From the sequence record MK524178.1: a stretch of 64,000 nucleotides of DNA. One strand, 5' to 3'. A program made the translations under genes and the position numbers. The notes beneath the pieces were generated by a model that was not told where the DNA came from, ran no database searches, and was given only the letters and a program-made list of their open reading frames with translations. This DNA is from Escherichia phage PHB12. Below, piece by piece: positions 1 through 64,000 of the stretch (positions are counted from its first letter, which is position 1; each line of letters starts with the position of its first letter).

Positions 1-576
1 ACCTGGCTGGATTTTCATATTAGCCATATTGATTACGAAGTTAAAGTTGTTAGAACCATCATAATCGGTAAGAGTCAAAGAATACTTAGGACGAGTTAGT
101 CCGGAATCTTCAACTTTATTATAGCCATTGATAACAATTTTACCATCTTTATTTGTAATAGCAATTGTATCAATCTGAAGACCACGTGAAACTCGAAGCA
201 ATTGTTGAAGGTCTTCAGCTTTAATTTCAGTAATCACAGAAGCCACTGGGAATTGAATTGGCTTATTAGGAAAAACAATGGTGCTCTTGTCAGCGGCAGG
301 CCAATAAACCGTGGAACGTGTATCTGCAATTTTAATATTGCCATCGGTGTGCATTGAAATTTCAGCATCATCAGACACTAGACTCAAAATGCTTAAGAAG
401 CTATTCAAATCATAAAGTGCTACGTCAAAATCAATTTCATCAGAGATATTTGCTTCCGCATAAGTGGTGCCGTTAACTGCACGAGTCATAATAAATTTAC
501 CTTGACTCAGCAGAATGCCGGAGTTAATAGAGGCAAAGTTTTTCAGAATAGCGATAGTATCTTTAGACAGTTTCAT
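1..576 (-). CDS. 45: DNA polymerase sliding clamp gp45 (partial; C-terminal end lies beyond window edge)
   Basis: Minus-strand reading frame open to position 1 with ATG at 574-576; N-terminus MKLSKDTIAILKNF...TRAVNGTTYAEANISD matches T4 gp45 as recalled; position next to rpbA and gene 46. Confidence 0.85.
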   Translation of the reverse strand, partial: MKLSKDTIAILKNFASINSGILLSQGKFIMTRAVNGTTYAEANISDEIDFDVALYDLNSFLSILSLVSDDAEISMHTDGNIKIADTRSTVYWPAADKSTIVFPNKPIQFPVASVITEIKAEDLQQLLRVSRGLQIDTIAITNKDGKIVINGYNKVEDSGLTRPKYSLTLTDYDGSNNFNFVINMANMKIQPG

Positions 577-618
577 TTTATTTCCTTTCAAGACAATTCA
601 AAGTTTATAACAAATTTA

Positions 619-1035
619 TTATGCAGCAACCATCTGCTTTTTAATAGCTTCAGGCAGTGATTCAATATATTCTGGAATTTTGGAAGCAACAATTTCGCCA
701 GCTGCAATTAGTTGTTCGTCGGCATCAACACAATAGAAATCTTCCAGACGCTCAGAACCGTCTTTATCAAGAACGATTTTTCCGCCGGCTTCAATAGAAT
801 CTTTATAGTGCTTACGCATCAGATGAATCCACATATCAGATACATCGTTATCAATAAAACCATAAATCATAAAACGAGTTTCTTGTGGCAAAGATTGGAG
901 TTTTTTAGCACTTGCGTCATCACAATGCAGGACCCATGCTTTACGAACACGATTATGGTTATGTGGGTTAGCGTCAGTACGGATAGAAGTAACTTTCAGA
1001 TCAGCAGCAGTGAAACCTTTAGCAGTAGTAAACAT
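619..1035 (-). CDS. rpbA: RNA polymerase-binding protein RpbA-like
   Basis: 138 aa ORF between genes 45 and 46, the T4 position of rpbA; size close to T4 RpbA. Call is positional plus size. Confidence 0.5.
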   Translation of the reverse strand: MFTTAKGFTAADLKVTSIRTDANPHNHNRVRKAWVLHCDDASAKKLQSLPQETRFMIYGFIDNDVSDMWIHLMRKHYKDSIEAGGKIVLDKDGSERLEDFYCVDADEQLIAAGEIVASKIPEYIESLPEAIKKQMVAA

Positions 1036-1047
1036 ATTATTTCTCTC

Positions 1048-1248
1048 TTATTCGTAGAAGTCGGTAACTGTCCATGCGGAATTGCGATTAGACATTATTT
1101 TATTATACTCATCTTTAAAAGCAGATTTGAGCATTTGTTCAGTAACAATATGTTCTTCACCTGAAAACGTATTGGTCAAAACATATTTTTTAATTTCAGG
1201 GACAACGAGAAGATGTTGGCCAGTTGAATACTCCATGTTGTTCTCCAT
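1048..1248 (-). CDS. hypothetical protein (T4 45.2 position)
   Basis: 66 aa ORF between rpbA and gene 46; no recognisable motif. Confidence 0.4.
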   Translation of the reverse strand: MENNMEYSTGQHLLVVPEIKKYVLTNTFSGEEHIVTEQMLKSAFKDEYNKIMSNRNSAWTVTDFYE

Positions 1249-1290
1249 TTAATTTGATGTGGTCATTATAACCACATCGTGTTAAAGCGT

Positions 1291-2979
1291 TTATGAAACA
1301 GTCATTACAGTAAATCGTCCAACTTTGCTCATTTGAAGATGTTGTCCATAAGCTTGTGGGTCATGGTCTCTGTGACTAATTATAAACACGTTTGCATCGG
1401 TTAGAGAGTTAAGAATTGTTGAAATAGCTTTAATACCTTCAGAATCAGTCGCGGAATCCATGACTTCGTCCATAATTAATGTATTGATTCTAACACCAGA
1501 GACCTTTTCAGCAATATCTCGCCATGTAAACAACAATGCGATATCGATACGCGCTTTTTCGCCTTGACTAAATGAAGCATAACTGAACTCTTCACGGCCA
1601 CGTGATTTTATAGATTCATTGAATTCTTCGTCAATAGAAAACACGTAATCAGCTTCCATGATTTTAAGATAATGGTTAATCTGCTTGTTGAACAGAGGCA
1701 CATATTTTTTAATGATAGCACCTTTAATACCAGAATCTTTTAACATATCTGTGATAATACCACGATGGTATTTTTCAAGAACGATATCTGATTTTGTTTT
1801 AATGATTTTATCAAGTTCTTTTTGAAGCAAAGCTATCTCATCGGCATGGTCGATAAATTCAGCTGAGGCTTGTTCTATTGCAGCTTTAACTTTCTTAGCT
1901 TTATCAATAGTGGCAATCATTGCTTGTTTCTTGGTACGAATATCAGATGCAAGGTCCTGTTTAGTCTTAACATTAGCTCTATATTCGTCCACTAGGACAC
2001 TCAGATTATCTCTGTGACATGTAAGTTGCTCGAATGAGTGATTACATTCTTGAAGCTTATTGGTAATCTTAGAGACAATAGGATCACCCTGGTGCAACTG
2101 TGATGCACAAGTAGGACATGTACCACCGTCATGATACATCTTAATAACTTTGTTATATGAGTCGATTTTAGATTTAATCAAGAATGCTTCTTGTCCGATC
2201 TTGTTGAATGCCTCAGTAGGGTCTTCGTCAAGAACGATATTAAGTAGTCGCTCATTAGCTTCTTCGATTTCTGCTTTTAATGAACGAGCTTCTTTGGCTA
2301 GGTCGTCATACATATTCTGTAGACGCGCTACATTATCACCAGATAATTTCTTTTGACGTTCGATATTCTCGTTATAAATCTTAATTTGTTGGATAATACC
2401 ATCTTTCTTGGCATCGAGAACTTGTCCTTGGGAATTAAGTTCTCGAACTTGAGACTTATTGATTTTATCCATTTCAGCGAGTGTGCCGACTTCTAAAAGG
2501 TCTTCGACAAGTTTTCTACGAGCAGGGGTGCTAAGAGCCATGAAAGGGGTATACCCTGCCGTCCCAAGCACAACGATTTGTTTAAAAGACGAGTATGACA
2601 TTCCGATGCTACGTTCAAATTCTTCTTGGAAGTCCCGACTGCTGGCAGATTCATCAAGACGAACACCGTCAACGGAGATTTCGAAAATATTGGGCTTTTG
2701 GCCACGTTTAATGAAGTATTTTTTATCATCGAATTCCATCCAAAGCTCAACTAAGAGCTCTTTCTTGTTCGTGCTATTAATGATTTGTCCTTTCTTAACA
2801 TCACGAAATGGTTTACCGAAAAGTCCGAAAGTAATGGCTTCTAACATCGTAGATTTACCACCGCCATTTTTACCAGTGATTAATGTCTTTTGGACTTTAT
2901 CTAATTGGATATCAATAGGATTCCCACCTACTGACATGATGTTTTGATAACGAACACGATTTAATTTAAATGATTTCAT
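1291..2979 (-). CDS. 46: recombination endonuclease subunit gp46 (Rad50/SbcC-like ATPase)
   Basis: 562 aa; N-terminal Walker A GKNGGGKST, long central coiled coil with CxxC hook (CPTC), C-terminal ATPase signature region; same size and position as T4 gp46. Confidence 0.9.
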   Translation of the reverse strand: MKSFKLNRVRYQNIMSVGGNPIDIQLDKVQKTLITGKNGGGKSTMLEAITFGLFGKPFRDVKKGQIINSTNKKELLVELWMEFDDKKYFIKRGQKPNIFEISVDGVRLDESASSRDFQEEFERSIGMSYSSFKQIVVLGTAGYTPFMALSTPARRKLVEDLLEVGTLAEMDKINKSQVRELNSQGQVLDAKKDGIIQQIKIYNENIERQKKLSGDNVARLQNMYDDLAKEARSLKAEIEEANERLLNIVLDEDPTEAFNKIGQEAFLIKSKIDSYNKVIKMYHDGGTCPTCASQLHQGDPIVSKITNKLQECNHSFEQLTCHRDNLSVLVDEYRANVKTKQDLASDIRTKKQAMIATIDKAKKVKAAIEQASAEFIDHADEIALLQKELDKIIKTKSDIVLEKYHRGIITDMLKDSGIKGAIIKKYVPLFNKQINHYLKIMEADYVFSIDEEFNESIKSRGREEFSYASFSQGEKARIDIALLFTWRDIAEKVSGVRINTLIMDEVMDSATDSEGIKAISTILNSLTDANVFIISHRDHDPQAYGQHLQMSKVGRFTVMTVS

Positions 2980-3230
2980 ATGTATTCTCTTCGAATGAAG
3001 TCCTCTACATATTTTAACATGTCATCTCTATCAGCAAAATATTCATCTAGTTCTGCATACATAACAACACCTGGTGCGTACTCACAGGTAACATACATTG
3101 TTCCAAAGAAACGAGGAGTTGATTCCTCGCAATTCTCAGTCCATTCAACGATACCAATATAACCGTCACCAATACTAAATTCATGACGATGGATTTCATA
3201 ATCAGTCTTCGTCATTATACGCATCCTCAA
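2976..3230 (-). CDS. hypothetical protein (T4 46.1 position)
   Basis: 84 aa ORF between genes 46 and 47; overlaps neighbours by a few codons. Confidence 0.4.
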   Translation of the reverse strand: MRMRIMTKTDYEIHRHEFSIGDGYIGIVEWTENCEESTPRFFGTMYVTCEYAPGVVMYAELDEYFADRDDMLKYVEDFIRREYI

Positions 3231-3459
3231 TACACGCTTCAGCCATTTTAAGAATAGAGCCAGGAGTATCGTTGTCCATTATATTAAAGCTAAATTCAAT
3301 AGCCCAGTCGGTACAAACATGAACAGCTTTAACTTCATTGCCTTCAACACGTAATGGTTCAATCCAATACGTGATAGTGTTCTCGAATCCATCATCATCT
3401 TTAACGTCCATTTCAACTTCAAGCCCGAGCCCAGCATTGTTAAATTCATCTAAAGTCAT
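3202..3459 (-). CDS. hypothetical protein (T4 46.2 position)
   Basis: 85 aa acidic ORF between genes 46 and 47. Confidence 0.4.
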   Translation of the reverse strand: MTLDEFNNAGLGLEVEMDVKDDDGFENTITYWIEPLRVEGNEVKAVHVCTDWAIEFSFNIMDNDTPGSILKMAEACIEDAYNDED

Positions 3460-4475
3460 TGTGTTGCCTCAATATAAAGTTCGTTGGAATATTTGACCAG
3501 TGCTTCTCTGTCTTCGTCTGAGATATCTGGAATCGCGTCAATATATTCTTTAATGATATCTTGAAGTGATTTAATCTCGATTTCCTGGTCGTCATCAGAT
3601 TCAACACTGTTATCAACTTTAGAAACCATACGAAGAGAGTGAACTACTTTTTCAAGTTCAGATTCAAACTTAGTCAACTCTGAATCAATTTCTGATACTA
3701 TAACACGTAAGGCTAGATTAGTATAATCAGAATAATTGATTTTGCCTTTAAACGGATAAGTGATTCGTCGATGCCATGTTGTTTCATTAGGAATAAATTC
3801 CATACGTTCAACATCAGTGTCAAATACCCAGAATCCGCGCGGGTCGTTCTCATCACCCGCAGTAAGGGTCCATGGTGTCCCAATATATTTGACGTTAGCA
3901 GCTTCAGAGATTGTGTGGAAGTGGCCGGACCAGACTTGTTTATAGGTCTTTAAGAAATCAGGTTCAAGCCCATGAGACTTCATTCCTTTATAGAAATAAA
4001 AGCCGTTCAGTTCCCAGTGCCCAACACAATACGCTGCAGAAGAAGTCTTGATGTGCTCTAAGATTTCACCTGTATTTTCTTCACACATCCATGGAACGAT
4101 ATCAATCAGACATCCGTCAAAATCTACAGTAGTTGGATGTTCGTAAATAGTAAAGTTTTCAAATTGAGTTAACAATTCAGAAACAGTGTTAGGTGTTATT
4201 GTATTCTTAAACGCCATGTCATGGTTTCCTATCGTGACATGAACGTGAATGCCTGCTTTAGAAATCATATCAACGATTTCACGATTGAATTCCATTGTAC
4301 GATGTGTAATTGCTTTACGGACGTCAAACCAATCACCATACTGAATCCAAGTTTTAATCCCGTGTTTCTTAGAGTATTCAATTGCTTGACGAATACCATC
4401 ACGTTGAATATCTTGGACCCATGGGTCGTCTTGTTTGACTCCGATATGGAAGTCGCCTAAGTGCAAAATTTTCAT
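3456..4475 (-). CDS. 47: recombination endonuclease subunit gp47 (Mre11/SbcD-like)
   Basis: 339 aa; calcineurin-like phosphoesterase motifs (GDFH, GDWFD, GNHD, GHWE, GHFH); same length as T4 gp47; 4-nt overlap with upstream ORF. Confidence 0.9.
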   Translation of the reverse strand: MKILHLGDFHIGVKQDDPWVQDIQRDGIRQAIEYSKKHGIKTWIQYGDWFDVRKAITHRTMEFNREIVDMISKAGIHVHVTIGNHDMAFKNTITPNTVSELLTQFENFTIYEHPTTVDFDGCLIDIVPWMCEENTGEILEHIKTSSAAYCVGHWELNGFYFYKGMKSHGLEPDFLKTYKQVWSGHFHTISEAANVKYIGTPWTLTAGDENDPRGFWVFDTDVERMEFIPNETTWHRRITYPFKGKINYSDYTNLALRVIVSEIDSELTKFESELEKVVHSLRMVSKVDNSVESDDDQEIEIKSLQDIIKEYIDAIPDISDEDREALVKYSNELYIEATQ

Positions 4476-4520
4476 ATTATTTCCTCATTAGTTAATTCAT
4501 TCTATCATCCGTTTATAAAG

Positions 4521-4546
4521 CAAAAAAGGAACTCCGAAGAGTTCCT
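4521..4546 (-). terminator. rho-independent terminator candidate (stem AGGAACTC/GAGTTCCT, UUCG loop, U-run on minus strand)
   Basis: Perfect 8-bp inverted repeat 4527-4546 preceded on plus strand by AAAAAA (4521-4526), giving hairpin plus U6 on the minus-strand transcript. Confidence 0.6.
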
Positions 4547-4718
4547 ATCCACATAGTACACCGTACAGAGGCTCATTTGAACTTTTAAATCGAATGGGCT
4601 TGTACGTAATAGTTCCTTCGGCTTTAGCTTTATCATAAGACTCTTTAAAACGTCTCATTCTTTCTGCTTTGCCTTTACGGATTTTATCGAAATTTTCAGA
4701 AGTCGGGATGTTCGTCAT
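4545..4718 (-). CDS. small hypothetical protein (57 aa, basic)
   Basis: ATG at 4716-4718 preceded by GAGAGG; ORF MTNIPTSENFDKIRKGKAERMRRFKESYDKAKAEG...; below the ORF-track size cutoff; ends inside the terminator hairpin. Confidence 0.3.
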   Translation of the reverse strand: MTNIPTSENFDKIRKGKAERMRRFKESYDKAKAEGTITYKPIRFKSSNEPLYGVLCG

Positions 4719-4757
4719 GCATAAGCACCTCTCAGAAAATGCCTAAATCGATTTCTC

Positions 4758-4979
4758 TCATCGTTTCCACCATTTCTTAACTTGAAATGAATCAACCCAC
4801 ACGAGTTGTTTTGGGTCTGCCTTTACAATAGGCGGACAAATTTCTGTAATAGAACCGTCGTGATATTCCTTTTCGGAAATTTTAACACAAAGAGGACCAC
4901 CCAATTTAACGGTGAACCCTGCGTTCAGCTTCAGACGTTTAAACTTTGTTTGAACTAGCGCCATTAATGATGTCCTCAA
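4758..4979 (-). CDS. hypothetical protein
   Basis: 73 aa ORF in the 47-55 interval (where T4 carries alpha-gt and small ORFs). Confidence 0.35.
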   Translation of the reverse strand: MRTSLMALVQTKFKRLKLNAGFTVKLGGPLCVKISEKEYHDGSITEICPPIVKADPKQLVWVDSFQVKKWWKR

Positions 4980-5262
4980 TAGCCTGACGAGTAGTAACCC
5001 ACTGGATTTTAATTAACTTGTCATTATACGGTTGTCGTAGAATACCCCGAGATTTCTTAATAGCATATTCGTAAGCTTCGAAGTTGTTTTGAATTGCTGC
5101 TTCTTGAGCATGTGCATAAAGACGGTTTAGTTCAAAACGATTCTTTTTAAGAATCTTTTCGGATTTTTTACGTGCTTCAGCTTCATTTTTCTTTTGGATT
5201 TCTTGTAGCATTTTAGCTACTGCATCTTCTGCTTCTTTATTTTCAATAATCTCGGTAGTCAT
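4939..5262 (-). CDS. hypothetical protein (charged, helical)
   Basis: 107 aa ORF; lysine/glutamate-rich. Confidence 0.4.
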   Translation of the reverse strand: MTTEIIENKEAEDAVAKMLQEIQKKNEAEARKKSEKILKKNRFELNRLYAHAQEAAIQNNFEAYEYAIKKSRGILRQPYNDKLIKIQWVTTRQAIEDIINGASSNKV

Positions 5263-5263
5263 A

Positions 5264-5473
5264 TTATCTCATTAAATTAAAATAAAAACGTCCGTCCTCT
5301 TCAATGCAGAACTCGTACTCAACCGGAGTCCCATTTATCGAAAATGACACGTCGTGTGGGTTCAAAGGATCGATGTCAAAATTAATTTTAAATTCTCGAC
5401 CCAACAGTTTTACCAAATAAGGGATTGCTTCGTCAAAAGGTTCTTCTAAGTAGTTAGAGATATCAATTGTCAT
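5264..5473 (-). CDS. hypothetical protein
   Basis: ORF track gives 5264..5557; trimmed to an internal Met ([11 protein letters not shown]...) because the N-terminal part overlaps the gp55 coding end in another frame. Confidence 0.35.
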
Positions 5474-6020
5474 CCTCATATAAAAAATCCAAACTAGGCG
5501 AATCGCTAACAACTTCCTTCTTTTCAGCCCCAGGAGCTTTATAAGCGGATTCTTCATAATGCGTCATTTTATCGTAGATGTCTTGAATAAACGTTTCATC
5601 TACCAACGCTACCATATCATCGTCATGACTGTCGTAGACATTATGAACGAAGTAACTATATTTCTTTGCAACTTCCTTACGTTCTTTTTTGATACGTTGG
5701 ACAAAAGCATTAAAACAAGCTCGAGTTATGTATGCATGTGGGTTATTGTACTTAGTTTCGTCGAAATTATGAAGTCCCTTAATAGAGGCTTCAATCCCAT
5801 CTGCGATCATCTCCTGCTTCCAAGACTGGGTGTATCCTGAAAAGTTGAAACGTTTGGACAGGCCTTCGGCGATAAGCATAATTGCTAAACCGATGGTATC
5901 ATTCTGACGAATAATTTTGTTTGGGTCTTTATTATTTAAGAGCTCCTTTTTCCACTCGATTATAGCGGCGAGAAGCTCTTTATTATTCACATAGTTATTT
6001 TTAGGTTTTTGTTCAGTCAT
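5463..6020 (-). CDS. 55: late-transcription sigma factor gp55
   Basis: 185 aa; near-identical along its length to T4 gp55 as recalled ([17 protein letters not shown]...[31 protein letters not shown]...). Confidence 0.9.
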
Positions 6021-6041
6021 AAGTACCTCTTAGCTCAATTC

Positions 6042-6076
6042 ATAGGTCTATTATATCATAATATTTAGAGACCTAT
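6042..6076 (-). promoter_or_regulatory. stem-loop with TATAAT in loop upstream of gene 55 (promoter-associated hairpin)
   Basis: Inverted repeat ATAGGTCT(6042-6049)/AGACCTAT(6069-6076); minus-strand loop carries TATAAT; TGCTTT (MotA-box-like) just upstream on minus strand. Confidence 0.4.
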
Positions 6077-6175
6077 CTTAAAGCACGAGATACTATCAAA
6101 GATACATAACTTTCATAAAGTTGTTGACTTAAAATTCACCAAACTTTTCTTCAGTTATACTGATTCGAGTTAATT

Positions 6176-6403
6176 TCATTCTAGTTCCTTTGCTGCTTCA
6201 AGAGCAGCATCCAGCGAATCAAATTGGTCAACGAAATCAATATTCAACGCATCGTCAACCGTAGCATATAACCACCATTGTTTGAATTCATATTCTAGGA
6301 TAAATCCAGGCCCTTCAATCTGAGGAAGACCTAGGCTATTTGTACCAACTTCGTAACCAGCTAGACGCAGGTCATTAATCAAAGTTTCTGTTAATACGCT
6401 CAT
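6176..6403 (-). CDS. hypothetical protein
   Basis: 75 aa acidic ORF; 4-nt overlap with the upstream ORF. Confidence 0.4.
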   Translation of the reverse strand: MSVLTETLINDLRLAGYEVGTNSLGLPQIEGPGFILEYEFKQWWLYATVDDALNIDFVDQFDSLDAALEAAKELE

Positions 6404-6762
6404 TTTACCGCCTTAACAATTTTCAGGTCAACGAATTTTTTCTTACGTTGATTTTTCATACGACGGATAGTCTTTTCAGAGATTTCATGTTTCTGATAAG
6501 CTTTAGATTCAACACCAAATGCAGCAACGTCAAATTCAGAAAGAATATATTGTACTAGAATTTCGCGAATAGAATTACGTCCAATTTTCTGGCCATGTTT
6601 TTGCATGATTTCATAAAGACGGAATTCCCACGCGTCAAGAACTTGAGGAGTAACAATATTGCCGGATTCCAGAAGAGCAACAACTTTATCGAAAGCGAAA
6701 GAATTAACTACGTTTTTGATTTTAGTAGACATATTATTTTCCTCGGTTATTTTATTATCCAA
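6400..6762 (-). CDS. hypothetical protein
   Basis: 120 aa ORF with basic C-terminal tail (RRMKNQRKKKF). Confidence 0.45.
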   Translation of the reverse strand: MDNKITEENNMSTKIKNVVNSFAFDKVVALLESGNIVTPQVLDAWEFRLYEIMQKHGQKIGRNSIREILVQYILSEFDVAAFGVESKAYQKHEISEKTIRRMKNQRKKKFVDLKIVKAVK

Positions 6763-6764
6763 CT

Positions 6765-6800
6765 AGAGAATTATACTCATCTCTCAAGAGTTGTATATTA
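6765..6800 (-). promoter_or_regulatory. early-type promoter with embedded hairpin (CTCTTGAGAG...GAGTATAAT cassette)
   Basis: Minus strand reads ACAACTCTTGAGAGATGAGTATAATTCTCTAGTTGG; closely related copy at 37090-37118. Confidence 0.5.
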
Positions 6801-7037
6801 TTTTTTAAGCATGAAAAGTAAGTAATTTGTATCACGTGGAGTGATATCAACACCCATATCAAAGATGCCTTTATAGATTGGGTATTTGTTTTCGGTTGTA
6901 TCGAAGCTGAAACTATTTCCATCACAACTAACAGTAATAGCATCTGTTAAAATGTCATACTCAATCCTAACAATTGAATCCCCAATTTTAACGTCGAGGT
7001 GTTTTTTGAATTTGATAAAATCTAATTCTTGGGCCAT
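6798..7037 (-). CDS. hypothetical protein
   Basis: 79 aa ORF. Confidence 0.4.
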   Translation of the reverse strand: MAQELDFIKFKKHLDVKIGDSIVRIEYDILTDAITVSCDGNSFSFDTTENKYPIYKGIFDMGVDITPRDTNYLLFMLKK

Positions 7038-7100
7038 GATATTTTCCTCATTTTAAGACGATAGGAAGATAATAACATGTCTTCCTATCGTTGTACATTA

Positions 7101-7301
7101 TTAACCGAACTTTTTAGCGCCTTTCCAGCCTTCGTACATAACTGCACAAGTCAGTAGTACAGCGTGCTGGAATTCTTTGTATTTGTAAATCCAGAACCAA
7201 CGTAAGAAGTCTTCATCCTCAACGCCGTTGAGTTTCATATTGGCAAAGAATTCTGCACGTTCTTCACGAAGTTGCCATGACACAATATTTTCAGGATTCA
7301 T
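7101..7301 (-). CDS. hypothetical protein
   Basis: 66 aa ORF, Trp-rich. Confidence 0.4.
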   Translation of the reverse strand: MNPENIVSWQLREERAEFFANMKLNGVEDEDFLRWFWIYKYKEFQHAVLLTCAVMYEGWKGAKKFG

Positions 7302-7433
7302 TTAAATTTTCCAGTTACCGTTTTCATCAATAAATTTAATCCAGTCATTTACTGACCACTTAGTTGTATCGCCTTTTGGAGCAGAATTTAAAGTGTAGAA
7401 CCCTTGCTTAAAAAGCCAGCGTTTGATATTCAT
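7302..7433 (-). CDS. small hypothetical protein
   Basis: ORF track 7302..7526 trimmed to internal Met (MNIKRWLFKQGF...) to avoid overlap with the 7441..7761 ORF. Confidence 0.25.
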   Translation of the reverse strand: MNIKRWLFKQGFYTLNSAPKGDTTKWSVNDWIKFIDENGNWKI

Positions 7434-7440
7434 AATTTCC

Positions 7441-7761
7441 TCAACTGTAACGATAACATTCGTTAGCTTTACGTTTGGCTTCAGTATGAGAAGTATTATA
7501 ATCATAATCTTCTTTACTGTAAACATCTTTTTTCAACTTACGAACTTCTTTGCGGAGTTGTCGATTCATTTCGTTCTTGACTTCAGAATCAACACCTTTC
7601 ATACGTTTCCATTTATCTGAGCGGAAGATGTTTTCAACCATGTCTTTGTGGCTAACACCGTCAGGAGCTTTACGCTTACCAAAATAGTCGTAATCGCGAA
7701 CTTTCAAATCTTTACGACGATATGTTTTACCCATAAGTACCTCAGAGGTTGATTGATACAA
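7441..7761 (-). CDS. hypothetical basic protein (possible nucleic-acid binding)
   Basis: 106 aa, very rich in Lys/Arg with acidic patches. Confidence 0.4.
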   Translation of the reverse strand: MYQSTSEVLMGKTYRRKDLKVRDYDYFGKRKAPDGVSHKDMVENIFRSDKWKRMKGVDSEVKNEMNRQLRKEVRKLKKDVYSKEDYDYNTSHTEAKRKANECYRYS

Positions 7762-7990
7762 TGCGTTTGATAAAATTCACTTCACTTACTGAAAGGTCTT
7801 TAAGACCGATTGATTCTAAACGCTGAGTAAGCGTCAACATTGGGATATAGTCCCAATGAGTTTTATTTGCTTGATAAGTACGAACGCCATTAGCAATTTC
7901 AACATGCAAATCGGAAATGGTAATGAATACCGGATGCTCGTCATTAACTTTAAGGGTTAGAACAACCTTCTTTGAATCTAAACTAATCAT
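7742..7990 (-). CDS. hypothetical protein
   Basis: 82 aa ORF. Confidence 0.4.
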   Translation of the reverse strand: MISLDSKKVVLTLKVNDEHPVFITISDLHVEIANGVRTYQANKTHWDYIPMLTLTQRLESIGLKDLSVSEVNFIKRIVSINL

Positions 7991-8169
7991 GGCTTAATTT
8001 CCTTCGCAATTGAACAGAAGATACTACGGTCACAAAGCATTTCACCAATTTCTGGATATTTGATTGAACGGTACCAAACATCCAGGCTTGAAACTCCGGT
8101 TATCTGTACTGCGTTACCGTTGACAGAATAGTACTGGTCAACCTTAATTTCTTTATCTTCAATTGTCAT
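7987..8169 (-). CDS. hypothetical protein
   Basis: ORF track 7987..8331 trimmed to internal ATG (MTIEDKEIKV...) preceded by GAGGAA; upstream part is low-complexity and overlaps a promoter/terminator region. Confidence 0.35.
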   Translation of the reverse strand: MTIEDKEIKVDQYYSVNGNAVQITGVSSLDVWYRSIKYPEIGEMLCDRSIFCSIAKEIKP

Positions 8170-8201
8170 TTTGTTTTCCTCTATAGCAGTTGGTTTAATC
8201 T

Positions 8202-8226
8202 TAACACATCTATCGAGGATGTAAAC
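8202..8226 (-). promoter_or_regulatory. early-type promoter candidate (GTTTAC -35, weak -10)
   Basis: Minus strand GTTTAC (rc of 8221-8226) with 17-nt spacer to TAAGAT; upstream of the 7987..8169 ORF. Confidence 0.3.
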
Positions 8227-8318
8227 TGTTTTATGAAAAATATTTTTGATTTGAGAGGGGCACAAGGAGATAGTGAAGTGAAGATTCCAATGGATTATAT
8301 TAGAAATGAGATAAAGAA

Positions 8319-8337
8319 GACCAGGCGGCACCTGGTC
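8319..8337 (-). terminator. hairpin terminator candidate after the nrdH-like gene
   Basis: Inverted repeat GACCAGG/CCTGGTC with 5-nt loop, followed on the minus strand by a T-rich run. Confidence 0.45.
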
Positions 8338-8659
8338 AATCTTCTATGATATCAGAGTCGTATCCTAATGAAATCAAGGACTTTTTAAACTCTGCAATAT
8401 TCTTTTGTTTCTTATCATTTAAAAATATGACAGGATAACGAATATTAAGTGAAGTGAATCCTGCACGTTTAGCAAGAGATACAATTAAAGGACGGTCGTA
8501 TTCAATCTTACCATTATTAGTGAGGACTTTATAAAATGTATAAGGAGCATTGAGCTCCTTTAAAAGTTTTGTAACAGTATAACATCCCGGACAACGTCCT
8601 ACTTCTTCAGGGATGCCATAGATTTCAATCTTGTTCTTTAAGTTCGAGTTTTGTTCCAC
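8336..8659 (-). CDS. nrdH: glutaredoxin-like protein (NrdH-like), probable GTG start
   Basis: CPGC redox motif in ...KIEIYGIPEEVGRCPGCYTVTKLL...; sits next to nrdG/nrdD as in T4; N-terminal 44 residues of the track ORF look like out-of-frame sequence of the overlapping 8625..8942 ORF, so start set at GTG 8657-8659 (AAGGA upstream). Confidence 0.55.
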   Translation of the reverse strand: MEQNSNLKNKIEIYGIPEEVGRCPGCYTVTKLLKELNAPYTFYKVLTNNGKIEYDRPLIVSLAKRAGFTSLNIRYPVIFLNDKKQKNIAEFKKSLISLGYDSDIIED

Positions 8660-8942
8660 GAGAAATAATTCCTTGGTAAGCCCAATAAGGAGGATTAACA
8701 GAATCCTCACCCGAGTTTTCTTCAGGAAAATAAACCTGGATAACGAAGCCGGATTCATCAAATGTAAAATAAACTGTAGGCAGTTCACCTAACAATTCGG
8801 CACGAGCATTAATTTCTTCGAGATCTCGTTCACGTCCAGCCCAAAAACTAGGATTTAGATTACATTCGTAAAAATAATAGTCATTACCGAACATATCAAA
8901 CCCATTCCAACTCTCTACCACGTACCGCTCAAAACTAATCAT
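8625..8942 (-). CDS. hypothetical protein
   Basis: 105 aa acidic, aromatic-rich ORF. Confidence 0.4.
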   Translation of the reverse strand: MISFERYVVESWNGFDMFGNDYYFYECNLNPSFWAGRERDLEEINARAELLGELPTVYFTFDESGFVIQVYFPEENSGEDSVNPPYWAYQGIISRGTKLELKEQD

Positions 8943-8944
8943 AA

Positions 8945-9160
8945 TTAAGCCTTTTTATCAAGAACAGAATTCAGTTTGTTAGTAATTTTGTCCAAACGTT
9001 CATTGAATTCGCTGGAGGATAATCCCTTTTCCGGAGAAATTAAACTAATCACGAAAAATACAACAGTAAAAGGAATAAGAAAAATAGCTCCAACTGCCAT
9101 AAACAGAAAGAATGTTACAGTTGTAAGAAAATCAGCTAAACCTTTACGAAATTTATACAT
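8945..9160 (-). CDS. small membrane protein
   Basis: 71 aa; one strongly hydrophobic segment (TVTFFLFMAVGAIFLIPFTVVFFVISLI). Confidence 0.4.
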   Translation of the reverse strand: MYKFRKGLADFLTTVTFFLFMAVGAIFLIPFTVVFFVISLISPEKGLSSSEFNERLDKITNKLNSVLDKKA

Positions 9161-9274
9161 ATTTTACCCTAATTGATTAACCAAGCATTGATAAGCACTA
9201 AACTATACTGCGAATAAAATTCTGGACCAAAATGAAAAATCATATCATTTATAGTATCCATAATATAATTCAAT

Positions 9275-9745
9275 TTAATCATGTTTCCACACCCCATCGG
9301 TATTTGACCAAAGTCGCTGATTATCTGATCCTCGCCACAGTTTTTTGGTCGGAAAATTTTTCTCATACTTCCCATCAATAATAACATCAACATATTTAAG
9401 CATTTCTAGTTGTTTAATATCTTCAAACTTATATCCTGTCCACAACCAAATGCTTTTATTGGGATAAAGATTTTTTACTGTTTGAGCAATGCAATGAACA
9501 ACATCTCTGTTATCAGGATAGAGAGGGTCTCCTCCAGTTATAGTTAATCCTTCTATATAATCATTATTCAAACATTCAATTAATTGTTCTAGCGTTTCAT
9601 CCGTGAATGGAATACCATTTCTAGCATTCCATGTTGATTTATTATAACACCCTTCACATTTATGCAAACAACCTGTAACGAAAAGAACGACCCTGCATCC
9701 AGGGCCATTCACAAAATCGCAGGGATAAAATCTATCATAATTCAT
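9275..9745 (-). CDS. nrdG: anaerobic ribonucleotide reductase activating protein NrdG (radical SAM)
   Basis: 156 aa; CxxxCxxC cluster (CLHKCEGCYN); immediately downstream of nrdD with 4-nt overlap. Confidence 0.85.
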   Translation of the reverse strand: MNYDRFYPCDFVNGPGCRVVLFVTGCLHKCEGCYNKSTWNARNGIPFTDETLEQLIECLNNDYIEGLTITGGDPLYPDNRDVVHCIAQTVKNLYPNKSIWLWTGYKFEDIKQLEMLKYVDVIIDGKYEKNFPTKKLWRGSDNQRLWSNTDGVWKHD

Positions 9746-11559
9746 TGGTGTTTAACCCTATGCATGATTTCTTTATTTTTACCGAGATTAAATCCGCGTT
9801 CGTTCGGATTTCCAAGATAACCGCATGTTCTTCTTATGGTGTTCATCTTTTTAGGATCAGTTTCTCCACAAACTGAACAAACAAATCCGTTTTCAGTAGG
9901 AGTCATTTCATGGGTACTTCCGCATGTAAAACATTTATCTACTGGCATGTTAACACCAAAATAATCTAAATGTTGCGCAGCATAATCCCATACGGCCTCA
10001 AGTCCTTTTAAGTTATTTTTCATATCAGGAAGTTCAACATAAGAAATGTGTCCGCCGGTCGCAATGAAATGATATGGTGCTTCGCGAGAAATCTTTTCAA
10101 ACGGAGTAATATTTTCTTCTACCGAAACGTGGAAACTATTAGTGTACCAGCCTTTATCAGTAACATCTTTTACACTTCCATATTTCTCAGTATCAAGTTT
10201 ACAGAAGCGATAGCACAGGTTTTCAGCGGGTGTAGAATACAAGCTAAAAGCAAAACCAGTTCTTTCGGTCCACTGCTTAAGACGAGCATTCATTTTAGTT
10301 AAAATTTCTTGTCCAATATCACGACCGACAAGAATATTCAATTCGTGAATACCAATGTATCCTAAGGACACCGAACTTCTACCGTTTTTAAATAACTCAA
10401 TTATATCATCGTCAGGTTTCAGACGAACCCCAAATGCACCTTCTTGGTAAAGAATAGGAGCAACTGTTGCTTTAACTCCTTTTAATGAACTAATTCTACA
10501 CATCAATGCTTCAAAACACAGATCCATTCGTTCATTAAATAGCTCAACAAATTTCTGTTCATTGAATTGTGTTCCAATATAAGAATCTAACGCAATACGA
10601 GGAAGATTCAGTGTTACAACACCAAGATTATTACGTCCATCAAGAATTTCATTACCAGTCGAATCTTTCCATACACTCAAGAAACTACGACAACCCATTG
10701 GAGAAACAGGAATAGATGAACCAGTGATAGCTTTATTGTTCTTAACTGAAATAATATCAGGATACATTCTTTTGCTTGCACACTCTAGAGCAAGCTGCTT
10801 AATATCATAGTTCGGGTCGTCTTTATAAAGATTGACACCCTCTTCAACGAACATAACAAGTTTAGGGAAAATAGGAGTTATTCCATCACGACCAAGGCCT
10901 TTAATGCGGTTTTTAAGAATTGCCTTCTGAATCATTCGTTCAGTCCAATCGGTTCCCGTACCAAATGTAATTGTTACAAAAGGCGTTTGTCCGTTTGAAC
11001 TAAAGAGAGTATTTACTTCATATTCATAAGCTTGGAATGCATCGTATACGTCTTTTTCTGTTTTAGATTGGGCATAATTCAACGCATCAGCGATTTGCCA
11101 TTTTTCTGCATCCTCAATATGTTTTGCATAGGTGCGTTTAACATAAGGAGAAAGTACTTTATCTACATTCGCAAAAGTCGTTCCGCCATATTGATGGGAA
11201 GCGACCTGTGCAGTAATTTGTGCCATAATTGCAGTAGCAACACCGATCGATTTAGGCGTTTCAATTTGAGCATTACCTAGCTTAAATCCGTTCTCAAGCA
11301 TTCCTTTTAAATCTACTAAACAGCAATTAGTAAACGGAAGAGCAGGAGAATAATCAATATCATGGAAATGGATAATTCCGCTTTCATGTGCTTTCATAAT
11401 AAAAGACGGGACCATATTTTTGGCAATGTGCTTAGACACAATACCAGCCATAAGGTCCCGTTGAGTTGGAAAAACACGAGAATCTTTATTAGCATTCTCG
11501 TTCAAAAGATCTTTATTAGTTTTATGAATTAATCCTTCAATTTCTTTTTCAATTTTCAT
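9742..11559 (-). CDS. nrdD: anaerobic ribonucleoside-triphosphate reductase NrdD (class III)
   Basis: 605 aa, continuous (no intron); C-terminal glycyl-radical motif RRTCGYLG and Zn-binding CxxC...CxxC; same length as T4 NrdD. Confidence 0.9.
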   Translation of the reverse strand: MKIEKEIEGLIHKTNKDLLNENANKDSRVFPTQRDLMAGIVSKHIAKNMVPSFIMKAHESGIIHFHDIDYSPALPFTNCCLVDLKGMLENGFKLGNAQIETPKSIGVATAIMAQITAQVASHQYGGTTFANVDKVLSPYVKRTYAKHIEDAEKWQIADALNYAQSKTEKDVYDAFQAYEYEVNTLFSSNGQTPFVTITFGTGTDWTERMIQKAILKNRIKGLGRDGITPIFPKLVMFVEEGVNLYKDDPNYDIKQLALECASKRMYPDIISVKNNKAITGSSIPVSPMGCRSFLSVWKDSTGNEILDGRNNLGVVTLNLPRIALDSYIGTQFNEQKFVELFNERMDLCFEALMCRISSLKGVKATVAPILYQEGAFGVRLKPDDDIIELFKNGRSSVSLGYIGIHELNILVGRDIGQEILTKMNARLKQWTERTGFAFSLYSTPAENLCYRFCKLDTEKYGSVKDVTDKGWYTNSFHVSVEENITPFEKISREAPYHFIATGGHISYVELPDMKNNLKGLEAVWDYAAQHLDYFGVNMPVDKCFTCGSTHEMTPTENGFVCSVCGETDPKKMNTIRRTCGYLGNPNERGFNLGKNKEIMHRVKHQ

Positions 11560-12029
11560 TTTAAACTCTTTCTAAGCTGCTTTTTGAATGAAGCTATTAA
11601 TTGTGTTTTGGTATCAGATTCATTATATTCAAATCCTCTTTGAAGCATCTCAGCCATCATTTCCTCTTTACCTAGTCTTGAGAACTCTTTAGTTTTGTCT
11701 GGAACAAAATTAGGATGGATATTATTATCAGAATAATCTTGTTTCAAATAAGCAAGAAGAGCTTCAAGCCATTCTAAGTAGTCAACGTTTTGTCCTTTCA
11801 AACCGGAACGGTTGAACTTATGCTTCATTTGGCCTTCTGCTGCGTTGCACAGATTACAGAGTAACCCACGAACTCTACCTGCTTTTGGCCCGTTTAATTC
11901 GTGGTCGTGGTCAAGATGGTTACCTTGAACATCAGGGTCTAATTCACGGTGGCAAATAGGACACTTACCATTCTGTGCATCATAAAATTTTTGTTTTTCT
12001 TCTTTATATTTTGCGCCTGATAATAACAT
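11556..12029 (-). CDS. 49: endonuclease VII (Holliday junction resolvase) gp49
   Basis: 157 aa; MLLSGAKYKEEKQKFYDAQNGKCPICHRELDPDVQGNHLDHDHELNGPKAG... closely matches T4 gp49 as recalled. Confidence 0.85.
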   Translation of the reverse strand: MLLSGAKYKEEKQKFYDAQNGKCPICHRELDPDVQGNHLDHDHELNGPKAGRVRGLLCNLCNAAEGQMKHKFNRSGLKGQNVDYLEWLEALLAYLKQDYSDNNIHPNFVPDKTKEFSRLGKEEMMAEMLQRGFEYNESDTKTQLIASFKKQLRKSLK

Positions 12030-12036
12030 GATAAAC

Positions 12037-12077
12037 CCTTACCTTAAATAGATAAGGGTATTTATAATTTAGTAAAC
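12037..12077 (-). promoter_or_regulatory. gene 49 leader: late promoter TATAAATA plus upstream GTTTAC, followed by hairpin covering the RBS region
   Basis: Minus strand GTTTAC-TAAAT-TATAAATA (rc of 12059-12077), then imperfect inverted repeat AACCCTTA...TAAGGGT (12037-12062) immediately before the ATG. Confidence 0.5.
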
Positions 12078-12266
12078 GTTATAAAAGTTACGATGAGAAC
12101 GTTTAGCTTTGCGAAGCTGACGTTTAGTAGGACGAACTGTAAATGGTTGTCCAGAGAAAAAATTCGGATCGGTTTTAATAAGCAAATACCAATCATGCTT
12201 GCCATTTTTTAATAAACGGTACAATAATTTAACTTGCATAATAATCTCTTCCCATTTCCATATCAA
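12069..12266 (-). CDS. hypothetical basic protein
   Basis: 65 aa ORF with basic C-terminus. Confidence 0.35.
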   Translation of the reverse strand: MIWKWEEIIMQVKLLYRLLKNGKHDWYLLIKTDPNFFSGQPFTVRPTKRQLRKAKRSHRNFYNVY

Positions 12267-12367
12267 TTAATTCATTTATTGAAGGCTCATCATAACATGT
12301 TTCTTCGTCGTTGTAAACTGTTTCGACGTCTGGCTCAACAGTCTCCCATCGAGCCGAATACCACGGT

Positions 12368-12703
12368 TTAACCGCGGAGCTTATTGAGCTCTTCATAATA
12401 AATCCAGGATTCTAGCCCAGACGGCAAATCAGATTCAACATTCCACAGAAGCTCTTCGATGGCTTGTAGGCGATTATATTCTTCAACAGTAATAGTAACC
12501 ATTGTTTCAGGCTTTTTAACCATCATGTCATTCATCAGAATGTACAGGTCTTCACAAACAGCCGGGTCGTCCCATGTCCATATTTCAGCATCTCGAACCA
12601 ATGAAGTCGGAATCGAATTTAAAACTTCAAGCTTAGTAGGAGCGTCAGGGCCGAGAAGAGTTGCTACAAATTTATATGCTTTGGCGAAATCAATATCGTT
12701 CAT
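12368..12703 (-). CDS. hypothetical protein
   Basis: 111 aa acidic ORF; 4-nt overlap with nrdC. Confidence 0.4.
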   Translation of the reverse strand: MNDIDFAKAYKFVATLLGPDAPTKLEVLNSIPTSLVRDAEIWTWDDPAVCEDLYILMNDMMVKKPETMVTITVEEYNRLQAIEELLWNVESDLPSGLESWIYYEELNKLRG

Positions 12704-12963
12704 TTAAAATATTCTCGCAGTTGGTCGAATCCACCAATATGACTTCCGTCAGGAGCAAACACTTGAGGCATAGTCAATCCGACTTGTGATTCACGTCCAA
12801 GCTTAACCAGAAGCTCAGCAATTTTCTCATCATCAAAAACACCCTTTTCTGGCATAACATTAATGAATTCGAATGGCTGTTTCTTAACAGTCAGCAATCG
12901 TTTCGCATTATCGCAATAAATGCATTTATGAATAGTAGAGTCGTACCCGTACACTTTAAACAT
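12700..12963 (-). CDS. nrdC: glutaredoxin/thioredoxin NrdC
   Basis: MFKVYGYDSTIHKCIYCDNAKRLL... with CxYC motif; 87 aa from internal ATG at 12961-12963, as in T4 NrdC. Confidence 0.8.
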   Translation of the reverse strand: MFKVYGYDSTIHKCIYCDNAKRLLTVKKQPFEFINVMPEKGVFDDEKIAELLVKLGRESQVGLTMPQVFAPDGSHIGGFDQLREYFK

Positions 12964-13369
12964 TATTTTTCCTTTCATCAATTAAATATGCAACGCCAAA
13001 TACAATACATGTAATAAAACCTGTGATACAGATAGAAACCAACAACACTGTACCAAAGAACCAAATCAAGTTATCTTTAGTAGTTTGTTTGATATCCATC
13101 TCACGAATTTCTATAGCTATCGTATCACCTTTATTCAGAAGCGTATAAAACGATGGCGATACACGCCTGTCAAAAACTCGACCTTGTTCATCTTTATAAA
13201 CTGCAATAAATTCCAATTTAGAATATTTTCCTGTAGATTGTCCTGAAATTAATTCCACTACCTCTACAGGAATTACTTTAGTTTCCATGTAAGTATTCTG
13301 GCTGTTCCAAATGAATGGAATGATGGCAAAAACTAAAGCTGCAATAAAACAACGAAGGCTATATCTCAT
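12956..13369 (-). CDS. membrane protein (two predicted transmembrane segments)
   Basis: 137 aa; hydrophobic N-terminal and C-terminal segments. Confidence 0.4.
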   Translation of the reverse strand: MRYSLRCFIAALVFAIIPFIWNSQNTYMETKVIPVEVVELISGQSTGKYSKLEFIAVYKDEQGRVFDRRVSPSFYTLLNKGDTIAIEIREMDIKQTTKDNLIWFFGTVLLVSICITGFITCIVFGVAYLIDERKNNV

Positions 13370-13674
13370 TATAATGTTCTCTCAAATTTGTGGAAGCATT
13401 TACGGCATTTCAATTTCAAGTTATCAGTGGTCCAGTTAACCAGTTGGACTTGGATAGTTCCACATTCCGGGCATGGATGTTTTGCTGCCGATTTGGCAGC
13501 ATTTTCACGTCGTTCAACCATTTTCATTATTTCGTTCCATGCCGGAGGAACGAACTCTTCTTCACCGTGGATTTTATCTCGCTGAACAAATTCAATCTTT
13601 GAACTATCGTCAATAAACTTAACCAAGCCATGATTAGTGCTCATATCAATATCCTCTAAAAGACGTAGTTTCAT
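13369..13674 (-). CDS. zinc-ribbon protein
   Basis: 101 aa; CPECG...CRKC four-cysteine cluster at C-terminus. Confidence 0.4.
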   Translation of the reverse strand: MKLRLLEDIDMSTNHGLVKFIDDSSKIEFVQRDKIHGEEEFVPPAWNEIMKMVERRENAAKSAAKHPCPECGTIQVQLVNWTTDNLKLKCRKCFHKFERTL

Positions 13675-14624
13675 TATAAAACCTCAATAGCATTTCGTAA
13701 ACCATCAGCTTTTGCATTCAGAGCTTTTAATGATTTAGTTTGTTCTGCAATCTGGGCTTCGACTTCTTTCAGACGAGATTTGAGATATTCGCGTTCTTCT
13801 CTTAAATTATCAACTTTTTCTACTTTAGTCTCTTTAATAGGCTTAGGTTTATACTCGTTAGGGTTCTTCAACTTAATTTGAATGCGAGAACTGTATAACA
13901 TTGAACCATTATCTTCAGTTTCATCATACATTTCTACCACGTCCATAGTCTGTAACATCATACGAAGTTTATAAGACAGCGAACGAACGGTTTTGTTGCG
14001 CTTATTAATTTCTTCGGCTTTCATGGTACCGAGATTACGTGAGTAGTAATAAGGAACCTGGATATCAATTGATAACGATGCAGCGCCATTACCGGTTGGT
14101 TTGAATACTGCAGTAACCCAATCTTTAACATGAACTTTATTTGTACGACCATCACCGCCTGTGAATAATTTACGTGAATGTTTAAAAAGCATATTCACTT
14201 GGTTATTGAATTCACAAGCAAATTTATCAGCAAATTTAGTTTCAGGAATGGTAGATAACCAATCAGCCAAATGAGTCTTTTTAACATCGTTAATAATAGT
14301 AAATTCAACCAAATCAGTTTTAGATGTCACAGATTTAATAAAGCTCGGCTTCATAAAGTTTTTAATGTTATCTCGAGCTACAGTAGAAGATAATAAACGA
14401 GAACGTTTGAACCATTGAAGCAGTGTCCCTAATGAATGAGAATACGCATTCTGAGTATCTTTACAGATATGATTTTCTTGGCCTGTGTATGTACCAAAAT
14501 CGCGAAGAATGCCACTTACTACAACTCGGTGTGGAACATCAAATCCTAATAAACCAGAAGCACGTTGGGCATGAACGTTAGCGATAAGACCTGCAAAATA
14601 ATCAACATAATGTGAACGTGTCAT
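13674..14624 (-). CDS. hypothetical protein with C-terminal coiled coil (first of three consecutive similar-architecture genes)
   Basis: 316 aa; C-terminal about 60 aa heptad-like (EEREYLKSRLKEVEAQIAEQTKSLKALNAKADGLRNAIEVL). Confidence 0.5.
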   Translation of the reverse strand: MTRSHYVDYFAGLIANVHAQRASGLLGFDVPHRVVVSGILRDFGTYTGQENHICKDTQNAYSHSLGTLLQWFKRSRLLSSTVARDNIKNFMKPSFIKSVTSKTDLVEFTIINDVKKTHLADWLSTIPETKFADKFACEFNNQVNMLFKHSRKLFTGGDGRTNKVHVKDWVTAVFKPTGNGAASLSIDIQVPYYYSRNLGTMKAEEINKRNKTVRSLSYKLRMMLQTMDVVEMYDETEDNGSMLYSSRIQIKLKNPNEYKPKPIKETKVEKVDNLREEREYLKSRLKEVEAQIAEQTKSLKALNAKADGLRNAIEVL

Positions 14625-14653
14625 AATATTTTCCTCTCGTTAAGATAGAAAGA

Positions 14654-14682
14654 TTATACTCCAACCATCCTTGGTTGTAAAC
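14654..14682 (-). promoter_or_regulatory. early promoter (GTTTAC-17-TATAAT) with hairpin in spacer
   Basis: Minus strand GTTTACAACCAAGGATGGTTGGAGTATAAT; spacer carries inverted repeat CAACCA/TGGTTG; near-identical copy at 15643-15671. Confidence 0.6.
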
Positions 14683-14686
14683 TGAT

Positions 14687-15616
14687 TTATGATTTTAATG
14701 CATTCATTGCATTAAAAAGTTTAGAGTATTGCAACTGGAGTTTGGTAACTACTTGTTGAGCATCACGAAGCTTAGCTTGTGCTTTGTCAAGTTCAACAGA
14801 CAGTTGGTCCACAGTGGCTTTGATTTGATTATAATAGTAATCTTCGGCAGGAAGAAGACCGTTAGAGATTTCCAGTTTAGTCGACGGTGTGCCGTTAAAC
14901 ATAACAGGTTGTGCTGAAGCTGCATTAATCTTACCGATAGTCGGGGCGACAATAATTGACGCTTCGAACGTTGCATTTTCCTTTTTAAGATTTTGATAGT
15001 ATTCAGAGTCTTTGTGCCACCATGGCGCAGGAACCTTTTTACCAATAGATACACGAGCCTGGATAGCGATATGGCCCTTATTCTTGATAACGTCGATAAT
15101 ATTAAGCTCACGAGAATAAATTGCTTTAATCTGGTGGATATTATCACCTAACACTTCCAACGCTTGGTGGAATACACGAGCAACGTTATCATTCTTAGGT
15201 TTATACGTAAGAGTGAACTCGTTCTCACTGATAACCATGATTTCTAACTTATCGTAAGTATATTTCAAATGTTTCATGTTAATTGCTTGAGGACGAATAC
15301 GAGAAGCAATGGCCATCAGATTGTTAAGGTTATTCCGGAACTGCTTAGCGAAATATTGTCCTTCACCGCCAATACAAAAATTACGAAGTTTCTGTTTGGC
15401 TAATAAACGGCTGAACTCACCATTTTTAATGAACTCTTTAACGGGTGTGTTAGTAACGCATTCAAATTGAGTAAACTTACGAGAAGTAATCCCATAATAT
15501 GAACAGATTTCCTCAATCTCTTCAGGAGTCTTTACAGGCATACGGATAGGATTAGGACCTGGGGTATATGCGTTAGAGGTAAATTCTTTGATAAGTTCTC
15601 TACGTGTAATAGCCAT
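14687..15616 (-). CDS. hypothetical protein with C-terminal coiled coil (second of three)
   Basis: 309 aa; C-terminal coiled coil (DQLSVELDKAQAKLRDAQQVVTKLQLQYSKLFNAMNALKS). Confidence 0.5.
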   Translation of the reverse strand: MAITRRELIKEFTSNAYTPGPNPIRMPVKTPEEIEEICSYYGITSRKFTQFECVTNTPVKEFIKNGEFSRLLAKQKLRNFCIGGEGQYFAKQFRNNLNNLMAIASRIRPQAINMKHLKYTYDKLEIMVISENEFTLTYKPKNDNVARVFHQALEVLGDNIHQIKAIYSRELNIIDVIKNKGHIAIQARVSIGKKVPAPWWHKDSEYYQNLKKENATFEASIIVAPTIGKINAASAQPVMFNGTPSTKLEISNGLLPAEDYYYNQIKATVDQLSVELDKAQAKLRDAQQVVTKLQLQYSKLFNAMNALKS

Positions 15617-15642
15617 TTTATATTCCTCATGTTGAAAAATTT

Positions 15643-15671
15643 ATTATACTCCAACCATCCTTGGTTGTACA
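15643..15671 (-). promoter_or_regulatory. early promoter with hairpin in spacer (copy of the 14654-14682 cassette)
   Basis: Shares TTATACTCCAACCATCCTTGGTTGTA with the 14654 copy. Confidence 0.55.
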
Positions 15672-16667
15672 TCATTCCTTAAGAAGTTTTACTACTTGAA
15701 TAAGATTAGCTCGTTCTGTTTTATTTTTACTGTTTAAGCCTGCTAATCGTGAGATTTCATCATCAGTCTGTTGAATAGTTACATTAAGTTCGCTAATCAA
15801 AGCTTCAAAGTATTTGATTTGCTCAGCATGTTTTGATTCAAATTTCTGAACCGGAATAACGTCCTGGTTTAGTTCATCAATAAGGTCTTTAAGAGCATCT
15901 TCTTGATTGATATCATATTCAACTTCTTTTATTTCTTCAACGAGCTCGTCTTTATATCTAACGTCTTTTAGTCCTGGTGATGGTCCTGAAATCTCTTCTT
16001 TAAGAGTACAAACATATCCAATACGGTATCCAATGCCGTCTCGCTTGATATCAACTTCGTCAATAAATCCACAATGTTTAAGACCAGAGCCGATTAGGTC
16101 AAAATATCCTTGACGTCGTCCTTCAAACGTTACACGAACTACTAAGACAGTTTTACCTGCAACCTTTTGAAGCTCACATTTATAAAAGTCTGTTGAACCT
16201 GAATAACGTGGATGAGTTTTAAAGTTCATCTGACGATCTAGGCCCATTTGTAAGCGTGCTGATACGGCCATAAAACGTGTTTGGTTCTCGTTAAGATGAG
16301 CAACAATCCATTTCAAAGGCATTTTACACTGTTCACGACCGAACAAATCAGTACGTCCTAGATTACGCAGGATGTTGTTAGAGTTAATCATCGACAGAAC
16401 GTTAAGTTTATTCAGCGCGCTGAAGATTCCATCGGCCATTGATTTTCCGTAACCTTTACACGCTTTAATAAGCGCTCGCGGTAGATTAGTATAAATTTCA
16501 GACGGCATATGAAAATCAAATTTACTAGTCAGTAATTGATGAACTTGGATAGCAATTTGCTCATAATTAAGTGCTCTGCGATCATTATGGTCTTTAAACC
16601 ACACTTTAATCTGTGAAGCACATAAACCGTTAATTTCATGTTTTACCGCATCAGATGTAATGCTCAT
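15672..16667 (-). CDS. hypothetical protein with C-terminal coiled coil (third of three)
   Basis: 331 aa; acidic linker then coiled coil (AEQIKYFEALISELNVTIQQTDDEISRLAGL...). Confidence 0.5.
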   Translation of the reverse strand: MSITSDAVKHEINGLCASQIKVWFKDHNDRRALNYEQIAIQVHQLLTSKFDFHMPSEIYTNLPRALIKACKGYGKSMADGIFSALNKLNVLSMINSNNILRNLGRTDLFGREQCKMPLKWIVAHLNENQTRFMAVSARLQMGLDRQMNFKTHPRYSGSTDFYKCELQKVAGKTVLVVRVTFEGRRQGYFDLIGSGLKHCGFIDEVDIKRDGIGYRIGYVCTLKEEISGPSPGLKDVRYKDELVEEIKEVEYDINQEDALKDLIDELNQDVIPVQKFESKHAEQIKYFEALISELNVTIQQTDDEISRLAGLNSKNKTERANLIQVVKLLKE

Positions 16668-16702
16668 AACTATTTCCTCAGATTGAATTGGAACTCAAAA
16701 CC

Positions 16703-16726
16703 ATTATAACCCGTCCTTGGGTAAAG
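16703..16726 (-). promoter_or_regulatory. degenerate copy of the CCAAGGA(T/C)GG promoter cassette
   Basis: CCATTATAACCCGTCCTTGGGTAAAG resembles the 14654/15643 cassettes but the spacer is shortened. Confidence 0.25.
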
Positions 16727-16729
16727 CGT

Positions 16730-17257
16730 TTATGCGTGAACCGTCTTTAAACGTTCTTCAAATTTCCGAAGAGTACTAATACGTTCTGCTTTCTGTTTTG
16801 TATAGTTTGCAATACGTTCTGAAGTGAGAGCGTATCGTTCGTTTACTGTTTCTTTCATGAAGTCAGGGATTTCACGAGAAGCTTTAATTTCATCAAACTT
16901 ATCGAGTACTGCCTGGTCTTCAGCGATTAAATTTTCGTACATCTCGATATCTTTCTTGATAAACTCGATATCTTCCTGGGTTACTTTGGATAAACGAGAT
17001 GCTTTATCCTTTTTGTACTGCTCGTTAGTTTCACGAGACCAGAATAATGTACGTTTTTTGTTAGTGTTTTTGTAGACTTCCACAATTCCAACTGAATCGA
17101 TGATAGCAATCCAATTCCAGTGAGATTTGAAAATCTGACCTCCGTCCACGGTAATCTCGTTACCATAAGCAACGTCATTAAAGAACTTGCTTTGTGCTTC
17201 AGATTTAAATTTACCGTCGTTATAATTTACCAGGTTGAAAATATCTTTAGCGTTCAT
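16730..17257 (-). CDS. hypothetical protein
   Basis: 175 aa; charged C-terminal half; GGAGG RBS upstream. Confidence 0.45.
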   Translation of the reverse strand: MNAKDIFNLVNYNDGKFKSEAQSKFFNDVAYGNEITVDGGQIFKSHWNWIAIIDSVGIVEVYKNTNKKRTLFWSRETNEQYKKDKASRLSKVTQEDIEFIKKDIEMYENLIAEDQAVLDKFDEIKASREIPDFMKETVNERYALTSERIANYTKQKAERISTLRKFEERLKTVHA

Positions 17258-17276
17258 GTTTTACCTCCAGTAGTTG

Positions 17277-17313
17277 ATAGGTCTATAATAACATAACCAT
17301 AGACCTTGTAAAC
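17277..17313 (-). promoter_or_regulatory. promoter-early stem-loop cassette (GTTTAC ... TATTAT with hairpin AGGTCTAT/ATAGACCT)
   Basis: Perfect 8-bp inverted repeat flanking the -10 region; GTTTAC at rc of 17308-17313. Confidence 0.55.
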
Positions 17314-17315
17314 AA

Positions 17316-17657
17316 CTAAAAGAAACTTTTTTCGGTATTTTTTCCACTGAACCAAGCGGATTGGGTAGTATTTTTCCGTTGGTGTTCGATACGAATGCGA
17401 TATTCATTCCTGATGGCGCAGAGTTCACCTCGGAAGTCGCCTGCCAACTTTACCTGCTTTCGGTCTAGATTTATTAAGGCCTGAGTCTTCGCGGCCAAGA
17501 GCAGTCTCTTGTAGTCTCCTTCTTCACAATCGGTTTTATAAACTCTATTGGTATATCCGTTGATAACTTCTTTATCATAGTCCTCGACGGATTGTTTCAT
17601 AGCTTTGGAAAAAGTCTGACCTGCGTTATAAAGATTGTAAATAAATTGTTCAAACAT
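17316..17657 (-). CDS. hypothetical protein
   Basis: 113 aa ORF. Confidence 0.4.
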   Translation of the reverse strand: MFEQFIYNLYNAGQTFSKAMKQSVEDYDKEVINGYTNRVYKTDCEEGDYKRLLLAAKTQALINLDRKQVKLAGDFRGELCAIRNEYRIRIEHQRKNTTQSAWFSGKNTEKSFF

Positions 17658-17667
17658 AATTTCACCT

Positions 17668-18669
17668 TTATTTCAGAAGTGTAACTTCAGAGATTTCCTC
17701 CCAACCGTCTTTATCAGTTGAAATAAAATCTGCTACATAAAGAGCCGTACGTAATGATACATTGCGAAGACGAGATACGTTAGCCTTCATCCAGGACAAT
17801 GCTTTATACGTTTCTGCATCTGTCAGACCACGTTTCTGCATCATGTCAGTAGATAATATTACATCTTCAACTCGAACCATAATCTCTTCATTAGAGTGTA
17901 CTCCAAGGTCGAGATACACTGAACGAGATACTAAAGCTTGAAGGTGCGGGGCAAGCTTCGAACCGCGTTCTAACTCTTTATCGATATCAACGTTTGTAAT
18001 GAAAACGATAGTACCTTCAAACACAAATTCTTTATCAATACCCTTATCATCGAGATAAGACGACGCAGTGCTCCAGCAAACTTTGCGTTTATCTCCAGTA
18101 TCTAATGCTGCTTTAAGAAGGTTCAAGATGTCCATATCCGAGAATACGTCAACGTCGTCGATTAAGAGAACGCTGTCTGCATCACGGTTGAGCCAAAGTT
18201 GTTCGTAAAGGCCTATACCAGAGATTTTACCATTAATGCTTTTGTATTTGATGAAACCGTTATCATTAGCATTATTAAGCGCTTTATCCAGAGAATACGT
18301 CTTACCAATACCTGCTGCACCTGAAATAATGAGTGAACGAATTTTGCCATCGATAATGCCATTCGTCATCATGTTCATTACTTTAAAGCGTTTGTTGATA
18401 CGAGTTTTCATATCTTCACTGCTTTCAACAACTGCAACTGGTGATGTCTCAGCTCCTTCCATTACGATGTCTGATTTGAAGACCCATACTCCACGTTCAG
18501 AACCATCAATCATAACGAAAATTTTACCATCACCTAAGTGGGAACATTCAGGATTAAGCTTTGCCGGGAACCATGTCTTTGTGGCAACATAAGAACCAGA
18601 GATTTCGTTATTACGATAGATACCTTTTTTGATTTGAACGTTGAACATTTTATTCTCCAATTTACTCAT
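17668..18669 (-). CDS. P-loop NTPase (Walker A/B) of unknown function
   Basis: 333 aa; Walker A GAAGIGKT and Walker B VLLIDDVD; about 100 aa N-terminal extension. Confidence 0.5.
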   Translation of the reverse strand: MSKLENKMFNVQIKKGIYRNNEISGSYVATKTWFPAKLNPECSHLGDGKIFVMIDGSERGVWVFKSDIVMEGAETSPVAVVESSEDMKTRINKRFKVMNMMTNGIIDGKIRSLIISGAAGIGKTYSLDKALNNANDNGFIKYKSINGKISGIGLYEQLWLNRDADSVLLIDDVDVFSDMDILNLLKAALDTGDKRKVCWSTASSYLDDKGIDKEFVFEGTIVFITNVDIDKELERGSKLAPHLQALVSRSVYLDLGVHSNEEIMVRVEDVILSTDMMQKRGLTDAETYKALSWMKANVSRLRNVSLRTALYVADFISTDKDGWEEISEVTLLK

Positions 18670-18679
18670 TTCGTTTCGA

Positions 18680-18715
18680 TAGGTCTATAATAACATGTTT
18701 AAAGCAAAAGTAAAC
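18680..18715 (-). promoter_or_regulatory. early promoter (GTTTAC-17-TATTAT), half-cassette
   Basis: ATAGGTCTATAATAACAT motif without the second hairpin arm; GTTTAC at rc of 18710-18715. Confidence 0.45.
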
Positions 18716-18717
18716 AA

Positions 18718-18936
18718 TTATTTGCGACGAGATTTTTTGGTAAGAGGTTGAAAGAACACTGCTTTACCTGCAGGAGTCAAAGTAACTCGTAATGCATTAC
18801 CGATTCCCAAGGATGCTTTAACAAGACCTTTAGATTTCAGTTCACCGAATGCTTGACGTTGGTCTGCATCACGAGTGTTAACCATAAGACCTTTATCACC
18901 AGCTTCACGAATCATTTCTAACATTTTGGTTTTCAT
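18718..18936 (-). CDS. small hypothetical protein (possible winged-helix fold)
   Basis: Track ORF 18718..18996 trimmed to the ATG preceded by GAGGAG (MKTKMLEMIREAGDKGLMVNTRD...); 72 aa. Confidence 0.4.
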   Translation of the reverse strand: MKTKMLEMIREAGDKGLMVNTRDADQRQAFGELKSKGLVKASLGIGNALRVTLTPAGKAVFFQPLTKKSRRK

Positions 18937-18964
18937 TTTGTTCTCCTCTTGTTTTGATAGGTCT

Positions 18965-18993
18965 ATAATAACATATCCTAAAAGCATGTACAC
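18965..18993 (-). promoter_or_regulatory. early promoter (TGTACA-17-TATTAT) with ATAGGTCTATAATAACAT motif
   Basis: Same cassette sequence family as 17277 and 18680. Confidence 0.45.
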
Positions 18994-19021
18994 CACTTTT
19001 TAAAAATATTTTGACCCCCTA

Positions 19022-19039
19022 AAGGGCCCGAAGGCCCTT
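19022..19039 (-). terminator. hairpin terminator candidate (GGGCC-UUCG-GGCCC on minus transcript)
   Basis: Inverted repeat 19024-19037 directly after the stop of the nucleotidyltransferase gene; short U-run. Confidence 0.45.
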
Positions 19040-19040
19040 A

Positions 19041-20030
19041 TCATTTATAGTACGAATTGTGGTTTTCTAAGTAGACTTGCTCAAGGAAATCATCCCAGAA
19101 ACTCATATCTACTTTTTGTTGCATACCGTTCTTGGCAGCTTGTTCTGATGCTTGTTCAACTTTGTCAACGATATCTTCTAGGAATTCTTGTACAGTTTTA
19201 AACGTATGTTTACCAAGCTTAACATCTAGAATAAATGGAGCATCCCGAAGTGGGTAAACCAGGTCGCCGGTTTTATAAATTTCTAATAGTTGAAGTCCAC
19301 CACGACATGCATGACTCAATGCTTTCCAGTCAATACCTTCGTTAGCTTCTGCCTTACGAGCACGTTCGCCATAGTTCTCTTCCAGTTTAACCAGGATGGC
19401 ATTGAACTCTTTATTGGTTAATGTGTCTTGGAATTTACGGTCTAACAGATTATAGAACGTTTGCTTACCTGTTTTCTCGTTTTCGGTTTCAACCCACGAA
19501 GCAAATTCACCTACGGGCAGAACATTCTTCATATGTGATAAACGAATTACTGCACCATTATCAAAGTATTGTCCCCATTCGTTAGAACGTTTAAGGGCTT
19601 GTCGAAGAACAGCCAGTCGAGAACCCTTGACACCATATTTAGAAGCTTGCTTACGGACATACCCTAAATAAGATTTCATGTTAGTAGTATAGAAACGAGA
19701 CCTGTTGTCTTGAATATACTTCCACACGTCAGGCAAATCAGATTTAACTACTAGACTTTGCGGAGTGTGAAGCATATCTAATGCGACAGTTTCACCATCC
19801 ATAGCTAGTTTAAAGAAATATTTGAGACTATACAACTCGTGGTCCACGTCGTCTTTTGTGTTCTTAGAAGATGTGTTATTCGTGTTCTTGCTCATGTGTT
19901 CTTTAACGTTACCAGTCAAGATATCACGAGCATGAGGGACATAAATTTCTTTAAAATCGACGTCAGATTCAGGAGTAGACGTTCCATAAAGGTGACTACC
20001 AAAGTAGCCTTTCATAATTGTTTTCATCAT
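19041..20030 (-). CDS. predicted Pol-beta-superfamily nucleotidyltransferase
   Basis: 329 aa; N-terminal motif GYFGSHLYGTSTPESDVDF (hG[GS]-x9-SDxD); 4-nt overlap with the upstream membrane-protein gene. Confidence 0.5.
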   Translation of the reverse strand: MMKTIMKGYFGSHLYGTSTPESDVDFKEIYVPHARDILTGNVKEHMSKNTNNTSSKNTKDDVDHELYSLKYFFKLAMDGETVALDMLHTPQSLVVKSDLPDVWKYIQDNRSRFYTTNMKSYLGYVRKQASKYGVKGSRLAVLRQALKRSNEWGQYFDNGAVIRLSHMKNVLPVGEFASWVETENEKTGKQTFYNLLDRKFQDTLTNKEFNAILVKLEENYGERARKAEANEGIDWKALSHACRGGLQLLEIYKTGDLVYPLRDAPFILDVKLGKHTFKTVQEFLEDIVDKVEQASEQAAKNGMQQKVDMSFWDDFLEQVYLENHNSYYK

Positions 20031-20500
20031 TTAGCCTTATATTCAAGAGTAGGACAGACTTTTTCTTTACGAGCTTTAAGGTATTCACCTATTAATGATT
20101 TCTTACGTTCAATAGGCTCAAGTCCATTTTTAATTCGTTCTTGGTTTTTCGCAATGAGCTCGATTTCTTTATAATATTTTCTGTCGTTATATTTGTCTAA
20201 CAACCAAGACGGACCAATTATCAACCCGGCAGCAATAAAAGCCATGACTGCTACTATTAAAATGCCTACGCCAATTGAGGCTGGAACTAATGTCCATAGA
20301 CTGCTAAAAACAAAGAATTTAGTTAAAATTTCCTGGCCAATGATTACGACTGCTGCTAAAATCGCAAATCCGATAATTGAAACAGACAATACCGGGATTA
20401 ACGTTTTCCAAAAATAAGCACACAACGTTTTCGGGCGATTCCATGTACTATTGAACGCGGCATAAATTTTAAAGTGCCAAGAGTTTTCATTGATAATCAT
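20027..20500 (-). CDS. membrane protein (2-3 transmembrane segments) coupled to nucleotidyltransferase
   Basis: 157 aa; hydrophobic segments LIPVLSVSIIGFAILAAVVIIG and VPASIGVGILIVAVMAFIAAGLIIG; charged C-terminal tail. Confidence 0.45.
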   Translation of the reverse strand: MIINENSWHFKIYAAFNSTWNRPKTLCAYFWKTLIPVLSVSIIGFAILAAVVIIGQEILTKFFVFSSLWTLVPASIGVGILIVAVMAFIAAGLIIGPSWLLDKYNDRKYYKEIELIAKNQERIKNGLEPIERKKSLIGEYLKARKEKVCPTLEYKAK

Positions 20501-20509
20501 AATAATTCC

Positions 20510-21040
20510 TTATTTCAAAGTCGGGATAATAGAATCAAGATAAGCTTTAAGAGCAACTGCTTCATCTTTGTCTAATGTAATGATATGTTGACGAAGGTCA
20601 TCAATTTGACGAATAACTACGACATCACCATCTTCATAAGAAGGATTAACGCCTAAGACCGTTGTAGAGTCAGAGTTGGCCGGATTTGTAATAAAAGCAT
20701 TACGGCATTTAGCCCATTGAAGTTTGGCCTTTTTGGCTGTTTCAGATTCCACGAATTCTTTCACCTTAGTGACGAATGTTTTCCAATTATTAATAGAAAA
20801 ACATTCGTCTTCAGTTTCGATATTAACCCCACTATAAAGTCCATGATAAAAACGAACTTGAAGGTCTTCGTCAATGTTAATTACAGATGCATGGCCCGGT
20901 GGATTGAGTTTCAAAATCTTGTCCAGTTCCATAGGAAGAATAGTAACCGCATCATCTTCTTGTGTCAGAACGTAAGCACAACCACGTTTTTCTATACATA
21001 AATCACCAAACAACTCAGTCGTTTCAATTACCGTTTTCAT
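20510..21040 (-). CDS. hypothetical protein
   Basis: Track ORF begins at a TTG; ATG at 21038-21040 (MKTVIETTELFG...) taken as start; about 176 aa. Confidence 0.45.
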   Translation of the reverse strand: MKTVIETTELFGDLCIEKRGCAYVLTQEDDAVTILPMELDKILKLNPPGHASVINIDEDLQVRFYHGLYSGVNIETEDECFSINNWKTFVTKVKEFVESETAKKAKLQWAKCRNAFITNPANSDSTTVLGVNPSYEDGDVVVIRQIDDLRQHIITLDKDEAVALKAYLDSIIPTLK

Positions 21041-21041
21041 A

Positions 21042-21221
21042 TTATTCACCAATTAAAGTTTCAACAAAATTCACTAAATCATTCTGACAAGCATCAACCT
21101 GATTTTCATAAAAATCTCCGTTATCATTTACCGCGTGATAAGCTACATCATTCAAATCTGAATCGGCTTCACGTAAGTCACGGATAAGGTCCATCAATTT
21201 ATTAGCTTGTTCACGGGTCAT
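21042..21221 (-). CDS. small hypothetical protein (59 aa)
   Basis: ATG at 21219-21221 (MTREQANKLMDLIRDLREADSDLND...); stop abuts the start of the downstream gene; below ORF-track cutoff. Confidence 0.3.
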   Translation of the reverse strand: MTREQANKLMDLIRDLREADSDLNDVAYHAVNDNGDFYENQVDACQNDLVNFVETLIGE

Positions 21222-21347
21222 TTTACCATACTCGTTTCAATAAGATTCACTATGCCGTTTACCATGTTATAAGTAAACATCGGATAATTGTATTGTACTA
21301 CAACATAAGCGATAAGCAAAAGTTTCATTTTGTTCTCCATTTGTTTT

Positions 21348-21386
21348 GGTAGGATTACTATATCATAGTCCTACCAAGACGTAAAC
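21348..21386 (-). promoter_or_regulatory. promoter-early stem-loop cassette
   Basis: GGTAGGATTACTATATCATAGTCCTACC inverted repeat with GTTTAC at rc of 21381-21386. Confidence 0.5.
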
Positions 21387-21619
21387 TACCGATTGTGTTT
21401 TAAATGTTGATAAAGCTCTTCAACTTGTTTAGGGTCCAAAACAATTAAGTCATTTTCTTGGCGAAGATAAATCCATCCCTTATCCCCAGGACCATTTTTA
21501 CAAAACATCACCACCGTATCATCATCTTCAGCGCTTTCAGGTAAAAGTTCAAGTACACCGTCTTCAGATTTTCCAGTATAATCGTAAAGCATAATGACCT
21601 CACATAATCTCGTTAACAT
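21386..21619 (-). CDS. hypothetical protein
   Basis: 77 aa acidic ORF. Confidence 0.4.
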   Translation of the reverse strand: MLTRLCEVIMLYDYTGKSEDGVLELLPESAEDDDTVVMFCKNGPGDKGWIYLRQENDLIVLDPKQVEELYQHLKHNR

Positions 21620-21779
21620 ACATTTGCAATTCGGTGTGGGCAGATGCCATCTTTTTCATTGCCTTATTGATATCGATATCACCGTCTTCACACCCGTGGG
21701 CATTTTCCCAATCGGATACAGCGTTAGCGTACTCTTCAATCAAAAACATTAACTTAGAAATTTTTTCTTTACGTGACAT
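21600..21779 (-). CDS. hypothetical protein
   Basis: Track ORF 21600..21818 trimmed to ATG 21777-21779 (MSRKEKISKLMF...) preceded by GAGGAG. Confidence 0.4.
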   Translation of the reverse strand: MSRKEKISKLMFLIEEYANAVSDWENAHGCEDGDIDINKAMKKMASAHTELQMYVNEIM

Positions 21780-21806
21780 AACGTTCTCCTCTAGTAAGTA
21801 AGGTCT

Positions 21807-21835
21807 ACTATAACACAACCTGAGGAGAAGTAAAC
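21807..21835 (-). promoter_or_regulatory. early promoter GTTTAC-17-TATAGT
   Basis: Minus strand GTTTACTTCTCCTCAGGTTGTGTTATAGT; shares the ACTATAACA core with the other cassettes. Confidence 0.55.
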
Positions 21836-21844
21836 TGCTAAATG

Positions 21845-21874
21845 CAAAAAAAGCCCCAACCTTTCGGAAGGGGC
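21845..21874 (-). terminator. rho-independent terminator (GCCCC...GGGGC stem, GAAA-type loop, U7)
   Basis: GCCCCAACCTTTCGGAAGGGGC at 21853-21874 preceded on plus strand by A7; same stem sequence recurs at 22476 and 37655. Confidence 0.7.
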
Positions 21875-21879
21875 TTTGA

Positions 21880-22437
21880 TTAGTTTTTGTAATATCGTAA
21901 AGGGTTGATATGGAATGAAAGCATTGCGCGTGGAATAGGACGACTCAAAAGACTCTTAAGTTTCCAACCACAATAAACACGCAGATAAAATGTAATACCA
22001 CCAACCTTAAGATAAGGTATAGCAGCGAATAATCCCCATGCAGACTCGTTCCAAACTAAAAGATATCCATGATGTGCCGGATCAGGAGATCCAGATTTAG
22101 TTTCGGCGTTGCCTTTATAGTGCCATTCTGATGAAGCTTCGCGACCTAAAACATGATACGAAAAATTATATGCTTTGTTGCGCCATAGCCAAGCTACGCG
22201 TTGAGCATATTTACCTATAACAGGAATTTTACGTATTTTAGACCAACGTTCAACATGGCCGCGGTCACCATCGATAGGATTATCGTAAGTCATCATCCAG
22301 TCAAAGCCATAAGGTAGTTTACCGGTTTTTTCACTATGGAATGGAACTACAAATGGTGCTAGAATAATTGCTAAAATCGCTGCGATCCAATCTATAGGAA
22401 CAAGAACAACCCAACTTATATATTTTAAAAATTTCAT
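21880..22437 (-). CDS. membrane protein, apparently late-expressed
   Basis: 185 aa; N-terminal hydrophobic region (YISWVVLVPIDWIAAILAIILAPFVVPF); late-promoter match directly upstream. Confidence 0.45.
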   Translation of the reverse strand: MKFLKYISWVVLVPIDWIAAILAIILAPFVVPFHSEKTGKLPYGFDWMMTYDNPIDGDRGHVERWSKIRKIPVIGKYAQRVAWLWRNKAYNFSYHVLGREASSEWHYKGNAETKSGSPDPAHHGYLLVWNESAWGLFAAIPYLKVGGITFYLRVYCGWKLKSLLSRPIPRAMLSFHINPLRYYKN

Positions 22438-22461
22438 ATATCCTCTCTTAGTTTACAAGGA

Positions 22462-22469
22462 TATTTATA
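22462..22469 (-). promoter_or_regulatory. T4-type late promoter TATAAATA (minus strand)
   Basis: Plus-strand TATTTATA at 22462-22469, exact reverse complement of the late consensus, about 25 nt upstream of the 21880..22437 start. Confidence 0.55.
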
Positions 22470-22470
22470 C

Positions 22471-22497
22471 AAAAAGCCCCAACCTTTCGGAAGGGGC
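22471..22497 (-). terminator. rho-independent terminator after rI (same GCCCCAACCTTTCGGAAGGGGC hairpin)
   Basis: Hairpin 22476-22497 preceded by A5 on plus strand (U5 on minus transcript). Confidence 0.65.
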
Positions 22498-22504
22498 AGG
22501 TAAA

Positions 22505-22807
22505 TTAGATAGATGTAGGCTCTAATTTTATTTTCATGAACTCGGCAAATTGTCTGGCAGTTTTTATGCCTTGTTCATGACATTCAAATGCATCATCACA
22601 GGGGCTATTTTTGTAATGCTTTACCATATACTTATAGAATTTTTCAGAATTCTCGACATTTTGAATTTCAAACAAAGTATATACGTTTTTAATCCCTGAT
22701 TCCATAAAGTTATCAAAATATGGGTCGGTATACGCAGTGCCAACGATAGGAGTTGTTGCTGCAAAAAACCCCAGCATCGCCACAATGGCTATCGCTCTTA
22801 AGGCCAT
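22505..22807 (-). CDS. rI: lysis inhibition regulator rI
   Basis: 100 aa; MALRAIAIVAMLGFFAATTPIVG... signal-anchor plus DPYFDNFMESGI and CxxxxxC pattern resembling T4 rI as recalled; lies upstream of tk as in T4. Confidence 0.65.
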   Translation of the reverse strand: MALRAIAIVAMLGFFAATTPIVGTAYTDPYFDNFMESGIKNVYTLFEIQNVENSEKFYKYMVKHYKNSPCDDAFECHEQGIKTARQFAEFMKIKLEPTSI

Positions 22808-22819
22808 ATAGGCCTCCTG

Positions 22820-23032
22820 TTAATTTTGGCCAGTATTTATTTTTCGCCTTTGGACGGCCTTAACATCTGCGAGGTATTTTTCCAGCTTACGCTTACGAGT
22901 ATAATCTGCTTTAGAACCGGTTTGACGGATATCCTCATTTAAATGAGAAATAGAATGTCCTAATTCTCTTCGGATTTCATCCAATTGGGTTACAGTAAGA
23001 TTACGAAGTTGTCTTTCGTTTAATTGCTGCAT
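22820..23032 (-). CDS. hypothetical protein
   Basis: 70 aa charged ORF. Confidence 0.4.
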
Positions 23033-23056
23033 ATATACCTCTTGGTTAGATATTAG

Positions 23057-23064
23057 TATTTATA
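23057..23064 (-). promoter_or_regulatory. T4-type late promoter TATAAATA (minus strand)
   Basis: Plus-strand TATTTATA at 23057-23064, overlapping the 3' end of tk. Confidence 0.4.
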
Positions 23065-23641
23065 ACAACCCTGTCAAATCATTCCAATGCTTCCGGCATA
23101 ATGACACATATCTATCGGTGTCACCAATTTCAATTTGACTGCCATCTGTAATTGGAAGTCCGTCTTCAGTGACTCTAGCTACCATTGTGGCCTTTTTACC
23201 ACAATGACAGACACCTTTAAGTTCAACAAGCTTATCGGCAATAGCCATTAATGCTTGAGAACCTTCAAATAGATTACCTTTAAAATCTGTTCGTAGTCCA
23301 TATGCCATTACCGGCACATTGTATACGTCAACAATACGACTAAGTTGATACACCTTTTCAGTAGTTAAGAACTGAGCTTCGTCAACAAATACACAATGAA
23401 TATCCTTTTGTGCTGCAGCCCATTTATAGAATTCAAAGATATCCATGTCTTTTGTAATTATATTGGCGTCCTGACGAATACCAATACGAGAGACTATTTC
23501 ACCTTTTGAATCGCGAGTATCAATAGCCGGTTTAAGAACTAATACACCCATGCCACGTTCTTTATAGTTATGTGCGGCAGTAAGTAATGAAGCAGACTTA
23601 CCAGCGTTCATAGCGGCATATGTAAAAATTAAACTAGCCAT
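23060..23641 (-). CDS. tk: thymidine kinase
   Basis: 193 aa; P-loop YAAMNAGKS and C-terminal zinc-ribbon cysteines; same length as T4 Tk. Confidence 0.9.
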   Translation of the reverse strand: MASLIFTYAAMNAGKSASLLTAAHNYKERGMGVLVLKPAIDTRDSKGEIVSRIGIRQDANIITKDMDIFEFYKWAAAQKDIHCVFVDEAQFLTTEKVYQLSRIVDVYNVPVMAYGLRTDFKGNLFEGSQALMAIADKLVELKGVCHCGKKATMVARVTEDGLPITDGSQIEIGDTDRYVSLCRKHWNDLTGLL

Positions 23642-23831
23642 AAGAGTCCTTAGTTAAATTTTCTAAATATGTTTCTAAATCATTTTCAGCTTTATCGATA
23701 GATTTTACTAATTCGTAGTATGTTTCAGCATCTCCATAATCCGAAGCCAATTCAAAAGATAAATCTCGTTCTAAACCAATAATTTCGCTGATTAAAAATC
23801 GTATTTCATTCTTTTGTTCGCGAGTAATCAT
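23634..23831 (-). CDS. hypothetical protein
   Basis: 65 aa acidic ORF upstream of tk; overlapping stop/start. Confidence 0.4.
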   Translation of the reverse strand: MITREQKNEIRFLISEIIGLERDLSFELASDYGDAETYYELVKSIDKAENDLETYLENLTKDSYG

Positions 23832-24019
23832 AAGGAATTTATATAATCAATAAGTTCTTGTTCTTTATCGTCGAAATCTTTACACAGTTCTTCATATTCA
23901 TCGGTATTAAAAGGACCGCATTCATCACAAACTTTTTCCAATTCATTGTTTTTATCCATAACTTCATGAATAAGAGAAAACAGTCTGTCTTTTTGTTCTT
24001 TGCTTAAACTCATAACCAT
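23828..24019 (-). CDS. hypothetical protein
   Basis: 63 aa acidic ORF. Confidence 0.4.
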   Translation of the reverse strand: MVMSLSKEQKDRLFSLIHEVMDKNNELEKVCDECGPFNTDEYEELCKDFDDKEQELIDYINSL

Positions 24020-24237
24020 GTCACCTTTAAGCAGTATTCTTCTACATGTTGTTTACGACCTTTCTTATCAATAAAGGTATATTCAACGAATGTTCCAATG
24101 TAGTCTTTATCTACATCATGTGGACTATTAATTGGGCATTTAGTACGACAAATGCGTTCCCATTGACGAATAATTACTGCCTTATTCTTTGGGTCGTATG
24201 GATGTGGATAATGTATATTCATAATAATGGTTCCCAA
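24010..24237 (-). CDS. hypothetical protein
   Basis: 75 aa ORF. Confidence 0.4.
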   Translation of the reverse strand: MGTIIMNIHYPHPYDPKNKAVIIRQWERICRTKCPINSPHDVDKDYIGTFVEYTFIDKKGRKQHVEEYCLKVTWL

Positions 24238-24716
24238 TCAACAATCACAATTTCTAGTTTAGTGGAATACGTATCTAAAATCTCTTCGATGACAACCCAG
24301 TTTCCACCACCGATACCTGCACCAATTCTTGGCATATAAATTACAGGCTTTGTTATCTTATTCTTTCCGAATTCATTTAATTCTATTATACAATTCATTA
24401 AAGCAAAGTACTCAAAATTAGGTCCCGGCTCAAACTGTGTATAAAGATTAAAGCAATAAGCTTTATGGGTCTTAAAATATTTTTCATAAACCGAATAAGT
24501 CCCGAGTTTAGACTCGTCTCCGAATTCGGTTTGAAGTTTATCGGCTTCTAAAATTTTTGGATAAGCCTTTGCTAATTGTCCTGCCACACCAGCGCCCATT
24601 GTATGAAAACAATTACACCCATGAGCAATATTATTACCTTTAGAAAACAGGGCGACAATATCGCCCTTGATATAGTTTTTAATCACTTGCTGCAAGTCCT
24701 CTAGTATAAGAGTCAA
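24219..24716 (-). CDS. macro-domain protein (predicted ADP-ribose binding/hydrolase)
   Basis: 165 aa; glycine-rich loops GAGVAGQLAKAYP and GAGIGGGNW typical of macro domains. Confidence 0.6.
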   Translation of the reverse strand: MTLILEDLQQVIKNYIKGDIVALFSKGNNIAHGCNCFHTMGAGVAGQLAKAYPKILEADKLQTEFGDESKLGTYSVYEKYFKTHKAYCFNLYTQFEPGPNFEYFALMNCIIELNEFGKNKITKPVIYMPRIGAGIGGGNWVVIEEILDTYSTKLEIVIVDWEPLL

Positions 24717-25026
24717 CTAGACGGTCCACCATAGAATTGCATGCTGCCTTATCTTTAGGTTCCGCCACCGAGCATTCTAATATTTGCCATTTTTTATGAT
24801 ATCGTTTAATTAAGGTAGACGCCTTGAACCTACTAGACGCCCCATCTTTTTCTCCGTCTTTATATGCGTATAACAATTTTTGTGAAAAATCTACTTTACA
24901 CTCTTGACTTTTACCACAATAATCAGATGCCGTTCTGTTTGTATACTCCGTTACATCAGTATATGTAGTATTAGCAAGAGCGTTAAATGAAACCAAGCCA
25001 ACTATTAAAGCCAACATTTTGGTCAT
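24679..25026 (-). CDS. secreted/periplasmic protein
   Basis: 115 aa; N-terminal signal peptide MTKMLALIVGLVSFNALA; four cysteines. Confidence 0.4.
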   Translation of the reverse strand: MTKMLALIVGLVSFNALANTTYTDVTEYTNRTASDYCGKSQECKVDFSQKLLYAYKDGEKDGASSRFKASTLIKRYHKKWQILECSVAEPKDKAACNSMVDRLVDSYTRGLAASD

Positions 25027-25565
25027 TCTTTTATTTCCAGTAGTTTATTTGATTTAAGGTAATTAGCCTTTTCTAGGACTTCAGAAGCATATTTACTTCC
25101 AGCACTTGTCTTCCATCCCGCATTATATGAGGATATAGCTTTTCTTATATCCCCGTTATGTATATTTAACCAATAAGAAAATTCGATATAAGCCCATCTG
25201 GCTGAATTAGACCGCTTAGATAGCATTTTCTTAATTTGGGCATCAGTCATATTATAACCAAGCTGGTTAATTCTTGCCCTCATTGTCGGTAGATAATTTT
25301 GGAACATTCCATACGCATGGTGACCTTTCTTATCTTTAAGATTAATACCGGCAGATGATTCCTGCCATAGTATTGCGGCCATTATGTATCCAAGTCCTTT
25401 CTTATGCATATTTTCATGCGTTTTAAATTTTCCATCCTTAGAAAACTGTTCCCCAAACTGATAAGCATAATTCAAGTTATCGAGTTGGACATTACTAAAA
25501 GTATGCTCGGAGCTATGTGCTGATAACGAAAGAGCAAATAGACCAGCGAGTAGTGCTTTTCTCAT
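25023..25565 (-). CDS. soluble lytic transglycosylase-like protein (SLT domain) with signal peptide
   Basis: 180 aa; signal peptide MRKALLAGLFALSLSA; catalytic-region signature ...AAILWQESSAG...GMFQ...; T4 carries a comparable gene between tk and regB. Confidence 0.65.
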   Translation of the reverse strand: MRKALLAGLFALSLSAHSSEHTFSNVQLDNLNYAYQFGEQFSKDGKFKTHENMHKKGLGYIMAAILWQESSAGINLKDKKGHHAYGMFQNYLPTMRARINQLGYNMTDAQIKKMLSKRSNSARWAYIEFSYWLNIHNGDIRKAISSYNAGWKTSAGSKYASEVLEKANYLKSNKLLEIKE

Positions 25566-25573
25566 GTTTACCT

Positions 25574-26032
25574 CTAGATTTTAATCACTGCTTTAGAAGC
25601 TTTTCCTGGTAGTCGTTTATTGTTAATAATAGCCATTCTGCATTGAAGAGTCTTCATTTTGAATGCTGGATTTTCACGACAAACTGTAAGTCCTAACCAA
25701 AGATTTCCATCAGTTATTTCTAAACGGCCTGGGCGATATTCGACACCTTCGACAAAATCTTCATCAACATCTGGACGGGCCGGCATTGATAAAAATTCTG
25801 CAACTTCTTTAACATGATTTTTTACTTTACGAAATAATTCAAAAACGTAGTTCTCATCTATTTCTCTCTGGATGGCACGATCTAAGAGATGTTGAGAATA
25901 CTTGATATGAAAGCCTGGTAGTCCAAGAGACTTTGCAGCATCTTTTATACCGGCATTTATTTTGCGGAACTCCGTTTCAAAGATTCGACGGAGTTTATTA
26001 CGGCGGATAAAAACGTCTGAATTGATAGTCAT
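25574..26032 (-). CDS. regB: RegB site-specific endoribonuclease
   Basis: 152 aa; MTINSDVFIRRNKLRRIFETEFRKIN...KYSQHLLDRAIQREIDE... matches T4 RegB as recalled. Confidence 0.85.
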   Translation of the reverse strand: MTINSDVFIRRNKLRRIFETEFRKINAGIKDAAKSLGLPGFHIKYSQHLLDRAIQREIDENYVFELFRKVKNHVKEVAEFLSMPARPDVDEDFVEGVEYRPGRLEITDGNLWLGLTVCRENPAFKMKTLQCRMAIINNKRLPGKASKAVIKI

Positions 26033-26060
26033 TTTGATTTCTCCTCTAGTTGACAGGTCT

Positions 26061-26089
26061 ATAGTAACACAACTAGAGGAGAAGTAAAC
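26061..26089 (-). promoter_or_regulatory. early promoter GTTTAC-17-TACTAT upstream of regB
   Basis: Minus strand GTTTACTTCTCCTCTAGTTGTGTTACTAT; GAGGAG RBS follows. Confidence 0.55.
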
Positions 26090-26093
26090 TACT

Positions 26094-26309
26094 TTATTGA
26101 TAAAATGGAGTTAAAGCCCAAGATTCTTTAGATACCATGTTGGCGAAATGCCTCATCTCTTCGATTTGGCGACGACGCTGGTCAGCATAGTCTTCTTCGC
26201 CTTCTTCCTTACAATCTTCAAGGTCTTCTTCAAGATACTTTAAGTATTCACTACAAATTTTGTTGACCTTTTCTTGAAAGTCCAATAACCCAGTAATAGT
26301 AGAAGCCAT
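26094..26309 (-). CDS. hypothetical protein
   Basis: 71 aa acidic ORF. Confidence 0.4.
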   Translation of the reverse strand: MASTITGLLDFQEKVNKICSEYLKYLEEDLEDCKEEGEEDYADQRRRQIEEMRHFANMVSKESWALTPFYQ

Positions 26310-26577
26310 TAGTATTTTTCCTCAGGTCGAAATACTGCACGACATGCCCACATGCTGGCTTCTTTTAGATGTTGCTTAGCATACTTAAGAGCCTGCACTG
26401 CATCCATATCTTCTTTGGTTTGTTGCTCTGATTCATTTTCTTTCAAGATATATGCTTCTTCAATCAGAGCATCAAACATCAATCCAAGACGGACTTCTGC
26501 ATCTTTAATAGCGTTCACTTTACTGATTTTATCATCGGTATGCGGCTTGTAGCCTTTGATGTCTTCAATCGACATAA
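26309..26577 (-). CDS. small protein at the T4 vs.4 (Acb2) position, tentative anti-CBASS sponge
   Basis: Track ORF trimmed to internal ATG (MSIEDIKGYKPHTDDKISKVNAIKDAEVRLGL...), 88 aa; call rests on position between regB and the GrcA-like gene and on size only. Confidence 0.35.
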
Positions 26578-26789
26578 GGAATTTCCTCATCGGTGGCAAG
26601 GTCATATTCGACCAATTGGATAGGCTCGTTAATACCATATCCACGTACAGTGATATCGGTTGTCGGATATTTTCCAGTAATATCACCCATTCTAAATGCT
26701 TCAGTGAATGATTGCTCGCCTGAGCAACTAAACCAGGCGGCAAAACATTTTAAAACATCTTCAGACCCTTCTATAATCAATTTAGCCAT
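26565..26789 (-). CDS. hypothetical protein
   Basis: 74 aa ORF. Confidence 0.4.
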   Translation of the reverse strand: MAKLIIEGSEDVLKCFAAWFSCSGEQSFTEAFRMGDITGKYPTTDITVRGYGINEPIQLVEYDLATDEEIPYVD

Positions 26790-27151
26790 TATAGACTCTC
26801 AGTAAAGGTACGAGCGATAACGTCGCGTTGCTGTTCTGGAGTCAGAGAGTTAAAGCGAACTGCATAACCGGATACACGGATGGTCAGCTGTGGATATTTT
26901 TCCGGATGCTTAACTGCATCTTCCAGAGTTTCACGACGCAGAACGTTAACGTTCAGATGTTGACCACCTTCAATTTTAACTTTAGGTTGATGTTCAATTT
27001 CAATTTCACGGGCATTCAAACCGTAGAAAATTTCCGGGTCTACAATAGCGTCTTCTTTAAAAGTCTTAGAGACGATAATCCGGGCTTGAGTACCGTCTTC
27101 AAAATAAATAGTGCCTTTATGTGCACCTTCAAGAATTTGATATGCTTTCAT
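26789..27151 (-). CDS. autonomous glycyl-radical cofactor (GrcA/YfiD-like)
   Basis: 120 aa; C-terminal glycyl radical motif [25 protein letters not shown], as in pyruvate formate-lyase C-terminus. Confidence 0.8.
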
Positions 27152-27157
27152 ATAACC

Positions 27158-27466
27158 TCAATTAGAAAATAAATTTATCCAAGATTTTTCTTTAATCAAA
27201 AATGGGTCGGAATTAAACGCCATTAAACTTTGAGTGATTAATCCCTTAAATGGCCCATCAATAAATTCCATTTTGAAATGTGGAATACTAGTCATCAACC
27301 GTGCATTAGGAGCAGTACAAAGAACGTGCTGCCCTGCGAACGGACCTTTAGTCAAACGATATCGTTTAGGTTTAAAATGGTAAATCTCGTAATTTTCTAC
27401 AAGAGCCCTTTTATTGCATACTGGGCTGTTATAACAATACTCAAAAACTTCAATAGTGGTCATCAT
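27158..27466 (-). CDS. hypothetical protein
   Basis: Track ORF trimmed to internal ATG (MMTTIEVFEY...) giving ATGA overlap with the upstream gene. Confidence 0.4.
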   Translation of the reverse strand: MMTTIEVFEYCYNSPVCNKRALVENYEIYHFKPKRYRLTKGPFAGQHVLCTAPNARLMTSIPHFKMEFIDGPFKGLITQSLMAFNSDPFLIKEKSWINLFSN

Positions 27467-28002
27467 TGCATTCCAATCACAAAAAATTGAGGACGAGCAA
27501 TACCGCCGATGCAATATTTGCTTTTGCAGCAGTGCTGTACTGATTTAATATGGACATTGTAAATCTTATCCATATCAGGAGCTTTAATAGGCTCGTCAAT
27601 TATATACAGAATACGAGAAAGCGTTAATCCACGGAATTTAGAACCTTCATTGCCAATAAAACTACGGACAGAATCAGTAAATAAACGGAATCGAATATCA
27701 TCGCTAGAATAACGAGAAAATTCTTTTTTAATGTTGCCAACAGAAATTTTAGCATAAGCTGAAGTATTAGAAAGAACAATAACTGTTCCACCGTCGTACA
27801 GCCAATTAACAGCAAAATTAGTTACTGCGGTCGATTTACCTGATTGTCTGCCGCCGTCTAAACGAAGTGTACAGTACTGCTTGAGTACGTCTTCAAATGG
27901 CGGGATATAACCATTCTTACAAATTTCTTCTACTCTAGCATCAGAATGGTGTGTAAAAGCATTCATCAGGGATAGATAAGGTCCGGTTAAAAATGTTCTC
28001 AT
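27463..28002 (-). CDS. hypothetical protein with P-loop-like motif
   Basis: 179 aa; GGRQSGKSTA resembles Walker A. Confidence 0.4.
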   Translation of the reverse strand: MRTFLTGPYLSLMNAFTHHSDARVEEICKNGYIPPFEDVLKQYCTLRLDGGRQSGKSTAVTNFAVNWLYDGGTVIVLSNTSAYAKISVGNIKKEFSRYSSDDIRFRLFTDSVRSFIGNEGSKFRGLTLSRILYIIDEPIKAPDMDKIYNVHIKSVQHCCKSKYCIGGIARPQFFVIGMQ

Positions 28003-28243
28003 TTAGTTTCTCTTTTAGGTTGGGCTGTTCCGTGGCACATGAATTGTCCATTTCTGTATTTACCCATTACCGCACTTGGGCTCGACCTTATTACAGGTTG
28101 GCGGGAATCCCTCATAGAATCATGAGGTCCAGGTTGTTCCCATGTTATTTGAATGTAAATATTTTTGCCTTAATACTTATACCAGTGTGGCTTCATTAAA
28201 ATTTTTTCATCGAGTCATTTTACCTCTCCAAGTAATTATGAAT

Positions 28244-28273
28244 ATACTATCACAATTTTAGGAGAAAGTAAAC
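28244..28273 (-). promoter_or_regulatory. early promoter GTTTAC-18-TAGTAT with long structured leader
   Basis: GTTTAC at rc of 28268-28273; the nearest downstream minus-strand gene start is at 28002, implying a leader of about 230 nt. Confidence 0.45.
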
Positions 28274-28275
28274 TG

Positions 28276-28578
28276 TTATTTACCTTTAATTACTTTAGCT
28301 GCTTCGATAGCCGCTTGCTGAAGGTCGTCCATAGACATACCGAATTTAGAAGCAAAGTTATCAATTTTCTTTTCGACAGCATTCAAAGGCTTGGCCTGTT
28401 TACCTTCATTAGCGCCAGGAAGAGCGAGAATACGCTCTTTGTCAATATAAAGGCTTACAAGTTTCTTACGGTCTTTATCGGATAAATCATGAAATGAATG
28501 GGCCTTTTTATTTATAGCGGCTTCTAATTTACCTGCACTCACTCGCGCTTCAGTAATAAATTCTTGATATGTTTTCAT
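28276..28578 (-). CDS. ipI: internal protein I (IPI) precursor
   Basis: 100 aa; N-terminal capsid-targeting leader MKTYQEFITEA and body (KLEAAINKKAHSFHDLSDKDRKKLVSLYIDKERILALPGANEGKQAKPLNAVEKKIDNFASKFGMSMDDLQQAAIEAAK) closely match T4 IPI as recalled. Confidence 0.8.
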   Translation of the reverse strand: MKTYQEFITEARVSAGKLEAAINKKAHSFHDLSDKDRKKLVSLYIDKERILALPGANEGKQAKPLNAVEKKIDNFASKFGMSMDDLQQAAIEAAKVIKGK

Positions 28579-28599
28579 ATGTTTCCTTTAAATGTAAAT

Positions 28600-28617
28600 A
28601 GGCCTAAGTATCGGCCT
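28600..28617 (-). other. intergenic hairpin (AGGCC/GGCCT stem) between two internal-protein genes
   Basis: Inverted repeat AGGCCTAAGTATCGGCCT; no U-run, so more likely a processing/attenuation structure than an intrinsic terminator. Confidence 0.35.
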
Positions 28618-28619
28618 TA

Positions 28620-29198
28620 TTAATTACCACGGGCTGCATTAGCAACGGCATAAGCGTACTGAACATTAGCGTCTTTAAACGTACCTTTAGAGGTGTCTAT
28701 TTCTGCCTTAAAGCCGCCTTTAGCCATAACATCGGCAAATTCTTTACGGAAGGCCATTGCATCAAGACCCTTCCATGATGATTTATGCTTGGCAAATTCA
28801 AGACCTGCGAAGTTGACAGCTTTAGCCAATTTATTATCAATGACCCATTTACCGGCTTTAGGCACAAACTTCGGGCCTTTTTGTTTAGAGAACAGTTTTA
28901 AATTCCAGCGACGAAGATCACTGTCGGCTTTAACAAAAGCTGCGTCTAAGTTACTAGCAACAACATCTTCAATATGAGCAAATTTAAGTCCGTCAACTTC
29001 AATATTTAGATCGTTACGCCAGCGAAGTCCTTCCCAAGCGAAGGCTTTAAAATCAGAAGCTTTTGTGGCTAGATATCGTTCAAGTGGAGCAGTTTTAGGG
29101 TCGAAGCCGTTTCCACCACGATAAGTCCACTCGTCCTTATTAATGCCTTGAGCTTTTCCTGCAAAGGCCTCGGCGATAAATTCTTTATATGTTTTCAT
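28620..29198 (-). CDS. internal-protein-like protein with capsid-targeting leader (IPIII-sized)
   Basis: 192 aa; begins MKTYKEFIAEA (T4 internal-protein leader), then a basic Lys/Ala-rich body. Confidence 0.6.
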   Translation of the reverse strand: MKTYKEFIAEAFAGKAQGINKDEWTYRGGNGFDPKTAPLERYLATKASDFKAFAWEGLRWRNDLNIEVDGLKFAHIEDVVASNLDAAFVKADSDLRRWNLKLFSKQKGPKFVPKAGKWVIDNKLAKAVNFAGLEFAKHKSSWKGLDAMAFRKEFADVMAKGGFKAEIDTSKGTFKDANVQYAYAVANAARGN

Positions 29199-29228
29199 TT
29201 TTGTTTCCTTGTTTGTTTTGATAGAGTA

Positions 29229-29258
29229 ATTATACCATATTAATACTTAAGCGTAAAC
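29229..29258 (-). promoter_or_regulatory. early promoter GTTTAC-18-TATAAT
   Basis: Minus strand GTTTACGCTTAAGTATTAATATGGTATAAT upstream of the 28620..29198 gene. Confidence 0.55.
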
Positions 29259-29261
29259 TGT

Positions 29262-29522
29262 TTAAGCTTTACCGCCGGAAATAATTCCGAAGTTGTTAAA
29301 ATCGTATCCAATATCGTCGACATCTACTTTAGGGCTTGCTACAACATAAGCAATTTCACTACGTTTTGCATAGGTGTTGATTTCTTTACCATCGCCACCT
29401 AAGAAAGAATACCCATTACGTTTTAATGAGCCAAAGTCTTCCGCATCACCAATGAAAGCTTTAACTTTAAATTTGGGGTCTTTGGCATCTGCTTCAATGA
29501 TAAATTCTTGATACATTTTCAT
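29262..29522 (-). CDS. internal-protein-like protein with capsid-targeting leader
   Basis: 86 aa; begins MKMYQEFIIEA. Confidence 0.55.
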   Translation of the reverse strand: MKMYQEFIIEADAKDPKFKVKAFIGDAEDFGSLKRNGYSFLGGDGKEINTYAKRSEIAYVVASPKVDVDDIGYDFNNFGIISGGKA

Positions 29523-29530
29523 TTTTTTCC

Positions 29531-29944
29531 TTAGTAAATTGATTTACCATAGTATTTGTACCAAGTCGGACGTTGAGCAATTTTTTCATCTAAGCGTGCT
29601 TGACTTATCGCAATGGACGCTTCGGACGGGACGTAATTATTACGAAATTCTACAGGAATGTCGGAAATATCCTGGACTGTCGTGTCCTTGATTTTGAAAC
29701 CACGTTTCAAACATTCGGTGATTAGCTCGATTTGACGTAAACGTAAAAATTCGAGTTTGTCGTAAAAGAATGTTACGTGACCTGTGCCTAAGATAAATGT
29801 TGGAGAGATTTTAAAATCTTTTACACGTTTACCGTTTTGAACATGTTTACGGACTGCACCAAATACGCGTGGTAATTCACGATACTCAGCCATAAGATGT
29901 TGGTCGGTCAGTTCGGAAACGAGTGTTAAATTGATACGAGTCAT
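29531..29944 (-). CDS. denV: endonuclease V (pyrimidine dimer DNA glycosylase) DenV
   Basis: From ATG 29942-29944: [34 protein letters not shown]... near-identical to T4 DenV as recalled; 137 aa. Confidence 0.85.
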
Positions 29945-29971
29945 AATTTCCTCCAAGTAGTTGATGAATGT

Positions 29972-30001
29972 ATAGTATCAAAGTCCTTGGAGGAAGTAAA
30001 C
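29972..30001 (-). promoter_or_regulatory. early promoter GTTTAC-18-TACTAT upstream of denV
   Basis: GTTTAC at rc of 29996-30001; GGAGG RBS before denV ATG. Confidence 0.5.
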
Positions 30002-30002
30002 A

Positions 30003-30284
30003 CTATTTTTCTGAAGCGCCCGAAATATATTTTTCAAGACGTTGTTTCATCAGCGAGCCGTTCTTAGCGATTTCTTCCGGTTTATCGCACATACGCAACA
30101 AGGCTTCAAGCTTAACGATATCACTGGTACGTTCAAATTTGCGAGTATCTATCTTACTAGCAAGTTCAGAAATACGTGCTAATAGACTTTCAGCTTCAAC
30201 CAAAGCTGCACCTAGCTTAGTTGCAAATGTGTCAGTAGCTTCGTTAAGAATAGATTCTGATAAAAATTCACTATATGTTTTCAT
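30003..30284 (-). CDS. internal-protein-like protein with capsid-targeting leader
   Basis: Start at ATG 30282-30284 ([11 protein letters not shown]...), ATGA overlap with the stop of e; 93 aa. Confidence 0.5.
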
Positions 30285-30769
30285 ATATACGCTTTCCAAG
30301 TTCCTGTTTTAAATGTTGAGATTACGCGTTTCGCGCGATTAGGTGTCTGACGATACCATTTAGATTGGGCTAGATTTACTGCCGCTTCGTCCCAACGTTT
30401 CTGTTGAAGCATACGAAGAGAATTAGTAAAACCAGCGACGCCTGCTACACCCATTTGGAAGACCATATTGACCAATGCACATCGACGAACTGCATCTAAA
30501 GAATCATATACCGGTTTAAGTTTAGCATTACCCAAGATTCCGCGAACGGCTTTATCAACGTCTTCATTAAATAGCTTTTCAGCCTCATCAAGGGTAATTG
30601 TACCGTTGCATTTACGTCCGATCATTCTGTCAAGTTCAGCTTTAGCTACGGCTAAAGACGGGTTCTTTGTTACTAAATGGCCTATGCCAATCGTCCAAAA
30701 GCCTTCAGTGTCTTTGTATAAAGACAGTCTAAGACCTTCGTCATTACGAAGCATTTCAAATATATTCAT
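30281..30769 (-). CDS. e: lysozyme (endolysin) e
   Basis: From ATG 30767-30769: [32 protein letters not shown]... matches T4 lysozyme as recalled; about 162 aa. Confidence 0.9.
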
Positions 30770-30771
30770 AA

Positions 30772-30795
30772 TACCTCCCACGTTTATAGGAGGTA
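30772..30795 (-). promoter_or_regulatory. gene e leader hairpin sequestering the Shine-Dalgarno, with late-promoter-like TATAAACG inside
   Basis: Inverted repeat TACCTCC/GGAGGTA (30772-30795); minus strand reads TACCTCC-TATAAACG-TGGGAGGTA-TT-ATG. Confidence 0.55.
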
Positions 30796-30803
30796 TTTAT
30801 TAC

Positions 30804-31262
30804 TTATAAGAGGGTAGTGAGCACCTTATATAATGATTTGCCCATTACATATTCCCATTGAGAAGGTTTAATTAAAGCGAATGCATCAAATTCAGGAATC
30901 TGTCGTCCATCCGGGAACGTATGATAGGAATTACAAACACTGTTTCTGAATTGCTCGTGCTCTACAGGGATGGTATATAAGAACAGATGAATATTCTTAT
31001 TGTCTGAGTAATGATGTTCACCTAGGTCTTTCAGGAAGGCAGGGTCATATTGTGTAAACCCAGTTTCTTCTTCGCATTCACGAATAGCGGCTTCGATAGG
31101 AGATTCACCGGGCTCGACACGACCTTTAGGAATATCCCACCGATGAGCTAATGCACCTTTAGGACGAGAACCAGTTACACGGCCCATGAATAACTCTTTA
31201 TCTTCGGTAAGGAAAATAATACCGGCTGATAGTTCTTTCACTTTATTTTTCTTACTCATCAT
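30804..31262 (-). CDS. nudE: Nudix hydrolase NudE
   Basis: 152 aa; Nudix box GRVEPGESPIEAAIRECEEETG; adjacent to e as in T4 (e.1). Confidence 0.8.
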   Translation of the reverse strand: MMSKKNKVKELSAGIIFLTEDKELFMGRVTGSRPKGALAHRWDIPKGRVEPGESPIEAAIRECEEETGFTQYDPAFLKDLGEHHYSDNKNIHLFLYTIPVEHEQFRNSVCNSYHTFPDGRQIPEFDAFALIKPSQWEYVMGKSLYKVLTTLL

Positions 31263-31503
31263 CTCGGTCCCATGATTTGGCCATTAATTCGGACATAAAT
31301 TCTTCAATGCGCGTTTCTTTAGATGGACTTTCACTATTAGAGACCGCAAGTTTGTAATCTGCAATAGGACAGAACATATCAAGGTCCATATTAAGGTCGT
31401 CTTTGATTTTTTCTTCTGACACATCTTTATCGTATGTGTACAGATAACTATCACATGATTCTGATTTAATGTAAATTGCTATACTCATCTCAAATTCCTG
31501 CAT
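31252..31503 (-). CDS. hypothetical protein
   Basis: 83 aa acidic ORF. Confidence 0.4.
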   Translation of the reverse strand: MQEFEMSIAIYIKSESCDSYLYTYDKDVSEEKIKDDLNMDLDMFCPIADYKLAVSNSESPSKETRIEEFMSELMAKSWDRDDE

Positions 31504-31964
31504 TCGGTAATAAAACGTTCAACTTCATTATTCTTGGCTTTTATCTTGTCTTTATGTTCTTGTAAACTACTTTTAATAAGATTAATAATGATGGCGGCGG
31601 TACCGCCGCCAATGATGCCACCAACAACGCTTATGATACTAGATGCTAATAAGATAGCAATAATATCAACAAAACCGAAAGAACTCACCTTAGTACTGAA
31701 AAACCATATAGATGGTACAAATATAATCCATCCTGTTATCCATTGGCACTTATTGAAAAACTTTTCAAGCTCAGCTTGAGTTGTTCGTATTACTTCATCG
31801 ATAGGTTGATATCCATTAATGTATCTGTTCACGATAATACCTGCTGGCTGGTCGATTTTAAATTCTTGGCAAATATGTTTCACTAAGTAGGATGGACATC
31901 CTGTCCAATCTACTGAATAGTATGAAATACCTTCATTGCCATCGTCTATATTATTGTTAATCAT
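31485..31964 (-). CDS. membrane protein
   Basis: 159 aa; two hydrophobic segments including a glycine-zipper-like IISVVGGIIGGGTAAIIINLI. Confidence 0.4.
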   Translation of the reverse strand: MINNNIDDGNEGISYYSVDWTGCPSYLVKHICQEFKIDQPAGIIVNRYINGYQPIDEVIRTTQAELEKFFNKCQWITGWIIFVPSIWFFSTKVSSFGFVDIIAILLASSIISVVGGIIGGGTAAIIINLIKSSLQEHKDKIKAKNNEVERFITECRNLR

Positions 31965-32650
31965 TACCAGCCTTCCATAGGGAATTCCAGATAAACTTGA
32001 GCATTGACACGAATTTCATTGGTAATCTTTTTAACTCGGTCTGTATTACGAGATACACGTCCGAACCAACGCCATCCATTACTAATTGCACGAGAACCAG
32101 TGTGCCATGTTTGCCAATCAAACTGAAGAAGAGTACGATCTGGAGCTTCCCATTTCTCTAGTTCACCTTTTTCAATTTTTTCGAGGACTTCTTTGTGCCA
32201 CTGACGATAGATAAGTTCGCCATCAGGAATCTGACTGAACTCTGCAGTTCCTGTTGCAAAATGAGTAGGACACACGTCAGCGTTAACAAGACCAAGAATA
32301 TGTTCAGACAAATAGCGAGGATTGTCATAATCAGGTTGTCCTGCAGTAATAAAATGTTGTCCTGTTGGAATATCTGGGCGTGGTACGTCATCATGGTGAT
32401 ATCCAGGAATAGCAGGGTACCAACCAGGCATCAGCATGTGGACTCGTGAATCAAATACTACATCCGAGTCTTTCCAATCGTCAGGAAGATTTTGGATAAA
32501 GCTACGAGTAATTGGGCCGCCATTATCAAAAGCAAAATTCAAATCGCAGTTAAAGAACATAGGCTCGTTTTTAATCTGGTCGTTTTTAATCGCATGAGCA
32601 AAACCGCCTACTGCACGAGCTTGACTATTAAACACTTTAGAACTATTCAT
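31964..32650 (-). CDS. hypothetical protein
   Basis: 228 aa; His/Asp/Trp-rich, no motif recognised. Confidence 0.45.
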   Translation of the reverse strand: MNSSKVFNSQARAVGGFAHAIKNDQIKNEPMFFNCDLNFAFDNGGPITRSFIQNLPDDWKDSDVVFDSRVHMLMPGWYPAIPGYHHDDVPRPDIPTGQHFITAGQPDYDNPRYLSEHILGLVNADVCPTHFATGTAEFSQIPDGELIYRQWHKEVLEKIEKGELEKWEAPDRTLLQFDWQTWHTGSRAISNGWRWFGRVSRNTDRVKKITNEIRVNAQVYLEFPMEGW

Positions 32651-32651
32651 A

Positions 32652-32957
32652 TTATTTTCCTCGACATTCTTTAATGAAATTTTCTAGATTGGTAGATTCA
32701 ATAGCTTTTTTACGAGCTTCTGCGTGTTCTTCTTCGGACAATTTACATTTATAATTGACCCAGACATTATGGTCGAAACTAGTCGTAGCATATAATAACA
32801 ATGCTCCAACGAATAGCAAAAACGGCGATAAGAATACAAAACCAGGAACACCATCCATATCGTAAGCCTTTTGTAATACTGCAACAGAAAGGGCTGCGTA
32901 AAAAGGTGATGCAAATATTGTTAAAAGACCAATTCGGTTGGTTTCGCCTAATTTCAT
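32652..32957 (-). CDS. membrane protein
   Basis: 101 aa with two hydrophobic segments. Confidence 0.4.
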   Translation of the reverse strand: MKLGETNRIGLLTIFASPFYAALSVAVLQKAYDMDGVPGFVFLSPFLLFVGALLLYATTSFDHNVWVNYKCKLSEEEHAEARKKAIESTNLENFIKECRGK

Positions 32958-32974
32958 AATATTCTCCTCATGTT

Positions 32975-33016
32975 TTAATAGGACTACTATAACATAGTCC
33001 CTATAATTGTGTAAAC
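32975..33016 (-). promoter_or_regulatory. promoter-early stem-loop cassette (ATAGGACTACTATAACATAGTCCCTAT + GTTTAC)
   Basis: Inverted repeat around the -10 region; GTTTAC at rc of 33011-33016. Confidence 0.5.
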
Positions 33017-33028
33017 AGTTTTGTGAAG

Positions 33029-33985
33029 TTATTTGAAAGGTTTTACCATATGGAAATTTTGTTTGAAACGTTTGACGTAATCATCATGTCCTAAGCTTTG
33101 GTACATACTTACTACTTTGCTGTAGTTTTCCCAGGCGTATTCACGGAACCAACCGGAGGTGATGCTTGTACAGACTTTTTCCAATGCCATCATGAAACTG
33201 GCTTCAGGGTTAATTTTAAAGTCATTAGGAATCTGAGAACGTTCTAATGCTAGTACACATGATTCTTCGTATACACCGGCCAACTTGACCATTTCTGGTA
33301 ATGATTCGAACTTCTCGCGTGAGGTCATGACTTCAGAACCATCTTTCATATAAAATGTATACGCTGGACGGTCTGTTAGCGCAATGGCTTCATGAATAGT
33401 ATCATGGTCATATGTATAGATGCCATCTTTAAAGAACGCACTTTTAGAAGTGTCAAGAACTGGGTGAACATAGTTCAAGGTTTCTTTCTGGCGTTTCAGC
33501 ATAATTTCAGTAAGTTCATCGTTCAGTGTAACACCTTTACCACGAAGATACTGAATATGGTTCATAGTCTTTAAAAAGAACGGATTATTTTTCTTGAAAC
33601 GATGAGACATCTTAATTGCAAGACATATCTCAGGAGTCGCCCAGTAAAACCCGTTCAAACGGTCTTTAGTCAAATTTTTCTTGGCGTATTTTAAAAGGTC
33701 ATAAGAAGACGTGAAATCTTCAGGAGTGAGTTCACCGACTAATTCACGGGCATTAGTGATTGCCGGAACAATATATGCTTCAAAATGAGTTTCGCGTCCA
33801 TTATGGAAGCATTTGAAAACTTGGACATCAGGGTTATCTTGATGAACATATACACCCATCATTTGATTTTTGAACGCATTCCAAGAACATTGGTCTGCAA
33901 TAAAGTCCCAATCACTATTTTTGATAGCGCTAGAATCAATAAGACCGTGATAGTGAAGTGCACGAGAACCAATAACTAACATCAT
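33029..33985 (-). CDS. hypothetical protein
   Basis: 318 aa; N-terminal VIGSRALHYHGLIDSSAIKNSDWDF loosely resembles a nucleotidyltransferase motif but spacing is atypical. Confidence 0.45.
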   Translation of the reverse strand: MMLVIGSRALHYHGLIDSSAIKNSDWDFIADQCSWNAFKNQMMGVYVHQDNPDVQVFKCFHNGRETHFEAYIVPAITNARELVGELTPEDFTSSYDLLKYAKKNLTKDRLNGFYWATPEICLAIKMSHRFKKNNPFFLKTMNHIQYLRGKGVTLNDELTEIMLKRQKETLNYVHPVLDTSKSAFFKDGIYTYDHDTIHEAIALTDRPAYTFYMKDGSEVMTSREKFESLPEMVKLAGVYEESCVLALERSQIPNDFKINPEASFMMALEKVCTSITSGWFREYAWENYSKVVSMYQSLGHDDYVKRFKQNFHMVKPFK

Positions 33986-34013
33986 AATATTTTCCTCGGA
34001 TTAATTCATTAAC

Positions 34014-34253
34014 TTAAATTTCACGACATGCGATATCATATTCATCCCAGAGGTCATCGTGTGAAGCCTCTACTAATGGAACGATTGTACCATTTATGTC
34101 TTCATTATAAGGGCAAATTGTACAGTGCGCATCTTCGAATCGGATGCCTTTGTGTTCAGATTTTTTATAACGCATATCGAATATCTTTGCAAACTTTTCA
34201 CGAGTAATGGTTTTAGCAACCACTTTGGTTCCAATACTTTCATAATAAATCAT
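34014..34253 (-). CDS. hypothetical protein (possible Zn-binding, CxxC...H...C)
   Basis: 79 aa ORF. Confidence 0.4.
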   Translation of the reverse strand: MIYYESIGTKVVAKTITREKFAKIFDMRYKKSEHKGIRFEDAHCTICPYNEDINGTIVPLVEASHDDLWDEYDIACREI

Positions 34254-34271
34254 TGTGGACTCCGTTTAATT

Positions 34272-34310
34272 TGATAGGACTACTATAACATAGCCCTATC
34301 TTGTTGTAAA
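34272..34310 (-). promoter_or_regulatory. promoter-early stem-loop cassette
   Basis: TGATAGGACTACTATAACATAGCCCTATC with GTTTAC at rc of 34305-34310. Confidence 0.5.
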
Positions 34311-34315
34311 CTGTT

Positions 34316-34513
34316 TTAGCAAGAATAACTAGATGATACCCAGCCTTGAACAGTGATACTATTGTGGGATAATGAGATCGCGTCCTGGAGATTCAGACCT
34401 GCGTTATCTTCAATCCATAACGTAACTTCTTCGCTTTCTTCTGTTGCAATTTGGAACAGGTTTTCCAGAGCAGCTACTGCCGTACGTACAGCACAATCTA
34501 ATTCACGAGACAT
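34316..34513 (-). CDS. small protein, member 1 of tandem family ending GW(I/V)xSSxxC
   Basis: 65 aa; C-terminus ...VQGWVSSSYSC. Confidence 0.45.
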   Translation of the reverse strand: MSRELDCAVRTAVAALENLFQIATEESEEVTLWIEDNAGLNLQDAISLSHNSITVQGWVSSSYSC

Positions 34514-34522
34514 ATGGTTTCC

Positions 34523-34795
34523 TTAGCAAGTGTGAGAAGATGCGATCCAACCACCAGTTTCGAGGCTTAGGTTGTAGTCGTATTGGTAAACGTCGGCCCA
34601 TTCAGCATAGCCGTTTTTTGTACAACGTTCAAGGTCGGCTTTAAGCTGTCCGGGTGAATGATATGTTCCACCCATACCATAAGCTGGATACAAGTCGAAT
34701 GTTGTGTTTTGTTTATCAGCAATTTCTTTGGCAGCCTCAATAGCTGCATAGATTTTTGCTACAGCTTCAGCCAGTTCGGTTTGTTCTTTAGACAT
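34523..34795 (-). CDS. small protein, member 2 of tandem family ending GW(I/V)xSSxxC
   Basis: 90 aa; C-terminus ...ETGGWIASSHTC. Confidence 0.45.
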   Translation of the reverse strand: MSKEQTELAEAVAKIYAAIEAAKEIADKQNTTFDLYPAYGMGGTYHSPGQLKADLERCTKNGYAEWADVYQYDYNLSLETGGWIASSHTC

Positions 34796-34804
34796 AATGA
34801 TTCC

Positions 34805-35110
34805 TTAGCACAACGCAGAAGACGAAACCCAAGCACCTTCAGTAATAACGTAACCATTACCTTCACGCTTAACATCGCCACCATTATTTTCAATTTCATC
34901 TTTCATCCACTGGGATACGATTTCACCCTTAGGATAATAAGTACGACCGCTACCATAATCACCTACAGAAAATGATACGGCATATTGGTCTGCGATCTTT
35001 GTTGCTTCTTCTTCGATACGTTCAGCTTGGTTCAGAAGTTTATAAATTGCATCTGAAGCGGATTTGGCATCATTAAACTCTGGTACTTTAATTTCAATAA
35101 TCTTACTCAT
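34805..35110 (-). CDS. small protein, member 3 of tandem family ending GW(I/V)xSSxxC
   Basis: 101 aa; C-terminus ...TEGAWVSSSALC. Confidence 0.45.
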   Translation of the reverse strand: MSKIIEIKVPEFNDAKSASDAIYKLLNQAERIEEEATKIADQYAVSFSVGDYGSGRTYYPKGEIVSQWMKDEIENNGGDVKREGNGYVITEGAWVSSSALC

Positions 35111-35466
35111 TTTCTACATTCCTTAATAAAGTTTTCTATTGTTTCATTTTCACGTCTAGCTAGGAGTTCATTATAACTAATCATTTGAGAAGCGTAAACT
35201 TTTTTATTTTTCTTGTTATGGTTTATAAAATCGTAGTAAAAATAGACTACAGTACAAAAGGATGCGATGGATGCAAAGGCTTGGGTATACCGTAAGTCCT
35301 GCCATTGGTCTGTGAATCCACCAGAGTTCCCTATAAATCCTAACACAACGCCGTCAATAAGAAATCCAACTAATCCAAAGGCAAATCCCATGCCAATACT
35401 CATAATAAAAATTAGAATGTTCTCACCAAGAGAAGGCCATACGGTTAAGAGTTGAGGCTTTTGCAT
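35107..35466 (-). CDS. membrane protein
   Basis: 119 aa; three hydrophobic segments. Confidence 0.4.
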   Translation of the reverse strand: MQKPQLLTVWPSLGENILIFIMSIGMGFAFGLVGFLIDGVVLGFIGNSGGFTDQWQDLRYTQAFASIASFCTVVYFYYDFINHNKKNKKVYASQMISYNELLARRENETIENFIKECRK

Positions 35467-35870
35467 CTTATTTCCTTAACGAATTCCATAGCTTCTTCAT
35501 ATTCATACTTTTTAACAGCTTCATCATACTGAGCTTGGGCTTTTGCGCACTGAACTTTCCACTCACGAACTCGAGCTCTGTGATGACGGCCTTGGTGCCA
35601 ATATCCTACCCAGTTAATAGGCATTAATAAAAATGGTACAATAAGTGGTGCGACGAACATTAATGAAAATGCTGCATCAGACGATATAACTTCACTAGAA
35701 TCTAAAACAGCTCCTATAATCATAAAGATTAAAAATGCTAAAGCTAAAATAGGGCCAAATAGTACTTCGTTTGGGATTAATTTACGTTTGTATTCATACG
35801 CCCAAGGCTTAATTGGCATGTATAGGGTTGGCTTTGACATATTCTCTACATTCCATAATAAATTGCTCAA
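35445..35870 (-). CDS. membrane protein
   Basis: 141 aa; two hydrophobic segments; true start may be an internal Met because the N-terminus overlaps the upstream ORF. Confidence 0.4.
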   Translation of the reverse strand: MSNLLWNVENMSKPTLYMPIKPWAYEYKRKLIPNEVLFGPILALAFLIFMIIGAVLDSSEVISSDAAFSLMFVAPLIVPFLLMPINWVGYWHQGRHHRARVREWKVQCAKAQAQYDEAVKKYEYEEAMEFVKEIRCKSLNS

Positions 35871-36426
35871 GGATTAAATTGTTAGTGAAATTAGGACTAA
35901 CAACCATAGTTTCATAAAGCGCATCAATAGCACTTAAAGCATCAACTCTTTTAAGCAAAGGCTTGCCTTCATACATAGTTTCAGAATCGACGATTAACGT
36001 AAAGTAGTATTTTTTATTATCGACTAGAACTTCTGTATCGATATAAAACATATTAGACCTCAGAAGCTTATCTCTAAAACCATAATAATCTTCAGAGCGT
36101 TCGCTGATATATTCCAATTCAGTGTTTAAACAACAAACAGACCACGTAGGAGCAACGAAATCAGTGAATCTAATATCATGGTCTGCAACTAGTTTAGCAA
36201 TAGCTCCGATATCATTAATCATGATACCTGGGGCTAATAAAGATTTTCGGTTATTTGCATATTCAGTTGTCTCATAAGAAGCTGACCAGTACCATTTACG
36301 TCCGGTTGCAACATATCGTAATGAATCGACTAAAGACGTAGGTGGATTTACCTTATCTCGGAACTCTTCGAACATTGAGTCAATATCATTATTTTGGTTT
36401 CGCATGTTAACTCCTTTATTATCCAA
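35809..36426 (-). CDS. hypothetical protein
   Basis: 205 aa ORF. Confidence 0.45.
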   Translation of the reverse strand: MDNKGVNMRNQNNDIDSMFEEFRDKVNPPTSLVDSLRYVATGRKWYWSASYETTEYANNRKSLLAPGIMINDIGAIAKLVADHDIRFTDFVAPTWSVCCLNTELEYISERSEDYYGFRDKLLRSNMFYIDTEVLVDNKKYYFTLIVDSETMYEGKPLLKRVDALSAIDALYETMVVSPNFTNNLILEQFIMECREYVKANPIHAN

Positions 36427-36428
36427 AA

Positions 36429-36446
36429 GGAGGACCGGAGTCCTCC
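36429..36446 (-). terminator. hairpin terminator (GGAGGAC-CGGA-GTCCTCC), possibly bidirectional
   Basis: Perfect 7-bp stem; followed by T-rich sequence on both strands (TTTTGG on minus). Confidence 0.55.
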
Positions 36447-36454
36447 GTATTATT

Positions 36455-37048
36455 TTATTTCAAAGAGTTAATATATTCTTGTACATCAGCAGAAGTGGTT
36501 TCGACACCGGCTGGAGTGCCGTTGAACGTTTCAACACGAGTCAGAGTGTCTTCGATATCAACCTTAGTCAGTGCAGCAATTTCAATCACATCATCAGCCG
36601 TAGAGATACCAAGAGCATTGGCTGCTCGAGTTTCACGAATGTATTCGAGTTTGATTGCCAGATTCTGACGAGCGTCATCAAGTTCAACCACCTTACGAGC
36701 AATTTCAATTCGCATAGCGGCGTACCCGTCAGCTTTTGTATTAAGTTGTTCGGCAGTTCGACGATACAGAAGACCAAGCTTAGCATGCATGGTAACATCT
36801 TGTCCTTCAGCCAAGAGCTTACGAATTTCACGTTCCTTAGAAGCGGCTTGCTTGTTCTTTTCATTAACAAGTTCGCGAATACGTTTTTCTTCATTAATAG
36901 ATTTAATAGAAGCCGTTTTTAGTTCTTTGATTTGGGTAATCAACTTATCTGCAGCTGCGTTATACTGTTCTTCGACAGTCAGATTTTTAGCCATAGCAGT
37001 ACCCAGTTTAGTGCGGATGAATTCAACAAGTTTCTTCAGTGTGTTCAT
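36455..37048 (-). CDS. coiled-coil protein
   Basis: Start set at ATG 37046-37048 ([10 protein letters not shown]...); about 197 aa predicted helical/coiled coil throughout. Confidence 0.45.
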
Positions 37049-37089
37049 ATTATTACCTTTCAATTGGTGGTTTATTATCCAATGAGAGC

Positions 37090-37118
37090 ATTATACTCTG
37101 CTCTCAAGAGTTTGTAAA
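37090..37118 (-). promoter_or_regulatory. early promoter TTTACA-17-TATAAT with -10 inside hairpin loop (copy of the 6765-6800 cassette)
   Basis: Minus strand TTTACAAACTCTTGAGAGCAGAGTATAATGCTCTCATTGG; inverted repeat TGAGAGCA/TGCTCTCA. Confidence 0.6.
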
Positions 37119-37346
37119 TTATTTTTTAATCAAATTGACATAAAATTCTGCATCTTCAGGGTGCATGCCTTCGCAGTATTCTTCAACCATGAACTTCTTA
37201 ACAGCTTCATAAGGGCCACTCAGATTAAGCTTGGTTGTCCAGAACTTGGAATCTTGGGCTGAATCGATACGAACTTCAGGGTGACGGTTGCGAATAACTT
37301 CTTCAGTGTATTCATAATCAACGACATCAATACTAACTGTAGCCAT
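37119..37346 (-). CDS. hypothetical protein
   Basis: 75 aa acidic ORF. Confidence 0.4.
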   Translation of the reverse strand: MATVSIDVVDYEYTEEVIRNRHPEVRIDSAQDSKFWTTKLNLSGPYEAVKKFMVEEYCEGMHPEDAEFYVNLIKK

Positions 37347-37392
37347 TTTGTTTTCCTCTTGATTTGATGTGATTACTATAACATAAACTTAC

Positions 37393-37557
37393 TTAGATGT
37401 AAATTATTTCAACGTCACCTTTAGCTGCTTTATAACCTTCAGCCCAAGATACAACAGAGTTTTTATCCGAGGATTCAAATTCAGGCATTGGACTTTCACC
37501 GATATTCACACAGTATGTTTCTTCATTTTCATCGAACCAAATAATTAAAGTAGTCAT
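37393..37557 (-). CDS. small hypothetical protein (54 aa)
   Basis: ATG at 37555-37557 preceded by GAGGAG; below the ORF-track cutoff. Confidence 0.35.
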   Translation of the reverse strand: MTTLIIWFDENEETYCVNIGESPMPEFESSDKNSVVSWAEGYKAAKGDVEIIYI

Positions 37558-37587
37558 TTTGTTTACTCCTCTGTAGTTGATAAGTCT

Positions 37588-37616
37588 ATAGTATCATGTC
37601 CTTAGAAGAAGTAAAC
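37588..37616 (-). promoter_or_regulatory. early promoter GTTTAC-17-TACTAT
   Basis: GTTTAC at rc of 37611-37616; ATAAGTCTATAGTATCA motif of the cassette family. Confidence 0.5.
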
Positions 37617-37647
37617 ATCTTTATGAAATATTTTTATGCCCTAGATA

Positions 37648-37676
37648 CCAAAAGGCCCCAACCATAAGGAAGGGGC
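37648..37676 (-). terminator. rho-independent terminator closing the tRNA/stable-RNA transcription unit (third copy of GCCCCAACC...GGAAGGGGC)
   Basis: Hairpin 37655-37676 followed on minus transcript by CUUUUGG. Confidence 0.6.
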
Positions 37677-37728
37677 TAAGCCTTGCGGCAACCTTGTCGG
37701 GGTTCCACCTGCTAAGGCAAGTGTTTGT

Positions 37729-37820
37729 ACGAAACGCCGGGATTCGAACCCGGTTATTAAGCAGTTGACGCTACTCAATATTTTTAAAAGGCCATATCTC
37801 GACCATATCCGAACGTTCCG
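37729..37820 (-). ncRNA. tRNA-like element (canonical T-arm and acceptor stem, non-canonical core); possible stable small RNA or degenerate long-arm tRNA
   Basis: Minus strand has CCGGG-TTCGAAT-CCCGG T-arm followed by CGTTTCG, which pairs with CGGAACG about 85 nt upstream; D and anticodon regions are AT-rich and do not fold canonically. Confidence 0.3.
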
Positions 37821-37988
37821 TCAAAAACGCTACTCGGCTTATAGCAAAGATATTTCCTCGAATCGATAATTCGGTGCGCCGTTTCTGCTGTGATGTAAGG
37901 GGATATTAACGAATCATAAAGATTTATTAAGACCAGTCCTTACACAGGGAACATCAGTCCGACGACTTGCCGGTAGCGACCCGGCTTC

Positions 37989-38333
37989 TTATTTTGGCAT
38001 ATTATCAATTTGCTCTCGACGCCGACGCCATAGATTAATCGCTTCATTAACACATTCGGCGTTTAGTATATGACGGCAATAATATAATGATTCGCGTTTC
38101 TGAAACCGATGTTGCAATGGGATTTCGTTTAAAAGGTCTTTGCGATCAAAGTATTCAAAACTAGTTAACCCGGAACGGTTTTTAATGAACTTCCAATGAC
38201 CAAATTCATTTTGGAAATAAACGTAATCAGCGTGTTGATATAACGAATTAATCAACCGGTCGGAAATAACTGTATCCTGTTCGTTAAAATAAAACGTTAA
38301 ATCATGAACTACCAGATAAACATTGCCTTTCAT
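37989..38333 (-). CDS. hypothetical protein within the tRNA region
   Basis: Track ORF 37989..38381 trimmed to ATG 38331-38333 (MKGNVYLVVHD...) because the upstream part overlaps tRNA-Arg. Confidence 0.4.
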   Translation of the reverse strand: MKGNVYLVVHDLTFYFNEQDTVISDRLINSLYQHADYVYFQNEFGHWKFIKNRSGLTSFEYFDRKDLLNEIPLQHRFQKRESLYYCRHILNAECVNEAINLWRRRREQIDNMPK

Positions 38334-38349
38334 ATTTTCCTCACTTAAA

Positions 38350-38426
<77 letters not shown>

Positions 38427-38432
38427 CGAATA

Positions 38433-38506
38433 TATGACCCAGACCAGATTCGAACTGGTAACCTTTCCCTTATGAGGGGACTGCTGCTAACCGTTGAGCT
38501 ACAGGG
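38433..38506 (-). tRNA. tRNA with CAT anticodon (Met or lysidine-type Ile)
   Basis: Hand-folded: acceptor GGCCCTG/CTGGGTC (one mismatch), anticodon loop CTCATAA, T-arm ACCAG-TTCGAAT-CTGGT; D-stem has one C-C mismatch. Confidence 0.6.
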
Positions 38507-38587
38507 CCTAAATAACTTTCTATTATGAAAGGCACTTTAGAGCACCTTTGGTAATAGAGGGTATGAATTAATAATAACACATAATTC

Positions 38588-39103
38588 TTAAAGCAAATCA
38601 ACCATTTTAACGGTTGGCAAAACAATTTCTTTTTCAATATAAGCAAATTCGACACGTTCAACTACACGCAAGAAATCGTAATCATAGTATTCAGAAGCAT
38701 AGCCAAGAATATCAATAAGTCCTTGAGATATCTCATCGCCTTTCACAAAGAACAGGTCGAATACGCGGGCTTCGTCTTCTTCAGATTTATCACCAAGGTC
38801 GACTTCAATATCAAAGACCTTTTTAATAAATTCCGGTTGGAGTTGGTCTGAGAACAGTCCTTCAACCAGATATTCGTAGATAATAAGCGAGCAACGTCCG
38901 AATGGTGTATTACCGCAATAACGTTCGGCTTTAGTGCTAGAATGACGGCTCTTAAATTTCTTAAAGAGATATTTAAACTGTTGGAGCTCATGCTCTTCCA
39001 CTTCAAACAATGTTTTGGTTTTATAGTTGTCACCATCACTTTCATATGTAGTGACATCAATTACGTAGCCCTTAGGAATTGTACTGCCTAAACGAATATT
39101 CAT
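38588..39103 (-). CDS. hypothetical protein
   Basis: 171 aa acidic ORF. Confidence 0.45.
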   Translation of the reverse strand: MNIRLGSTIPKGYVIDVTTYESDGDNYKTKTLFEVEEHELQQFKYLFKKFKSRHSSTKAERYCGNTPFGRCSLIIYEYLVEGLFSDQLQPEFIKKVFDIEVDLGDKSEEDEARVFDLFFVKGDEISQGLIDILGYASEYYDYDFLRVVERVEFAYIEKEIVLPTVKMVDLL

Positions 39104-39107
39104 TTAA

Positions 39108-39398
39108 TCACCATACCATATTAATGTAAGTATACTCAATACATTCAAGATTTAAAGGATTCTTGAAAATATCATATTCAAGAGGGCCTTTTTCTGTTTC
39201 AATAAAGAAATCAAAGTTAACTGTGTTAAATTTATCGTCTTCGCAGAGTAATTTAACCTGTGAAGACGAACGGTCGATATAAACCTTTTCAACCTCAAAG
39301 TTAGTCAGAATACCGTAGTCATCGACTAGTGCTTTAGCTGCACGTTGGTCGCTTTCATATCCATTCTCAACGGATTTTACCTTAGCATAAAGAATCAT
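39108..39398 (-). CDS. hypothetical protein
   Basis: 96 aa ORF. Confidence 0.4.
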   Translation of the reverse strand: MILYAKVKSVENGYESDQRAAKALVDDYGILTNFEVEKVYIDRSSSQVKLLCEDDKFNTVNFDFFIETEKGPLEYDIFKNPLNLECIEYTYINMVW

Positions 39399-39757
39399 GA
39401 ATGTTCCACCACTTCAAAGGTATGAGCATCAACAATATGGTACCAGTCAAAATTTTCTTCTGCGTTTTTATAAATTTCGCGAAGAGCTTCAACAGTTTTT
39501 CCTGTAGCAACAAGATCATCAATACCACCAAGAGGATAACAGTCATAACCAGCAAACAGAAGGAAATTAATAGTTTCTGTAGGTTCTGGATGCAGAACAC
39601 CGTTATCATCTACCACTTCAAAGAAAGTGTAAGAAGGAGTACAAGTTTTAATCCAAGCCCATGCTTGAGCCGCTGAATCAAATGGTCTGCGTATCAAACG
39701 ACAATCCGGGTCTTTAGAAGGATTTGCTTCAAAATCCGCATATACGTGATATTTCAT
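39395..39757 (-). CDS. hypothetical protein
   Basis: Start set at internal ATG (MKYHVYADFEANPSKD...); about 120 aa. Confidence 0.4.
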   Translation of the reverse strand: MKYHVYADFEANPSKDPDCRLIRRPFDSAAQAWAWIKTCTPSYTFFEVVDDNGVLHPEPTETINFLLFAGYDCYPLGGIDDLVATGKTVEALREIYKNAEENFDWYHIVDAHTFEVVEHS

Positions 39758-39758
39758 T

Positions 39759-39944
39759 TTACTCACCTTTTGCAATTTTATCCATAACGATAGCGATTAA
39801 GCCGATTAGAAATGCTACTACCAATGAGATAGAGTTTTCGGTTGTTGTCAGTAGTCCACAAATGAATCCTACAAACATCGAAAAACTAAAAGCCATTGAA
39901 GCAATTACTACAGCAACATTACGAATCAGTTCAGCGCGTTTCAT
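39759..39944 (-). CDS. small membrane protein
   Basis: Start at ATG after GGAGA (MKRAELIRNVAVVIASMAF...); two hydrophobic segments; about 61 aa. Confidence 0.35.
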   Translation of the reverse strand: MKRAELIRNVAVVIASMAFSFSMFVGFICGLLTTTENSISLVVAFLIGLIAIVMDKIAKGE

Positions 39945-39971
39945 TTTATTCTCCATTTACTCATTTGTTTT

Positions 39972-40010
39972 GATAGGACTACTATAACATAGTCCTATAG
40001 GCTTGTATAC
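39972..40010 (-). promoter_or_regulatory. promoter-early stem-loop cassette (ATAGGACTACTATAACATAGTCCTAT)
   Basis: 9-bp inverted repeat ATAGGACTA/TAGTCCTAT enclosing the -10 region; -35-like GTATAC. Confidence 0.55.
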
Positions 40011-40012
40011 CT

Positions 40013-40276
40013 TTATTTCAAATATATTGCGTATTTTTTATAGCCACCAGGCTCGTGTCGAAGACCTTTATCATTCGCAAAACGTTGAATGTTATTGAAC
40101 TGGTTTTCATCAAGTTCGGATGTGTCAAATACGAAAAAGTTTCGTTTGTTACCAAGCGTGATATGCGGAGTTAAGTCAATGTTATACAAATTAAGAATAT
40201 CAGCAATAACCTGATTAACCGCTTTGTTAATTTTCACACCAGATGATTCTGAGATGAATTCGTTGAAAGTTTTCAT
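40013..40276 (-). CDS. internal-protein-like protein with capsid-targeting leader
   Basis: Start at ATG 40274-40276 (MKTFNEFISES...); 87 aa. Confidence 0.5.
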   Translation of the reverse strand: MKTFNEFISESSGVKINKAVNQVIADILNLYNIDLTPHITLGNKRNFFVFDTSELDENQFNNIQRFANDKGLRHEPGGYKKYAIYLK

Positions 40277-40300
40277 TTTAGGTTCCATTTGGTTGTTTTG

Positions 40301-40337
40301 ATAGGACTACTATAACATAGTCCTATCATGTTGTAAA
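40301..40337 (-). promoter_or_regulatory. promoter-early stem-loop cassette (same 26-nt hairpin as 39972)
   Basis: ATAGGACTACTATAACATAGTCCTATC followed by TTTACA at rc of 40332-40337 (17-nt spacer to TATAGT). Confidence 0.55.
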
Positions 40338-40649
40338 TTATTTTATGCCTTTAGAAGAAATGGTATTTTGGCGTTTGACCCCTGTTTGTGAAAAATCGTG
40401 GTTATCGATTTGGTCAACTCGCATAACACCAAATGCGGATTTAATTTTGGCTTTTGAACCTTTTTTGATACTAATTACCATATAAGTATCATTTTTCTTA
40501 TATTCGAAATTTGTTACTTCAACGCCTTGATTAGAAATTGACTTAATAATAGCATTAGCGTATTCATCATCTAACGGACCGTTAGTGTTAATAATAAAAT
40601 TTTTATCCGCTTTAGTAGCTTCCGCGATGAATTCTTGATAGGTTTTCAT
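40338..40649 (-). CDS. internal-protein-like protein with capsid-targeting leader
   Basis: 103 aa; begins MKTYQEFIAEA. Confidence 0.55.
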   Translation of the reverse strand: MKTYQEFIAEATKADKNFIINTNGPLDDEYANAIIKSISNQGVEVTNFEYKKNDTYMVISIKKGSKAKIKSAFGVMRVDQIDNHDFSQTGVKRQNTISSKGIK

Positions 40650-40676
40650 TTTATTTCCTTGAGGTTGTTTATTTGA

Positions 40677-40713
40677 TAGGATGATAGTAACACACCATCA
40701 TCCTTATGTAAAC
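40677..40713 (-). promoter_or_regulatory. promoter-early stem-loop cassette variant (AGGATGAT/ATCATCCT stem)
   Basis: 8-bp inverted repeat around TAGTAACAC; GTTTAC at rc of 40708-40713. Confidence 0.5.
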
Positions 40714-40726
40714 TGTTTTGTGAAAA

Positions 40727-41412
<686 letters not shown>

Positions 41413-41416
41413 TTTA

Positions 41417-42151
41417 TCACCTTAAGATTTTTTCAATTTTAGAATAAAGCTCTTCTAACGAGCCGTCGTTTGTAATAACTAAGTCGCCTTCTTCAATAGG
41501 CAACCCAGCTTCTGTAATATGTTTATCAGTGGATTCCGTACCAGAACGAACCACATGAATAACTGTAGCACCCATCGCTCTAGCGGTTTCCATTTCATGG
41601 ACTTGGCGTGTATCGGTCACAACGTAGTAATCGAAATCACTTCCAATATAATCCATATAGTTTAATGCAAAAAGCTTAACCCAATACATACGGTCAAATA
41701 AATTAACGACAACATCCGTACCGAGGGCTTGCATAAGACGGCGGATTGACCATGTGTCGTTGATATTATTTATAGCTTCACGCAGGGCTTCATATGGTTT
41801 AATATCTAGATACGAATATCCACCTTCTAACGATGATAACACTTTAACATTATTAATCGGTAAATATTGACTTTGCAAATAAATTAGCGCTTCTTCCATT
41901 AATTCAATAACATCCAATTTATTGAGATTTAATGGTGTTTCACGGTCGTATCCAATGCCTTCAAAGTATTCATATTTCAACTTGGTGAATACATCCGGGT
42001 TTTCGGCGTGTTTACGCTCCCAAGCTATTGCTAGAGCGTCTTTAATTGGATATGCTAATTGATATTTTATGGATTTAAAGTTTGAATTGATGTAATCAGC
42101 AGTAGTGTCTTTACCACTACGTTTGATGCCGCTTAAAAAGATTAGCTCCAT
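41417..42151 (-). CDS. 1: deoxynucleoside monophosphate kinase gp1
   Basis: 244 aa; P-loop LSGIKRSGKDT; conserved ...SIRRLMQALGTDVVVNLFDRMYWVKLFALNY... as in T4 gp1. Confidence 0.9.
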   Translation of the reverse strand: MELIFLSGIKRSGKDTTADYINSNFKSIKYQLAYPIKDALAIAWERKHAENPDVFTKLKYEYFEGIGYDRETPLNLNKLDVIELMEEALIYLQSQYLPINNVKVLSSLEGGYSYLDIKPYEALREAINNINDTWSIRRLMQALGTDVVVNLFDRMYWVKLFALNYMDYIGSDFDYYVVTDTRQVHEMETARAMGATVIHVVRSGTESTDKHITEAGLPIEEGDLVITNDGSLEELYSKIEKILR

Positions 42152-42205
42152 AGGTTTTTCCTCATATAATTTATGAACGATTATAACATATGGAGCTAGA
42201 AGCGA

Positions 42206-42796
42206 TTAGCGCAAGGAAGGGTGTCTAGAAATGGATTTAGATTCGGCAGCCTGACGTGGTTGTTGAGATACAATGACTTCGCCATCCTTTTCTATCGTCA
42301 TATACGCGTAATGAATAGTTGCTACGCAAGTAACGGCAGGGTCAGAGTCTTCAGTGTAACTAAATTCAATTTCGCTCAAATCGGAAATCCATGGTTTATA
42401 GAAATTTGCCGTCAAAACCACTTCAGTCTTATTGTTGTTTAAAATGTGCAAAGTAACAAACTCAGGACCATCGGAGTGGGCCGTATTATGTCCGGTTATA
42501 TAGTTATTAGTGCTGAGCATCCATTTATACATGTTCATCCAGGACGTCATGTCTTCATCAACTATAAATCGTACAATAAAGGGGTCATATTCAAATGTAG
42601 TGCCTGCACGCATTGCACGCCCTAACCCCATTGTGCCTGTCACAGTTTCAACAACAGGAATTCTCACACCTGGCAACGGCGCTGTTTGGGCATTGAGCAC
42701 AAAACCTGAAGTTCGTGTACTATCCGGGATATCCACAACAAAGTTTGTTATATTTGTTTGATTAAAAATCTGTCTCGCTGGACGAGTCATAAGCAC
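42206..42796 (-). CDS. 3: tail completion / sheath stabiliser gp3
   Basis: FVLNAQTAPLPGVRIPVVETVTGTMGLGRAMRAGTTFEYDP... matches T4 gp3 as recalled; between genes 1 and 2; exact start uncertain. Confidence 0.8.
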   Translation of the reverse strand: MLMTRPARQIFNQTNITNFVVDIPDSTRTSGFVLNAQTAPLPGVRIPVVETVTGTMGLGRAMRAGTTFEYDPFIVRFIVDEDMTSWMNMYKWMLSTNNYITGHNTAHSDGPEFVTLHILNNNKTEVVLTANFYKPWISDLSEIEFSYTEDSDPAVTCVATIHYAYMTIEKDGEVIVSQQPRQAAESKSISRHPSLR

Positions 42797-42892
42797 CTCA
42801 AAAACGCTTTAATAAAAATGCAGTATAATGGTTTTAGGTCTCTTCCATTAATCCGGTTCAACAGAATATCAGAAGAACGGAAGAGAATAGAA

Positions 42893-43714
42893 TTAAGATT
42901 TCCAAACAGTATTCGCAGAGAAACGTTTTCCTTTTGACATAAATTGCTGAGTAGGTAACATGATTATGTTAGCCCAGTCTTTAGGAGCTATTTCTGTTAT
43001 TGTTCCTATAATGTGGCCTGGCAGGTATGCTTTAATCATTTTGTCAGCACCTTGAAATCCTTTCACCTTGCTCCAGTCTATCTTCAACTTTGTGTTATTA
43101 GTAATAGTAGTTGTGCTAGCATATTGCTTCAGCAATTCTTCAAGAAACTGTTGACGTGCTTTAGGTGGGATATAGTGCAAGTTTAGCCCATACATCAAAT
43201 TATGTTTACCTAATCCCAAATAAATAATCAAAGGATATCGGTCCCAATACGGCAGAGTATCTTTATGTTTAGCATCATACACGTAAGTATAAATTTTGCC
43301 TGGCGTAGGCTTGACTACTTTATGACCTTTTACACTTTTCTTAATTGTTTCAACAAACCACTTAGATGATTTGTTGTTTACTGCTGCGCCTTCATTTCTA
43401 ATCTTTTCTCGTATTGAACTGCGAAACGAGTTTATCATCAGAAGTTGACGTTCTTGCTTATTGAGTTTATTTTTAGGTTTAGATTCAAGCGTTTCAATTT
43501 TCTGTGCAGTCTTAATAGATGATGCATATCTAGACATTGCAGATGTAAACGACGAGTATTTTATTCCTTTTGATTCTGCAAATGCTTTTGCAGTGATTCC
43601 TTTCTCTTTAGCTTTCTTGTATTCTAATCCTATCTCAATCCATTTTCTTTCATTCATAGACTGAGCAATCTTAGGGGCTTGTACGCCTTCAGATATAATT
43701 TGGAATATGCTCAT
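42893..43714 (-). CDS. 2: DNA end protector protein gp2
   Basis: 273 aa basic protein; T4 gene order 1-3-2-4 and size match gp2. Confidence 0.8.
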
Positions 43715-43716
43715 AA

Positions 43717-44166
43717 TTACCCCTTGTATCCGAGTTTTCTAAGACCATCTTCGGTTAGAACTCGAAATTTTATATTTCTCTTTTCAGCAACAGCTGACGC
43801 CGCTTTCCATTTATCACAGTTCACAGACCAGGTATATATTTCATTCATATAACGTTTCTTTGCTGCAGTAGTAAGATTTGCAGGCTTAATAGGTGGTTGA
43901 GTTTCTTTCTTTGGTTTTATTTCTACAAAGAACTCTTGACCTGATGCATCTTTCATCCATATGTCCATATAGTATCGACGTTTCTTACCTTCAGCATTAC
44001 AAAAATATGGAATTACTGCCGTTTCGCTGCCCCACGCAATAATTTCTGGATTTTTATCCAACCATTCGAAAAAGAATTTTTCCCAGTTTGAACGATACGT
44101 TATTTTGGTATGGTCTCCACGGTATTTTTTTAAATTTTTTGGGACCCATTTACCAGAGTAGGCCAT
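43717..44166 (-). CDS. 4: head completion protein gp4
   Basis: From ATG 44164-44166: [55 protein letters not shown]... matches T4 gp4; 149 aa. Confidence 0.85.
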
Positions 44167-44177
44167 GTTGTCCTCCT

Positions 44178-44200
44178 TATAAATAGTATTATTATTTATA
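44178..44200. promoter_or_regulatory. divergent T4-type late promoters (TATAAATA on each strand)
   Basis: Plus-strand TATAAATA at 44178-44185 (toward gene 53) and TATTTATA at 44193-44200 (rc, toward gene 4). Confidence 0.65.
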
Positions 44201-44227
44201 CCAATTTCATATTGGAAGGAGACTATC

Positions 44228-44803
44228 TTGTTATTTACATTCTTCGACCCAATAGGATATAGTGCTAAAACAGTTAATAAGAACGCACCTACTATTCCTA
44301 TGACAGACATATTTCGTAACTATAAAGAGTACTTTAAGCGTGTTGCTGCCAATTATAGATTACGTTCTTATTATATTAAAGGCTCTCCACGTCCTGAAGA
44401 ACTAGCAAACATAATTTATGGCAACCCTCAATTATACTGGGTCCTTTTGATGTGTAATGACAACTATGATCCGTATTATGGTTGGATTACATCTCAGGAA
44501 GCAGCGTATCAAGCTTCTATTCAGAAATATGCTAATGCTGGCGGCGACCAAATTCTTTATCATATTAACGAAAAACGCGAGAAATTTTATAACTTAGTTT
44601 CATATCCAGATGAGCCATTAGTATGGTATGATAAAGGCGATAAAGCTCGTAAGTATCCACAATATAAAGGACCTTTAGCTGCAGTAGATACTTATGAAGC
44701 GGCAGTATTAGATAATGAAAAACTTCGTAAAATAAAAATTGTTGCAAAAGAAGATATAAACTCGTTTATCACAGATTTGATTCGTGAGATGGAGATTGCA
44801 TAA
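44228..44803 (+). CDS. 53: baseplate wedge protein gp53 (TTG start)
   Basis: 191 aa; MLFTFFDPIGYSAKTVNKNAPTIPMTDIFRNYKEYFKR... matches T4 gp53; first codon is TTG with AAGGAG 7 nt upstream. Confidence 0.85.
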   Translation: MLFTFFDPIGYSAKTVNKNAPTIPMTDIFRNYKEYFKRVAANYRLRSYYIKGSPRPEELANIIYGNPQLYWVLLMCNDNYDPYYGWITSQEAAYQASIQKYANAGGDQILYHINEKREKFYNLVSYPDEPLVWYDKGDKARKYPQYKGPLAAVDTYEAAVLDNEKLRKIKIVAKEDINSFITDLIREMEIA

Positions 44804-46536
44804 TGGAAATGATTAGCAGTAGCCTTAATTGGTTCGTGGGTGTTGTCGAGGACAGAATGGACCCATTAAAACAAGGGCGAGTTCGAGTTCGAGTCGTTGG
44901 TCTTCATCCGGCGCAGAGAACACAAGGTGATGTACAAGGTATTCCTACAGAAAAACTTCCATGGATGACTGTTATTCAGCCTATTACGTCTGCATCAATG
45001 TCAGGTATTGGTGGTTCTGTTACAGGTCCTGTTGAAGGAACTCGAGTATATGGTCATTTCTTAGACAAATGGAAAACAAACGGGATTGTACTTGGTACAT
45101 ATGGCGGAATAGTACGTGAAAAGCCTAATAGACTTGAAGGTTTTTCAGACCCGACAGGCCAGTATCCGCGACGTTTAGGTAATGATACGAACGTATTAAA
45201 CCAAGGTGGTGAAGCTGGTTATTATTCGAACTCTAACGTAATTCAAGATAACAACTTGGATTACGGTATAAACCCAGACGATACAGATTTAGCAAATATC
45301 CCAGAAGATGATGACCCTAATTTTACAATAACAGAAATGTTACGTCGTGATGAAGGTCTTCGTGATAAAGTGTATTGGGACCATCTCGGATATCCTACAG
45401 TAGGTATTGGACACCTTATCGTAATGGAAAAGACCCGAGATATGTCTCGAATTAATAAATTGTTATCTGATCAAGTAGGGCGTGAAGTAACAGGAAATCC
45501 CGGGACTATTACATTAGAAGAAGCAACAGCTCTATTTGAGAAGGACCTTGCTAAGATGCAGAAAGACATTCGTTCTAATTCTAAAGTAGGTCCTGTTTAT
45601 GCTAAAATGAACAGATCTCGCCAAATGGCATTAGAAAACATGTGCTTCCAGATGGGCGTTGGTGGTGTAGCAAAATTCAATACTATGCTTAAAGCAATGG
45701 CCACAGGCGATTGGAAAACCGCATACAAATCCGGACGCGATTCGTTATGGTTCCAACAGACTAAAGGGCGTGCTTCACGTGTAACAACAATTATTTTAAC
45801 CGGTAACATGGAATCATACGGTGTTCCTGTTAAAACACCGCCTTCGCCTGGTGTTGGTGCCGATTTAGTTACTAGAAATACCGATCCAGAAGACCCGGCT
45901 GGTCCTCCTGTTCCGTTAGATTCACGTATCCTTTTTAAAGAACCAGAATCAAGTTATCGTGGTGAGTATCCATACGTTCATGCTATGGAAACAGAAAGCG
46001 GTCATATCCAAGAATTTGACGATACTCCAGGTAATGAACGTTATCGCTTAGTTCATCCAACAGGGTCATATGAGGAAGTTTCTCCGTCTGGGCGTCGTAC
46101 TCGTAAAACTGTAGAAGACCTTTTTGACATCACTAACGGCGATGGGAATTTCCTGGTTTCTGGTGATAAACTTGTTAACGTTGGTGCTAACGAAATATAT
46201 TATAACATGGCAGACCGCCTCCATCAAATAGACGGCAACGACACAATCTTTATTCGTGGCAACCAAGTTAAAACTGTTGAAGGTGATGGAACTCTTTACG
46301 TTAAGGGCAATATCAAAATAGTCGTTGACGGGAATGCAGATATTCTTGTTAAAGGTGATGCTAAAACTCAGGTCGAAGGGAATCATGATTACACCGTCAA
46401 CGGAAACGTTAAATGGACTGTTAATGGTAATGTTGATATGACTGTTGCCGGGGATTGGGCAGAAACAATGTCTACAATGAGCTCGGTAGCTTCAGGACAA
46501 TACACTGTTGACGGATCTCGTATTGATATTGGGTAA
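44803..46536 (+). CDS. 5: baseplate hub subunit and tail lysozyme gp5
   Basis: 577 aa; N-terminal OB domain, central lysozyme domain (ITEMLRRDEGLRDKVYWDHLGYPTVGIGHL), C-terminal beta-helix repeats (VxG repeats). Confidence 0.9.
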   Translation: MEMISSSLNWFVGVVEDRMDPLKQGRVRVRVVGLHPAQRTQGDVQGIPTEKLPWMTVIQPITSASMSGIGGSVTGPVEGTRVYGHFLDKWKTNGIVLGTYGGIVREKPNRLEGFSDPTGQYPRRLGNDTNVLNQGGEAGYYSNSNVIQDNNLDYGINPDDTDLANIPEDDDPNFTITEMLRRDEGLRDKVYWDHLGYPTVGIGHLIVMEKTRDMSRINKLLSDQVGREVTGNPGTITLEEATALFEKDLAKMQKDIRSNSKVGPVYAKMNRSRQMALENMCFQMGVGGVAKFNTMLKAMATGDWKTAYKSGRDSLWFQQTKGRASRVTTIILTGNMESYGVPVKTPPSPGVGADLVTRNTDPEDPAGPPVPLDSRILFKEPESSYRGEYPYVHAMETESGHIQEFDDTPGNERYRLVHPTGSYEEVSPSGRRTRKTVEDLFDITNGDGNFLVSGDKLVNVGANEIYYNMADRLHQIDGNDTIFIRGNQVKTVEGDGTLYVKGNIKIVVDGNADILVKGDAKTQVEGNHDYTVNGNVKWTVNGNVDMTVAGDWAETMSTMSSVASGQYTVDGSRIDIG

Positions 46537-46539
46537 TAT

Positions 46540-47055
46540 ATGGCACAAATACTTCCTTTAAATACCGACTTAGGAGAAGACATGGAAGGGGCGTCTATTG
46601 ACGTCCTTTTTACTCCACAGTTAGAAACAACCGAAACTTTAGTGTCAATAAATATAACAGATTATGAACCAACACAAGGCATTACAGTTGACGGTAATCA
46701 CTTATATGGAATATACGAAAGCGTATTTAGCTTTTCTTCAGATGCATTGAAATACCGATTAAATGATGATTTTGAAACCGCATCTTCATGGGATGATTTA
46801 CCGAAAGATGAATCCACACAGTTATATTTGTGGAGAGCTCCTCAGAATCTTCGTAAAGTGTTTAGTTATACGGTTGAAATGATTTATAACCACCAAGAAG
46901 AAAGTTCATCAGGCGGTTCTAGAAGTGACTCTGCTACAGAACCTCCACCGGCTCCAGTACAAAAAACTCTTACTAAGGTTTATACAAAAACTATAGTAGG
47001 AAATTGGAGCAAATGGGCTCAACAATTACGAAACTATGTTTATGCGAGGCCATAA
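46540..47055 (+). CDS. 5.1: gp5.1-like protein
   Basis: 171 aa ORF directly after gene 5; positional call. Confidence 0.55.
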
Positions 47056-47057
47056 AA

Positions 47058-47351
47058 ATGTCTGGATTAAGTTACGACCAGTGCGTTACAACAGGTCATG
47101 AAGCATGGCCTCCTACAGTAATTAATGCTTCTCAATCTAAAGTATTCACTGGCGGTATTCCTGTTCTTGTGGCAGGAGACCAAATAACACCTCATACAGA
47201 AATTAAAAAACCGTACGAGACTCATGGTGGTGTTACTGAACCTCGTACATCTAAAGTATATGTCACCGGTAAAAAGGCCGTTCAAATGGCTGACCCAATT
47301 TCATGCGGGGATACTGTTTCTCAGGCCTCGTCAAAAGTCTTTATAAAATAG
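47058..47351 (+). CDS. 5.4: PAAR-repeat spike tip protein gp5.4
   Basis: Start at ATG 47058 ([19 protein letters not shown]...); 97 aa; small Cys/His-bearing protein at the T4 gp5.4 position. Confidence 0.7.
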
Positions 47352-47359
47352 GAATTAAA

Positions 47360-49330
47360 ATGGCAAACACTCCTGTAAATTATCAGTTAGTCAGAACGGC
47401 GAATGCTATTCCCGAAATTTTTATCGGGGGCACATTTGCCGAAATCAAACAGAACATTATCGAATGGCTCAATGGGCAGAATGAATTTCTTGATTATGAT
47501 TTTGAAGGTTCGCGTTTAAACGTATTGTGTGACCTTTTAGCATATAACACTCTTTACATCCAACAGTTCAGTAATAGTGCAGTGTATGAAAGTTTTATGC
47601 GTACTGCAAACTTGCGTAGTTCTGTTGTACAAGCGGCTCAAGATAACGGATATCTGCCTTCATCTAAATCAGCAGCACAAACAGAAATTATGCTCACATG
47701 CACGGATGCATTAAATAGAAACTATATCACCATTCCACGTGGCACTCGTTTCTTAGCATACGCTAAAGATACTTCTGTTAACCCGTATAACTTTGTTTCT
47801 ACTGAAGATGTCATTGTAGTTAAAGATAAAAATAATCAATATTTCCCACGTCTTAGGTTAGCTCAGGGACGTATTGTTCGCACTGAATTAACATTTGATA
47901 AATTAAAACCTATCATTATTCGCGATAAGAACATCGATCGTAATTTGGTTAAATTGTATGTTGACGGAGCAGAATGGATTAACTGGACTCGCAAATCGAT
48001 GGTTCATGCTGGTTCTACTTCAACCATTTATTATATGCGAGAAACTGTTGACGGGAACACTGAATTTTATTTTGGTGAAGGTGAAATCTCTATTAACACA
48101 TCAGAAGGTGCTTTAACATCCAACTACATTGGTGGCCTTAAACCTGTCCAGGGTTCTAAAATCGTAATTGAATATATTTCTACTAATGGTGCTGAAGCAA
48201 ATGGTGCAGTAGGATTCTCTTATGCTGATACATTAGCTAATATCACAGTTATTGGAATTAATGAAAACCCGAGTAATAACCCTGACTTCGTTGGTGCGGA
48301 TGGCGGTGGCGACCCTGAAGATATTGAACGTATCCGTGAATTAGGTACAATTAAACGCGAAACTCAACAACGATGTGTGACCGCGACTGATTACGACACA
48401 TTCGTCTCTGAGCGATTTGGTTCTATTATTCAAGCGGTTCAGACATTTACGGATTCATCTAAGCCTGGGTACGCATTTATTGCTGCTAAACCTAAGTCTG
48501 GGTTATATTTGACTTCCGTCCAACGAGACGATATTAAAAATTATCTTAATGAGTATAACTTAGGGACGATAACTCCTGTTGTTATTTCTCCTGATTATTT
48601 GTTTATTAAAATGAATATTCGTGTTACGTATGCATTGAACAAATTACAGGAATCTGAACAATGGTTAGAAGGCCAAATTATTAATAAAATCGACCGTTAT
48701 TATATTGAAGACGTGGAAATTTTTAACTCGTCATTCGCAAAATCTAAAATGTTAACGTATGTCGATGACGCAGATATTTCTATCATTGGTTCGTCTGCGA
48801 CTATTCAAATGGTTCGCGAGGTACAGAACTTCTACAAAACACCTGAAACAGGTATTAAATACAATAACCAGATTAAAGATAGAACATTAGAATCTAACGT
48901 GTTTTCATTTGATAGTTTACGCGTTGACCCTGAAACGGAAGTTACTATTAAATACGACGTTCGCATTGTAGGTTCAGATAGAAATGACCGAGGCATTGGA
49001 CAAGTTATTATTGGCCCGTTTGCGGATGGCGACGTTATAGAAAACGCTTATATTCAACCATATACTGGTGACGATTTTAATAAACTTAATGTTAAGGACG
49101 GAAGAAACAAATATTACTCTATAGGTGAAGTAAATTATCCGGCTGATTCAATTTATTGGAATATAGCTAAAATTGATTTAACTTCTGATAGGTTTGAAGT
49201 TCAAACTATTGAACTCTATTCGGACCCAGCTGATGATGTTATCTTTACTAAAGACGGGTCGTTAATTGTATTTGAAAATGACTTACGTCCGCAATATTTA
49301 ACCATAGATTTGGAGCCTATTTCACAATGA
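47360..49330 (+). CDS. 6: baseplate wedge protein gp6
   Basis: Start at ATG 47360 (MANTPVNYQLVRTANAIPEIFIGGTFAEIKQNIIEWLNGQNEF...), matching the T4 gp6 N-terminus; 656 aa. Confidence 0.9.
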   Translation: MANTPVNYQLVRTANAIPEIFIGGTFAEIKQNIIEWLNGQNEFLDYDFEGSRLNVLCDLLAYNTLYIQQFSNSAVYESFMRTANLRSSVVQAAQDNGYLPSSKSAAQTEIMLTCTDALNRNYITIPRGTRFLAYAKDTSVNPYNFVSTEDVIVVKDKNNQYFPRLRLAQGRIVRTELTFDKLKPIIIRDKNIDRNLVKLYVDGAEWINWTRKSMVHAGSTSTIYYMRETVDGNTEFYFGEGEISINTSEGALTSNYIGGLKPVQGSKIVIEYISTNGAEANGAVGFSYADTLANITVIGINENPSNNPDFVGADGGGDPEDIERIRELGTIKRETQQRCVTATDYDTFVSERFGSIIQAVQTFTDSSKPGYAFIAAKPKSGLYLTSVQRDDIKNYLNEYNLGTITPVVISPDYLFIKMNIRVTYALNKLQESEQWLEGQIINKIDRYYIEDVEIFNSSFAKSKMLTYVDDADISIIGSSATIQMVREVQNFYKTPETGIKYNNQIKDRTLESNVFSFDSLRVDPETEVTIKYDVRIVGSDRNDRGIGQVIIGPFADGDVIENAYIQPYTGDDFNKLNVKDGRNKYYSIGEVNYPADSIYWNIAKIDLTSDRFEVQTIELYSDPADDVIFTKDGSLIVFENDLRPQYLTIDLEPISQ

Positions 49331-52300
49331 CAGTAAAAGCGCCAGCAGTCACGAGTCTCAGATTATCTAAATTGTCCGCAAACCAAGTTCAAATTCGCTG
49401 GGATGAGGTTGGCGCTAATTTCTACTATTTTGTGGAAATAGCTGAGACCAAAACAGCTAATGGGGAAGCAATTCCCCGTAATAGCTATAGATGGACTAAT
49501 TTAGGATATACCGCTGATAACAATTTCTTTGAGTCTGGTTTAAATTCATTAACAACATATATGATGCGTGTGGCTACAGCAGCGGAGGGATTTGAGCAGT
49601 CTGATTGGAGATACACCGAAGAGTTTGAAACATTTGAAATAAACGCTTATACATTCCAACATATGATTGAAATGCAATTAGCTAATGAGTTTATTTCTGA
49701 AAAATTTACAAAAAATAATACCAACTACGTTGATTTTAATAATGACACGATCATGGCAGCACTGATGAGCGAGTCGTTCCAATTTAGTCCTGCATACACC
49801 GATGTGTCATCGATTAGAAATTTTATAATTGGCGAAAATCAGTATCATGAAATCCAGGGGCATATCCAGGACGTATGTAAAGATATAAATCGAGTATATC
49901 TAATGGAATCTGAAGGAATTCTTTACCTTTTTGAAAGATTCCAACCTATTGTAAAAGTGTCTAATGATAAAGGCCAAACATGGAAAGCGGTTAAATTGCT
50001 TAATGACCGTGTAGGATATCCACTTTCACGAACCGTATATTACCAATCAGAATATACGACGTATTTGCTCGGCTATGATAAGATTTTTTACGGGCGTAAA
50101 TCATCCGATATTCGTTGGTCTGCTGATGATGTTCGTTTCAGTTCACAAGATGTAACATTTGCTAAAATCGGGGACCGATTAAATTTAGGTTTTGATGTAG
50201 AGATTTTCGGTACATACGCGTCATTACCAGGAAACGTATCACGTATTGCAGAAGCTATTACTTGTAATGATGACTATGTTTATATTGCGGCCAGAGATAA
50301 AGTTCGCTTCGTTAAAACCAGTAACGCTCCTATTGATTCAGATCCATTATCTCCGACCTATTCCGAACGATTGTTTGAACCTGAGACGTTTACAATAACA
50401 GGCAACCCTAAAGCAGTTTGTTATAAAATGGATTCTGTTGGTGGAAGAATATTCGCTCTTATTATTGGTGAAGTCGAAAACGTTAATGACGACCCAAGAA
50501 CAAAGCCTATTTTGGATTCCGTTGATAAAGGTGTATACGTTTTAGACCATGACGCTGGAACATTTAAAAGGATATTTGGTAATACCGAAGAAGAACGCCG
50601 TCGTATAGAACCGGCTTTCACCAATATGTCTACTGATGGTGTTGAGCTTTATATCTCTTCTAGTAATTTTAAATTTTTAGAATCTGATATTGTTGACGAC
50701 CCAGAAACGCAATCTAAGTATGGACTTTTAGGAGCAGTTAAGTATGAATATCCTAGAGAATGGCTCGCAGATAAACATTACCATATGATGATTTTCGCAT
50801 CAAACGAAGAAAGTAATTGGGAAACTTTTTCACCAACTCCTATGCAGTATTATGCAGAACCTTTCTTTAGTTATTCTAGAAAATCAGGCACACGTTCTTG
50901 GATTAATAACTCTGATAGAGCGGTAGTGATTTATTCTGATTTGCTTTACACAAAGGTAGTGGAAGGCCACCCTAGCACTTCACCTGATCGTAAAGTTCAT
51001 GAATACTGGAACGATGGTGATTGTAAGATTGTTATGCCGAATATAGAATTCACTGGATTTAAAAAATACGCATCTGGTATGTTGTTTTATAAATCATCAG
51101 GTGAAATAATTTCATATTACGATTTTAGTTATCGTGTTAGAGATAACGTTTCTATAATTTGGAAGCCCACTAACGTATTTTTGACCTCCTCATTACAAAA
51201 CCAAGAAAAAGAAACTTCTTGGGTTCCTGTTGAAGAGACAGGTCTAGCTGACCCGGATTTACGCCCATTACTCACTACAATGATGCCAGAGTCTTATCTG
51301 TTGGATAATACAAACTTTGAAGCATTTTGTGAAGCGTATATTCAATATCTTTCTGATGGATACGGGACTCATTATAATAACTTATTGAATTTGATTAAAA
51401 ATAAATACCCACGAGAAGAACACGCATGGGAATATCTTTGGTCTGAAATTTATAAACGGAACATTTATTTGAATGCTGAGAAACGTGATCTAGTTTCTAG
51501 GTTCTTTGAGTCCAGAAGTTACGATTTTTATTCTACTAAAGGAACTGAAGCGTCGTATAAGTTTTTGTTTAAAGTTCTTTATAACGAAGACGTTGAAGTG
51601 GAAATTGAGTCATCTGCTGGAACAGAGTACGATATCATAATTCAATCTGATTCTATAAGTGAAGATTTGGTTGGACAAACTATATACACCGCTACAGGTA
51701 GATGTAATGTTACATATTTAGAAAGAAGCTATTCTAAAGGTAAATTACAATGGACTGTGACTATTCATAACCTTTTAGGTAGGCTTTTAGTCGGTCAAGA
51801 AGTAAAAGCCGAAAGACTAGCAGATTTTGAAGGTGAAATAGTTCGCGGTATTAAAGGTAAAGAACTTGCCCAAAACACTATTGATTATTTTAATCGTGGT
51901 AGAGCTTATTACGTCATGAAAATAAAGTCAAATCTTCCATCCTCTCGTTGGAAATCTGACGTACTACGTTTTGTACATCCGGTAGGATTTGGATTTATTG
52001 CAATAACCTTATTAACAATGTTTATTAATACAGGATTAACGCTTAAACATGTTGAAACTATTATTAATAAATATAAAAATTATAAGTGGGATTCCGGACT
52101 GCCTACGGAATATGCAGACCGCGTCGCTCGTTTAGACCCTCAAGGTAATGTAGAATTCAATCCTGTTACAGGTGAAGTAATTTATGATGCCGGTCCTTAT
52201 GCCGGTATCGAATACCCTTTACCTGCAAATTATAACGAAGAAAATGATAACTCTATTTTCCAAGGACAATTACCGTCCGAACGACGCAAGCCAATGAGCC

Positions 52301-52425
52301 CATTATTTGATGCATCAGGTACAACGTTCTCTAGATTTAGAGAGCTTGTTAATGAAAGATTGTTAGATAACGTGGGAAATCCTAGAGACCCGATTAATCC
52401 ACCACAGGTTAAATTAGATGAATGA
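49327..52425 (+). CDS. 7: baseplate wedge initiator gp7
   Basis: 1032 aa, identical length to T4 gp7; ATGA overlap with gene 6. Confidence 0.9.
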   Translation: MTVKAPAVTSLRLSKLSANQVQIRWDEVGANFYYFVEIAETKTANGEAIPRNSYRWTNLGYTADNNFFESGLNSLTTYMMRVATAAEGFEQSDWRYTEEFETFEINAYTFQHMIEMQLANEFISEKFTKNNTNYVDFNNDTIMAALMSESFQFSPAYTDVSSIRNFIIGENQYHEIQGHIQDVCKDINRVYLMESEGILYLFERFQPIVKVSNDKGQTWKAVKLLNDRVGYPLSRTVYYQSEYTTYLLGYDKIFYGRKSSDIRWSADDVRFSSQDVTFAKIGDRLNLGFDVEIFGTYASLPGNVSRIAEAITCNDDYVYIAARDKVRFVKTSNAPIDSDPLSPTYSERLFEPETFTITGNPKAVCYKMDSVGGRIFALIIGEVENVNDDPRTKPILDSVDKGVYVLDHDAGTFKRIFGNTEEERRRIEPAFTNMSTDGVELYISSSNFKFLESDIVDDPETQSKYGLLGAVKYEYPREWLADKHYHMMIFASNEESNWETFSPTPMQYYAEPFFSYSRKSGTRSWINNSDRAVVIYSDLLYTKVVEGHPSTSPDRKVHEYWNDGDCKIVMPNIEFTGFKKYASGMLFYKSSGEIISYYDFSYRVRDNVSIIWKPTNVFLTSSLQNQEKETSWVPVEETGLADPDLRPLLTTMMPESYLLDNTNFEAFCEAYIQYLSDGYGTHYNNLLNLIKNKYPREEHAWEYLWSEIYKRNIYLNAEKRDLVSRFFESRSYDFYSTKGTEASYKFLFKVLYNEDVEVEIESSAGTEYDIIIQSDSISEDLVGQTIYTATGRCNVTYLERSYSKGKLQWTVTIHNLLGRLLVGQEVKAERLADFEGEIVRGIKGKELAQNTIDYFNRGRAYYVMKIKSNLPSSRWKSDVLRFVHPVGFGFIAITLLTMFINTGLTLKHVETIINKYKNYKWDSGLPTEYADRVARLDPQGNVEFNPVTGEVIYDAGPYAGIEYPLPANYNEENDNSIFQGQLPSERRKPMSPLFDASGTTFSRFRELVNERLLDNVGNPRDPINPPQVKLDE

Positions 52426-53422
52426 TTCAAGTGTTGTCTATCGTGCGATAGTTACTTCAAAATTTAGAACTGAAAAAATGTTGAATTTCTACAATTCAAT
52501 AGGTGATGGTGATAATAAAAACACCATCTTTATAACGTTTGGTCGGTCTGAACCATGGGCTGCTAATGAAAATGAGGTGGGCTTCGCCCCACCATATCCA
52601 ACAGACTCTGTTTTAGGTGTAACAGATATGTGGACTAACATGATGGGTTTAGTTAAAGTTATCCCATCTATGTTAGACTCGGTTATTCCTAGACGTGACT
52701 GGGGAGATATTCGTTATCCAGACCCTTATACATTCAAAATAAATGATATAGTCGTATGTAATACAGCCCCATATAATGCCACTGAAGTCGGGGCCGGATG
52801 GTTAGTATATCGTTGCGTAGATGTTCCTGATGTTGGGATGTGTTCTATTGAGTCTCTCGACAACAAAGAAGAATGTCTTAAATTAGGTGGTAAATGGACT
52901 CCGTCTGTTAGGTCTTTAACCCCTCCTGAAGGCCGTGGAGATGCTGAAGGGATTATCGAAGTTGGTGATGGATATATATGGGAGTATCTTTATGAGATTC
53001 CGCCTGATGTGTCTATAAACCGATGTACTAATGAATATATAGTCGTTCCATGGCCGGAAGAAGTTAAAGAAGACCCTGCTCGTTGGGGATATGAAAACAA
53101 TCTAACCTGGCAGCAAGATGATTTTGGCCTTGTTTATAGAGTTAAAGCAAACATAATTCGTTTTAAAGCCTATTTAGACTCAGTTTATTTCCCTAATGCA
53201 GCACTGCCAGGTAATAAAGGATTTAGACAAATTTCTATTATCACAAACCCCTTGGAAGCTAAACTCCGTCCTAATGACCCTAATATAAAGGCTGAAAAGG
53301 ATTATTATGACCCCAGAGATTTACAGCGTCATTCTGGTGAAATGATTTATATGGAAAACCGTCCACCTATTATTATGGCAATGGATCAAACCGAAGAGAT
53401 CAATATTTTGTTTATGTTCTAA
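52418..53422 (+). CDS. 8: baseplate wedge protein gp8
   Basis: 334 aa, identical length to T4 gp8; follows gene 7 with 8-nt overlap. Confidence 0.9.
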   Translation: MNDSSVVYRAIVTSKFRTEKMLNFYNSIGDGDNKNTIFITFGRSEPWAANENEVGFAPPYPTDSVLGVTDMWTNMMGLVKVIPSMLDSVIPRRDWGDIRYPDPYTFKINDIVVCNTAPYNATEVGAGWLVYRCVDVPDVGMCSIESLDNKEECLKLGGKWTPSVRSLTPPEGRGDAEGIIEVGDGYIWEYLYEIPPDVSINRCTNEYIVVPWPEEVKEDPARWGYENNLTWQQDDFGLVYRVKANIIRFKAYLDSVYFPNAALPGNKGFRQISIITNPLEAKLRPNDPNIKAEKDYYDPRDLQRHSGEMIYMENRPPIIMAMDQTEEINILFMF

Positions 53423-53426
53423 TTTA

Positions 53427-53450
53427 GGGAGACTTCGGTCTCCCTTTCGT
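53427..53450 (+). terminator. rho-independent terminator after gene 8 (GGGAGAC-UUCG-GUCUCCC + U-rich)
   Basis: Perfect 7-bp stem with UUCG loop at 53427-53444 followed by TTTCGTG. Confidence 0.65.
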
Positions 53451-53452
53451 GT

Positions 53453-53460
53453 ATAAATAG
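53453..53460 (+). promoter_or_regulatory. T4-type late promoter TATAAATA for gene 9
   Basis: Exact TATAAATA at 53453-53460, 25 nt upstream of the gene 9 ATG. Confidence 0.7.
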
Positions 53461-53484
53461 TATAAACTATTAAGGATTAGCCAC

Positions 53485-54348
53485 ATGTATATTCAAACTC
53501 CAAAACAATTGATTGACGTTGGCGAAATTGGTAACGCTTCTACAGGCGATATCCTTTTTGACGGCGGTGTTAAAATAAACAATGATATAAATGCTATTTA
53601 CAATGCGTTTGGTGACCAACGAAAAATGGCAACTGCTAATGGGACAGGACCAAATGGACAAATAATCCATGCCACTGGATACTACCAAAAAGGAGGCCCT
53701 ACTGATTATTTCACCCCTGTTCCAGTAGGAAGTAGACACGACATAGATGCTTCTACCGGTGGTGTTATTGTTACTGTTGCTAGAGGTGAACTCGGCGATT
53801 CCGTGGAATTTATAAATTCAAACGGGTCAATTTCTGTAAACAACCCATTAAGTATCCAAGCATTAGATTCTATTAAAGGTGTTGCAGGTAATTTAGTTAT
53901 AACTACACCTTATACTAAAGTTACTCTTCGTTGTATTTCTTCTGGTGCAGGCGGTTCAATATGGGATTATTCTACAGAAAGTATGTTTAGTCATACCGAA
54001 ATTCCTGTAGACGGGACATGGAATATTATTTCAGACTATGTCAATATTCCTCTATTTTATAAAACTGAATATAATGCTGCTAAACTTTTGGTTACATGCC
54101 AATCTGCCAACGGCAGAAAAATTAAATCATGCGAAATAAATATTCTAATAGATACAATTAATTCAAGAGTTATTTCAACCGAATACGCAGTGATGCGCGT
54201 TGGTAATGATAACGAAGAAGATGAAATTGCGAATATTAGTTTTTCGATAATTAACAATTTTGCCACTATGACAGTTTCTTCACATATAAATGGTCTTCGA
54301 GTGGCAGCTAAAGTTATTTCAACTCAGAAAATTAGGGTCGCTCAATAA
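53485..54348 (+). CDS. 9: baseplate wedge / long tail fibre socket protein gp9
   Basis: 287 aa; position and size match T4 gp9. Confidence 0.85.
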   Translation: MYIQTPKQLIDVGEIGNASTGDILFDGGVKINNDINAIYNAFGDQRKMATANGTGPNGQIIHATGYYQKGGPTDYFTPVPVGSRHDIDASTGGVIVTVARGELGDSVEFINSNGSISVNNPLSIQALDSIKGVAGNLVITTPYTKVTLRCISSGAGGSIWDYSTESMFSHTEIPVDGTWNIISDYVNIPLFYKTEYNAAKLLVTCQSANGRKIKSCEINILIDTINSRVISTEYAVMRVGNDNEEDEIANISFSIINNFATMTVSSHINGLRVAAKVISTQKIRVAQ

Positions 54349-56162
54349 TGAAACAAAATATTAAAATTGGGAACGTCGTTGATGACGGACAAGGCGATTA
54401 CCTTCGTCGTGGTGGTGCAAAAATTAATGAAAACTTTGATGAGTTGTATTATGAATTAGGCGATGGCGAAGTTCCGTATTCCGCTGGTGCCTGGAAAACA
54501 TACCATTCTTCAGATGGACTTAATTTAGCTGCTGAATGGGGTAAATCATACGCAATTGATACTTCAACAGGGCGTGTTTCTATAAATTTACCTAAAGGAA
54601 CAGTGGAAGATTATAATAAAGTAATTAGAGCCCGTGATGTATTCGCCACATGGAATATTAACCCTGTAACATTAATTGCTGCCAGTGGTGATACTATTAA
54701 AGGTTCTTCTAGCCCAGTAGAAATCAATGTGCAGTTTTCAGACTTAGAATTAGTTTACTGCTCTCCTGGGCGCTGGGAATACGTTAAAAATAAACAAATA
54801 GACAAAATTACTAGTTCTGATATTAGTAGTGTAGCTCGTAAAGAATTTTTAGTCGAAGTTCAAGGTCAAACTGATTTTCTTGATGTATTTGGGTCTGTTT
54901 CTTATAATGTGAATAATATCCGTGTAAAACATCGTGGTAACGAATTATACTACGGTGATGCGTTCAGTGACAATAGTGACTTTGGTTCTCCAGGAGCTAA
55001 TCCTGGAGAAATCGTTGCATTAGATGGTAAAAACATCCGTTTAAGACAACCATGTAATATTGGCGACACCGTACAAATTGAAACCTTTTTGGATGGGATT
55101 ACACAATTACGCAGTTCTTATTCTCGCCGCCAAATACGTATTTTAGATTCGAAATTAACAACCCGTCCTTCCTTAGAAGGAAGTGTATATGTCGCTGATT
55201 TGTCAACTTTGAAATCTATTCCTTTTTCGGCATTTGGAGTTAATCCTTCAGAACCGGTCAATACCAATTCTTTAGAAGTTCGTTTTAATGGTATTCTTCA
55301 AGAATTAGCTGGTACTGTTGGTTTACCTATGTTCAGATGTGAAGGTGCTGATGCAGAAACTTCTACCGAGTGTTCAGCTTTAGGTGGGACTTGGGTTACA
55401 TCTAACACCGATTATTCTATTGAATATGATGATAACGATGCAACTATTGCACGTGCTTTAGTCTTTGACCGTAAGTTTGAAGACCAAGACATTATTGATA
55501 TTACATGGTTTAATAACGATTTAGGCACTTTATTAAGTATCGATGACATTTTAGATACAACTGATGAAAAGTATGTCGCACAAGGTGCAACCGTAAATGT
55601 GACCGGCGATGTGGCTTTGACCGATTTCAATAATATCGGATGGCCTAATGTAGAATCTGTTCCGGCATATAGCAGGGAATTCTCATCTATTGCAAATATT
55701 TTTAACACTATTTACCCTGTCGGTACTATTTACGAAAATGCAGTGAACCCTAATAACCCAGCCACGTATTTAGGATTTGGTTCTTGGAAATTATGGGGAC
55801 AAGGAAAAGTATTAGTTGGATGGAACGACGATATTAGCGATCCTAATTTTGCATTAAATAATAACGACCTTGATTCTAGCGGGAATCCTACACATACCGC
55901 CGGTGGAACAGTCGGAACAACGTCTAACACACTAACTAATTCTGATTTACCTCCTACTCAAACTGACGAGAAAGTTCTTATTTCCGATGAGAACGGTACA
56001 ATTATTATTGGTGGATGTCAATACGACCCTGATGCAGAAGGTCCTATATACACCAAATACCGTGAAGGCCACGCCACAACGAATAGTACACACATACCGC
56101 CTCAAGCCGTAAATAATATTCAACCGTCAATTACCGTATACCGTTGGGTAAGGATTGCATAA
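54348..56162 (+). CDS. 10: baseplate wedge and tail pin protein gp10
   Basis: 604 aa; position and size match T4 gp10. Confidence 0.85.
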
Positions 56163-56821
56163 TGACAATACTTAATACTAAAGCGGGAGTAATATCCCGC
56201 GAAGCAGATTTTTTAGGATTTAGAAAAAATCCTACTCAAATTGATATTTTAAACAACCAAGGCGTAGGTTCTGTAACCATTTCTCAATTGGCAAAAGGAT
56301 TCTACGATGATAACGTAGAATCTGCAATAAACGATGTTCATAATATTGCTAGAGCAGATGTAGGAACAGTTACAATTAACACCTCAGGTGTATCTCCTGA
56401 AGGAACTTCACAGGTAGATTATTGGTCCTTTAGTGGAAGTGTAACTGACCCTAGTTTGCCCGATGGAAGCCCTGTTATTGTAAAAGTTTACGGGCTTCCT
56501 GTTAATGCTACTGTAGGTATGACAGCCGACGAATTTGTTGTACAATTACGTACTACTCTCCAGAATGCGATTTCCGACCAATTGGCTATTGCAGAGTATA
56601 AAGATGACCCTACTGTTGGGACTAAATTACAAATAACATATTTAGATAACCAAAGACACGTACTCCCAACGTATTCCGCTTATGGTATCACGGTTTCTCA
56701 AGAAATAGTGTCTCAGGCTAAGTCCGGGTACGGCACTTGGAATTTACTAGGTGCGCAAACCCTTACTCTTGACAACCATAATTCACCTACAACCTTTTAT
56801 TATTTTGTGAGAACCGCATGA
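56162..56821 (+). CDS. 11: baseplate wedge and tail pin protein gp11
   Basis: Start at ATG 56162 overlapping gp10 stop (TAATG); [20 protein letters not shown]... matches T4 gp11; 219 aa. Confidence 0.85.
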
Positions 56822-58368
56822 GTAACAATACATATCAACACGTTTCAAACGAATCTGTATATGTTGAATTTGACCCTACCGGGTCAAATTTTGATAGTTC
56901 AATAACCAATGTCCAGGCAGCCTTAGCCTCAATTAGCGCATACGGTGTTAAAGGTGTTCCGGACGCAAGCGAAGCAGAAAAAGGTGTAATTCAATTAGCG
57001 TCAGAACAAGAAGTTCTTGATGGATTTAATAGTACTAAAGCCGTTACACCAGCCACATTAAATGCAAGACTTCAGTATCCGAACGCGTCAGAAACACAGT
57101 ACGGCGTAACTAAATATGCAACACAAGAGGAGGCCATTGCTGGCACTTTAGACACTGTTTCTATTACTCCGCTTAAATTAAACCAAACTATTGATAACAC
57201 TTTCTCTACTCGTTATTCAACAGAAACAACTAACGGTGTTATTAAAATTGCAACTCAAACCGCTGCACTTGCTGGGTCTGATGACACCACAGCAATGACT
57301 CCGCTTAAAACGCAACAATTAACAATAAAATTAATTTCTCAAATAGCTCCTAATAACGACCCGGCTTCAGAATCTATTACCGGTGTTGTGCGTTTAGCTA
57401 CGGTGGCTCAAACACGTCAAGGAACTCTTCGCGAAGGATATGCAATTTCCCCGTATACCTTTATGAATTCTGTTGCAACACAAGAATATAAAGGTGTTAT
57501 ACGTCTAGGAACACAAGCGGAAATTAATAGCAATTTGGGAGATGTTGCTGTAACAGGTGAAACGCTAAATGGTAGAGGAGCTACCGGTTCTATGCGTGGA
57601 GTCGTAAAATTAACGACGCAGGCTGGTATTGCCCCTGAAGGCGATAGCTCTGGAGCATTAGCATGGAACGCAGATGTAATTAATACACGCGGTGGGCAAA
57701 CTATTAATGGTTCTTTAAATTTAGATCACCTCACAGCAAATGGAATTTGGTCGCGTGGCGGAATGTGGAAAAACGGTGACCAGCCAGTTGCAACAGAGAG
57801 ATATGCATCTGAACGTGTTCCTGTTGGAACAATTCAAATGTTCGCAGGTGATAGCGCTCCTCCAGGTTGGGTTTTATGTCATGGTGGGACCATTTCTGGA
57901 GACCAATTTCCGGACTATCGAAATGTGGTTGGAACAAGATTTGGCGGTGATTGGAATAATCCTGGAATTCCGGATATGCGCGGTCTTTTTGTTAGAGGAG
58001 CTGGTACTGGCAGTCATATTTTAAATAATCGGGGCCAAGACGGCTATGGAAAGGATAGATTAGGTGTAGGATGTGACGGCATGCATGTTGGTGGTGTCCA
58101 AGCACAACAAATGTCATATCATAAACATGCCGGTGGATGGGGCGAATATCAACGTCATGAGGCACCGTTCGGAGCATCCGTATATCAAGGTTATTTGGGT
58201 ACTAGAAAATACTCTGATTGGGATAACGCATCATATTTCACAAATGACGGCTTCGAATTAGGTGGTCACCGCGACGCAACAGGCACTCTTAACCGTGAAG
58301 GACTTATCGGATATGAGACTCGTCCATGGAATATATCTTTAAATTATATTATTAAAGTCCATTACTAA
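56818..58368 (+). CDS. 12: short tail fibre protein gp12
   Basis: 516 aa; repetitive N-terminal region ([16 protein letters not shown] repeats) typical of gp12; position after gene 11. Confidence 0.85.
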
Positions 58369-58377
58369 GGGTAAAAA

Positions 58378-59820
58378 ATGATCGAATTAAAAAGTCTACC
58401 ATATGTTGATGGCCCTCCTGATGAGGGTCAAAAACGTTTAAACTGGATTAAAAATTCAGAAGAAATAACTGGCGCTGATACGTTATACGGTTCTGAAGGA
58501 GTAATGAACCGTCCAATAACAGAAGTTCAACGAAATGTAGAAACAATTAACGATAACGTTAAGACTATCGCAGAATCTTTAGATACCGCTAATGCTGATA
58601 TTGTCACAATTAAAAGTATCTTGGATGTTTCTGGTGACGTAGATGCTTTAGCACAAATTGGACATAACACTGATGATATTGAAGTATTAAAACACACTGT
58701 AAATTCACACGGTGTTGATATTTTAAACACTGAAGAAAAACTAGATGATACTATTGCTAATATCGGAGTAGTTAATCCAGAAACAGATTCGGTGTATCGT
58801 ACGGTGCGTAACGACCTTCTTTGGATTAAAACCGAATTAGGGCAATATACTGGACAAGATATTAATGGTGTCCCAACCGAAGGTAATGAAAGCACCGGGA
58901 TGAAACGACGTATTATTACTAACAGTTCAGTGTTGGTTGACCAAGGCGTTCGTTTAACCGAGTTAGAAAATAAATTTGCCGATTCTGATGTTGGGGCTCT
59001 GACAACTGAAGTTGAAAACCTCCGTCAAGAAATAGGTCCTAGACCATCGTTAACAGTACCGGTTTACACTCGTTTATCTGGTATTGATTCATCCATTTCT
59101 ATCCAAACCAGAGATATTGCGGCATTAAAAGATTTTGTTGGATATCCTAATTCAACCGCTATTAAAACTCAAGTCGAGGCCAATCGTCTTTCTATATCAG
59201 CAATAAATTCAGACATTAACTCGCCTGGTGGTATTAAACCACGTTTGACAACGTTAGAAACTACTGTAGGCTCTCCAGATTTACCGACTACTCTTCAGGG
59301 TAAGATCAAATTAAATACCGATTCCATTTCAGGTATTAACACAGTTTTAGGTGTTGATTCTTCTAGTGGTTTACGTTTTAACGTAGCATGGCTTAATCAG
59401 GTGGTTGGCGTTGATTCAAATGGTGGACAACCTGAACCGGCTGGTTCACTTTTATATAGGACTCGTATTCTTGAAACGGGTGTTACTGACCTAGGCAATA
59501 ACATTCAAAACGTTCAAACCGAATTGGGAACTAATTCGTCCGGTATTAAAGGACAAGTGACTAGTTTAAATAAACTTATAAGCGGCACTAACCCAAACGG
59601 TCAAACCATAGAAGAACGTGGTATATTGCCAACAGTTAAAAACCATGACACGACAATTATGGCTTTAACTACGCGTGTTACCACTTTAGAAACAGACCTT
59701 GCTGCAGCAGAAGCAGAAATTCAGGCCCTTAAAGAGGCTGGATATATCGAAGATGCTCCTTCAGACGGTAAATTCTATGTTCGTAAAGATGGTGCTTGGG
59801 TTGAACTTCCTACAGCTTAA
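58378..59820 (+). CDS. wac: fibritin (whisker antigen control) Wac
   Basis: 480 aa; long coiled coil with C-terminal foldon-like ...GYIEDAPSDGKFYVRKDGAWVELPTA. Confidence 0.9.
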   Translation: MIELKSLPYVDGPPDEGQKRLNWIKNSEEITGADTLYGSEGVMNRPITEVQRNVETINDNVKTIAESLDTANADIVTIKSILDVSGDVDALAQIGHNTDDIEVLKHTVNSHGVDILNTEEKLDDTIANIGVVNPETDSVYRTVRNDLLWIKTELGQYTGQDINGVPTEGNESTGMKRRIITNSSVLVDQGVRLTELENKFADSDVGALTTEVENLRQEIGPRPSLTVPVYTRLSGIDSSISIQTRDIAALKDFVGYPNSTAIKTQVEANRLSISAINSDINSPGGIKPRLTTLETTVGSPDLPTTLQGKIKLNTDSISGINTVLGVDSSSGLRFNVAWLNQVVGVDSNGGQPEPAGSLLYRTRILETGVTDLGNNIQNVQTELGTNSSGIKGQVTSLNKLISGTNPNGQTIEERGILPTVKNHDTTIMALTTRVTTLETDLAAAEAEIQALKEAGYIEDAPSDGKFYVRKDGAWVELPTA

Positions 59821-59826
59821 TGAAAA

Positions 59827-59840
59827 GGGCCTTCGGGCCC
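59827..59840 (+). other. stable hairpin after wac (GGGCC-UUCG-GGCCC), terminator candidate without U-run
   Basis: Perfect 5-bp GC stem with UUCG tetraloop directly after the wac stop. Confidence 0.4.
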
Positions 59841-59852
59841 TAAAGGATTTAT

Positions 59853-60779
59853 ATGTCAGGTTATAATGCACAAAACCCTAAAGAATTAAAGGATGTAATA
59901 TTACGTCGTTTAGGCGCTCCTATTGTAAATGTTGAATTAACTACAGATCAAATTTATGATTGTATTTCACGAGCGTTAGAACTTTATGGTGAATACCATT
60001 TTGACGGGTTGAATAAAGGTTTCCATGTATTTTTTGTTGATGACGAAGAAAAATACCGTCACGGCGTATTTGATATGCGTGGTTCTAACGTATTTGCTGT
60101 AACAAGAATTATAAGAACAAACATTGGCTCTATTACTTCAATGGATGGTAATGCAACTTATCCTTGGTTCACTGATTTCCTTTTAGGAATGGCCGGTGTT
60201 TCAGGTGGTATGGGTAGTAATTGTGGTAAATTCTATGGACCGAACGCTTTTGGCGCTGACCTTGGGTATTATTCTCAATTAGTATCTTATATGGGTATGC
60301 TTCAAGATATGATTGCTCCTCTTCCAGATTTTTGGTTTAACTCTGCAAACGAGCAATTAAAAGTAATGGGTAACTTTAGACAGAAAGATGTCATTATTGT
60401 TGAATCGTATGTTCGTTCTTATATTGAGACCCATAAGATGGTAGGAAATACAGTAGGTTATGGGCAGGTCGGTCCTCGTGATTCATGGTCTATTTCTGAA
60501 CGTTATGATAATCCAGACCATAATTTGGTCGGACGACGAGTTGGTGAAGATCCTGCAACTAAACAAGGCGCATATAACAACCGCTGGGTTAAAGATTATG
60601 CAACTGCATTAGCTAAAGAGCTTAATGGGCAAATTCTTGCTAAACATCAAGGTATGATGTTACCGGGTGGCGTCACTGTTGATGGGGTTCGATTAATTGA
60701 AGAAGCTCGTTTAGAGAAAGAAGCTTTACGAGAAGAGTTATATTTACTGGACCCTCCTGCTGGTATTTTGGTAGGTTAA
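59853..60779 (+). CDS. 13: neck protein gp13
   Basis: 308 aa; position and size match T4 gp13. Confidence 0.85.
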
Positions 60780-60780
60780 T

Positions 60781-61545
60781 ATGGCAACTTATGATAAAAA
60801 TCTTTTCGCCAAACTAGAAAATCGCGGTGGGTATTCTCAGACAAATGAGACCGAAATCCTCAATCCATTTGTCAATTTTAATAACTACGAGAATAGTCAG
60901 ACATTAGCCGATGTTCTAGTGGCAGAAAGCATACAGATGCGCGGTATTGAATGTTTTTATGTTCCACGTGAATATGTTGCTGTGGACCTTATCTTTGGTG
61001 AGGACCTTAAAAATAAATTTACTAAAGCATGGAAATTTGCTGCATATCTGAACTCATTTGAAGGTTATGAAGGAGCGAAATCGTTCTTCAGCAACTTCGG
61101 AATGCAAGTTCAAGACGAAGTTACATTATCTATTAACCCAGGTCTTTTCAAACACCAGGTCAACAATCAGGAGCCCAAGGAAGGTGATTTAATATACTTC
61201 CCAATGGACAACAGTTTGTTTGAGATTAACTGGGTTGAACCATATGACCCATTCTATCAAGTAGGTAAAAATGCGATTCGTAAAATTACTGCAGGCAAGT
61301 TTATTTACTCTGGTGAAGAAATCAATCCGGTGCTTCAGAAAAATGAAGGTATCAATATACCTGAATTTAGTGACTTGGAACTTAACCCTGTTAGAAATCT
61401 TGACGGTATCCATGACATTAATATCGATGAATATTCTGAAGTTGAGCAAATCAATTCAGAGGCAAGTGAATACGTTGAGCCGTATGTAGTAGTTAACAAC
61501 CGTGGTAGACAAAATTCACCCTTTGATGACGGATTTATGAATTAA
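60781..61545 (+). CDS. 14: neck protein gp14
   Basis: 254 aa; position and size match T4 gp14. Confidence 0.85.
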
Positions 61546-61567
61546 TAAATAGATAAGATAAAGCAAA

Positions 61568-61585
61568 CACCGGTCGAAAGGCCGG
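61568..61585 (+). other. hairpin with GAAA tetraloop between genes 14 and 15
   Basis: Stem ACCGGTC/GGCCGGT (one G-U pair) with GAAA loop, ending 4 nt before the gene 15 RBS. Confidence 0.4.
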
Positions 61586-61594
61586 TTAGGAGAA

Positions 61595-62419
61595 ATGATG
61601 TTTGGCTATTTTTACAACTCGTCGTTCAGGCGATATATCACAATGATGGGCGATTTGTTTTCAAATATCCAAGTTAACCGTCAATTGTCTACAGGCAATA
61701 AATTAATTAGGGTTCCTATTACGTATGCATCTAAAGAGCACTTTATGATGAAACTTAATAAATGGACCTCTATAAACTCACAAGAAGATGTGGCTAAAGT
61801 CGAAACTATTCTACCACGTATAAATCTCCAAATGGTAGATTTCGTTTATAACCCAACGTTTAAAACGAATATATTGAATAACTCTCTTTTGAGTAAATCG
61901 ACTAAGGATATTGTAGACCAATACAACCCATCACCAATTAAAATGATTTTTGAACTGAGCATCTTTACTCGTTATGAAGATGATATGTTCCAAATCGTTG
62001 AGCAAATTATTCCATATTTTCAGCCGCATTTTAATACGACTATGATTGAGCAATATGGGCAGGATATTCCATTTGAAAGGGATATTAAAGTCGTATGGAT
62101 GTCAGCAGCAATGGATGAACAAATAGACGGTGATAATTTATCCCGTCGACGTTTAGAGTGGTCATTAACATTTGAAGTAAATGGATGGATGTATCCTCCG
62201 GTAGGCGCAGCAGAAGGCCTTATTAAAACGACTTATCTTGATTTTCATGCTAATGAACGAGACCTTCAAACAGCCGCCAGCGTTTTTGAATCAGTTGATA
62301 CAGAAATTAAACCGAGAGACGTTGAAGCACAAGATTGGAATGGCGAAGTTGAACAAACTTATACTCATGATATTCCAATCCCGACTCCACCAACCCCTCC
62401 TGGTCCTAGAAAACAATAA
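61595..62419 (+). CDS. 15: tail sheath stabiliser / tail terminator gp15
   Basis: 274 aa; MFGYFYNSSFRRYITMMGDLFSNIQ... matches T4 gp15 as recalled. Confidence 0.9.
   Translation: MMFGYFYNSSFRRYITMMGDLFSNIQVNRQLSTGNKLIRVPITYASKEHFMMKLNKWTSINSQEDVAKVETILPRINLQMVDFVYNPTFKTNILNNSLLSKSTKDIVDQYNPSPIKMIFELSIFTRYEDDMFQIVEQIIPYFQPHFNTTMIEQYGQDIPFERDIKVVWMSAAMDEQIDGDNLSRRRLEWSLTFEVNGWMYPPVGAAEGLIKTTYLDFHANERDLQTAASVFESVDTEIKPRDVEAQDWNGEVEQTYTHDIPIPTPPTPPGPRKQ

Positions 62420-64000
<1,581 letters not shown>

Follow-up and report, generated by a model that had tools for sequence, protein, structure and literature searches.

PeSLs (promoter-early stem-loops) of T4-type phages are among the known elements closest to those reported here. 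Experiments have shown that they terminate transcription, and they give rise to mini-circles and occur in association with indels (PMC2839356, PMC4122927). A PeSL version with a middle promoter was added by Comeau et al. 2014 (PMC4122927). Short homologous patches (<50 bp) suffice for T4 recombination according to Arbiol et al. 2010 (PMC2839356), who cite Singer 1982. Internal proteins (IPs) of T4 are injected anti-restriction factors (PMC12373910) with a conserved N-terminal capsid-targeting signal. Among T-even phages their loci are hypervariable (Repoila et al. 1994, as discussed in PMC2839356, PMC3012670 and PMC12373910), the genes having been shuffled beside PeSL-like sequences (PMC2839356).

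The window analysed here, which means the whole 64-kb stretch of DNA, belongs to a T4-like Mosigvirus, and the genes in its hairpin regions are all on the minus strand (Table 1). An earlier note on this DNA claimed that one hairpin is reused at three sites. A pattern search for GCCCCAACC-N4-GGAAGGGGC confirmed this, with matches at 21853, 22476 and 37655 as compared to 0.01 expected from dinucleotide-preserving shuffles. Read on the minus strand, the motif is GCCCC-UU-CC-loop-GG-UU-GGGGC followed by a U-run. A repeat search detected the 27-nt direct repeat AAAAAGCCCCAACCTTTCGGAAGGGGC at 21848-21874 and 22471-22497, 100% identical and 623 bp apart, and a third instance (85%) at 37650-37676; the tract common to the copies is only 27 bp. 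No other stem sequence was used more than once in the 64-kb window among the 37 candidates of a hairpin-plus-T-run scan. The U-run and the GNRA-type loop that the earlier note attributed to every copy on the minus strand were found in copies 1 and 2, which have U7 and U5, respectively, and GAAA loops, but copy 3 has a marginal U-run (C+U4) and the loop UUAU.

Table 1. Features of the rI and rnaC sites in window coordinates
Feature	Position	Strand	Remarks
Small ORF, DUF7438	21600..21779	-	Downstream of copy 1 and its early promoter, which serves it
T4-type early promoter after copy 1	21807..21835	-	-35 GTTTAC 21835-21830, 17-nt spacer, -10 TATAGT 21812-21807
U7 tract after copy 1	21846..21852	-	A7 on the plus strand
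Hairpin copy 1, GCCCC-UU-CC-GAAA-GG-UU-GGGGC	21853..21874	-	Putative terminator of the 185-aa late gene; distal cassette boundary
185-aa ORF, Pfam DUF7338, phrog_2143	21880..22437	-	Cassette cargo, with copies 1 and 2 on either side
Late-promoter motif TATAAATA	22462..22469	-	1 nt past U5 of copy 2; then SD and ATG at 22437
Hairpin copy 2 (22476-22497) with U5 (22471-22475)	22471..22497	-	Putative rI terminator; proximal cassette boundary
rI (lysis inhibition) gene	22505..22807	-	Stop codon precedes copy 2 by 7 nt
T4-type early promoter after copy 3	37588..37616	-	-35 GTTTAC 37616-37611, 17-nt spacer, -10 TACTAT 37593-37588
Hairpin copy 3 (37655-37676), loop UUAU, with C+U4 (37650-37654)	37650..37676	-	Orthologous to the hairpin that follows rnaC in T4
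Conserved 51-nt trailer between rnaC and copy 3	37677..37727	-	Accompanies the hairpin in other T4-like genomes
rnaC homologue (species 1 stable RNA)	37728..37866	-	97% identical to T4 rnaC
rnaD homologue	37873-37992		84%

Each copy forms a GC-rich stem-loop on the transcribed strand with a 3' U-tract and lies at the end of a unit in sense orientation, features that characterize intrinsic terminators. By sequence, the three copies are putative terminators of this type. The stem is imperfect, consisting of five G-C pairs, a tandem U.U mismatch and two C-G pairs closed by a 4-nt loop. Predicted hairpin energies were -13.7 to -13.9 kcal/mol, compared to about -18.5 kcal/mol for fully paired analogues, and the predicted cost of the mismatch is about 4.5 kcal/mol. 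Folding z-scores in a 56-nt context were -3.9, -2.8 and -0.5 for copies 1, 2 and 3, respectively. Because of the internal mismatch, all three copies were missed by a simple terminator scan. As copy 3 has only C+U4 and the mismatch is costly, termination efficiency could be modest. A search of Rfam produced only tRNAs above gathering thresholds between 36000 and 40000 and no family for the hairpin; between 21000 and 23500 the sole match was a chance-level one to IsrM (15 bits, threshold 376). No paper with 3'-end mapping of the hairpin was found in a literature search.

At the rI site, the stop codon of the 185-aa ORF (21880-21882) is 5 nt before copy 1, and the translated protein, judged by eye, has an N-terminal hydrophobic stretch. 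The segment between rI and the DUF7438 ORF, which are adjacent in phage SF, contains TATAAATA, an SD, the 185-aa ORF and a hairpin with U7, as in a moron. At the rnaC site, copy 3 is located 51 nt past the 3' end of rnaC, and the cassette slot is empty. The intervening trailer holds a decayed partial copy of the hairpin, CCCCGAC-gap-AAGGTTG, at about 37689-37702. A terminator behind the gene for species 1 RNA was reportedly described by Broida and Abelson in 1985.

The gene after each copy has its own promoter, a T4-type early promoter in the case of copies 1 and 3 and a late promoter in the case of copy 2. The early promoter after copy 1 precedes the SD GAGGAG and an ATG at 21779, and it aligned with the orthologous promoters of SF and T4; on sequence grounds, copy 1 and this promoter are a PeSL-type composite. 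The early promoter after copy 3, which is part of the same alignment, is followed by GAGGAG and ATG and serves a 54-aa ORF at 37393-37557. The PeSL promoter arrangement was present at copies 1 and 3, and the late motif TATAAATA was found instead at copy 2. A junction of hairpin, T-run and (G)TATAAATA also heads cassettes in the genomes L073, L119, L120, L129, L219, L225 and L228.

When the copies were compared with synteny breakpoints, as the earlier note had proposed, all three were found at presence/absence or replacement breakpoints relative to SF, NHEP29, T4 and IMG/VR relatives. Phage SF is without the 185-aa ORF, and one hairpin joins the left flank of copy 1 to the right flank of copy 2; to the right of this hairpin, SF and the window are identical at 98 of 100 positions. 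Query coverage of at least 80%, including the 185-aa ORF, was found in 22 of 155 related records. In most of the other listed related records the alignment was in two pieces with 67% coverage. The 185-aa ORF was absent from most related records. Among close relatives, ordinary recombination in flanking genes could also spread presence and absence.

The rnaC slot is empty in T4, L040 and L102 as it is in the window, which has copy 3 alone where SF has two hairpins around a 154-aa ORF. An internal-protein-like gene with a hairpin on each side is found at this site in SF and in many T-even phages. L011 carries a 77%-identical homologue of the 185-aa gene directly behind its rnaC-site hairpin. The order in L219 and L225 is hairpin, 184-aa ORF, hairpin, 157-aa ORF, and this is reversed in L221 and L223; L067 retains a decayed remnant of the 184-aa ORF. 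A different terminator stands at the distal cassette boundary in L011, L221, L223 and L228, and therefore identical hairpins at both ends are unnecessary. The rnaC-slot cassettes of relatives start with MKSYAEFLTE or MYTFNEFLAE, which resembles the MKTYQEFIAE of T4 IPII and IPIII, and by this N-terminal motif they are putative internal proteins. In NHEP29, the closest complete relative, the hairpin family was found only at rI (2 copies), at rnaC (2 copies) and, as a variant, at the uvsW.1/uvsY.-2 junction. The gene cassette is the moving part and the hairpin is its junction or linker, rather than an element that moves alone.

Hairpin variants were mostly homogeneous within a genome and differed among lineages (GA, AG, UU and GGCCC-UU). 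The UU/UU variant is present in the window, SF and NHEP29, the GA/UU variant in both copies of L119, L120 and L129, and GGCCC-UU...UU-GGGCC in both copies of L219 and L225; in L227 and in L069 the two copies do not agree in variant. The loop alleles GAAA and UUAU were each found at both loci, in different genomes. The earlier note also described a recombinationally spread module that parallels promoter cassettes. The parallel holds in that copies 1 and 3 are fused to the early-promoter repeat family D4, and this link, the breakpoints at hairpins, the swaps of slot and order and the lineage-specific variants support spread by recombination.

The exact stem GCCCCUUCC...GGUUGGGGC is not confined to these phages. 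IMG/VR yielded 83 stretches that carry it, which by eye fell into roughly 35 unrelated flank contexts and had 14 different loops, and it was also present at 40 terminator-like sites in diverse bacteria. In viral contigs the stem with the U.U mismatch was 8-40 times commoner than perfectly paired analogues. Taken together, these occurrences suggest that the stem is favoured in some way. Such figures would suit convergence, in which independent terminators arrived at a favoured stem and cassettes entered through unrelated, illegitimate events that simply tend to fall in intergenic terminator regions. We consider this unlikely, since the identity of copies 1 and 2 spans 27 nt and takes in the loop, single-copy relatives carry the hairpin precisely at the junction, and loop alleles as different as GAAA and UUAU occur at both loci; nor does convergence predict variants that are mostly uniform within a genome yet specific to a lineage. 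With the same stem in unrelated phages and bacteria, the rI-site and rnaC-site hairpins might conceivably have independent origins.

Every natural variant of this family (UU, GA, AG or GG facing UU) is predicted to fold more stably as the sense strand than as the antisense strand, by 3-7 kcal/mol, whereas the rare perfect analogues fold symmetrically. It is a doubtful proposition, which we offer as speculation, that the tandem U.U is selected and not a product of decay, and that it makes the hairpin strand-specific or marks DNA or RNA for a structure-specific factor that sets off cassette exchange. If true, several T4-like lineages would have a defined and widely shared gene-cassette linker that acts via the terminator, not the promoter. 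The loops are unconserved, close relatives swap U.U for G.U or A-U pairs at the same sites, and most of the 83 listed viral occurrences have a same-strand U-run, the defining context of an intrinsic terminator. These observations, together with the lack of an Rfam family match, make it highly improbable that the hairpin works mainly at the RNA level in a capacity other than termination, for instance by stabilising the 3' end, by directing processing or by binding a protein, with recognition through the U.U internal loop, even though the tandem U.U is kept across several lineages and many phages despite its energetic cost and copy 3 lies within the processed 3' trailer of a stable-RNA operon.

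The copies are probably Rho-independent terminators that also act as short conserved junctions for the insertion, deletion and exchange of single-gene cassettes. Both termination and recombination inside the hairpin are what we infer from the observed sequence, context, breakpoints and cassette distribution. The 27-nt unit of U-run and hairpin would be long enough for occasional homologous exchange by the phage recombination machinery. If two direct copies recombined, the cassette between them would be looped out and a single hairpin would be left, an outcome for which the single-hairpin empty sites of relatives are the evidence here. Insertion would follow when the copy on a cassette recombined with a resident one, and exchange across loci would homogenise the copies. 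Because a terminator closes every slot and a separate promoter drives the gene that follows, cassettes could come and go with their neighbours undisturbed. The pattern fits recombination-mediated cassette shuffling of the PeSL or moron type, a concept that is already known.

Movement might instead be active and targeted, in an attC-like manner, with the hairpin as a recognition or cleavage site for a sequence- or structure-specific nuclease or recombinase. Candidates are endonuclease VII, which would cut at a cruciform or mismatch, and the factor that Mosig proposed to act at GGGC/GCCC deletion endpoints. Imperfect hairpins are used by attC sites, and the conserved internal mismatch of the phage hairpin is similar. 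The UU/UU interior is kept in L219-L228 while the outer stem covaries (GCCCC to GGCCC), and NHEP29 encodes endonuclease VII. However, in T4 and its close relatives the same slot, with the same cassettes, has GA or AG variants that pair fully, some cassette ends have unrelated terminators, and none of the three cassette ORFs scanned had a nuclease or recombinase domain (the 185-aa ORF matched DUF7338, and the 154-aa and 208-aa ORFs had no Pfam match). The GCCCC/GGGGC arms do match the GGGC/GCCC inverted repeats at T4 deletion endpoints (Mosig 1998, cited in PMC2839356), but general phage recombination would be sufficient in principle, and we regard a dedicated cleavage site as quite improbable.

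With the copies read as terminators and cassette junctions, the rI and rnaC sites illustrate cleanly, at the level of sequence, how accessory genes can be exchanged among T4-like phages with neighbours left unbroken. Slots edged by the 27-nt terminator unit hold different cargo in different phages, including a DUF7338 membrane-type protein and internal-protein-like genes. The hairpin family helps to annotate terminators that standard scans overlook because of the internal mismatch, and when therapeutic phages are newly sequenced it can point to likely cargo slots. The slots also suggest natural insulated landing pads for engineering.

Among known elements, the hairpin of the T4 tRNA/rnaD/rnaC cluster is the direct counterpart of copy 3. 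It reads GCCCCGACC-GAAA-GGTTGGGGC with T5 and shares the position, the trailer, the 3' arm GGUUGGGGC and the U-run. The T4 5' arm is GCCCCGACC, and therefore the T4 stem is fully paired via G.U and A-U, whereas the window has UU and a tandem mismatch. T4 also differs in having a single copy, with a different, UUCG-loop hairpin after rI.-1. The N-terminus of T4 IPII and IPIII, which those of the rnaC-slot cassettes resemble, corresponds to the capsid-targeting signal of IPs, but the IP-associated stem-loops described earlier are weaker and AT-rich (Arbiol 2010, PMC2839356), unlike the GC-rich and exactly repeated hairpin described here.

Integron cassettes are likewise single ORFs with short imperfect inverted repeats at their ends, and circular intermediates have been proposed for the analogous PeSL cassettes. 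In contrast, the cassettes here have their own promoters, and the repeat is a 22-nt terminator, not an attC of 60-140 nt. No integrase was found in the NHEP29 annotation. Classification as an integron cassette with attC was rejected because the cassettes carry a late promoter and no recombinase domain was found in the cassette ORFs scanned. The 185-aa cassette is similar to the morons of lambdoid phages (Hendrix et al. 2000, per PMC2839356) in that it adds one gene, complete with promoter and terminator, between two that are neighbours in relatives. Moron accretion, however, is thought to be independent of conserved flanks (PMC2839356), whereas here the flanks are identical hairpins and the slots are reused.

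The likeness to PeSLs extends to the pairing of a promoter with an intergenic terminator stem-loop, the location in hyperplastic early regions, the flanking of single ORFs that are variably present among close relatives and the insulation of each cassette's transcription. Copies 1 and 3 have the PST/T4-type architecture of stem-loop, TTTACW-N17-TAYWAT, SD and ATG. The hairpin family itself was not found in PMC2839356 or in the accessible part of PMC4122927, the papers defining PeSLs. Its stem is unlike both the G-run/C-run stems of RB49/phi1 and the AGNA...TCNT stems of PST, and it is present at only 3 loci per genome. Mapped PeSL crossovers are in the promoter/SD part, whereas the breakpoints here are in the hairpin and T-run. 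Only the terminator (27 nt) is repeated identically, and its promoter partner is of the early type at copies 1 and 3 and of the late type at copy 2 and at most cassette heads. The phrase 'late promoter' is absent from the text of Arbiol et al. 2010 (PMC2839356), and a late-promoter PeSL version was not found in the accessible part of Comeau et al. 2014 (PMC4122927). The mechanism is that of PeSLs and modular shuffling (Arbiol et al. 2010; Comeau et al. 2014), here with the homology centred on the terminator and with an early or a late promoter. The PeSL idea is thereby extended to terminator-centred junctions with late promoters; the underlying concept is unchanged.

The three hairpins share the pattern GCCCCAACC-N4-GGAAGGGGC, with TTTC as the loop in copies 1 and 2 and ATAA in copy 3. 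A pattern search returned these three matches against 0.01 expected from dinucleotide-preserving shuffles; a chance origin is thus rejected, and the reuse of one hairpin at three sites described in the earlier note is real. With the A-run included the repeat unit extends to 27 nt: a repeat search found 21848-21874 and 22471-22497 to be 100% identical at a distance of 623 bp, and 37650-37676 to be 85% identical. On the minus strand the element reads GCCCC-UU-CC-(GAAA or UUAU)-GG-UU-GGGGC, and its predicted fold has five G-C pairs, a tandem U.U internal loop, two C-G pairs and a tetraloop. The predicted energy of the 22-mer is -13.9 kcal/mol; fully paired analogues are about 4.5 kcal/mol stronger. 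The U-run that the note had placed after each copy is clear for two copies (U7 and U5) but marginal for copy 3, whose tract is poor (C+U4).

None of the three copies was detected by a simple terminator scan, because of the internal mismatch in the stem. A folding-based scan for a hairpin followed by a T-run was used in its place and gave 37 candidates across the window, among which no other stem sequence was used repeatedly. Rfam searches of 21000-23500 and 36000-40000 matched the hairpin to no known RNA family.

The window belongs to a T4-like Mosigvirus, with about 96% identity over 20 kb to its close relatives NHEP29 and SF. All SF genes annotated in the stretch matching window 20000-40000 lie on the minus strand. 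Copies 1 and 2 bracket a 185-aa ORF (the rI site), and copy 3 occupies the slot 3' of the stable RNA rnaC (the rnaC site). From their position after rI, the 185-aa ORF and rnaC, with promoters downstream, each copy is read as closing one transcription unit, the next gene having its own promoter.

Features around the three hairpin copies and members of the promoter repeat families in the window
Feature	Coordinates	Strand	Remarks
rI	22505-22807	minus	stop codon 7 nt before copy 2
Copy 2	22476-22497	minus	followed by U5
T4 late-promoter motif TATAAATA	22469-22462	minus	1 nt past U5 tract of copy 2, then SD and ATG
185-aa ORF	21880-22437	minus	Pfam DUF7338 / phrog_2143; N-terminal hydrophobic stretch
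Copy 1	21853-21874	minus	5 nt past stop of 185-aa ORF; then U7
Early promoter after copy 1		minus	T4-type GTTTAC-N17-TATAGT, then GAGGAG and ATG of small DUF7438 ORF
rnaC homologue	37728-37866	minus	97% identical to T4 rnaC; copy 3 lies 51 nt downstream
Upstream of rnaC homologue			rnaD homologue and two tRNA genes
Copy 3	37655-37676	minus	followed by C+U4
Second early promoter	~35 nt past copy 3	minus	family D4, same as promoter of copy 1 (alignment); then 54-aa ORF
D2/D3 family members	21326-21391, 32955-32996, 34251-34316, 37344-37409		
D4 family members	21801-21851, 26055-26105, 37582-37632		

Early-promoter/SD repeat cassettes (GTTTAC...TATAGT...GAGGAG...ATG) form two families in the window. 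Members of D4 adjoin copies 1 and 3, which bears out the parallel to promoter cassettes drawn earlier; no GC-rich hairpin precedes the D4 member at 26055-26105. The window has two tRNA genes only (Arg-TCT and Met-CAT, 38352-38508), compared with eight in T4. A 130-aa ORF with a TTG start and no Pfam match (37989-38381) lies between rnaD and tRNA-Arg, sharing a few bases with the beginning of the rnaD homologue. The conserved trailer from rnaC to copy 3 (37677-37727) holds CCCCGAC---AAGGTTG on the minus strand at about 37689-37702, the core of the T4-type hairpin save for a 3-nt gap; only 6 of 2000 shuffles scored equally well. This segment has the look of an older, decayed copy of the hairpin, and is perhaps the scar of past cassette turnover.

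Gene content was then compared among relatives. At the rI site, SF lacks the 185-aa ORF and has one hairpin, whose left flank corresponds to that of copy 1 and whose right flank to that of copy 2; on the right side 98 of 100 bases agree. Coverage of at least 80% of the query, with the 185-aa ORF included, was found for 22 of 155 related phage records; most of the other related records listed align as two pieces with 67% coverage. At the rnaC site, where the window has copy 3 only, SF has two hairpins (transcript-sense loops GAAA and UUAC) around a 154-aa ORF, and NHEP29 has a 208-aa ORF between two hairpins. Gene presence and absence relative to SF and NHEP29 therefore break at the hairpins of both sites, and the coincidence of the copies with synteny breakpoints, which the earlier note had proposed to check, was found. 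The rI-site arrangement is not ancestral in T4, where rI.-1 overlaps rI and is followed by a different hairpin with a UUCG loop.

We surveyed the rnaC slot in every IMG/VR contig with the conserved trailer preceding a hairpin (L-numbers denote retrieved loci, largely IMG/VR contigs). The slot is empty in the window, T4, L040 and L102; it holds a 153-157-aa cassette, an accessory ORF with its own promoter, in SF, L067, L069, L119, L120, L129 and L227, and a 184-aa ORF homologous to the 185-aa gene of the window in L011 (77% identical) and L228. Two cassettes are present in L219 and L225 (184 then 157) and in L221 and L223 (154/157 then 184), and L067 also carries a decayed 184-aa remnant. Judged by these homologues, the gene occupying the rI site in the window thus occupies the rnaC site in other phages. 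Most cassettes share one head (hairpin, T-run, (G)TATAAATA, SD), and several terminate at unrelated terminators. The two cassette proteins are each common among phages, with 553 and 512 records respectively. The remnant in L067 (IMGVR_UViG_2974735671_000001) lies just 3' of the 154-aa ORF; this DUF7338 gene has lost its interior but retains the start (MKLLK, followed by a stop) and the final codons (...HKPIPVLQEL? / FHINPFRFYKN-like end), which shows a cassette decaying in place.

No mobility enzyme was found in the cassettes: the 185-aa ORF is DUF7338, and the 154-aa and 208-aa ORFs have no Pfam match. The latter two begin MKSYAEFLTE and MYTFNEFLAE, similar to MKTYQEFIAE, the N-terminus common to the T4 internal proteins (IPs) IPII and IPIII. 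As PMC3012670 and PMC12373910 describe a conserved N-terminal capsid-targeting signal in IPs, these ORFs are probably internal-protein-type late genes. IP genes are hypervariable among T-evens (PMC2839356), and in T4 the IPs inhibit GmrSD restriction (PMC12373910). Four neighbouring genes in the window (repeat family D1, 28547-30294; minus-strand ATGs at 28578, 29198, 29522 and 30284) also have an N-terminus near MKTYQEFIAE, and two of them resemble IPII and IPIII. A motif of this kind also opens the cassette ORFs that occupy the rnaC slot in relatives.

Hairpin variants differ among lineages and are mostly concordant inside one genome. With the stem interior written as the dinucleotides of the 5' and 3' arms in transcript sense, all copies of the window, SF and NHEP29 are UU/UU, and T4 and both copies of L119, L120 and L129 are GA/UU, fully paired via G.U and A-U. 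Both copies of L219 and L225 read GGCCC-UU-CC...GG-UU-GGGCC; here the outer stem has changed in a compensatory way and the U.U interior is kept. L227 and L069, with discordant variants at their two copies, are exceptions. The loop alleles GAAA and UUAU are very different, and each is found at the rI locus in some genomes and at the rnaC locus in others: GAAA is at rI and UUAU at rnaC in the window, L019 and L061 carry UUAU at rI, and L069, which shares its contig with L061, carries GAAA at rnaC. Such swapping between loci is the pattern predicted by occasional exchange among copies. We regard these comparisons of variants as evidence for copying rather than convergence.

A genome-wide search for further copies in NHEP29 (complete, 169 kb) found the family confined to the rI site (two), the rnaC site (two) and the convergent uvsW.1/uvsY.-2 junction (one related variant). 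A dispersed high-copy repeat of the REP or MITE type is therefore rejected, given these three loci and the three or fewer exact matches per IMG/VR contig. The junction variant (L229 5612-5634, outside the 64-kb window) reads GGCCC-UU-CC-AAAAA-GG-UC-GGGCC and looks like a bidirectional terminator, because it is flanked by A9 and U9 between convergent genes. At the same junction the exact UU/UU stem is found in Citrobacter phage Moon and in several other T4-like contigs (contexts L012, L015, L024, L027 and others).

The exact stem with tandem U.U occurs in 83 IMG/VR stretches, with about 35 flank contexts (grouped by eye) and 14 loops. Among them are phages of the RB43/RB16/KP15 type and many metagenomic contigs that differ in size; a T-run is present on the U.U strand in most. 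Perfectly paired analogues were found in 11 stretches (UU/AA) and 2 (AA/UU), so that the mismatched stem outnumbers them 8-40-fold in IMG/VR (loci of this comparison: L002-L084 and L086-L098). When the 3' arm was held constant, the 5' dinucleotide among the matches listed was UU (44), GG (13), GA (11), AG (9) or AA (2). Among 185,579 bacterial and archaeal genomes scanned, the stem was found at 72 sites, of which 40, in diverse bacteria, are terminator-like; none of the 72 was in an enterobacterial record, and copying of the hairpin from the host is rejected. Two sites (L197 and L215) lie on NZ_JBHSCL010000010.1, labelled Flagellimonas marina; as their flanks are almost identical to RB43/RB16/KP15-type phage contigs and the length of 178,077 bp is that of a T4-like genome, this record probably represents a phage genome included in a bacterial assembly.

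In an unbiased sample of 120 sites fitting GCCCC-NN-CC-N4-GG-NN-GGGGC, about 3% of interiors were UU/UU against 45% fully paired, and UG/UG wobble was among the commonest single types. UU/UU is therefore not the dominant interior of this stem type; the U.U motif is a favoured variant rather than the rule. In predicted folds, every natural variant of the T4-like family is 3-7 kcal/mol more stable in sense than in antisense, and the rare perfect analogues are symmetric. One possible reading of the U.U stem, from modelled folds, is selection for orientation-specific hairpins; another, by analogy, is a structure-specific recombination factor. The hairpin arms recall the GGGC/GCCC deletion endpoints of Mosig 1998, as cited in PMC2839356.

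On sequence grounds, the most fitting description of the elements is that of intrinsic terminators in terminator/promoter junctions, like those of promoter-early stem-loops (PeSLs) of T4-type phages, that bound swappable accessory-gene cassettes. With their 27-nt identity, the copies would provide T4-type replication, which is proficient in recombination, with a short stretch of homology. A cassette would be lost, possibly as a circle, through exchange between direct copies; one would be gained when a cassette-borne copy exchanges with a resident one; and alleles would be homogenised by exchange between loci. Spread among close relatives could also have used flanking homology. A recombinationally spread terminator module, as first suggested, is supported by the breakpoints at hairpins, the cassettes in different slots and the concordance of variants per genome. 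This slightly different PeSL-like anatomy is useful for annotation and engineering, and will be of little surprise to a T4 specialist.

For PeSL modular shuffling, terminator activity and mini-circles have been demonstrated in RB49/phi1 (PMC2839356), and the cassette exchange proposed here is the same model. Copies 1 and 3 have the T-even PeSL layout of stem-loop, early promoter, SD and ATG, as given in PMC4122927; copy 2 follows the same idea with a late promoter instead of an early one. Here the terminator is the shared part, whereas in published PeSLs it is the promoter. The promoter partner can here be late; the phrase 'late promoter' has zero occurrences in the 2010 PeSL paper (PMC2839356), and the 2014 paper, in its excerpted text, adds only a middle-promoter version (PMC4122927). 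Breakpoints fall in the hairpin/T-run, whereas those of published PeSLs lie between the -10 element and the ATG. The 185-aa cassette also fits the definition of a moron given in PMC2839356.

Follow-up and report, generated by a model that had tools for sequence, protein, structure and literature searches.

Organization of the rI locus in phage PHB12

The window, that is, the whole stretch of DNA analysed here, comprises 64,000 nt of Escherichia phage PHB12 (MK524178.1), an RB69-like T4 relative belonging to Mosigvirus, and is 96-98% identical to Mosigvirus (RB69-like) coliphages. On its minus strand, tk is followed by a TATAAATA motif, an rI.1-like gene, rI, a hairpin, a second TATAAATA, a ribosome-binding site, an ORF encoding 185 aa, another copy of the hairpin, an early-like promoter and a DUF7438 gene (Table 1). 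The 185-aa product is a member of DUF7338, an already catalogued domain family. Together with a terminator hairpin, a predicted late promoter of T4 type and a ribosome-binding site, this single ORF forms a self-contained cassette with a promoter-terminator layout of its own.

Table 1. Features of the rI-DUF7338 region and the related hairpin of the tRNA unit (positions in the window)
Feature	Position	Strand	Evidence or remark
tk	23641-23060	-	PF00265, 7e-57
TATAAATA between tk and rI.1, probably the late promoter of the rI.1-rI operon	23064-23057	-	exact motif, ATG 24 nt downstream
rI.1-like gene, 70 aa	23032-22820	-	
rI antiholin gene, 100 aa, upstream neighbour of the ORF	22807-22505	-	PF24205 (Antiholin), 1.2e-23; phrog_1246 (lysis inhibition), 4.7e-30
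Terminator copy A, left arm of the repeat, native rI terminator	22471..22497	-	hairpin 22497-22476 plus five T
T4-type late-promoter motif TATAAATA	22469-22462	-	exact; one G between T-run and motif
Shine-Dalgarno sequence GAGAGGA	22447-22441	-	read off the sequence
DUF7338 ORF, 185 aa, ATG start	22437-21880	-	PF24027, phrog_2143
Terminator copy B, right arm of the repeat	21846..21874	-	hairpin 21874-21853 plus seven T
TTTACT-16-TATAGT (TG upstream), similar to an early promoter and driving the next gene	21834-21807	-	promoter scan
DUF7438 gene	downstream of TTTACT-16-TATAGT	-	
Third, variant hairpin copy GCCCCTTCCTTATGGTTGGGGC	37676-37655	-	ends the tRNA / rnaD-rnaC-like unit

The first-pass annotation had described an exact late-promoter motif about 25 nt upstream of a 185-aa ORF with a long hydrophobic N-terminus, placed between two terminator copies and next to rI. 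All of these features were recovered. The motif lies 24 nt before the ATG, the N-terminus carries one hydrophobic segment (residues ~7-33 by hydropathy only, the Kyte-Doolittle score peaking at 2.35 in a 19-residue stretch), and the upstream neighbour is an antiholin gene by its Pfam match. The interval originally assigned to the locus, 21880-22469, spans the ORF and its promoter and leaves both terminators outside.

The hairpin, GCCCCTTCCGAAAGGTTGGGGC, is identical in copies A and B, and with its T-run constitutes an exact 27-nt direct repeat, 623 bp from start to start, to which shuffled window sequences gave no matches. Copies A and B fold at -15.1 kcal/mol (z = -2.8) and -17.9 kcal/mol (z = -3.7), respectively, and each is built as an intrinsic terminator, with a stable GC-rich hairpin and a T-run directly after it (5 T in A, 7 T in B). 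The simple consensus terminator scanner missed the hairpin because its stem contains a 2x2 T/T internal loop. Copy B and the TTTACT-16-TATAGT sequence behind it combine a stem-loop with an early promoter and so resemble a PeSL, the type of phage element compared at the end of this paper. By alignment, the TTTACT-16-TATAGT sequence is also found 3' of the single terminator in phages SF and FL18.

The DUF7338 gene is probably transcribed from a late promoter

Downstream of copy A, the promoter scan detected no -35/-10 pair, and TATAAATA stands alone there. Its spacing from the ORF is the same as that of the TATAAATA of rI.1, which is context and lies outside the 623-bp cassette; in T4, the interval from tk to rI.1 contains a late promoter (PMC2962797). 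In this AT-rich window, TATAAATA is not enriched (8 found, 8.8 expected by chance), so the weight of the motif rests on its position and on its conservation upstream of orthologues in other genera. In at least 4 other T4-like lineages (Gaprivervirus and others, including Karamvirus-like and STP4-a-like ones), whose proteins are 23-32% diverged from that of the window, orthologues are preceded at -26 to -34 by a late motif that is exact or has one mismatch. A fusion of terminator, T-run and TATAAATA precedes the orthologues in L012/L023, L025-L027 and DK-13. In front of the RB16/RB43-like and Slopekvirus-like orthologues there is a terminator and no late motif. The last group, like the chance-level motif count, would fit a coincidental match, in which case the gene would depend on read-through of the rI terminator for its expression or be hardly expressed. 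We regard this as improbable, given an exact motif at the spacing of the rI.1 promoter and its recurrence ahead of such diverged proteins. Judged from these features, late transcription of the DUF7338 gene would start from the motif at 22469-22462.

DUF7338 is predicted to be a membrane-anchored protein and has invariant polar residues

The ORF product matched Pfam DUF7338 (PF24027) with 209.1 bits against a cut-off of 27 (5.3e-62), residues 1-184 covering positions 1-179 of the 180-position profile, and phrog_2143 ("unknown function") at 4.2e-79. A family profile search yielded 757 clusters at 50% identity. The best 150 of these 757 cluster matches are all single-domain proteins, mostly of ~170-200 aa, and DUF7338 alone was detected when longer family members were searched for domain fusions. 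Across 185,579 bacterial and archaeal genomes, a single match was obtained. It comes from a Flagellimonas assembly, on a contig that is phage-like and of phage size (178 kb), so no cellular homologues were found with the motif used. The protein gave no NCBIfam match and no match to PADLOC defence models at E<=1. No paralogue was found in the window and no homologue in the T4 rI and tRNA regions; a weak paralogue candidate at 42206-42796 was dropped (hhalign probability 4%). DUF7338 is mentioned in no paper found in a literature search, and the homologue bas63_0153 is not discussed in the main text of a preprint on Bas63 gene essentiality.

A single N-terminal hydrophobic anchor is predicted by hydropathy in 96% of 172 family members. 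Signal-anchor-release segments are rich in Gly, Ala, Ser and Thr; the DUF7338 segment has many Ile, Leu and Val residues instead. The domain beyond the helix, with its 10 Trp and 13 Tyr, is basic (pI 9.8); the C-terminal domain carries a net charge of +11 in the window protein. Mean net charges over the 172 relatives are ~+1 in the N-terminal flank, ~0 in the 15 residues after the helix and ~+7 in the C-terminal domain, from which an N-in/C-out topology is weakly predicted. Topology prediction had been suggested together with the first-pass annotation; hydropathy agrees with a membrane protein in giving one N-terminal segment, and the orientation stays ambiguous.

All 19 columns that are invariant in a 30-sequence alignment are kept in the window protein. 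They fall into the motifs T-x-D-N..G-D-x-G-H..R-W, W-L-W-R-N-K-x-Y and R-x-Y-x-G-W-K, and include D52, H61, R64, W83-N87 (with R86 and N87), R153 and G157-K159 (with K159). An AlphaFold2 model (pLDDT 95.5, pTM 0.84) shows a 32-residue helix (~2-33), followed by a compact basic alpha/beta domain with short helices and a five-stranded sheet. Searching the PDB with this model by Foldseek returned nothing below E 1, and a family-profile sequence search of PDB chains nothing below E 0.6. Weak Foldseek matches to "hotdog" thioesterases had TM-scores of ~0.1 and are not meaningful. Among the viral models of BFVD, the only fold matches were family members of unknown function. We infer a single-pass membrane-anchored protein with a basic, Trp/Tyr-rich domain, whose invariant polar residues suggest a binding or catalytic site rather than a membrane plug.

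The cassette is present in a minority of Mosigvirus genomes

Phage SF does not have the gene. In its genome, rI is followed by one hairpin copy and then by the same downstream sequence as in the window, and the alignment difference is precisely 623 bp; the two loci therefore differ by exactly one repeat unit. A 151-nt probe for the empty junction matched 132 records, RB69 included, whereas a 671-nt cassette probe identified 22 carriers, FL18, AV109 and PTK among them (megablast, 50,697 phage records), with no further near-identical match to the cassette at the megablast level in the same records. The DUF7338 gene thus adjoins rI in 22 of ~154 Mosigvirus records. Among the carriers, the cassette is 97.1-99.5% identical, compared with 92.9-98.0% for the flanks. 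Flank similarity fails to sort carriers from non-carriers, and the closest low-coordinate flank belongs to SF, a non-carrier. From these comparisons, the cassette appears to move independently of its flanks. Since it is confined to a minority of RB69-like phages, its place beside rI is attributed to gene shuffling and not to conserved gene order.

The same hairpin accompanies the gene at the tRNA unit of other phages

By tblastn, the window protein matched 553 phage records, which include Gaprivervirus, Gelderlandvirus, Pseudotevenvirus (RB16), further Klebsiella and Enterobacter T4-like phages, Felixounavirus (copies ~60% identical), Aeromonas phage Aeh1 and jumbo phages. Outside the 22 carriers, no match exceeds 77% amino-acid identity, and no closer donor is known. 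In all matched non-Mosigvirus phages examined, adjacency to rI is absent. In all T4-like and Felix O1-like genomes sampled, the distance between the gene and tRNA genes is 18-1095 nt, and in Felixounavirus the gene is inside the tRNA array.

The hairpin, a GC-rich stem with a GAAA loop, is common to the terminator of the tRNA unit. In T4-like genomes, the 22-mer closes the tRNA-rnaD-rnaC unit, the T4 version differing by two bases, and the exact 22-mer is present in ten IMG/VR contigs. The window has a tRNA-unit hairpin as well, assigned by alignment with T4 rnaD-rnaC and with loci carrying the gene there. It differs by three mismatches and has no gene behind it, representing an empty site; an Rfam scan of the tRNA-adjacent region returned two tRNAs and nothing else.

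In L012/L023 and DK-13, the 22-mer hairpin is directly followed by TTTTTTATAAAT(A/C) and the DUF7338 gene. The same hairpin site is empty of the gene in L015, and in L018 an internal deletion has left a remnant consisting of its first 17 and last ~60 nt. L025 and L026 show the gene bracketed by two sister hairpins, GGCCCTTCCGAAAGGTTGGGCC, 624 bp apart. Each sister hairpin is followed by T-run-G-TATAAATA, and the second copy drives an internal-protein (Ip)-like gene; L024 contains the same modules in another order. In L018-L020, the same hairpin and late motif drive internal-protein-like genes with an MKTY.EF leader. The Ip-like genes of L018-L020 and L024-L026 share the terminator-late-promoter element with the DUF7338 gene. 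As the architecture of the window is seen again in L025/L026, a gene bracketed by two terminator copies represents a recurrent cassette design. Because the same hairpin ends the tRNA/rnaD/rnaC unit, where the gene and the Ip-like genes sit as terminator-late-promoter-ORF units, it may serve as a portable recombination joint.

A model for cassette mobility

We propose that the DUF7338 cassette is a late-gene moron within the terminator of rI.1-rI, that the shared hairpin acts as the recombination joint, and that the position beside rI is a consequence of terminator identity. We assign this reading a probability of roughly two in three. It builds on the observed anatomy of the locus, the presence/absence polymorphism, the recurring architecture and the family membership. 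Two routes can be envisaged. Recombination between the two flanking hairpins would excise a circle, which could re-integrate at any other copy; alternatively, homologous exchange between co-infecting phages would carry the unit. Either route would leave the gene bracketed by two identical hairpin copies. The circle is a putative intermediate, modelled on the mini-circles of PeSLs. Given that the hairpin is shared with the tRNA-unit terminator, the rI-side position probably reflects the terminator and not a function shared with rI.

The polymorphism could also have arisen in the opposite direction, with the gene ancestral at the Mosigvirus rI site and lost from most members by recombination between identical terminators. 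The 27-nt exact direct repeat is a ready deletion substrate in recombination-proficient T4-like phages, losses are visible elsewhere (the empty site of L015 and the remnant of L018), and excision between flanking repeats is known for PeSLs. However, the 132 records without the gene, RB69 among them, far outnumber the 22 with it, and in every other T4-like genus examined its location is on the tRNA side. Among the carriers, the cassette has moreover diverged less than the sequence on either side of it, a pattern that agrees better with recent spread than with long residence, and an original insertion at the terminator is required either way. We therefore consider ancestral presence followed by loss possible, though on the unlikely side, and retain insertion of a mobile cassette at the hairpin as the preferred explanation.

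Gene neighbourhoods and candidate functions

Neighbourhoods of the gene were surveyed in ~20 sampled lineages. They are mixed, not random-looking, and about 5-6 of the ~20 lineages show an association with lysis modules. In L077/L083, two related jumbo-phage groups, a GH19-like endolysin gene is located immediately upstream of DUF7338. In L073, the DUF7338 gene is followed by genes for a small TM protein, a lysozyme, a second TM protein and an Rz-like spanin, the last with a lipoprotein ORF embedded in it; in L108, a gene for a holin-like TM/coiled-coil protein comes next and then one for a GH19 endolysin. As the small TM/coiled-coil proteins after DUF7338 in L073 and L108 show no homology, we do not claim a conserved three-gene module. 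A Phage_holin_4_1 gene is next downstream in the L080 group (15 members), and in STP4-a an endolysin gene is three genes away. In other lineages, the gene follows tail-fibre or tail-fibre-assembly genes (L011, L072, L075/L076), sits between the Neck1 and sheath genes (L074) or lies near an integrase gene (L080); nrdG and RNA polymerase are further neighbours. Chance placement at moron hot spots could account for much of the lysis-gene association, and profile, fold and hhalign searches connected the protein with no characterised lysis protein, by structure or by sequence.

Because distant relatives lie beside endolysin or holin genes, a role in lysis or at the envelope is plausible, though unproven. 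Our best guess, held at somewhat less than even odds, is that the protein assists the lysis/envelope module as an accessory factor located at the cytoplasmic membrane and active late in infection; envelope exclusion or receptor masking ranks second, and a holin proper is unlikely. More tentatively, DUF7338 may be a new, widespread class of lysis-module membrane proteins, e.g., an antiholin-like regulator or an envelope-acting enzyme, with a fold absent from solved structures. Its vehicle between virulent phages as unrelated as T4-like, Felix O1-like and jumbo phages would be a terminator/late-promoter cassette landing in any copy of the hairpin, that of rI included. With 757 clusters, a confident unmatched fold, invariant polar residues and repeated endolysin/holin neighbours, the family is a tractable target, and natural pairs of phages with and without the gene exist for phenotype comparison.

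An envelope moron that shields the infected cell or lysogen by excluding superinfecting phages, or by masking or modifying a receptor, as bitopic membrane proteins of other phage morons do, would agree with the tail-fibre, neck and integrase neighbourhoods, which are typical moron sites, with the predicted membrane anchor and with the patchy presence among close relatives. Nevertheless, late expression in virulent phages would be an odd time to start exclusion, no PADLOC defence model was matched, and the fold search found no likeness to known exclusion proteins. We consider such a role unlikely.

The first-pass annotation had suggested that a late-expressed membrane protein next to rI could act in lysis timing or superinfection exclusion. 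A late, membrane-anchored product remains plausible in view of the motif in at least 4 lineages and the anchor in 96% of 172 relatives. The argument from rI adjacency fails, because this adjacency is recent, restricted to a minority (22 of ~154 records; tRNA-side elsewhere) and driven by recombination, and because the gene is unrelated to T4 rI.-1. T4 rI.-1 occupies the same map position, directly downstream of rI, but is co-transcribed with rI, whereas the DUF7338 gene sits behind a terminator and has its own promoter. Orthology was rejected: the best BLASTP E-value was 0.16 over 12 residues, and the Pfam families differ (PF19174, DUF5856, for T4 RI.-1; PF24027 for the window protein). T4 RI.-1 is hydrophilic, its gene is co-transcribed with rI (PMC2962797), and genetic evidence shows that both rI.-1 and rI.1 influence lysis inhibition (Golec et al. 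2010, PMC2962797). Lysis timing stays a live hypothesis on other grounds, namely the distant homologues beside endolysin and holin genes, which make it possible.

A stronger version would make the protein a partner of RI that assists lysis inhibition from the periplasm or the membrane and has been selected in the rI operon region as a functional replacement of T4 rI.-1. It could appeal to an ORF directly 3' of rI with predicted late expression like that of the rI operon, to the effects of rI.-1 and rI.1 in T4 (PMC2962797), to the holin or endolysin genes adjoining family members elsewhere and, speculatively, to a strongly basic domain that might bind a periplasmic signal such as DNA. Against it, a strong terminator and a separate promoter divide the gene from rI, most Mosigviruses keep rI without it, and in genera that encode rI its orthologues are not close to it. 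The family is also common in Felixounavirus and other phages, and T4 RI.-1, hydrophilic and of DUF5856, is no relative. On balance, a partnership with RI seems quite unlikely.

Least probable of all is a holin with one TMD and a large domain analogous to T4 T: the TMD plus ~150-aa domain, the "holin" annotation in the GenBank records of UPEC03, vB_Si_35FD, HMD-P10 and vB_CbrM_HP1, and the position directly after endolysin in L077 and L083, where an ORF scan of the strand gave no convincing holin-like membrane protein alongside, are outweighed by the lack of homology to T (hhalign probability 0.09%; Pfam gives DUF7338 alone), by the separate holin-like genes adjoining in L108, L073 and L080, by conserved polar motifs that look more like a binding or catalytic site, and by the T holin that T4-like phages, the group of the carriers, already have.

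Comparison with known systems

The T4 holin T and antiholin RI share with DUF7338 an N-terminal membrane segment followed by a soluble domain, late expression (predicted here) and, for several DUF7338 relatives, a neighbourhood of lysis genes. Unlike a T homologue, DUF7338 has no sequence similarity to T, and no solved structure matches its fold.

The moron concept, reportedly due to Juhala and Hendrix, is said to have arisen from lambdoid and other phages. Morons are extra genes that bring a promoter and a terminator with them and separate two genes which adjoin each other in relatives; they often encode a membrane protein, as is predicted here. The DUF7338 cassette has its own promoter and terminator and lies between genes that are adjacent in close relatives (SF versus the window and FL18; 132 records empty, 22 filled). 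Classical morons are expressed from a prophage, whereas the gene described here belongs to a virulent phage and has a predicted late lytic promoter.

At the Ip loci of T-even phages, as far as described by Repoila et al. 1994 (via PMC2839356), late accessory genes next to tRNA genes are shuffled between conserved regulatory elements, as is the case here. DUF7338 differs from the Ip proteins in having no N-terminal Ip capsid-targeting leader. PeSL-like elements were noted at the variable internal-protein loci by Arbiol et al. (PMC2839356); those elements have early promoters and AT-rich stem-loops, unlike the present cassette.

PeSLs (promoter-early stem-loops) are stem-loop/promoter cassettes of T4-type phages, for which the formation of mini-circles and a part in insertions and deletions of this kind have been demonstrated (Arbiol et al. 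2010, PMC2839356; Comeau et al. 2014, PMC4122927). In the PeSL model, recombination between flanking elements deletes an ORF as a mini-circle, which is able to integrate at another element (PMC2839356, PMC4122927). The likeness to the present locus is extensive. A short terminator/promoter element stands on both sides of a small non-essential ORF, presence or absence is precise among close relatives, the empty genome has a single element, the regions are hyperplastic, and the bracketed layout is what the mini-circle model predicts. Copies of one element flank the ORF here, with a single element in a relative (the 27-nt repeat; SF; L025/L026). In contrast to the strong sigma-70-like early promoter of PeSLs, the promoter fused to the upstream hairpin is the late-type TATAAATA, and the early-like TTTACT-16-TATAGT follows copy B only. 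The hairpin is distinctive as well, its particular GC-rich stem and GAAA loop being those of the tRNA-unit terminator, and mini-circles are predicted here by analogy.

The locus thereby shows at single-base resolution how a late accessory gene moves within and between T4-like genomes. Its vehicle is a fusion of the shared terminator hairpin with a late promoter. This widens the PeSL and moron models beyond early-promoter elements and links the rI terminator with the hyperplastic tRNA/internal-protein locus. It also serves as a warning that adjacency in hyperplastic phage regions is a poor guide to function. What is new is, in the second place, the hint that DUF7338 belongs with lysis genes and, in the first, the architecture of cassette mobility, a late-promoter counterpart of the PeSL with the tRNA-unit terminator as its joint.

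The terminator hairpin within and beyond T4-like phages

The exact 22-nt terminator hairpin GCCCCTTCCGAAAGGTTGGGGC is also present in four IMG/VR contigs (L013, L016, L017, and L021), the last of which is GC-rich. Because the sequence around the hairpin in all four is unrelated to T4-like phages, its occurrence there points to spread or convergence of this terminator beyond the T4 group. Separately, the window contains another terminator-late-promoter composite, in which the hairpin GGGAGACTTCGGTCTCCC is followed by the late motif TATAAATA. The 45 nt upstream of this motif fold at -14.1 kcal/mol, and an ATG lies 25 nt downstream of it.

Positions of features and lengths of records
Feature	Record	Position (strand)	Record length
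tRNA-Met and tRNA-Arg	window	38508-38352 (-)	
rnaD/rnaC-like stretch	window	37640-38000 (-)	
Second composite	window	53407-53459 (+)	
DUF7338 pseudogene	L018 (IMGVR_UViG_2974735671)	1040-1120	172,379 bp
GCCCCTTCCGAAAGGTTGGGGC	L013		9.6 kb
GCCCCTTCCGAAAGGTTGGGGC	L016		43.6 kb
GCCCCTTCCGAAAGGTTGGGGC	L017		12.0 kb
GCCCCTTCCGAAAGGTTGGGGC	L021		64.6 kb
rI and DUF7338 gene	L014/L060 (Escherichia phage Av-05, NC_025830)		120,938 bp

Variants and remnants of the DUF7338 gene

The L018 pseudogene consists of the first 17 nt of the gene fused to its last ~60 nt, with an internal deletion of ~480 bp, and its context is that of the intact gene in the T4-like locus L024. One family member, P0093 (288 aa), has a 100-residue C-terminal extension (residues ~190-288) carrying C-D-K-H-D-N-C-Y, reminiscent of the phospholipase A2 active-site motif, and then a second hydrophobic segment. 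A Pfam search of this protein returned DUF7338 and no further domain.

Phage Av-05 has an rI of Mosigvirus type with a single terminator. Its DUF7338 gene, of Felixounavirus type (57% identity), lies on the other strand at a distance of about 0.5 kb, and 13 tRNA genes fall within 3 kb of it; the record has the appearance of either a chimeric assembly or a recombinant between families. The record of Escherichia phage ST2 (L104, OM982647.1) is a 171-kb Mosigvirus-like genome whose taxonomy line reads Guernseyvirinae; Kagunavirus, probably a database mislabel.

A stable-RNA-like stretch and genes with leader-like N-termini next to tRNA genes

Downstream of its tRNA-Met and tRNA-Arg genes, the window aligns closely with rnaD and rnaC, two stable RNAs of T4, together with the terminator that follows them. 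An Rfam search of this stretch matched tRNAs and nothing else, so conserved phage RNAs of the rnaD/rnaC type apparently have no Rfam family.

In the tRNA-adjacent region of T4-like genomes (L018-L020 and L024-L026), protein genes sit behind the same hairpin and late motif, the same slot being occupied by different variants of these genes. The N-termini encoded there, MKTYNEFL, MKSYAEFL, and MYTVNEFL, are similar to the leader that targets T-even internal proteins to the capsid.

Follow-up and report, generated by a model that had tools for sequence, protein, structure and literature searches.

The tk.4 gene of Escherichia phage PHB12 encodes a free-standing ALC1-like macrodomain orthologous to T4 AdfM

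DarTG is a common toxin-antitoxin defense that ADP-ribosylates phage DNA. In a transposon library of phage T4 grown on a DarTG2-expressing host, tk.4 was the single significant hit; a clean tk.4 knockout turns DarTG2-sensitive, and the gene was named adfM (10.1101/2025.11.20.689424, a 2025 preprint). In the same study, tk.4 was dispensable for T4 on plain K-12, its importance being specific to DarTG2, and the enzymatic removal of ADP-ribose from DNA by T4 AdfM was inferred as what "seems likely" (10.1101/2025.11.20.689424). The phenotype of the knockout fits the observation that T2 and T4 resist DarTG2 without depending on AdfA and AdfN (PMC11825919). The name AdfM has also been given to the Lys-type macrodomains of chimalliviruses, which have been shown to remove DarT2 marks from DNA (PMC13309987). 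The Gln-type macrodomain SCO6735 of Streptomyces coelicolor is faster than DarG or TARG1 at hydrolyzing the thymidine-linked ADP-ribose of DNA, and it rescues cells from DarT; Gln85 and Asn27 are needed, an activated water has been proposed, and the protein additionally inhibits DarT through binding (PMC9411070).

The window analyzed here, i.e., the whole stretch of 64,000 nucleotides from Escherichia phage PHB12 (MK524178.1), harbors the Mosigvirus ortholog of T4 Tk.4 (AdfM). The gene was already known, in that a macro domain is annotated in near-identical GenBank genomes and the T4 ortholog has a published function. The window protein and T4 Tk.4 (NP_049723.1) are identical at 128 of 155 positions (83%), over their full length and without gaps, and they share the motifs HGCNCF, MGxGVAGQ, NLYTQ, and PRIGAGIG; the 27 substitutions include a lysine of T4 in place of G127, in the phosphate loop (GKG versus GGG). 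This degree of identity, together with a dN/dS of 0.074 in the comparison with T4, where synonymous sites are near saturation, indicates that the tk.4 homolog is expressed as a protein and that the purifying selection on it is strong. Both genes occupy the same site, between vs and tk.3. The order of the genes on the minus strand (regB, vs.1, vs, tk.4, tk.3, tk.2, tk.1, tk, rI.1, rI) is identical to that of T4, and the 3.1 kb around tk.4 share 97-98% identity with the Mosigvirus (RB69-group) phages vB_EcoM_SQ17, SF, HX01, and moskry.

In the list of open reading frames, the gene appears as a 165-codon ORF on the minus strand (24219..24716), beginning at the first TTG past a stop, and an earlier note on this DNA had taken this whole span as the macro-domain protein. 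The portion 24219..24686 (minus strand) holds as the gene: it is a CDS with a GTG start, encoding 155 amino acids with one macro domain, the TAA stop being included in the coordinates. The remaining in-frame extension up to the TTG (24687..24716, minus strand) coincides with the 3' end of vs and carries the Shine-Dalgarno sequence of tk.4; it is probably not translated as part of the tk.4 protein. A TTG start at 24716 was dropped in favor of the GTG at 24686 on the basis of four lines of evidence, which make a product of 155 amino acids likely. Firstly, the homologs less than 90% identical all align, in tblastn searches, from residue 11 of the 165-aa ORF. Secondly, T4 tk.4 starts at the equivalent codon (an ATG in T4, a GTG in the window), with an in-frame TAG directly before the ATG. 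Thirdly, a Shine-Dalgarno GAGGA is located ahead of the GTG (24697..24701), and T4 carries GAGGA at a near-equivalent position, the spacer to the start being 10 nt here versus 11 nt in T4. Lastly, the record of Mosigvirus moskry has an annotated CDS of 468 nt at this locus, in agreement with 24219..24686. The GTG overlaps the stop codon of the upstream vs gene (GTGATTAA), as the start codon of T4 tk.4 likewise does, suggesting that the two genes are translationally coupled.

The match to Pfam Macro (PF01661) covers residues 32-141 of the 165-aa ORF with 23.8 bits versus a gathering cut-off of 22; the margin is small, and the macro assignment is backed by 353 homologs, many of them with a precomputed PF01661 hit. 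Both glycine-rich peptides that had been quoted as macro-domain loops are present in the translation of the ORF. The protein also matches PHROG 335 (E 4.8e-65), and tblastn retrieved matches in 2773 phage records. The GenBank relatives call the gene "macro domain protein", "phosphatase", or "hypothetical protein", and the RefSeq note on T4 tk.4 reads "contains A1pp phosphatase motif". A profile search of a 5.8-billion-protein database gave 5058 hits; the 120 matches listed are all close family, and named DarG or SCO6735 sequences are absent among these 120 of the 5058. DarG was the sole hit in PADLOC (2e-7, profile positions 5-145 of 329), and the DarG antitoxin equivalog NF048014 the sole one in NCBIfam, with 27.8 bits versus a cut-off of 250 and a match confined to profile positions 4-146 of 338, i.e., to the macro domain alone. 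Membership in the DarG family was rejected, the protein being far under the equivalog cut-off and having neither the catalytic Lys, nor the second domain, nor a darT neighbor.

The tk.4 product is a free-standing macrodomain of the ALC1-like class, 155 amino acids long. Its AlphaFold2 model (pLDDT 95.8), built on an input alignment from which the T4 sequence was left out, has the predicted three-layer alpha/beta/alpha macro fold, and its closest structural and sequence neighbors are those of the ALC1-like class (TARG1/DarG/Poa1p/SCO6735). On this side, the comparison figures were 18.1 for BT1257, 17.6 for Poa1p, 17.1 for M. tuberculosis DarG, 16.6 for Thermosipho DarTG, and 16.5 for TARG1; viral macrodomains gave 13.8 and below, and, on the MacroD side, the figures were 11.8 for Af1521, 11.7 for MACROD2, and 9.9 for MACROD1. 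Foldseek, whose top hits were human TARG1/OARD1 (E 3.9e-10) and yeast Poa1p (E 1.3e-9), and a family-profile search of PDB sequences agreed with this grouping. The protein is not of the MacroD/Af1521 type, previously proposed for comparison: neither the motif of this type (Nx6GG[V/L/I]D) nor closest structural similarity to it was found in the tk.4 product, which shares with it the general macro fold and the ADP-ribose-binding loops.

In order to compare the active sites, the window and T4 proteins were aligned (MAFFT) with DarG, SCO6735, BT1257, and TARG1, whose sequences were taken from PDB alignment printouts, and with PhiKZ gp104, taken from the genome record; TARG1 was also aligned by HMMER. 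Conservation refers to a set of 167 sequences, i.e., 166 database homologs and the window protein. The loop 1 region HGCNCFHTMGAGVAG (24579..24623, minus strand; residues 22-36, confirmed by translation) contains H22, N25, and the first glycine-rich loop. H22 and N25 are equivalent to His24 and Asn27 of SCO6735, and N25 also to N22 of DarG and N23 of PhiKZ AdfM; N25 is kept in 166 of the 167 homologs and G33 in all of them. The translated NLYTQ motif (24435..24449, minus strand; residues 80-84) is invariant at N80, Y82, and Q84 (167/167). Q84 aligns with the catalytic Lys of TARG1 (K84), DarG (K80), and PhiKZ AdfM (K78) according to HMMER and MAFFT, and in the alignment it corresponds to the essential Gln85 of SCO6735 and to the Gln of BT1257. 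In an hhalign comparison between the family profile and PhiKZ gp104, Q84 was shifted one column from K78; we consider the pairing of the TQ with the TK motifs by HMMER and MAFFT more reliable. The phosphate-binding loop 2, PRIGAGIGGGNW (24297..24332, minus strand; residues 119-130, confirmed by translation), includes G122 and G124, equivalent to Gly126 and Gly128 of SCO6735, while the position of TARG1 D125 is occupied by G126, with no Asp. In macro domains, two glycine-rich loops clamp the diphosphate and the distal ribose of ADP-ribose; the segments MGAGVAG (30-36) and GAGIGGG (122-128) align with these loops in TARG1, DarG, and SCO6735, with G33, G122, and G124 unchanged in all or nearly all of the 167 sequences. 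The Gln was also found in all eight distant phage homologs sampled (from Schitoviridae, Felixounavirus, Angelvirus, Kuttervirus, Otagovirus, PBS1, RaK2, and Certrevirus).

The Gln at the catalytic position and the conserved Asn (Q84/N25, corresponding to Gln85/Asn27) are those of the SCO6735/BT1257 subclass; however, the mobile loop with Lys89 and the loop-1 Lys34 of this subclass were not found in the phage protein by alignment. SCO6735 and Bacteroides BT1257 (PDB 5E3B, 2FG1/2AFC) are encoded by cellular genes and are just 22-31% identical to the phage protein, whose post-Gln loop is 5-6 residues shorter than their mobile, Lys89-carrying loop and which has Ala32 at the position of the DNA-contacting Lys34 of SCO6735. 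Given the missing lysines and loop, the mechanism of SCO6735 may not be fully transferable to the phage protein. The DarG2 macrodomain (T. aquaticus 5M31/5M3E, M. tuberculosis 5M3I) and PhiKZ AdfM gp104 show an identity of about 18-23%; they have the catalytic Lys (K80/K78) in FPTK and a PPLG motif, whereas the phage protein has Gln in LYTQ and a PRIG motif, and it has neither the DarG-type C-terminal DarT-binding domain nor an adjacent darT, its neighbors being vs and tk.3. TARG1 and Poa1p, which are eukaryotic and have other physiological substrates, share the H-x-C..MGAG and MPRIGCG motifs with the phage protein, but the K84/D125 dyad of TARG1 is replaced by Q84 and G126.

It is quite probable that the phage macrodomain defeats DarTG2-type defense by erasing thymidine ADP-ribose via a Gln-type site, as an orphan antitoxin. 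On infection, the host toxin DarT2 ADP-ribosylates thymidines in single-stranded phage DNA, thus blocking its replication; the macrodomain would most likely hold the ADP-ribose in the cleft formed by the two glycine-rich loops and hydrolyze the ribose-thymine bond, restoring the DNA. By analogy with SCO6735, Q84, held by N25, would position the distal ribose, and the reaction might be started by a water molecule instead of a catalytic lysine. The Mosigvirus copy would be expected to confer the same DarTG2 phenotype as that of T4, and it would hydrolyze thymidine-linked ADP-ribose, with a putative catalytic role of Q84. The DarTG2 sensitivity of the T4 knockout lends support to the earlier proposal that a phage macro domain could reverse ADP-ribosylation, and the protection test against DarT toxins suggested at that stage matches the preprint result for T4 tk.4 (10.1101/2025.11.20.689424). 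In a review, RB69 is listed as a target of DarTG1, and T5/SECphi18 as targets of DarTG2 (PMC9967889); this division would accord with a functional anti-DarTG2 gene in RB69-group phages.

Hydrolysis is not the sole possible route, since catalytically dead SCO6735 still inhibits DarT by binding: the Q85A variant of SCO6735 inhibits DarT in vitro, as do DarG K80A and TARG1 K84A, SCO6735 being the strongest (PMC9411070). Moreover, for AdfA and AdfB, the other anti-DarT factors of phages, the proposed action is a block of DarT activity and not an enzymatic one (PMC11825919, PMC13309987). That the phage macrodomain might act mainly through stoichiometric binding and inhibition of the DarT2 toxin, rather than through hydrolysis of the DNA adduct, is nevertheless unlikely, given that N25, G33, Q84, G122, and G124 hardly vary, if at all, among 167 homologs from many phage groups, a pattern expected of an enzyme and not of a surface for binding a particular toxin, and that the DarG match (positions 4-146 of 338 only) includes no counterpart of the C-terminal DarT-binding domain.

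T4-type phages ADP-ribosylate host proteins, a fact counting for a different substrate, in that the macrodomain might be a protein de-ADP-ribosylase, either tuning the marks left by Alt, ModA, and ModB or undoing those of a protein-targeting defense ADP-ribosyltransferase. However, Alt, ModA, and ModB modify arginine, and we know of no ALC1-like macrodomain that cleaves arginine-linked ADP-ribose. Although the substrates of TARG1 and SCO6735 extend to proteins with Glu/Asp-linked ADP-ribose (PMC9411070), this type of substrate is very unlikely to be the main one, as T4 tk.4 is dispensable on K-12 and important specifically with DarTG2 (10.1101/2025.11.20.689424). Even less probable is an enzyme acting on small molecules, i.e., a Poa1p-like ADP-ribose-1''-phosphate phosphatase or an O-acetyl-ADP-ribose deacetylase, as the labels "phosphatase", "A1pp", and "regulator of RNase III" in the databases would imply: these labels stem from domain-level transfer rather than experimental work, we know of no source of Appr-1''-p during infection by T4, and the DarTG2-specific phenotype of the T4 knockout would be left unexplained, while such side activities in vitro would be compatible with a role on DNA. 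The least probable reading is RNA de-ADP-ribosylation, directed against an RNA-targeting ADP-ribosyltransferase defense or editing ModB-type RNA-protein links, for although two papers (PMC11833690, PMC13036486) document RNA ADP-ribosylation and macrodomain-type erasers, and the neighbors regB and vs act on RNA or translation, tk.4 is known to matter in one situation alone, the presence of DarTG2, whose target is DNA (10.1101/2025.11.20.689424).

The gene is the counterpart, in the RB69 group, of a T4 gene annotated as macro/A1pp for years, with an anti-DarTG2 role assigned in 2025, and it represents nothing categorically new. The new point is modest and concerns the aligned Gln of the T4-type proteins, which stands where DarG, TARG1, and the chimallivirus AdfM have the catalytic Lys. 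This replacement points to a water-mediated mechanism of the SCO6735 type and defines the mutants Q84A and N25S. T4-type AdfM has a Gln as in SCO6735 and a short loop of the DarG/TARG1 type, without the DNA-clamping lysines of SCO6735; it might tentatively represent a distinct active-site solution among the anti-DarT macrodomains, which we regard as conceivable though rather doubtful. The Gln-for-Lys site and the short loop suggest that two macrodomain lineages may stand behind the phage erasers. If T4-type AdfM is such a distinct solution, the recruitment of ADP-ribosyl-DNA erasers by phages would have taken place on at least two occasions, each time from another macrodomain lineage, and the widespread Gln type could have broader or different substrates than the DarT2 marks alone (e.g., other base-, RNA-, or Glu/Asp-linked ADP-ribose left by further defense ADP-ribosyltransferases). 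Knowing which genes erase the DarTG mark helps in predicting host range and hence bears on phage therapy with T4-like phages.

As to the variation within the family, the tblastn identities to the window protein are split between 225 records at 80-90% and many T4-like phages at 56-57%. The Tequatroviruses harbor two very different tk.4 alleles; as an example, those of Escherichia phage vB_Eco_OMNI12 (121..600) and T4 (2423..2890, both in the coordinates of the retrieved records) encode proteins ~88% identical over the first ~48 residues, ~45% identical after these, and 58% identical overall. Judging from the sequences, this split looks like the outcome of mosaic recombination within the gene or of arms-race diversification.

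The vs gene, directly upstream of tk.4 (24679..25026, minus strand), encodes the valyl-tRNA synthetase modifier according to the ORF list and to the T4 and moskry annotation; its product has no Pfam match, and, in the T4 transposon study, vs ranked first among the genes conditionally essential in minimal medium (10.1101/2025.11.20.689424). Further upstream, the product of the vs.1 homolog (25023..25565, minus strand) has an N-terminus resembling a signal peptide and weakly matches the SLT lytic-transglycosylase model (E 1.3e-3; at 18.8 bits, under the cut-off of 21.3); its names in the GenBank relatives disagree ("endoribonuclease", "RegB domain-containing", "lytic transglycosylase", and "hypothetical"). 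Directly downstream of the macrodomain gene lie tk.3 (24010..24237, minus strand; DUF7202) and the tandem paralogs tk.1 and tk.2 (23634..23831 and 23828..24019, minus strand), for which DUF7438 matches were obtained with E values of 2e-14 and 3.4e-19. A promoter scan of 22800..27200 gave 11 sigma-70-like sites versus 16 expected by chance.

Codons 7-13 of tk.4 (24649..24667, minus strand) contain a terminator-like hairpin (AGGGCGAUAUUGUCGCCCU) with a U-run behind it, ~20 nt into the CDS and just past the vs stop. T4 and Tequatrovirus OMNI12 have this hairpin unchanged, whereas it is lost in Kosakonia phage 305 and Klebsiella phage F48. A functional RNA at this position is improbable in view of this loss, which occurs without compensatory pairs, and of the folding z-scores of just -1.4 to -1.8; the hairpin probably arises incidentally from the codons for KGDIVAL. 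Elsewhere in the window, only two tRNA genes are present, the adjacent tRNA-Arg(tct) and tRNA-Met(cat) (38352..38508, minus strand), versus the cluster of eight tRNAs that T4 has in the corresponding region, which indicates a reduced tRNA set in this lineage.

Follow-up and report, generated by a model that had tools for sequence, protein, structure and literature searches.

A T4-type autonomous glycyl radical cofactor gene with a host-like radical domain in Escherichia phage PHB12

The complete coding sequence of a phage autonomous glycyl radical cofactor is located at positions 26789..27151 on the minus strand of the window, by which we mean the whole 64,000-nucleotide stretch of Escherichia phage PHB12 (MK524178.1) that was analysed. 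This ATG-initiated ORF encodes 120 amino acids followed by a stop codon, and its product is matched by Pfam PF01228, TIGR04365 and phrog_1209. On sequence grounds, the ORF is the ortholog of T4 vs.6 (Y06I, GRCA_BPT4) and represents the Mosigvirus (T4-like) version of GrcA/YfiD. [quoted passage not shown] The predicted radical site is Gly95, whose GGT codon lies at 26867..26869 on the minus strand, and which corresponds to GrcA G102 and PflB G734 in HMMER alignments to 6OWR and 1CM5/1H16. The N-terminal half (MKAYQILEG...; codons 1-60, 26972..27151, minus strand) is phage-specific as judged by alignment and GC content.

Direct reading of the minus strand reveals a Shine-Dalgarno-like GAGG at 27156..27159, located 4 nucleotides upstream of the ATG (GAGGTTATATG) and overlapping the stop codon of an upstream vs.7-like ORF (27158-27514). 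At the other end, the sequence and the ORF ends define a TAATG junction (26787..26791, minus strand), in which the stop codon of grcA and the ATG of a downstream vs.5-like ORF (26565-26789) overlap. A 114-amino-acid ORF on the plus strand (26828-27172) was considered and rejected as an antisense shadow of grcA; no evidence for it was seen.

The gene is part of a tightly packed, co-directional block. A scan for sigma-70 promoters that might serve grcA alone gave 7 sites compared to 10.0 +/- 3.4 in shuffled sequences, and neither a MotA-box middle-promoter pattern nor a late TATAAATA box was found adjoining the gene. Terminator-like matches near the gene are weak and lie inside coding sequence. 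We infer that grcA may be transcribed by read-through within the packed vs block. No Rfam match to a non-coding RNA was found within or opposite the gene, and the only Rfam matches in the window are two tRNAs 11 kb away. These tRNA genes, tRNA-Arg(tct) and tRNA-Met(cat), are found side by side at 38352-38508 on the minus strand.

Gene order is conserved around this locus. The ORF order in the window matches that of T4 and of Mosigvirus 0157tp3 across the vs.8-vs.7-vs.6-vs.5-vs.4-vs.3-regB block of Tevenvirinae, and the neighbourhood shared with T4 includes vs.8, vs.7, vs.6, vs.5, vs.4, vs.3, regB, vs.1, vs and tk.4. In the T4 reference genome, vs.6 is located at 63557-63919 and is annotated as 'autonomous glycyl radical cofactor GrcA'. 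Its product (UniProt P13316, GRCA_BPT4; RefSeq NP_049730) is also 120 amino acids long, aligns to the window protein without gaps at 93% identity, has exactly the same radical loop, and is grouped with it in one 90%-identity cluster. By alignment count there are eight amino acid differences between the two proteins, seven of which are located in the N-terminal half, the other being R73 in the window protein and H73 in that of T4. The protein called Y06I is taken to be Vs.6, because T4 has a single small Gly_radical gene and the UniProt entry is GRCA_BPT4. At the DNA level, the gene matches 783 phage records (99.4% for the best), of which 774 cover at least 80% of its length, and a 14-kb stretch that surrounds it shares approximately 97% identity with Escherichia phages AV114, AV109 and NHEP29. 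The region is that of a T4-like (Tevenvirinae) phage genome.

Several neighbouring ORFs exhibit features of their own. The ORF at 26309-26743 (minus strand), the second gene downstream of grcA, occupies the place of T4 vs.4, is followed by regB and carries a Pfam Acb2/Tad1 hairpin domain (E=3e-17). T4 Vs.4 is the anti-CBASS nucleotide sponge Acb2. As called, this 144-amino-acid ORF begins with TTG and overlaps the vs.5-like ORF; it is probably over-extended, with the true start likely to be internal. The vs.8-like ORF (27463-28002, minus strand, 179 amino acids) carries a P-loop-like GGRQSGKS motif and is weakly similar to the N-terminal ATPase region of the T4-type large terminase (PHROG 2, E=1e-6; Pfam Terminase_6N, E=0.0096, which is below the cutoff). 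In T4, denV directly precedes vs.8, whereas in the window (28276-29956, minus strand) three ORFs separate denV (29531-29956) from the vs.8-like gene. Two of them (28276-28578 and 28620-29198) resemble T4 ipII and ipIII, and all three carry a common N-terminus, MK(T/M)YQEFI(T/A/I)EA.

The preliminary description, which was made from the letters alone, had assigned to the protein a C-terminal glycyl-radical motif of the kind found in pyruvate formate-lyase (PFL) and GrcA, and this assignment is borne out by four types of match. Pfam Gly_radical (PF01228) is matched with an E-value of 2e-18 and 67 bits against a cutoff of 22, wherein the match is confined to residues 60-101 and to the last 42 positions of the model. 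The NCBIfam spare_glycyl/GrcA model (TIGR04365) scores 159.1 bits (E=5.8e-47) over model positions 23-126, E. coli GrcA/YfiD (PDB 6OWR) aligns over residues 21-120 at E=2e-42, and PflB structures match at E=3e-26 through PflB residues 696-759. The sequence similarity to Gly_radical, GrcA and PflB is thereby far above chance.

The comparison with E. coli GrcA that had been proposed as a check shows 100% identity between residues 61-120 and GrcA 68-127, such that the entire radical domain is the same. Identity to PflB over this domain is approximately 80%. Non-conservation of the radical glycine had been named as the observation that would speak against the assignment; the glycine is retained, since Gly95 falls opposite GrcA G102 and PflB G734 in the alignments, and the RVSGYAV loop that surrounds it is identical. 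Judging from its codons, the radical domain is evidently under purifying selection, with 7 synonymous and 0 non-synonymous changes relative to E. coli grcA in 60 codons.

The protein also has the architecture described for GrcA/YfiD (NCBIfam TIGR04365; InterPro IPR011140), which is that of a small stand-alone protein with a PFL-type C-terminal radical domain and no catalytic barrel. However, its score of 159.1 bits does not reach the curated equivalog cutoff of TIGR04365 (170 bits), because the N-terminal half is diverged and shorter. Judged strictly by this model, the phage protein would be classed as a member of a GrcA-like phage subfamily and not as an equivalog, although RefSeq names the T4 and Mosigvirus proteins GrcA despite the sub-cutoff score of the phage protein. 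The match to phrog_1209 is full length (1-120 of 121 positions, E=9e-63), and by this profile the protein belongs unambiguously to the T4 Vs.6/Y06I subfamily.

The gene is thus a known, characterised and annotated phage auxiliary metabolic gene, and its re-identification brings no new biology. The exact protein sequence is already public under Mosigvirus, where it is labelled 'autonomous glycyl radical cofactor'. Elsewhere, public labels for the gene vary and include 'hypothetical protein', 'pyruvate formate-lyase', 'putative acetyltransferase-like protein', 'ribonucleotide reductase subunit' and 'glycine radical', and PHROGs v4 lists phrog_1209 as being of unknown function. Such inconsistent labels for a characterised gene give the present identification some relevance for annotation.

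There is published biochemistry for two proteins of this type. According to the account of Wagner et al. 2001 (Knappe and co-workers; BBRC 285:456) that is given in PMC8683613, E. coli YfiD and T4 Y06I are spare-part proteins of approximately 14 kDa that are radicalised by the PFL activating enzyme, and that form a complex with O2-cleaved PFL and restore its activity. These are the only two validated spare-part proteins (PMC8683613, J Biol Chem 2021). Residues 61-127 of YfiD form a structured domain that takes the place of PFL 693-759, and residues 1-60 are disordered and yet promote both binding to cleaved PFL and installation of the radical (PMC8683613). Activation by the PFL activating enzyme and rescue of PFL are reported for the T4 ortholog, and by analogy the window protein would be expected to behave in the same manner. 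We also infer that the phage N-terminal half may perform the same binding job as YfiD 1-60, although partner recognition could differ, given that only 19 of 60 residues in this half are common with GrcA.

We favour the explanation that phage GrcA restores O2-cleaved host PFL during infection, and we assign to it a probability of roughly 0.85. In E. coli cells infected under anaerobic or microaerobic conditions, the host radical-SAM enzyme PflA would abstract a hydrogen from Gly95. When O2 cleaves host PflB at its radical glycine G734, the phage protein would dock into the truncated enzyme, and its C-terminal 60 residues would substitute for the lost strand-loop-helix such that the Gly-to-Cys radical relay is restored. 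Conversion of pyruvate to acetyl-CoA and formate could then go on, with ATP supplied via acetate kinase while the phage replicates, presumably to the benefit of the phage in vivo. The idea of a spare radical domain that had been advanced for this locus therefore agrees with the published interpretation, and it is supported by the 93% amino acid identity and the synteny with T4 Y06I, the protein reported to rescue O2-cleaved PFL.

It is not obvious why the phage would need a copy, as the host has its own grcA. The shut-off of host gene expression in T4-type infection is a plausible reason. The searchable literature yielded no report of an in-vivo phenotype for a phage vs.6 mutant. The gene raises the question of why a lytic phage carries its own copy of a host repair part, and of what relevance this might have in the anaerobic or microaerobic gut.

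One other possibility is a modulator or decoy role instead of repair. As a mimic of the host radical domain, the protein might titrate PflA or occupy PflB, with the N-terminal half serving to redirect or throttle fermentation; otherwise, it might activate intact, non-radical PflB. Such a role would accommodate the phage-specific nature of the N-terminal half (19 of 60 residues common with GrcA), since in YfiD this is the half that governs binding and activation. However, T4 Y06I is reported, in the account cited above, to reconstitute active PFL rather than to inhibit it, and the perfect conservation of the catalytic radical domain, with its 0 non-synonymous changes, fits a working cofactor. 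We therefore consider this role improbable.

The composition of the gene itself is that of a chimera. In the window phage, the 3' 180 nucleotides (26792-26971) are 96.1% identical in DNA sequence to E. coli grcA, the corresponding value for T4 is 98.3%, and within codons 61-118 T4 and E. coli grcA differ at one base. Over the same 180 nucleotides, E. coli grcA is 92.8% identical to that of Citrobacter amalonaticus, 83.9% to that of Salmonella and 84-87% to that of Klebsiella. Because the phage 3' half is closer to E. coli grcA than any of these, it is of Escherichia origin and younger than the Citrobacter, Salmonella and Klebsiella splits. The identity to the host begins abruptly at codon 60/61 and stops at the stop codon, with no downstream homology. 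The breakpoint is located a few residues inside the structured half, wherein the YfiD domain boundary is at 60/61 and the identical tract starts from GrcA residue 68.

The 5' half differs in each of these respects. Its GC content is 0.356, compared to 0.472 for the 3' half and 0.37 for the window, and the 19 of 60 aligned residues (about 30%) that its product has in common with bacterial GrcA contrast with the complete identity of the radical domain. This N-terminal half is common to T4 and to the T4-like phages of Klebsiella. Among sites that encode the same amino acid as the host gene, the host codon is used at 11 of 19 in the 5' half and at 53 of 60 in the 3' half of the window gene (Fisher p=0.006), and at 8 of 18 and 57 of 59, respectively, in T4 (p=2e-6). 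There is also a directional bias among the changes in the 3' half relative to E. coli, since 6 of 7 in the window and 3 of 3 in T4 are from GC to AT. This bias is as expected for host DNA that is drifting towards phage composition.

The T4-like phages of Klebsiella provide a useful comparison. They carry the same N-terminal half (MKAYQILEG...), whereas their 3' halves encode TLLDAVEH where that of E. coli encodes TLEDAVKH. In an alignment that includes two Klebsiella-phage copies, TLLDAVEH is also found in Klebsiella, Raoultella and Salmonella genes, and the best DNA matches to the Klebsiella-phage 3' halves are to Raoultella and Klebsiella at 83-86%. The simplest reading of these observations is that an old phage gene had its radical domain replaced by homologous recombination with host grcA, once at least and perhaps repeatedly.

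A more far-reaching version of this reading is that the chimera is maintained, such that an old, phage-specific N-terminal 'adaptor' stays fused to a radical domain whose sequence is overwritten at intervals from the grcA gene of the current host. If true, recombination would keep the radical module matched to host PflA and PflB, and the adaptor half may confer a target preference or timing other than that of host GrcA. Alternatively, the ancestor from which the E. coli phages descend may have imported the segment a single time, with subsequent amelioration. We put forward periodic overwriting only tentatively, as a possibility that at present we would not expect to hold. A host-derived and possibly host-tracking 3' half is the only mildly new element at this locus, and it is a candidate that raises the question of ongoing recombination from host to phage.

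The same data could be taken to mean that the gene is a neutral passenger, a recently captured piece of host grcA that has no function for the phage, given that the 3' 180 nucleotides match E. coli grcA at 96-98% identity and resemble the host in GC content. We regard this as very improbable, because the gene has its full length, is well placed and possesses both a Shine-Dalgarno sequence and translational coupling, and because its synteny is kept from T4 to the T4-like phages of Klebsiella and Aeromonas, with homologs in 1,588 phage records. Within the radical domain, only synonymous changes distinguish the gene from that of the host, and the T4 protein is described as biochemically active in the account of Wagner et al. 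2001 contained in PMC8683613. Frequent frameshifts or losses among close relatives were not seen, with 774 of 783 DNA matches covering at least 80% of the gene.

A further alternative is that the protein provides a replacement radical domain for the class III NrdD of the phage itself, which is likewise cleaved by O2 at its glycyl radical, and that it is activated by phage NrdG. Both genes were identified in the window by Pfam matches and are located on the minus strand, nrdD at 9742-11559 and nrdG at 9275-9745. The window nrdD is one uninterrupted 605-amino-acid ORF that overlaps nrdG by 4 nucleotides, whereas the T4 reference nrdD is split by a group I intron carrying I-TevII, with the homing endonuclease gene mobC located between nrdD and nrdG. 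The window phage lacks both the I-TevII intron and mobC at this locus.

The preliminary description had placed the radical-domain gene near this class III ribonucleotide reductase, which is accurate inasmuch as the window also contains nrdD and nrdG, on the strand that carries grcA. However, they are 15.2 kb away, with 14 ORFs of at least 150 amino acids in between and more if smaller genes are counted, and this amounts to co-occurrence without adjacency. The equivalent distance in T4 is approximately 17 kb. The functional or positional link that had been drawn between these genes is not supported, given this gap and a NrdD loop, RRTCGYLGNPN, that is unrelated to the PFL-type loop.

A role in the repair of NrdD would draw on the presence of nrdD and nrdG in the same genome and window, on the finding that NrdD homologs are present in every sampled phage group with a GrcA-like gene, and on a 2006 comparative paper (Virol J 2006, PMC1524935) in which a role in nucleotide metabolism was speculated from the Pfam match alone. 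Nevertheless, BLASTP of the protein against the window NrdD gave nothing significant (E=2.6, and away from the radical loop). The C-terminus of NrdD reads CSVCGETDPKKMNTIRRTCGYLGNPNERGF and includes a Cys-rich site, and the grcA protein has neither the RxCGYxG loop of NrdD-type domains nor similarity to the NrdD C-terminus. Its radical domain is instead identical to that of host GrcA and approximately 80% identical to that of PflB. Linkage is also wanting elsewhere, since the grcA-like gene of the T5-like phage Bf23 is located among tRNA genes and no anaerobic reductase gene was found within 20 kb of it, and about 2,925 phage records contain NrdD, compared to the 1,588 that have GrcA-like genes. 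With no similarity to the phage NrdD C-terminus and no linkage, we reject this role as barely credible. The absence of any resemblance to the phage NrdD radical loop argues that phage GrcA would serve host PFL rather than the phage reductase. Plausibly, grcA and nrdD/nrdG reflect the same lifestyle, in which facultative anaerobes are infected at low O2, without forming a unit.

GrcA-like homologs are found in 1,588 phage records, which include T4-like, T5-like and Aeromonas phages as well as Erwinia jumbo phages. Two further occurrences were encountered outside of phage records. There is a grcA copy on the 275 kb plasmid unnamed4 of Klebsiella sp. WOUb02, and a 410-bp contig labelled Enterococcus faecalis encodes a 60-amino-acid fragment of the phage type, which is most likely contamination by a T4-like phage.

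Among the copies that were fetched, the proteins of T5-like phages (Demerecviridae), Krischvirus, Aeromonas phages and Erwinia jumbo phages are 120-138 amino acids in length and carry the same C-terminal domain as the window protein. However, they are only 51-67% identical to it and are found in other genomic contexts, and none of the sampled host genes is nearly identical to their radical domains. The C-terminal domain of PflB (PDB 1H16/2PFL, residues 696-759) is the same strand-loop-helix module with the same loop, but the phage protein corresponds to only the last ~64 residues' worth of this 759-amino-acid enzyme, and possesses neither the barrel nor Cys418/419. E. coli GrcA/YfiD (P68066; PDB 6OWR) is likewise a stand-alone radical domain wherein an N-terminal half, disordered in YfiD, is followed by the structured domain. 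Compared to E. coli GrcA, the phage protein is seven residues shorter and its N-terminal half is AT-rich and diverged, and whereas E. coli grcA is located next to ung, the phage copy resides in an early-region gene block.
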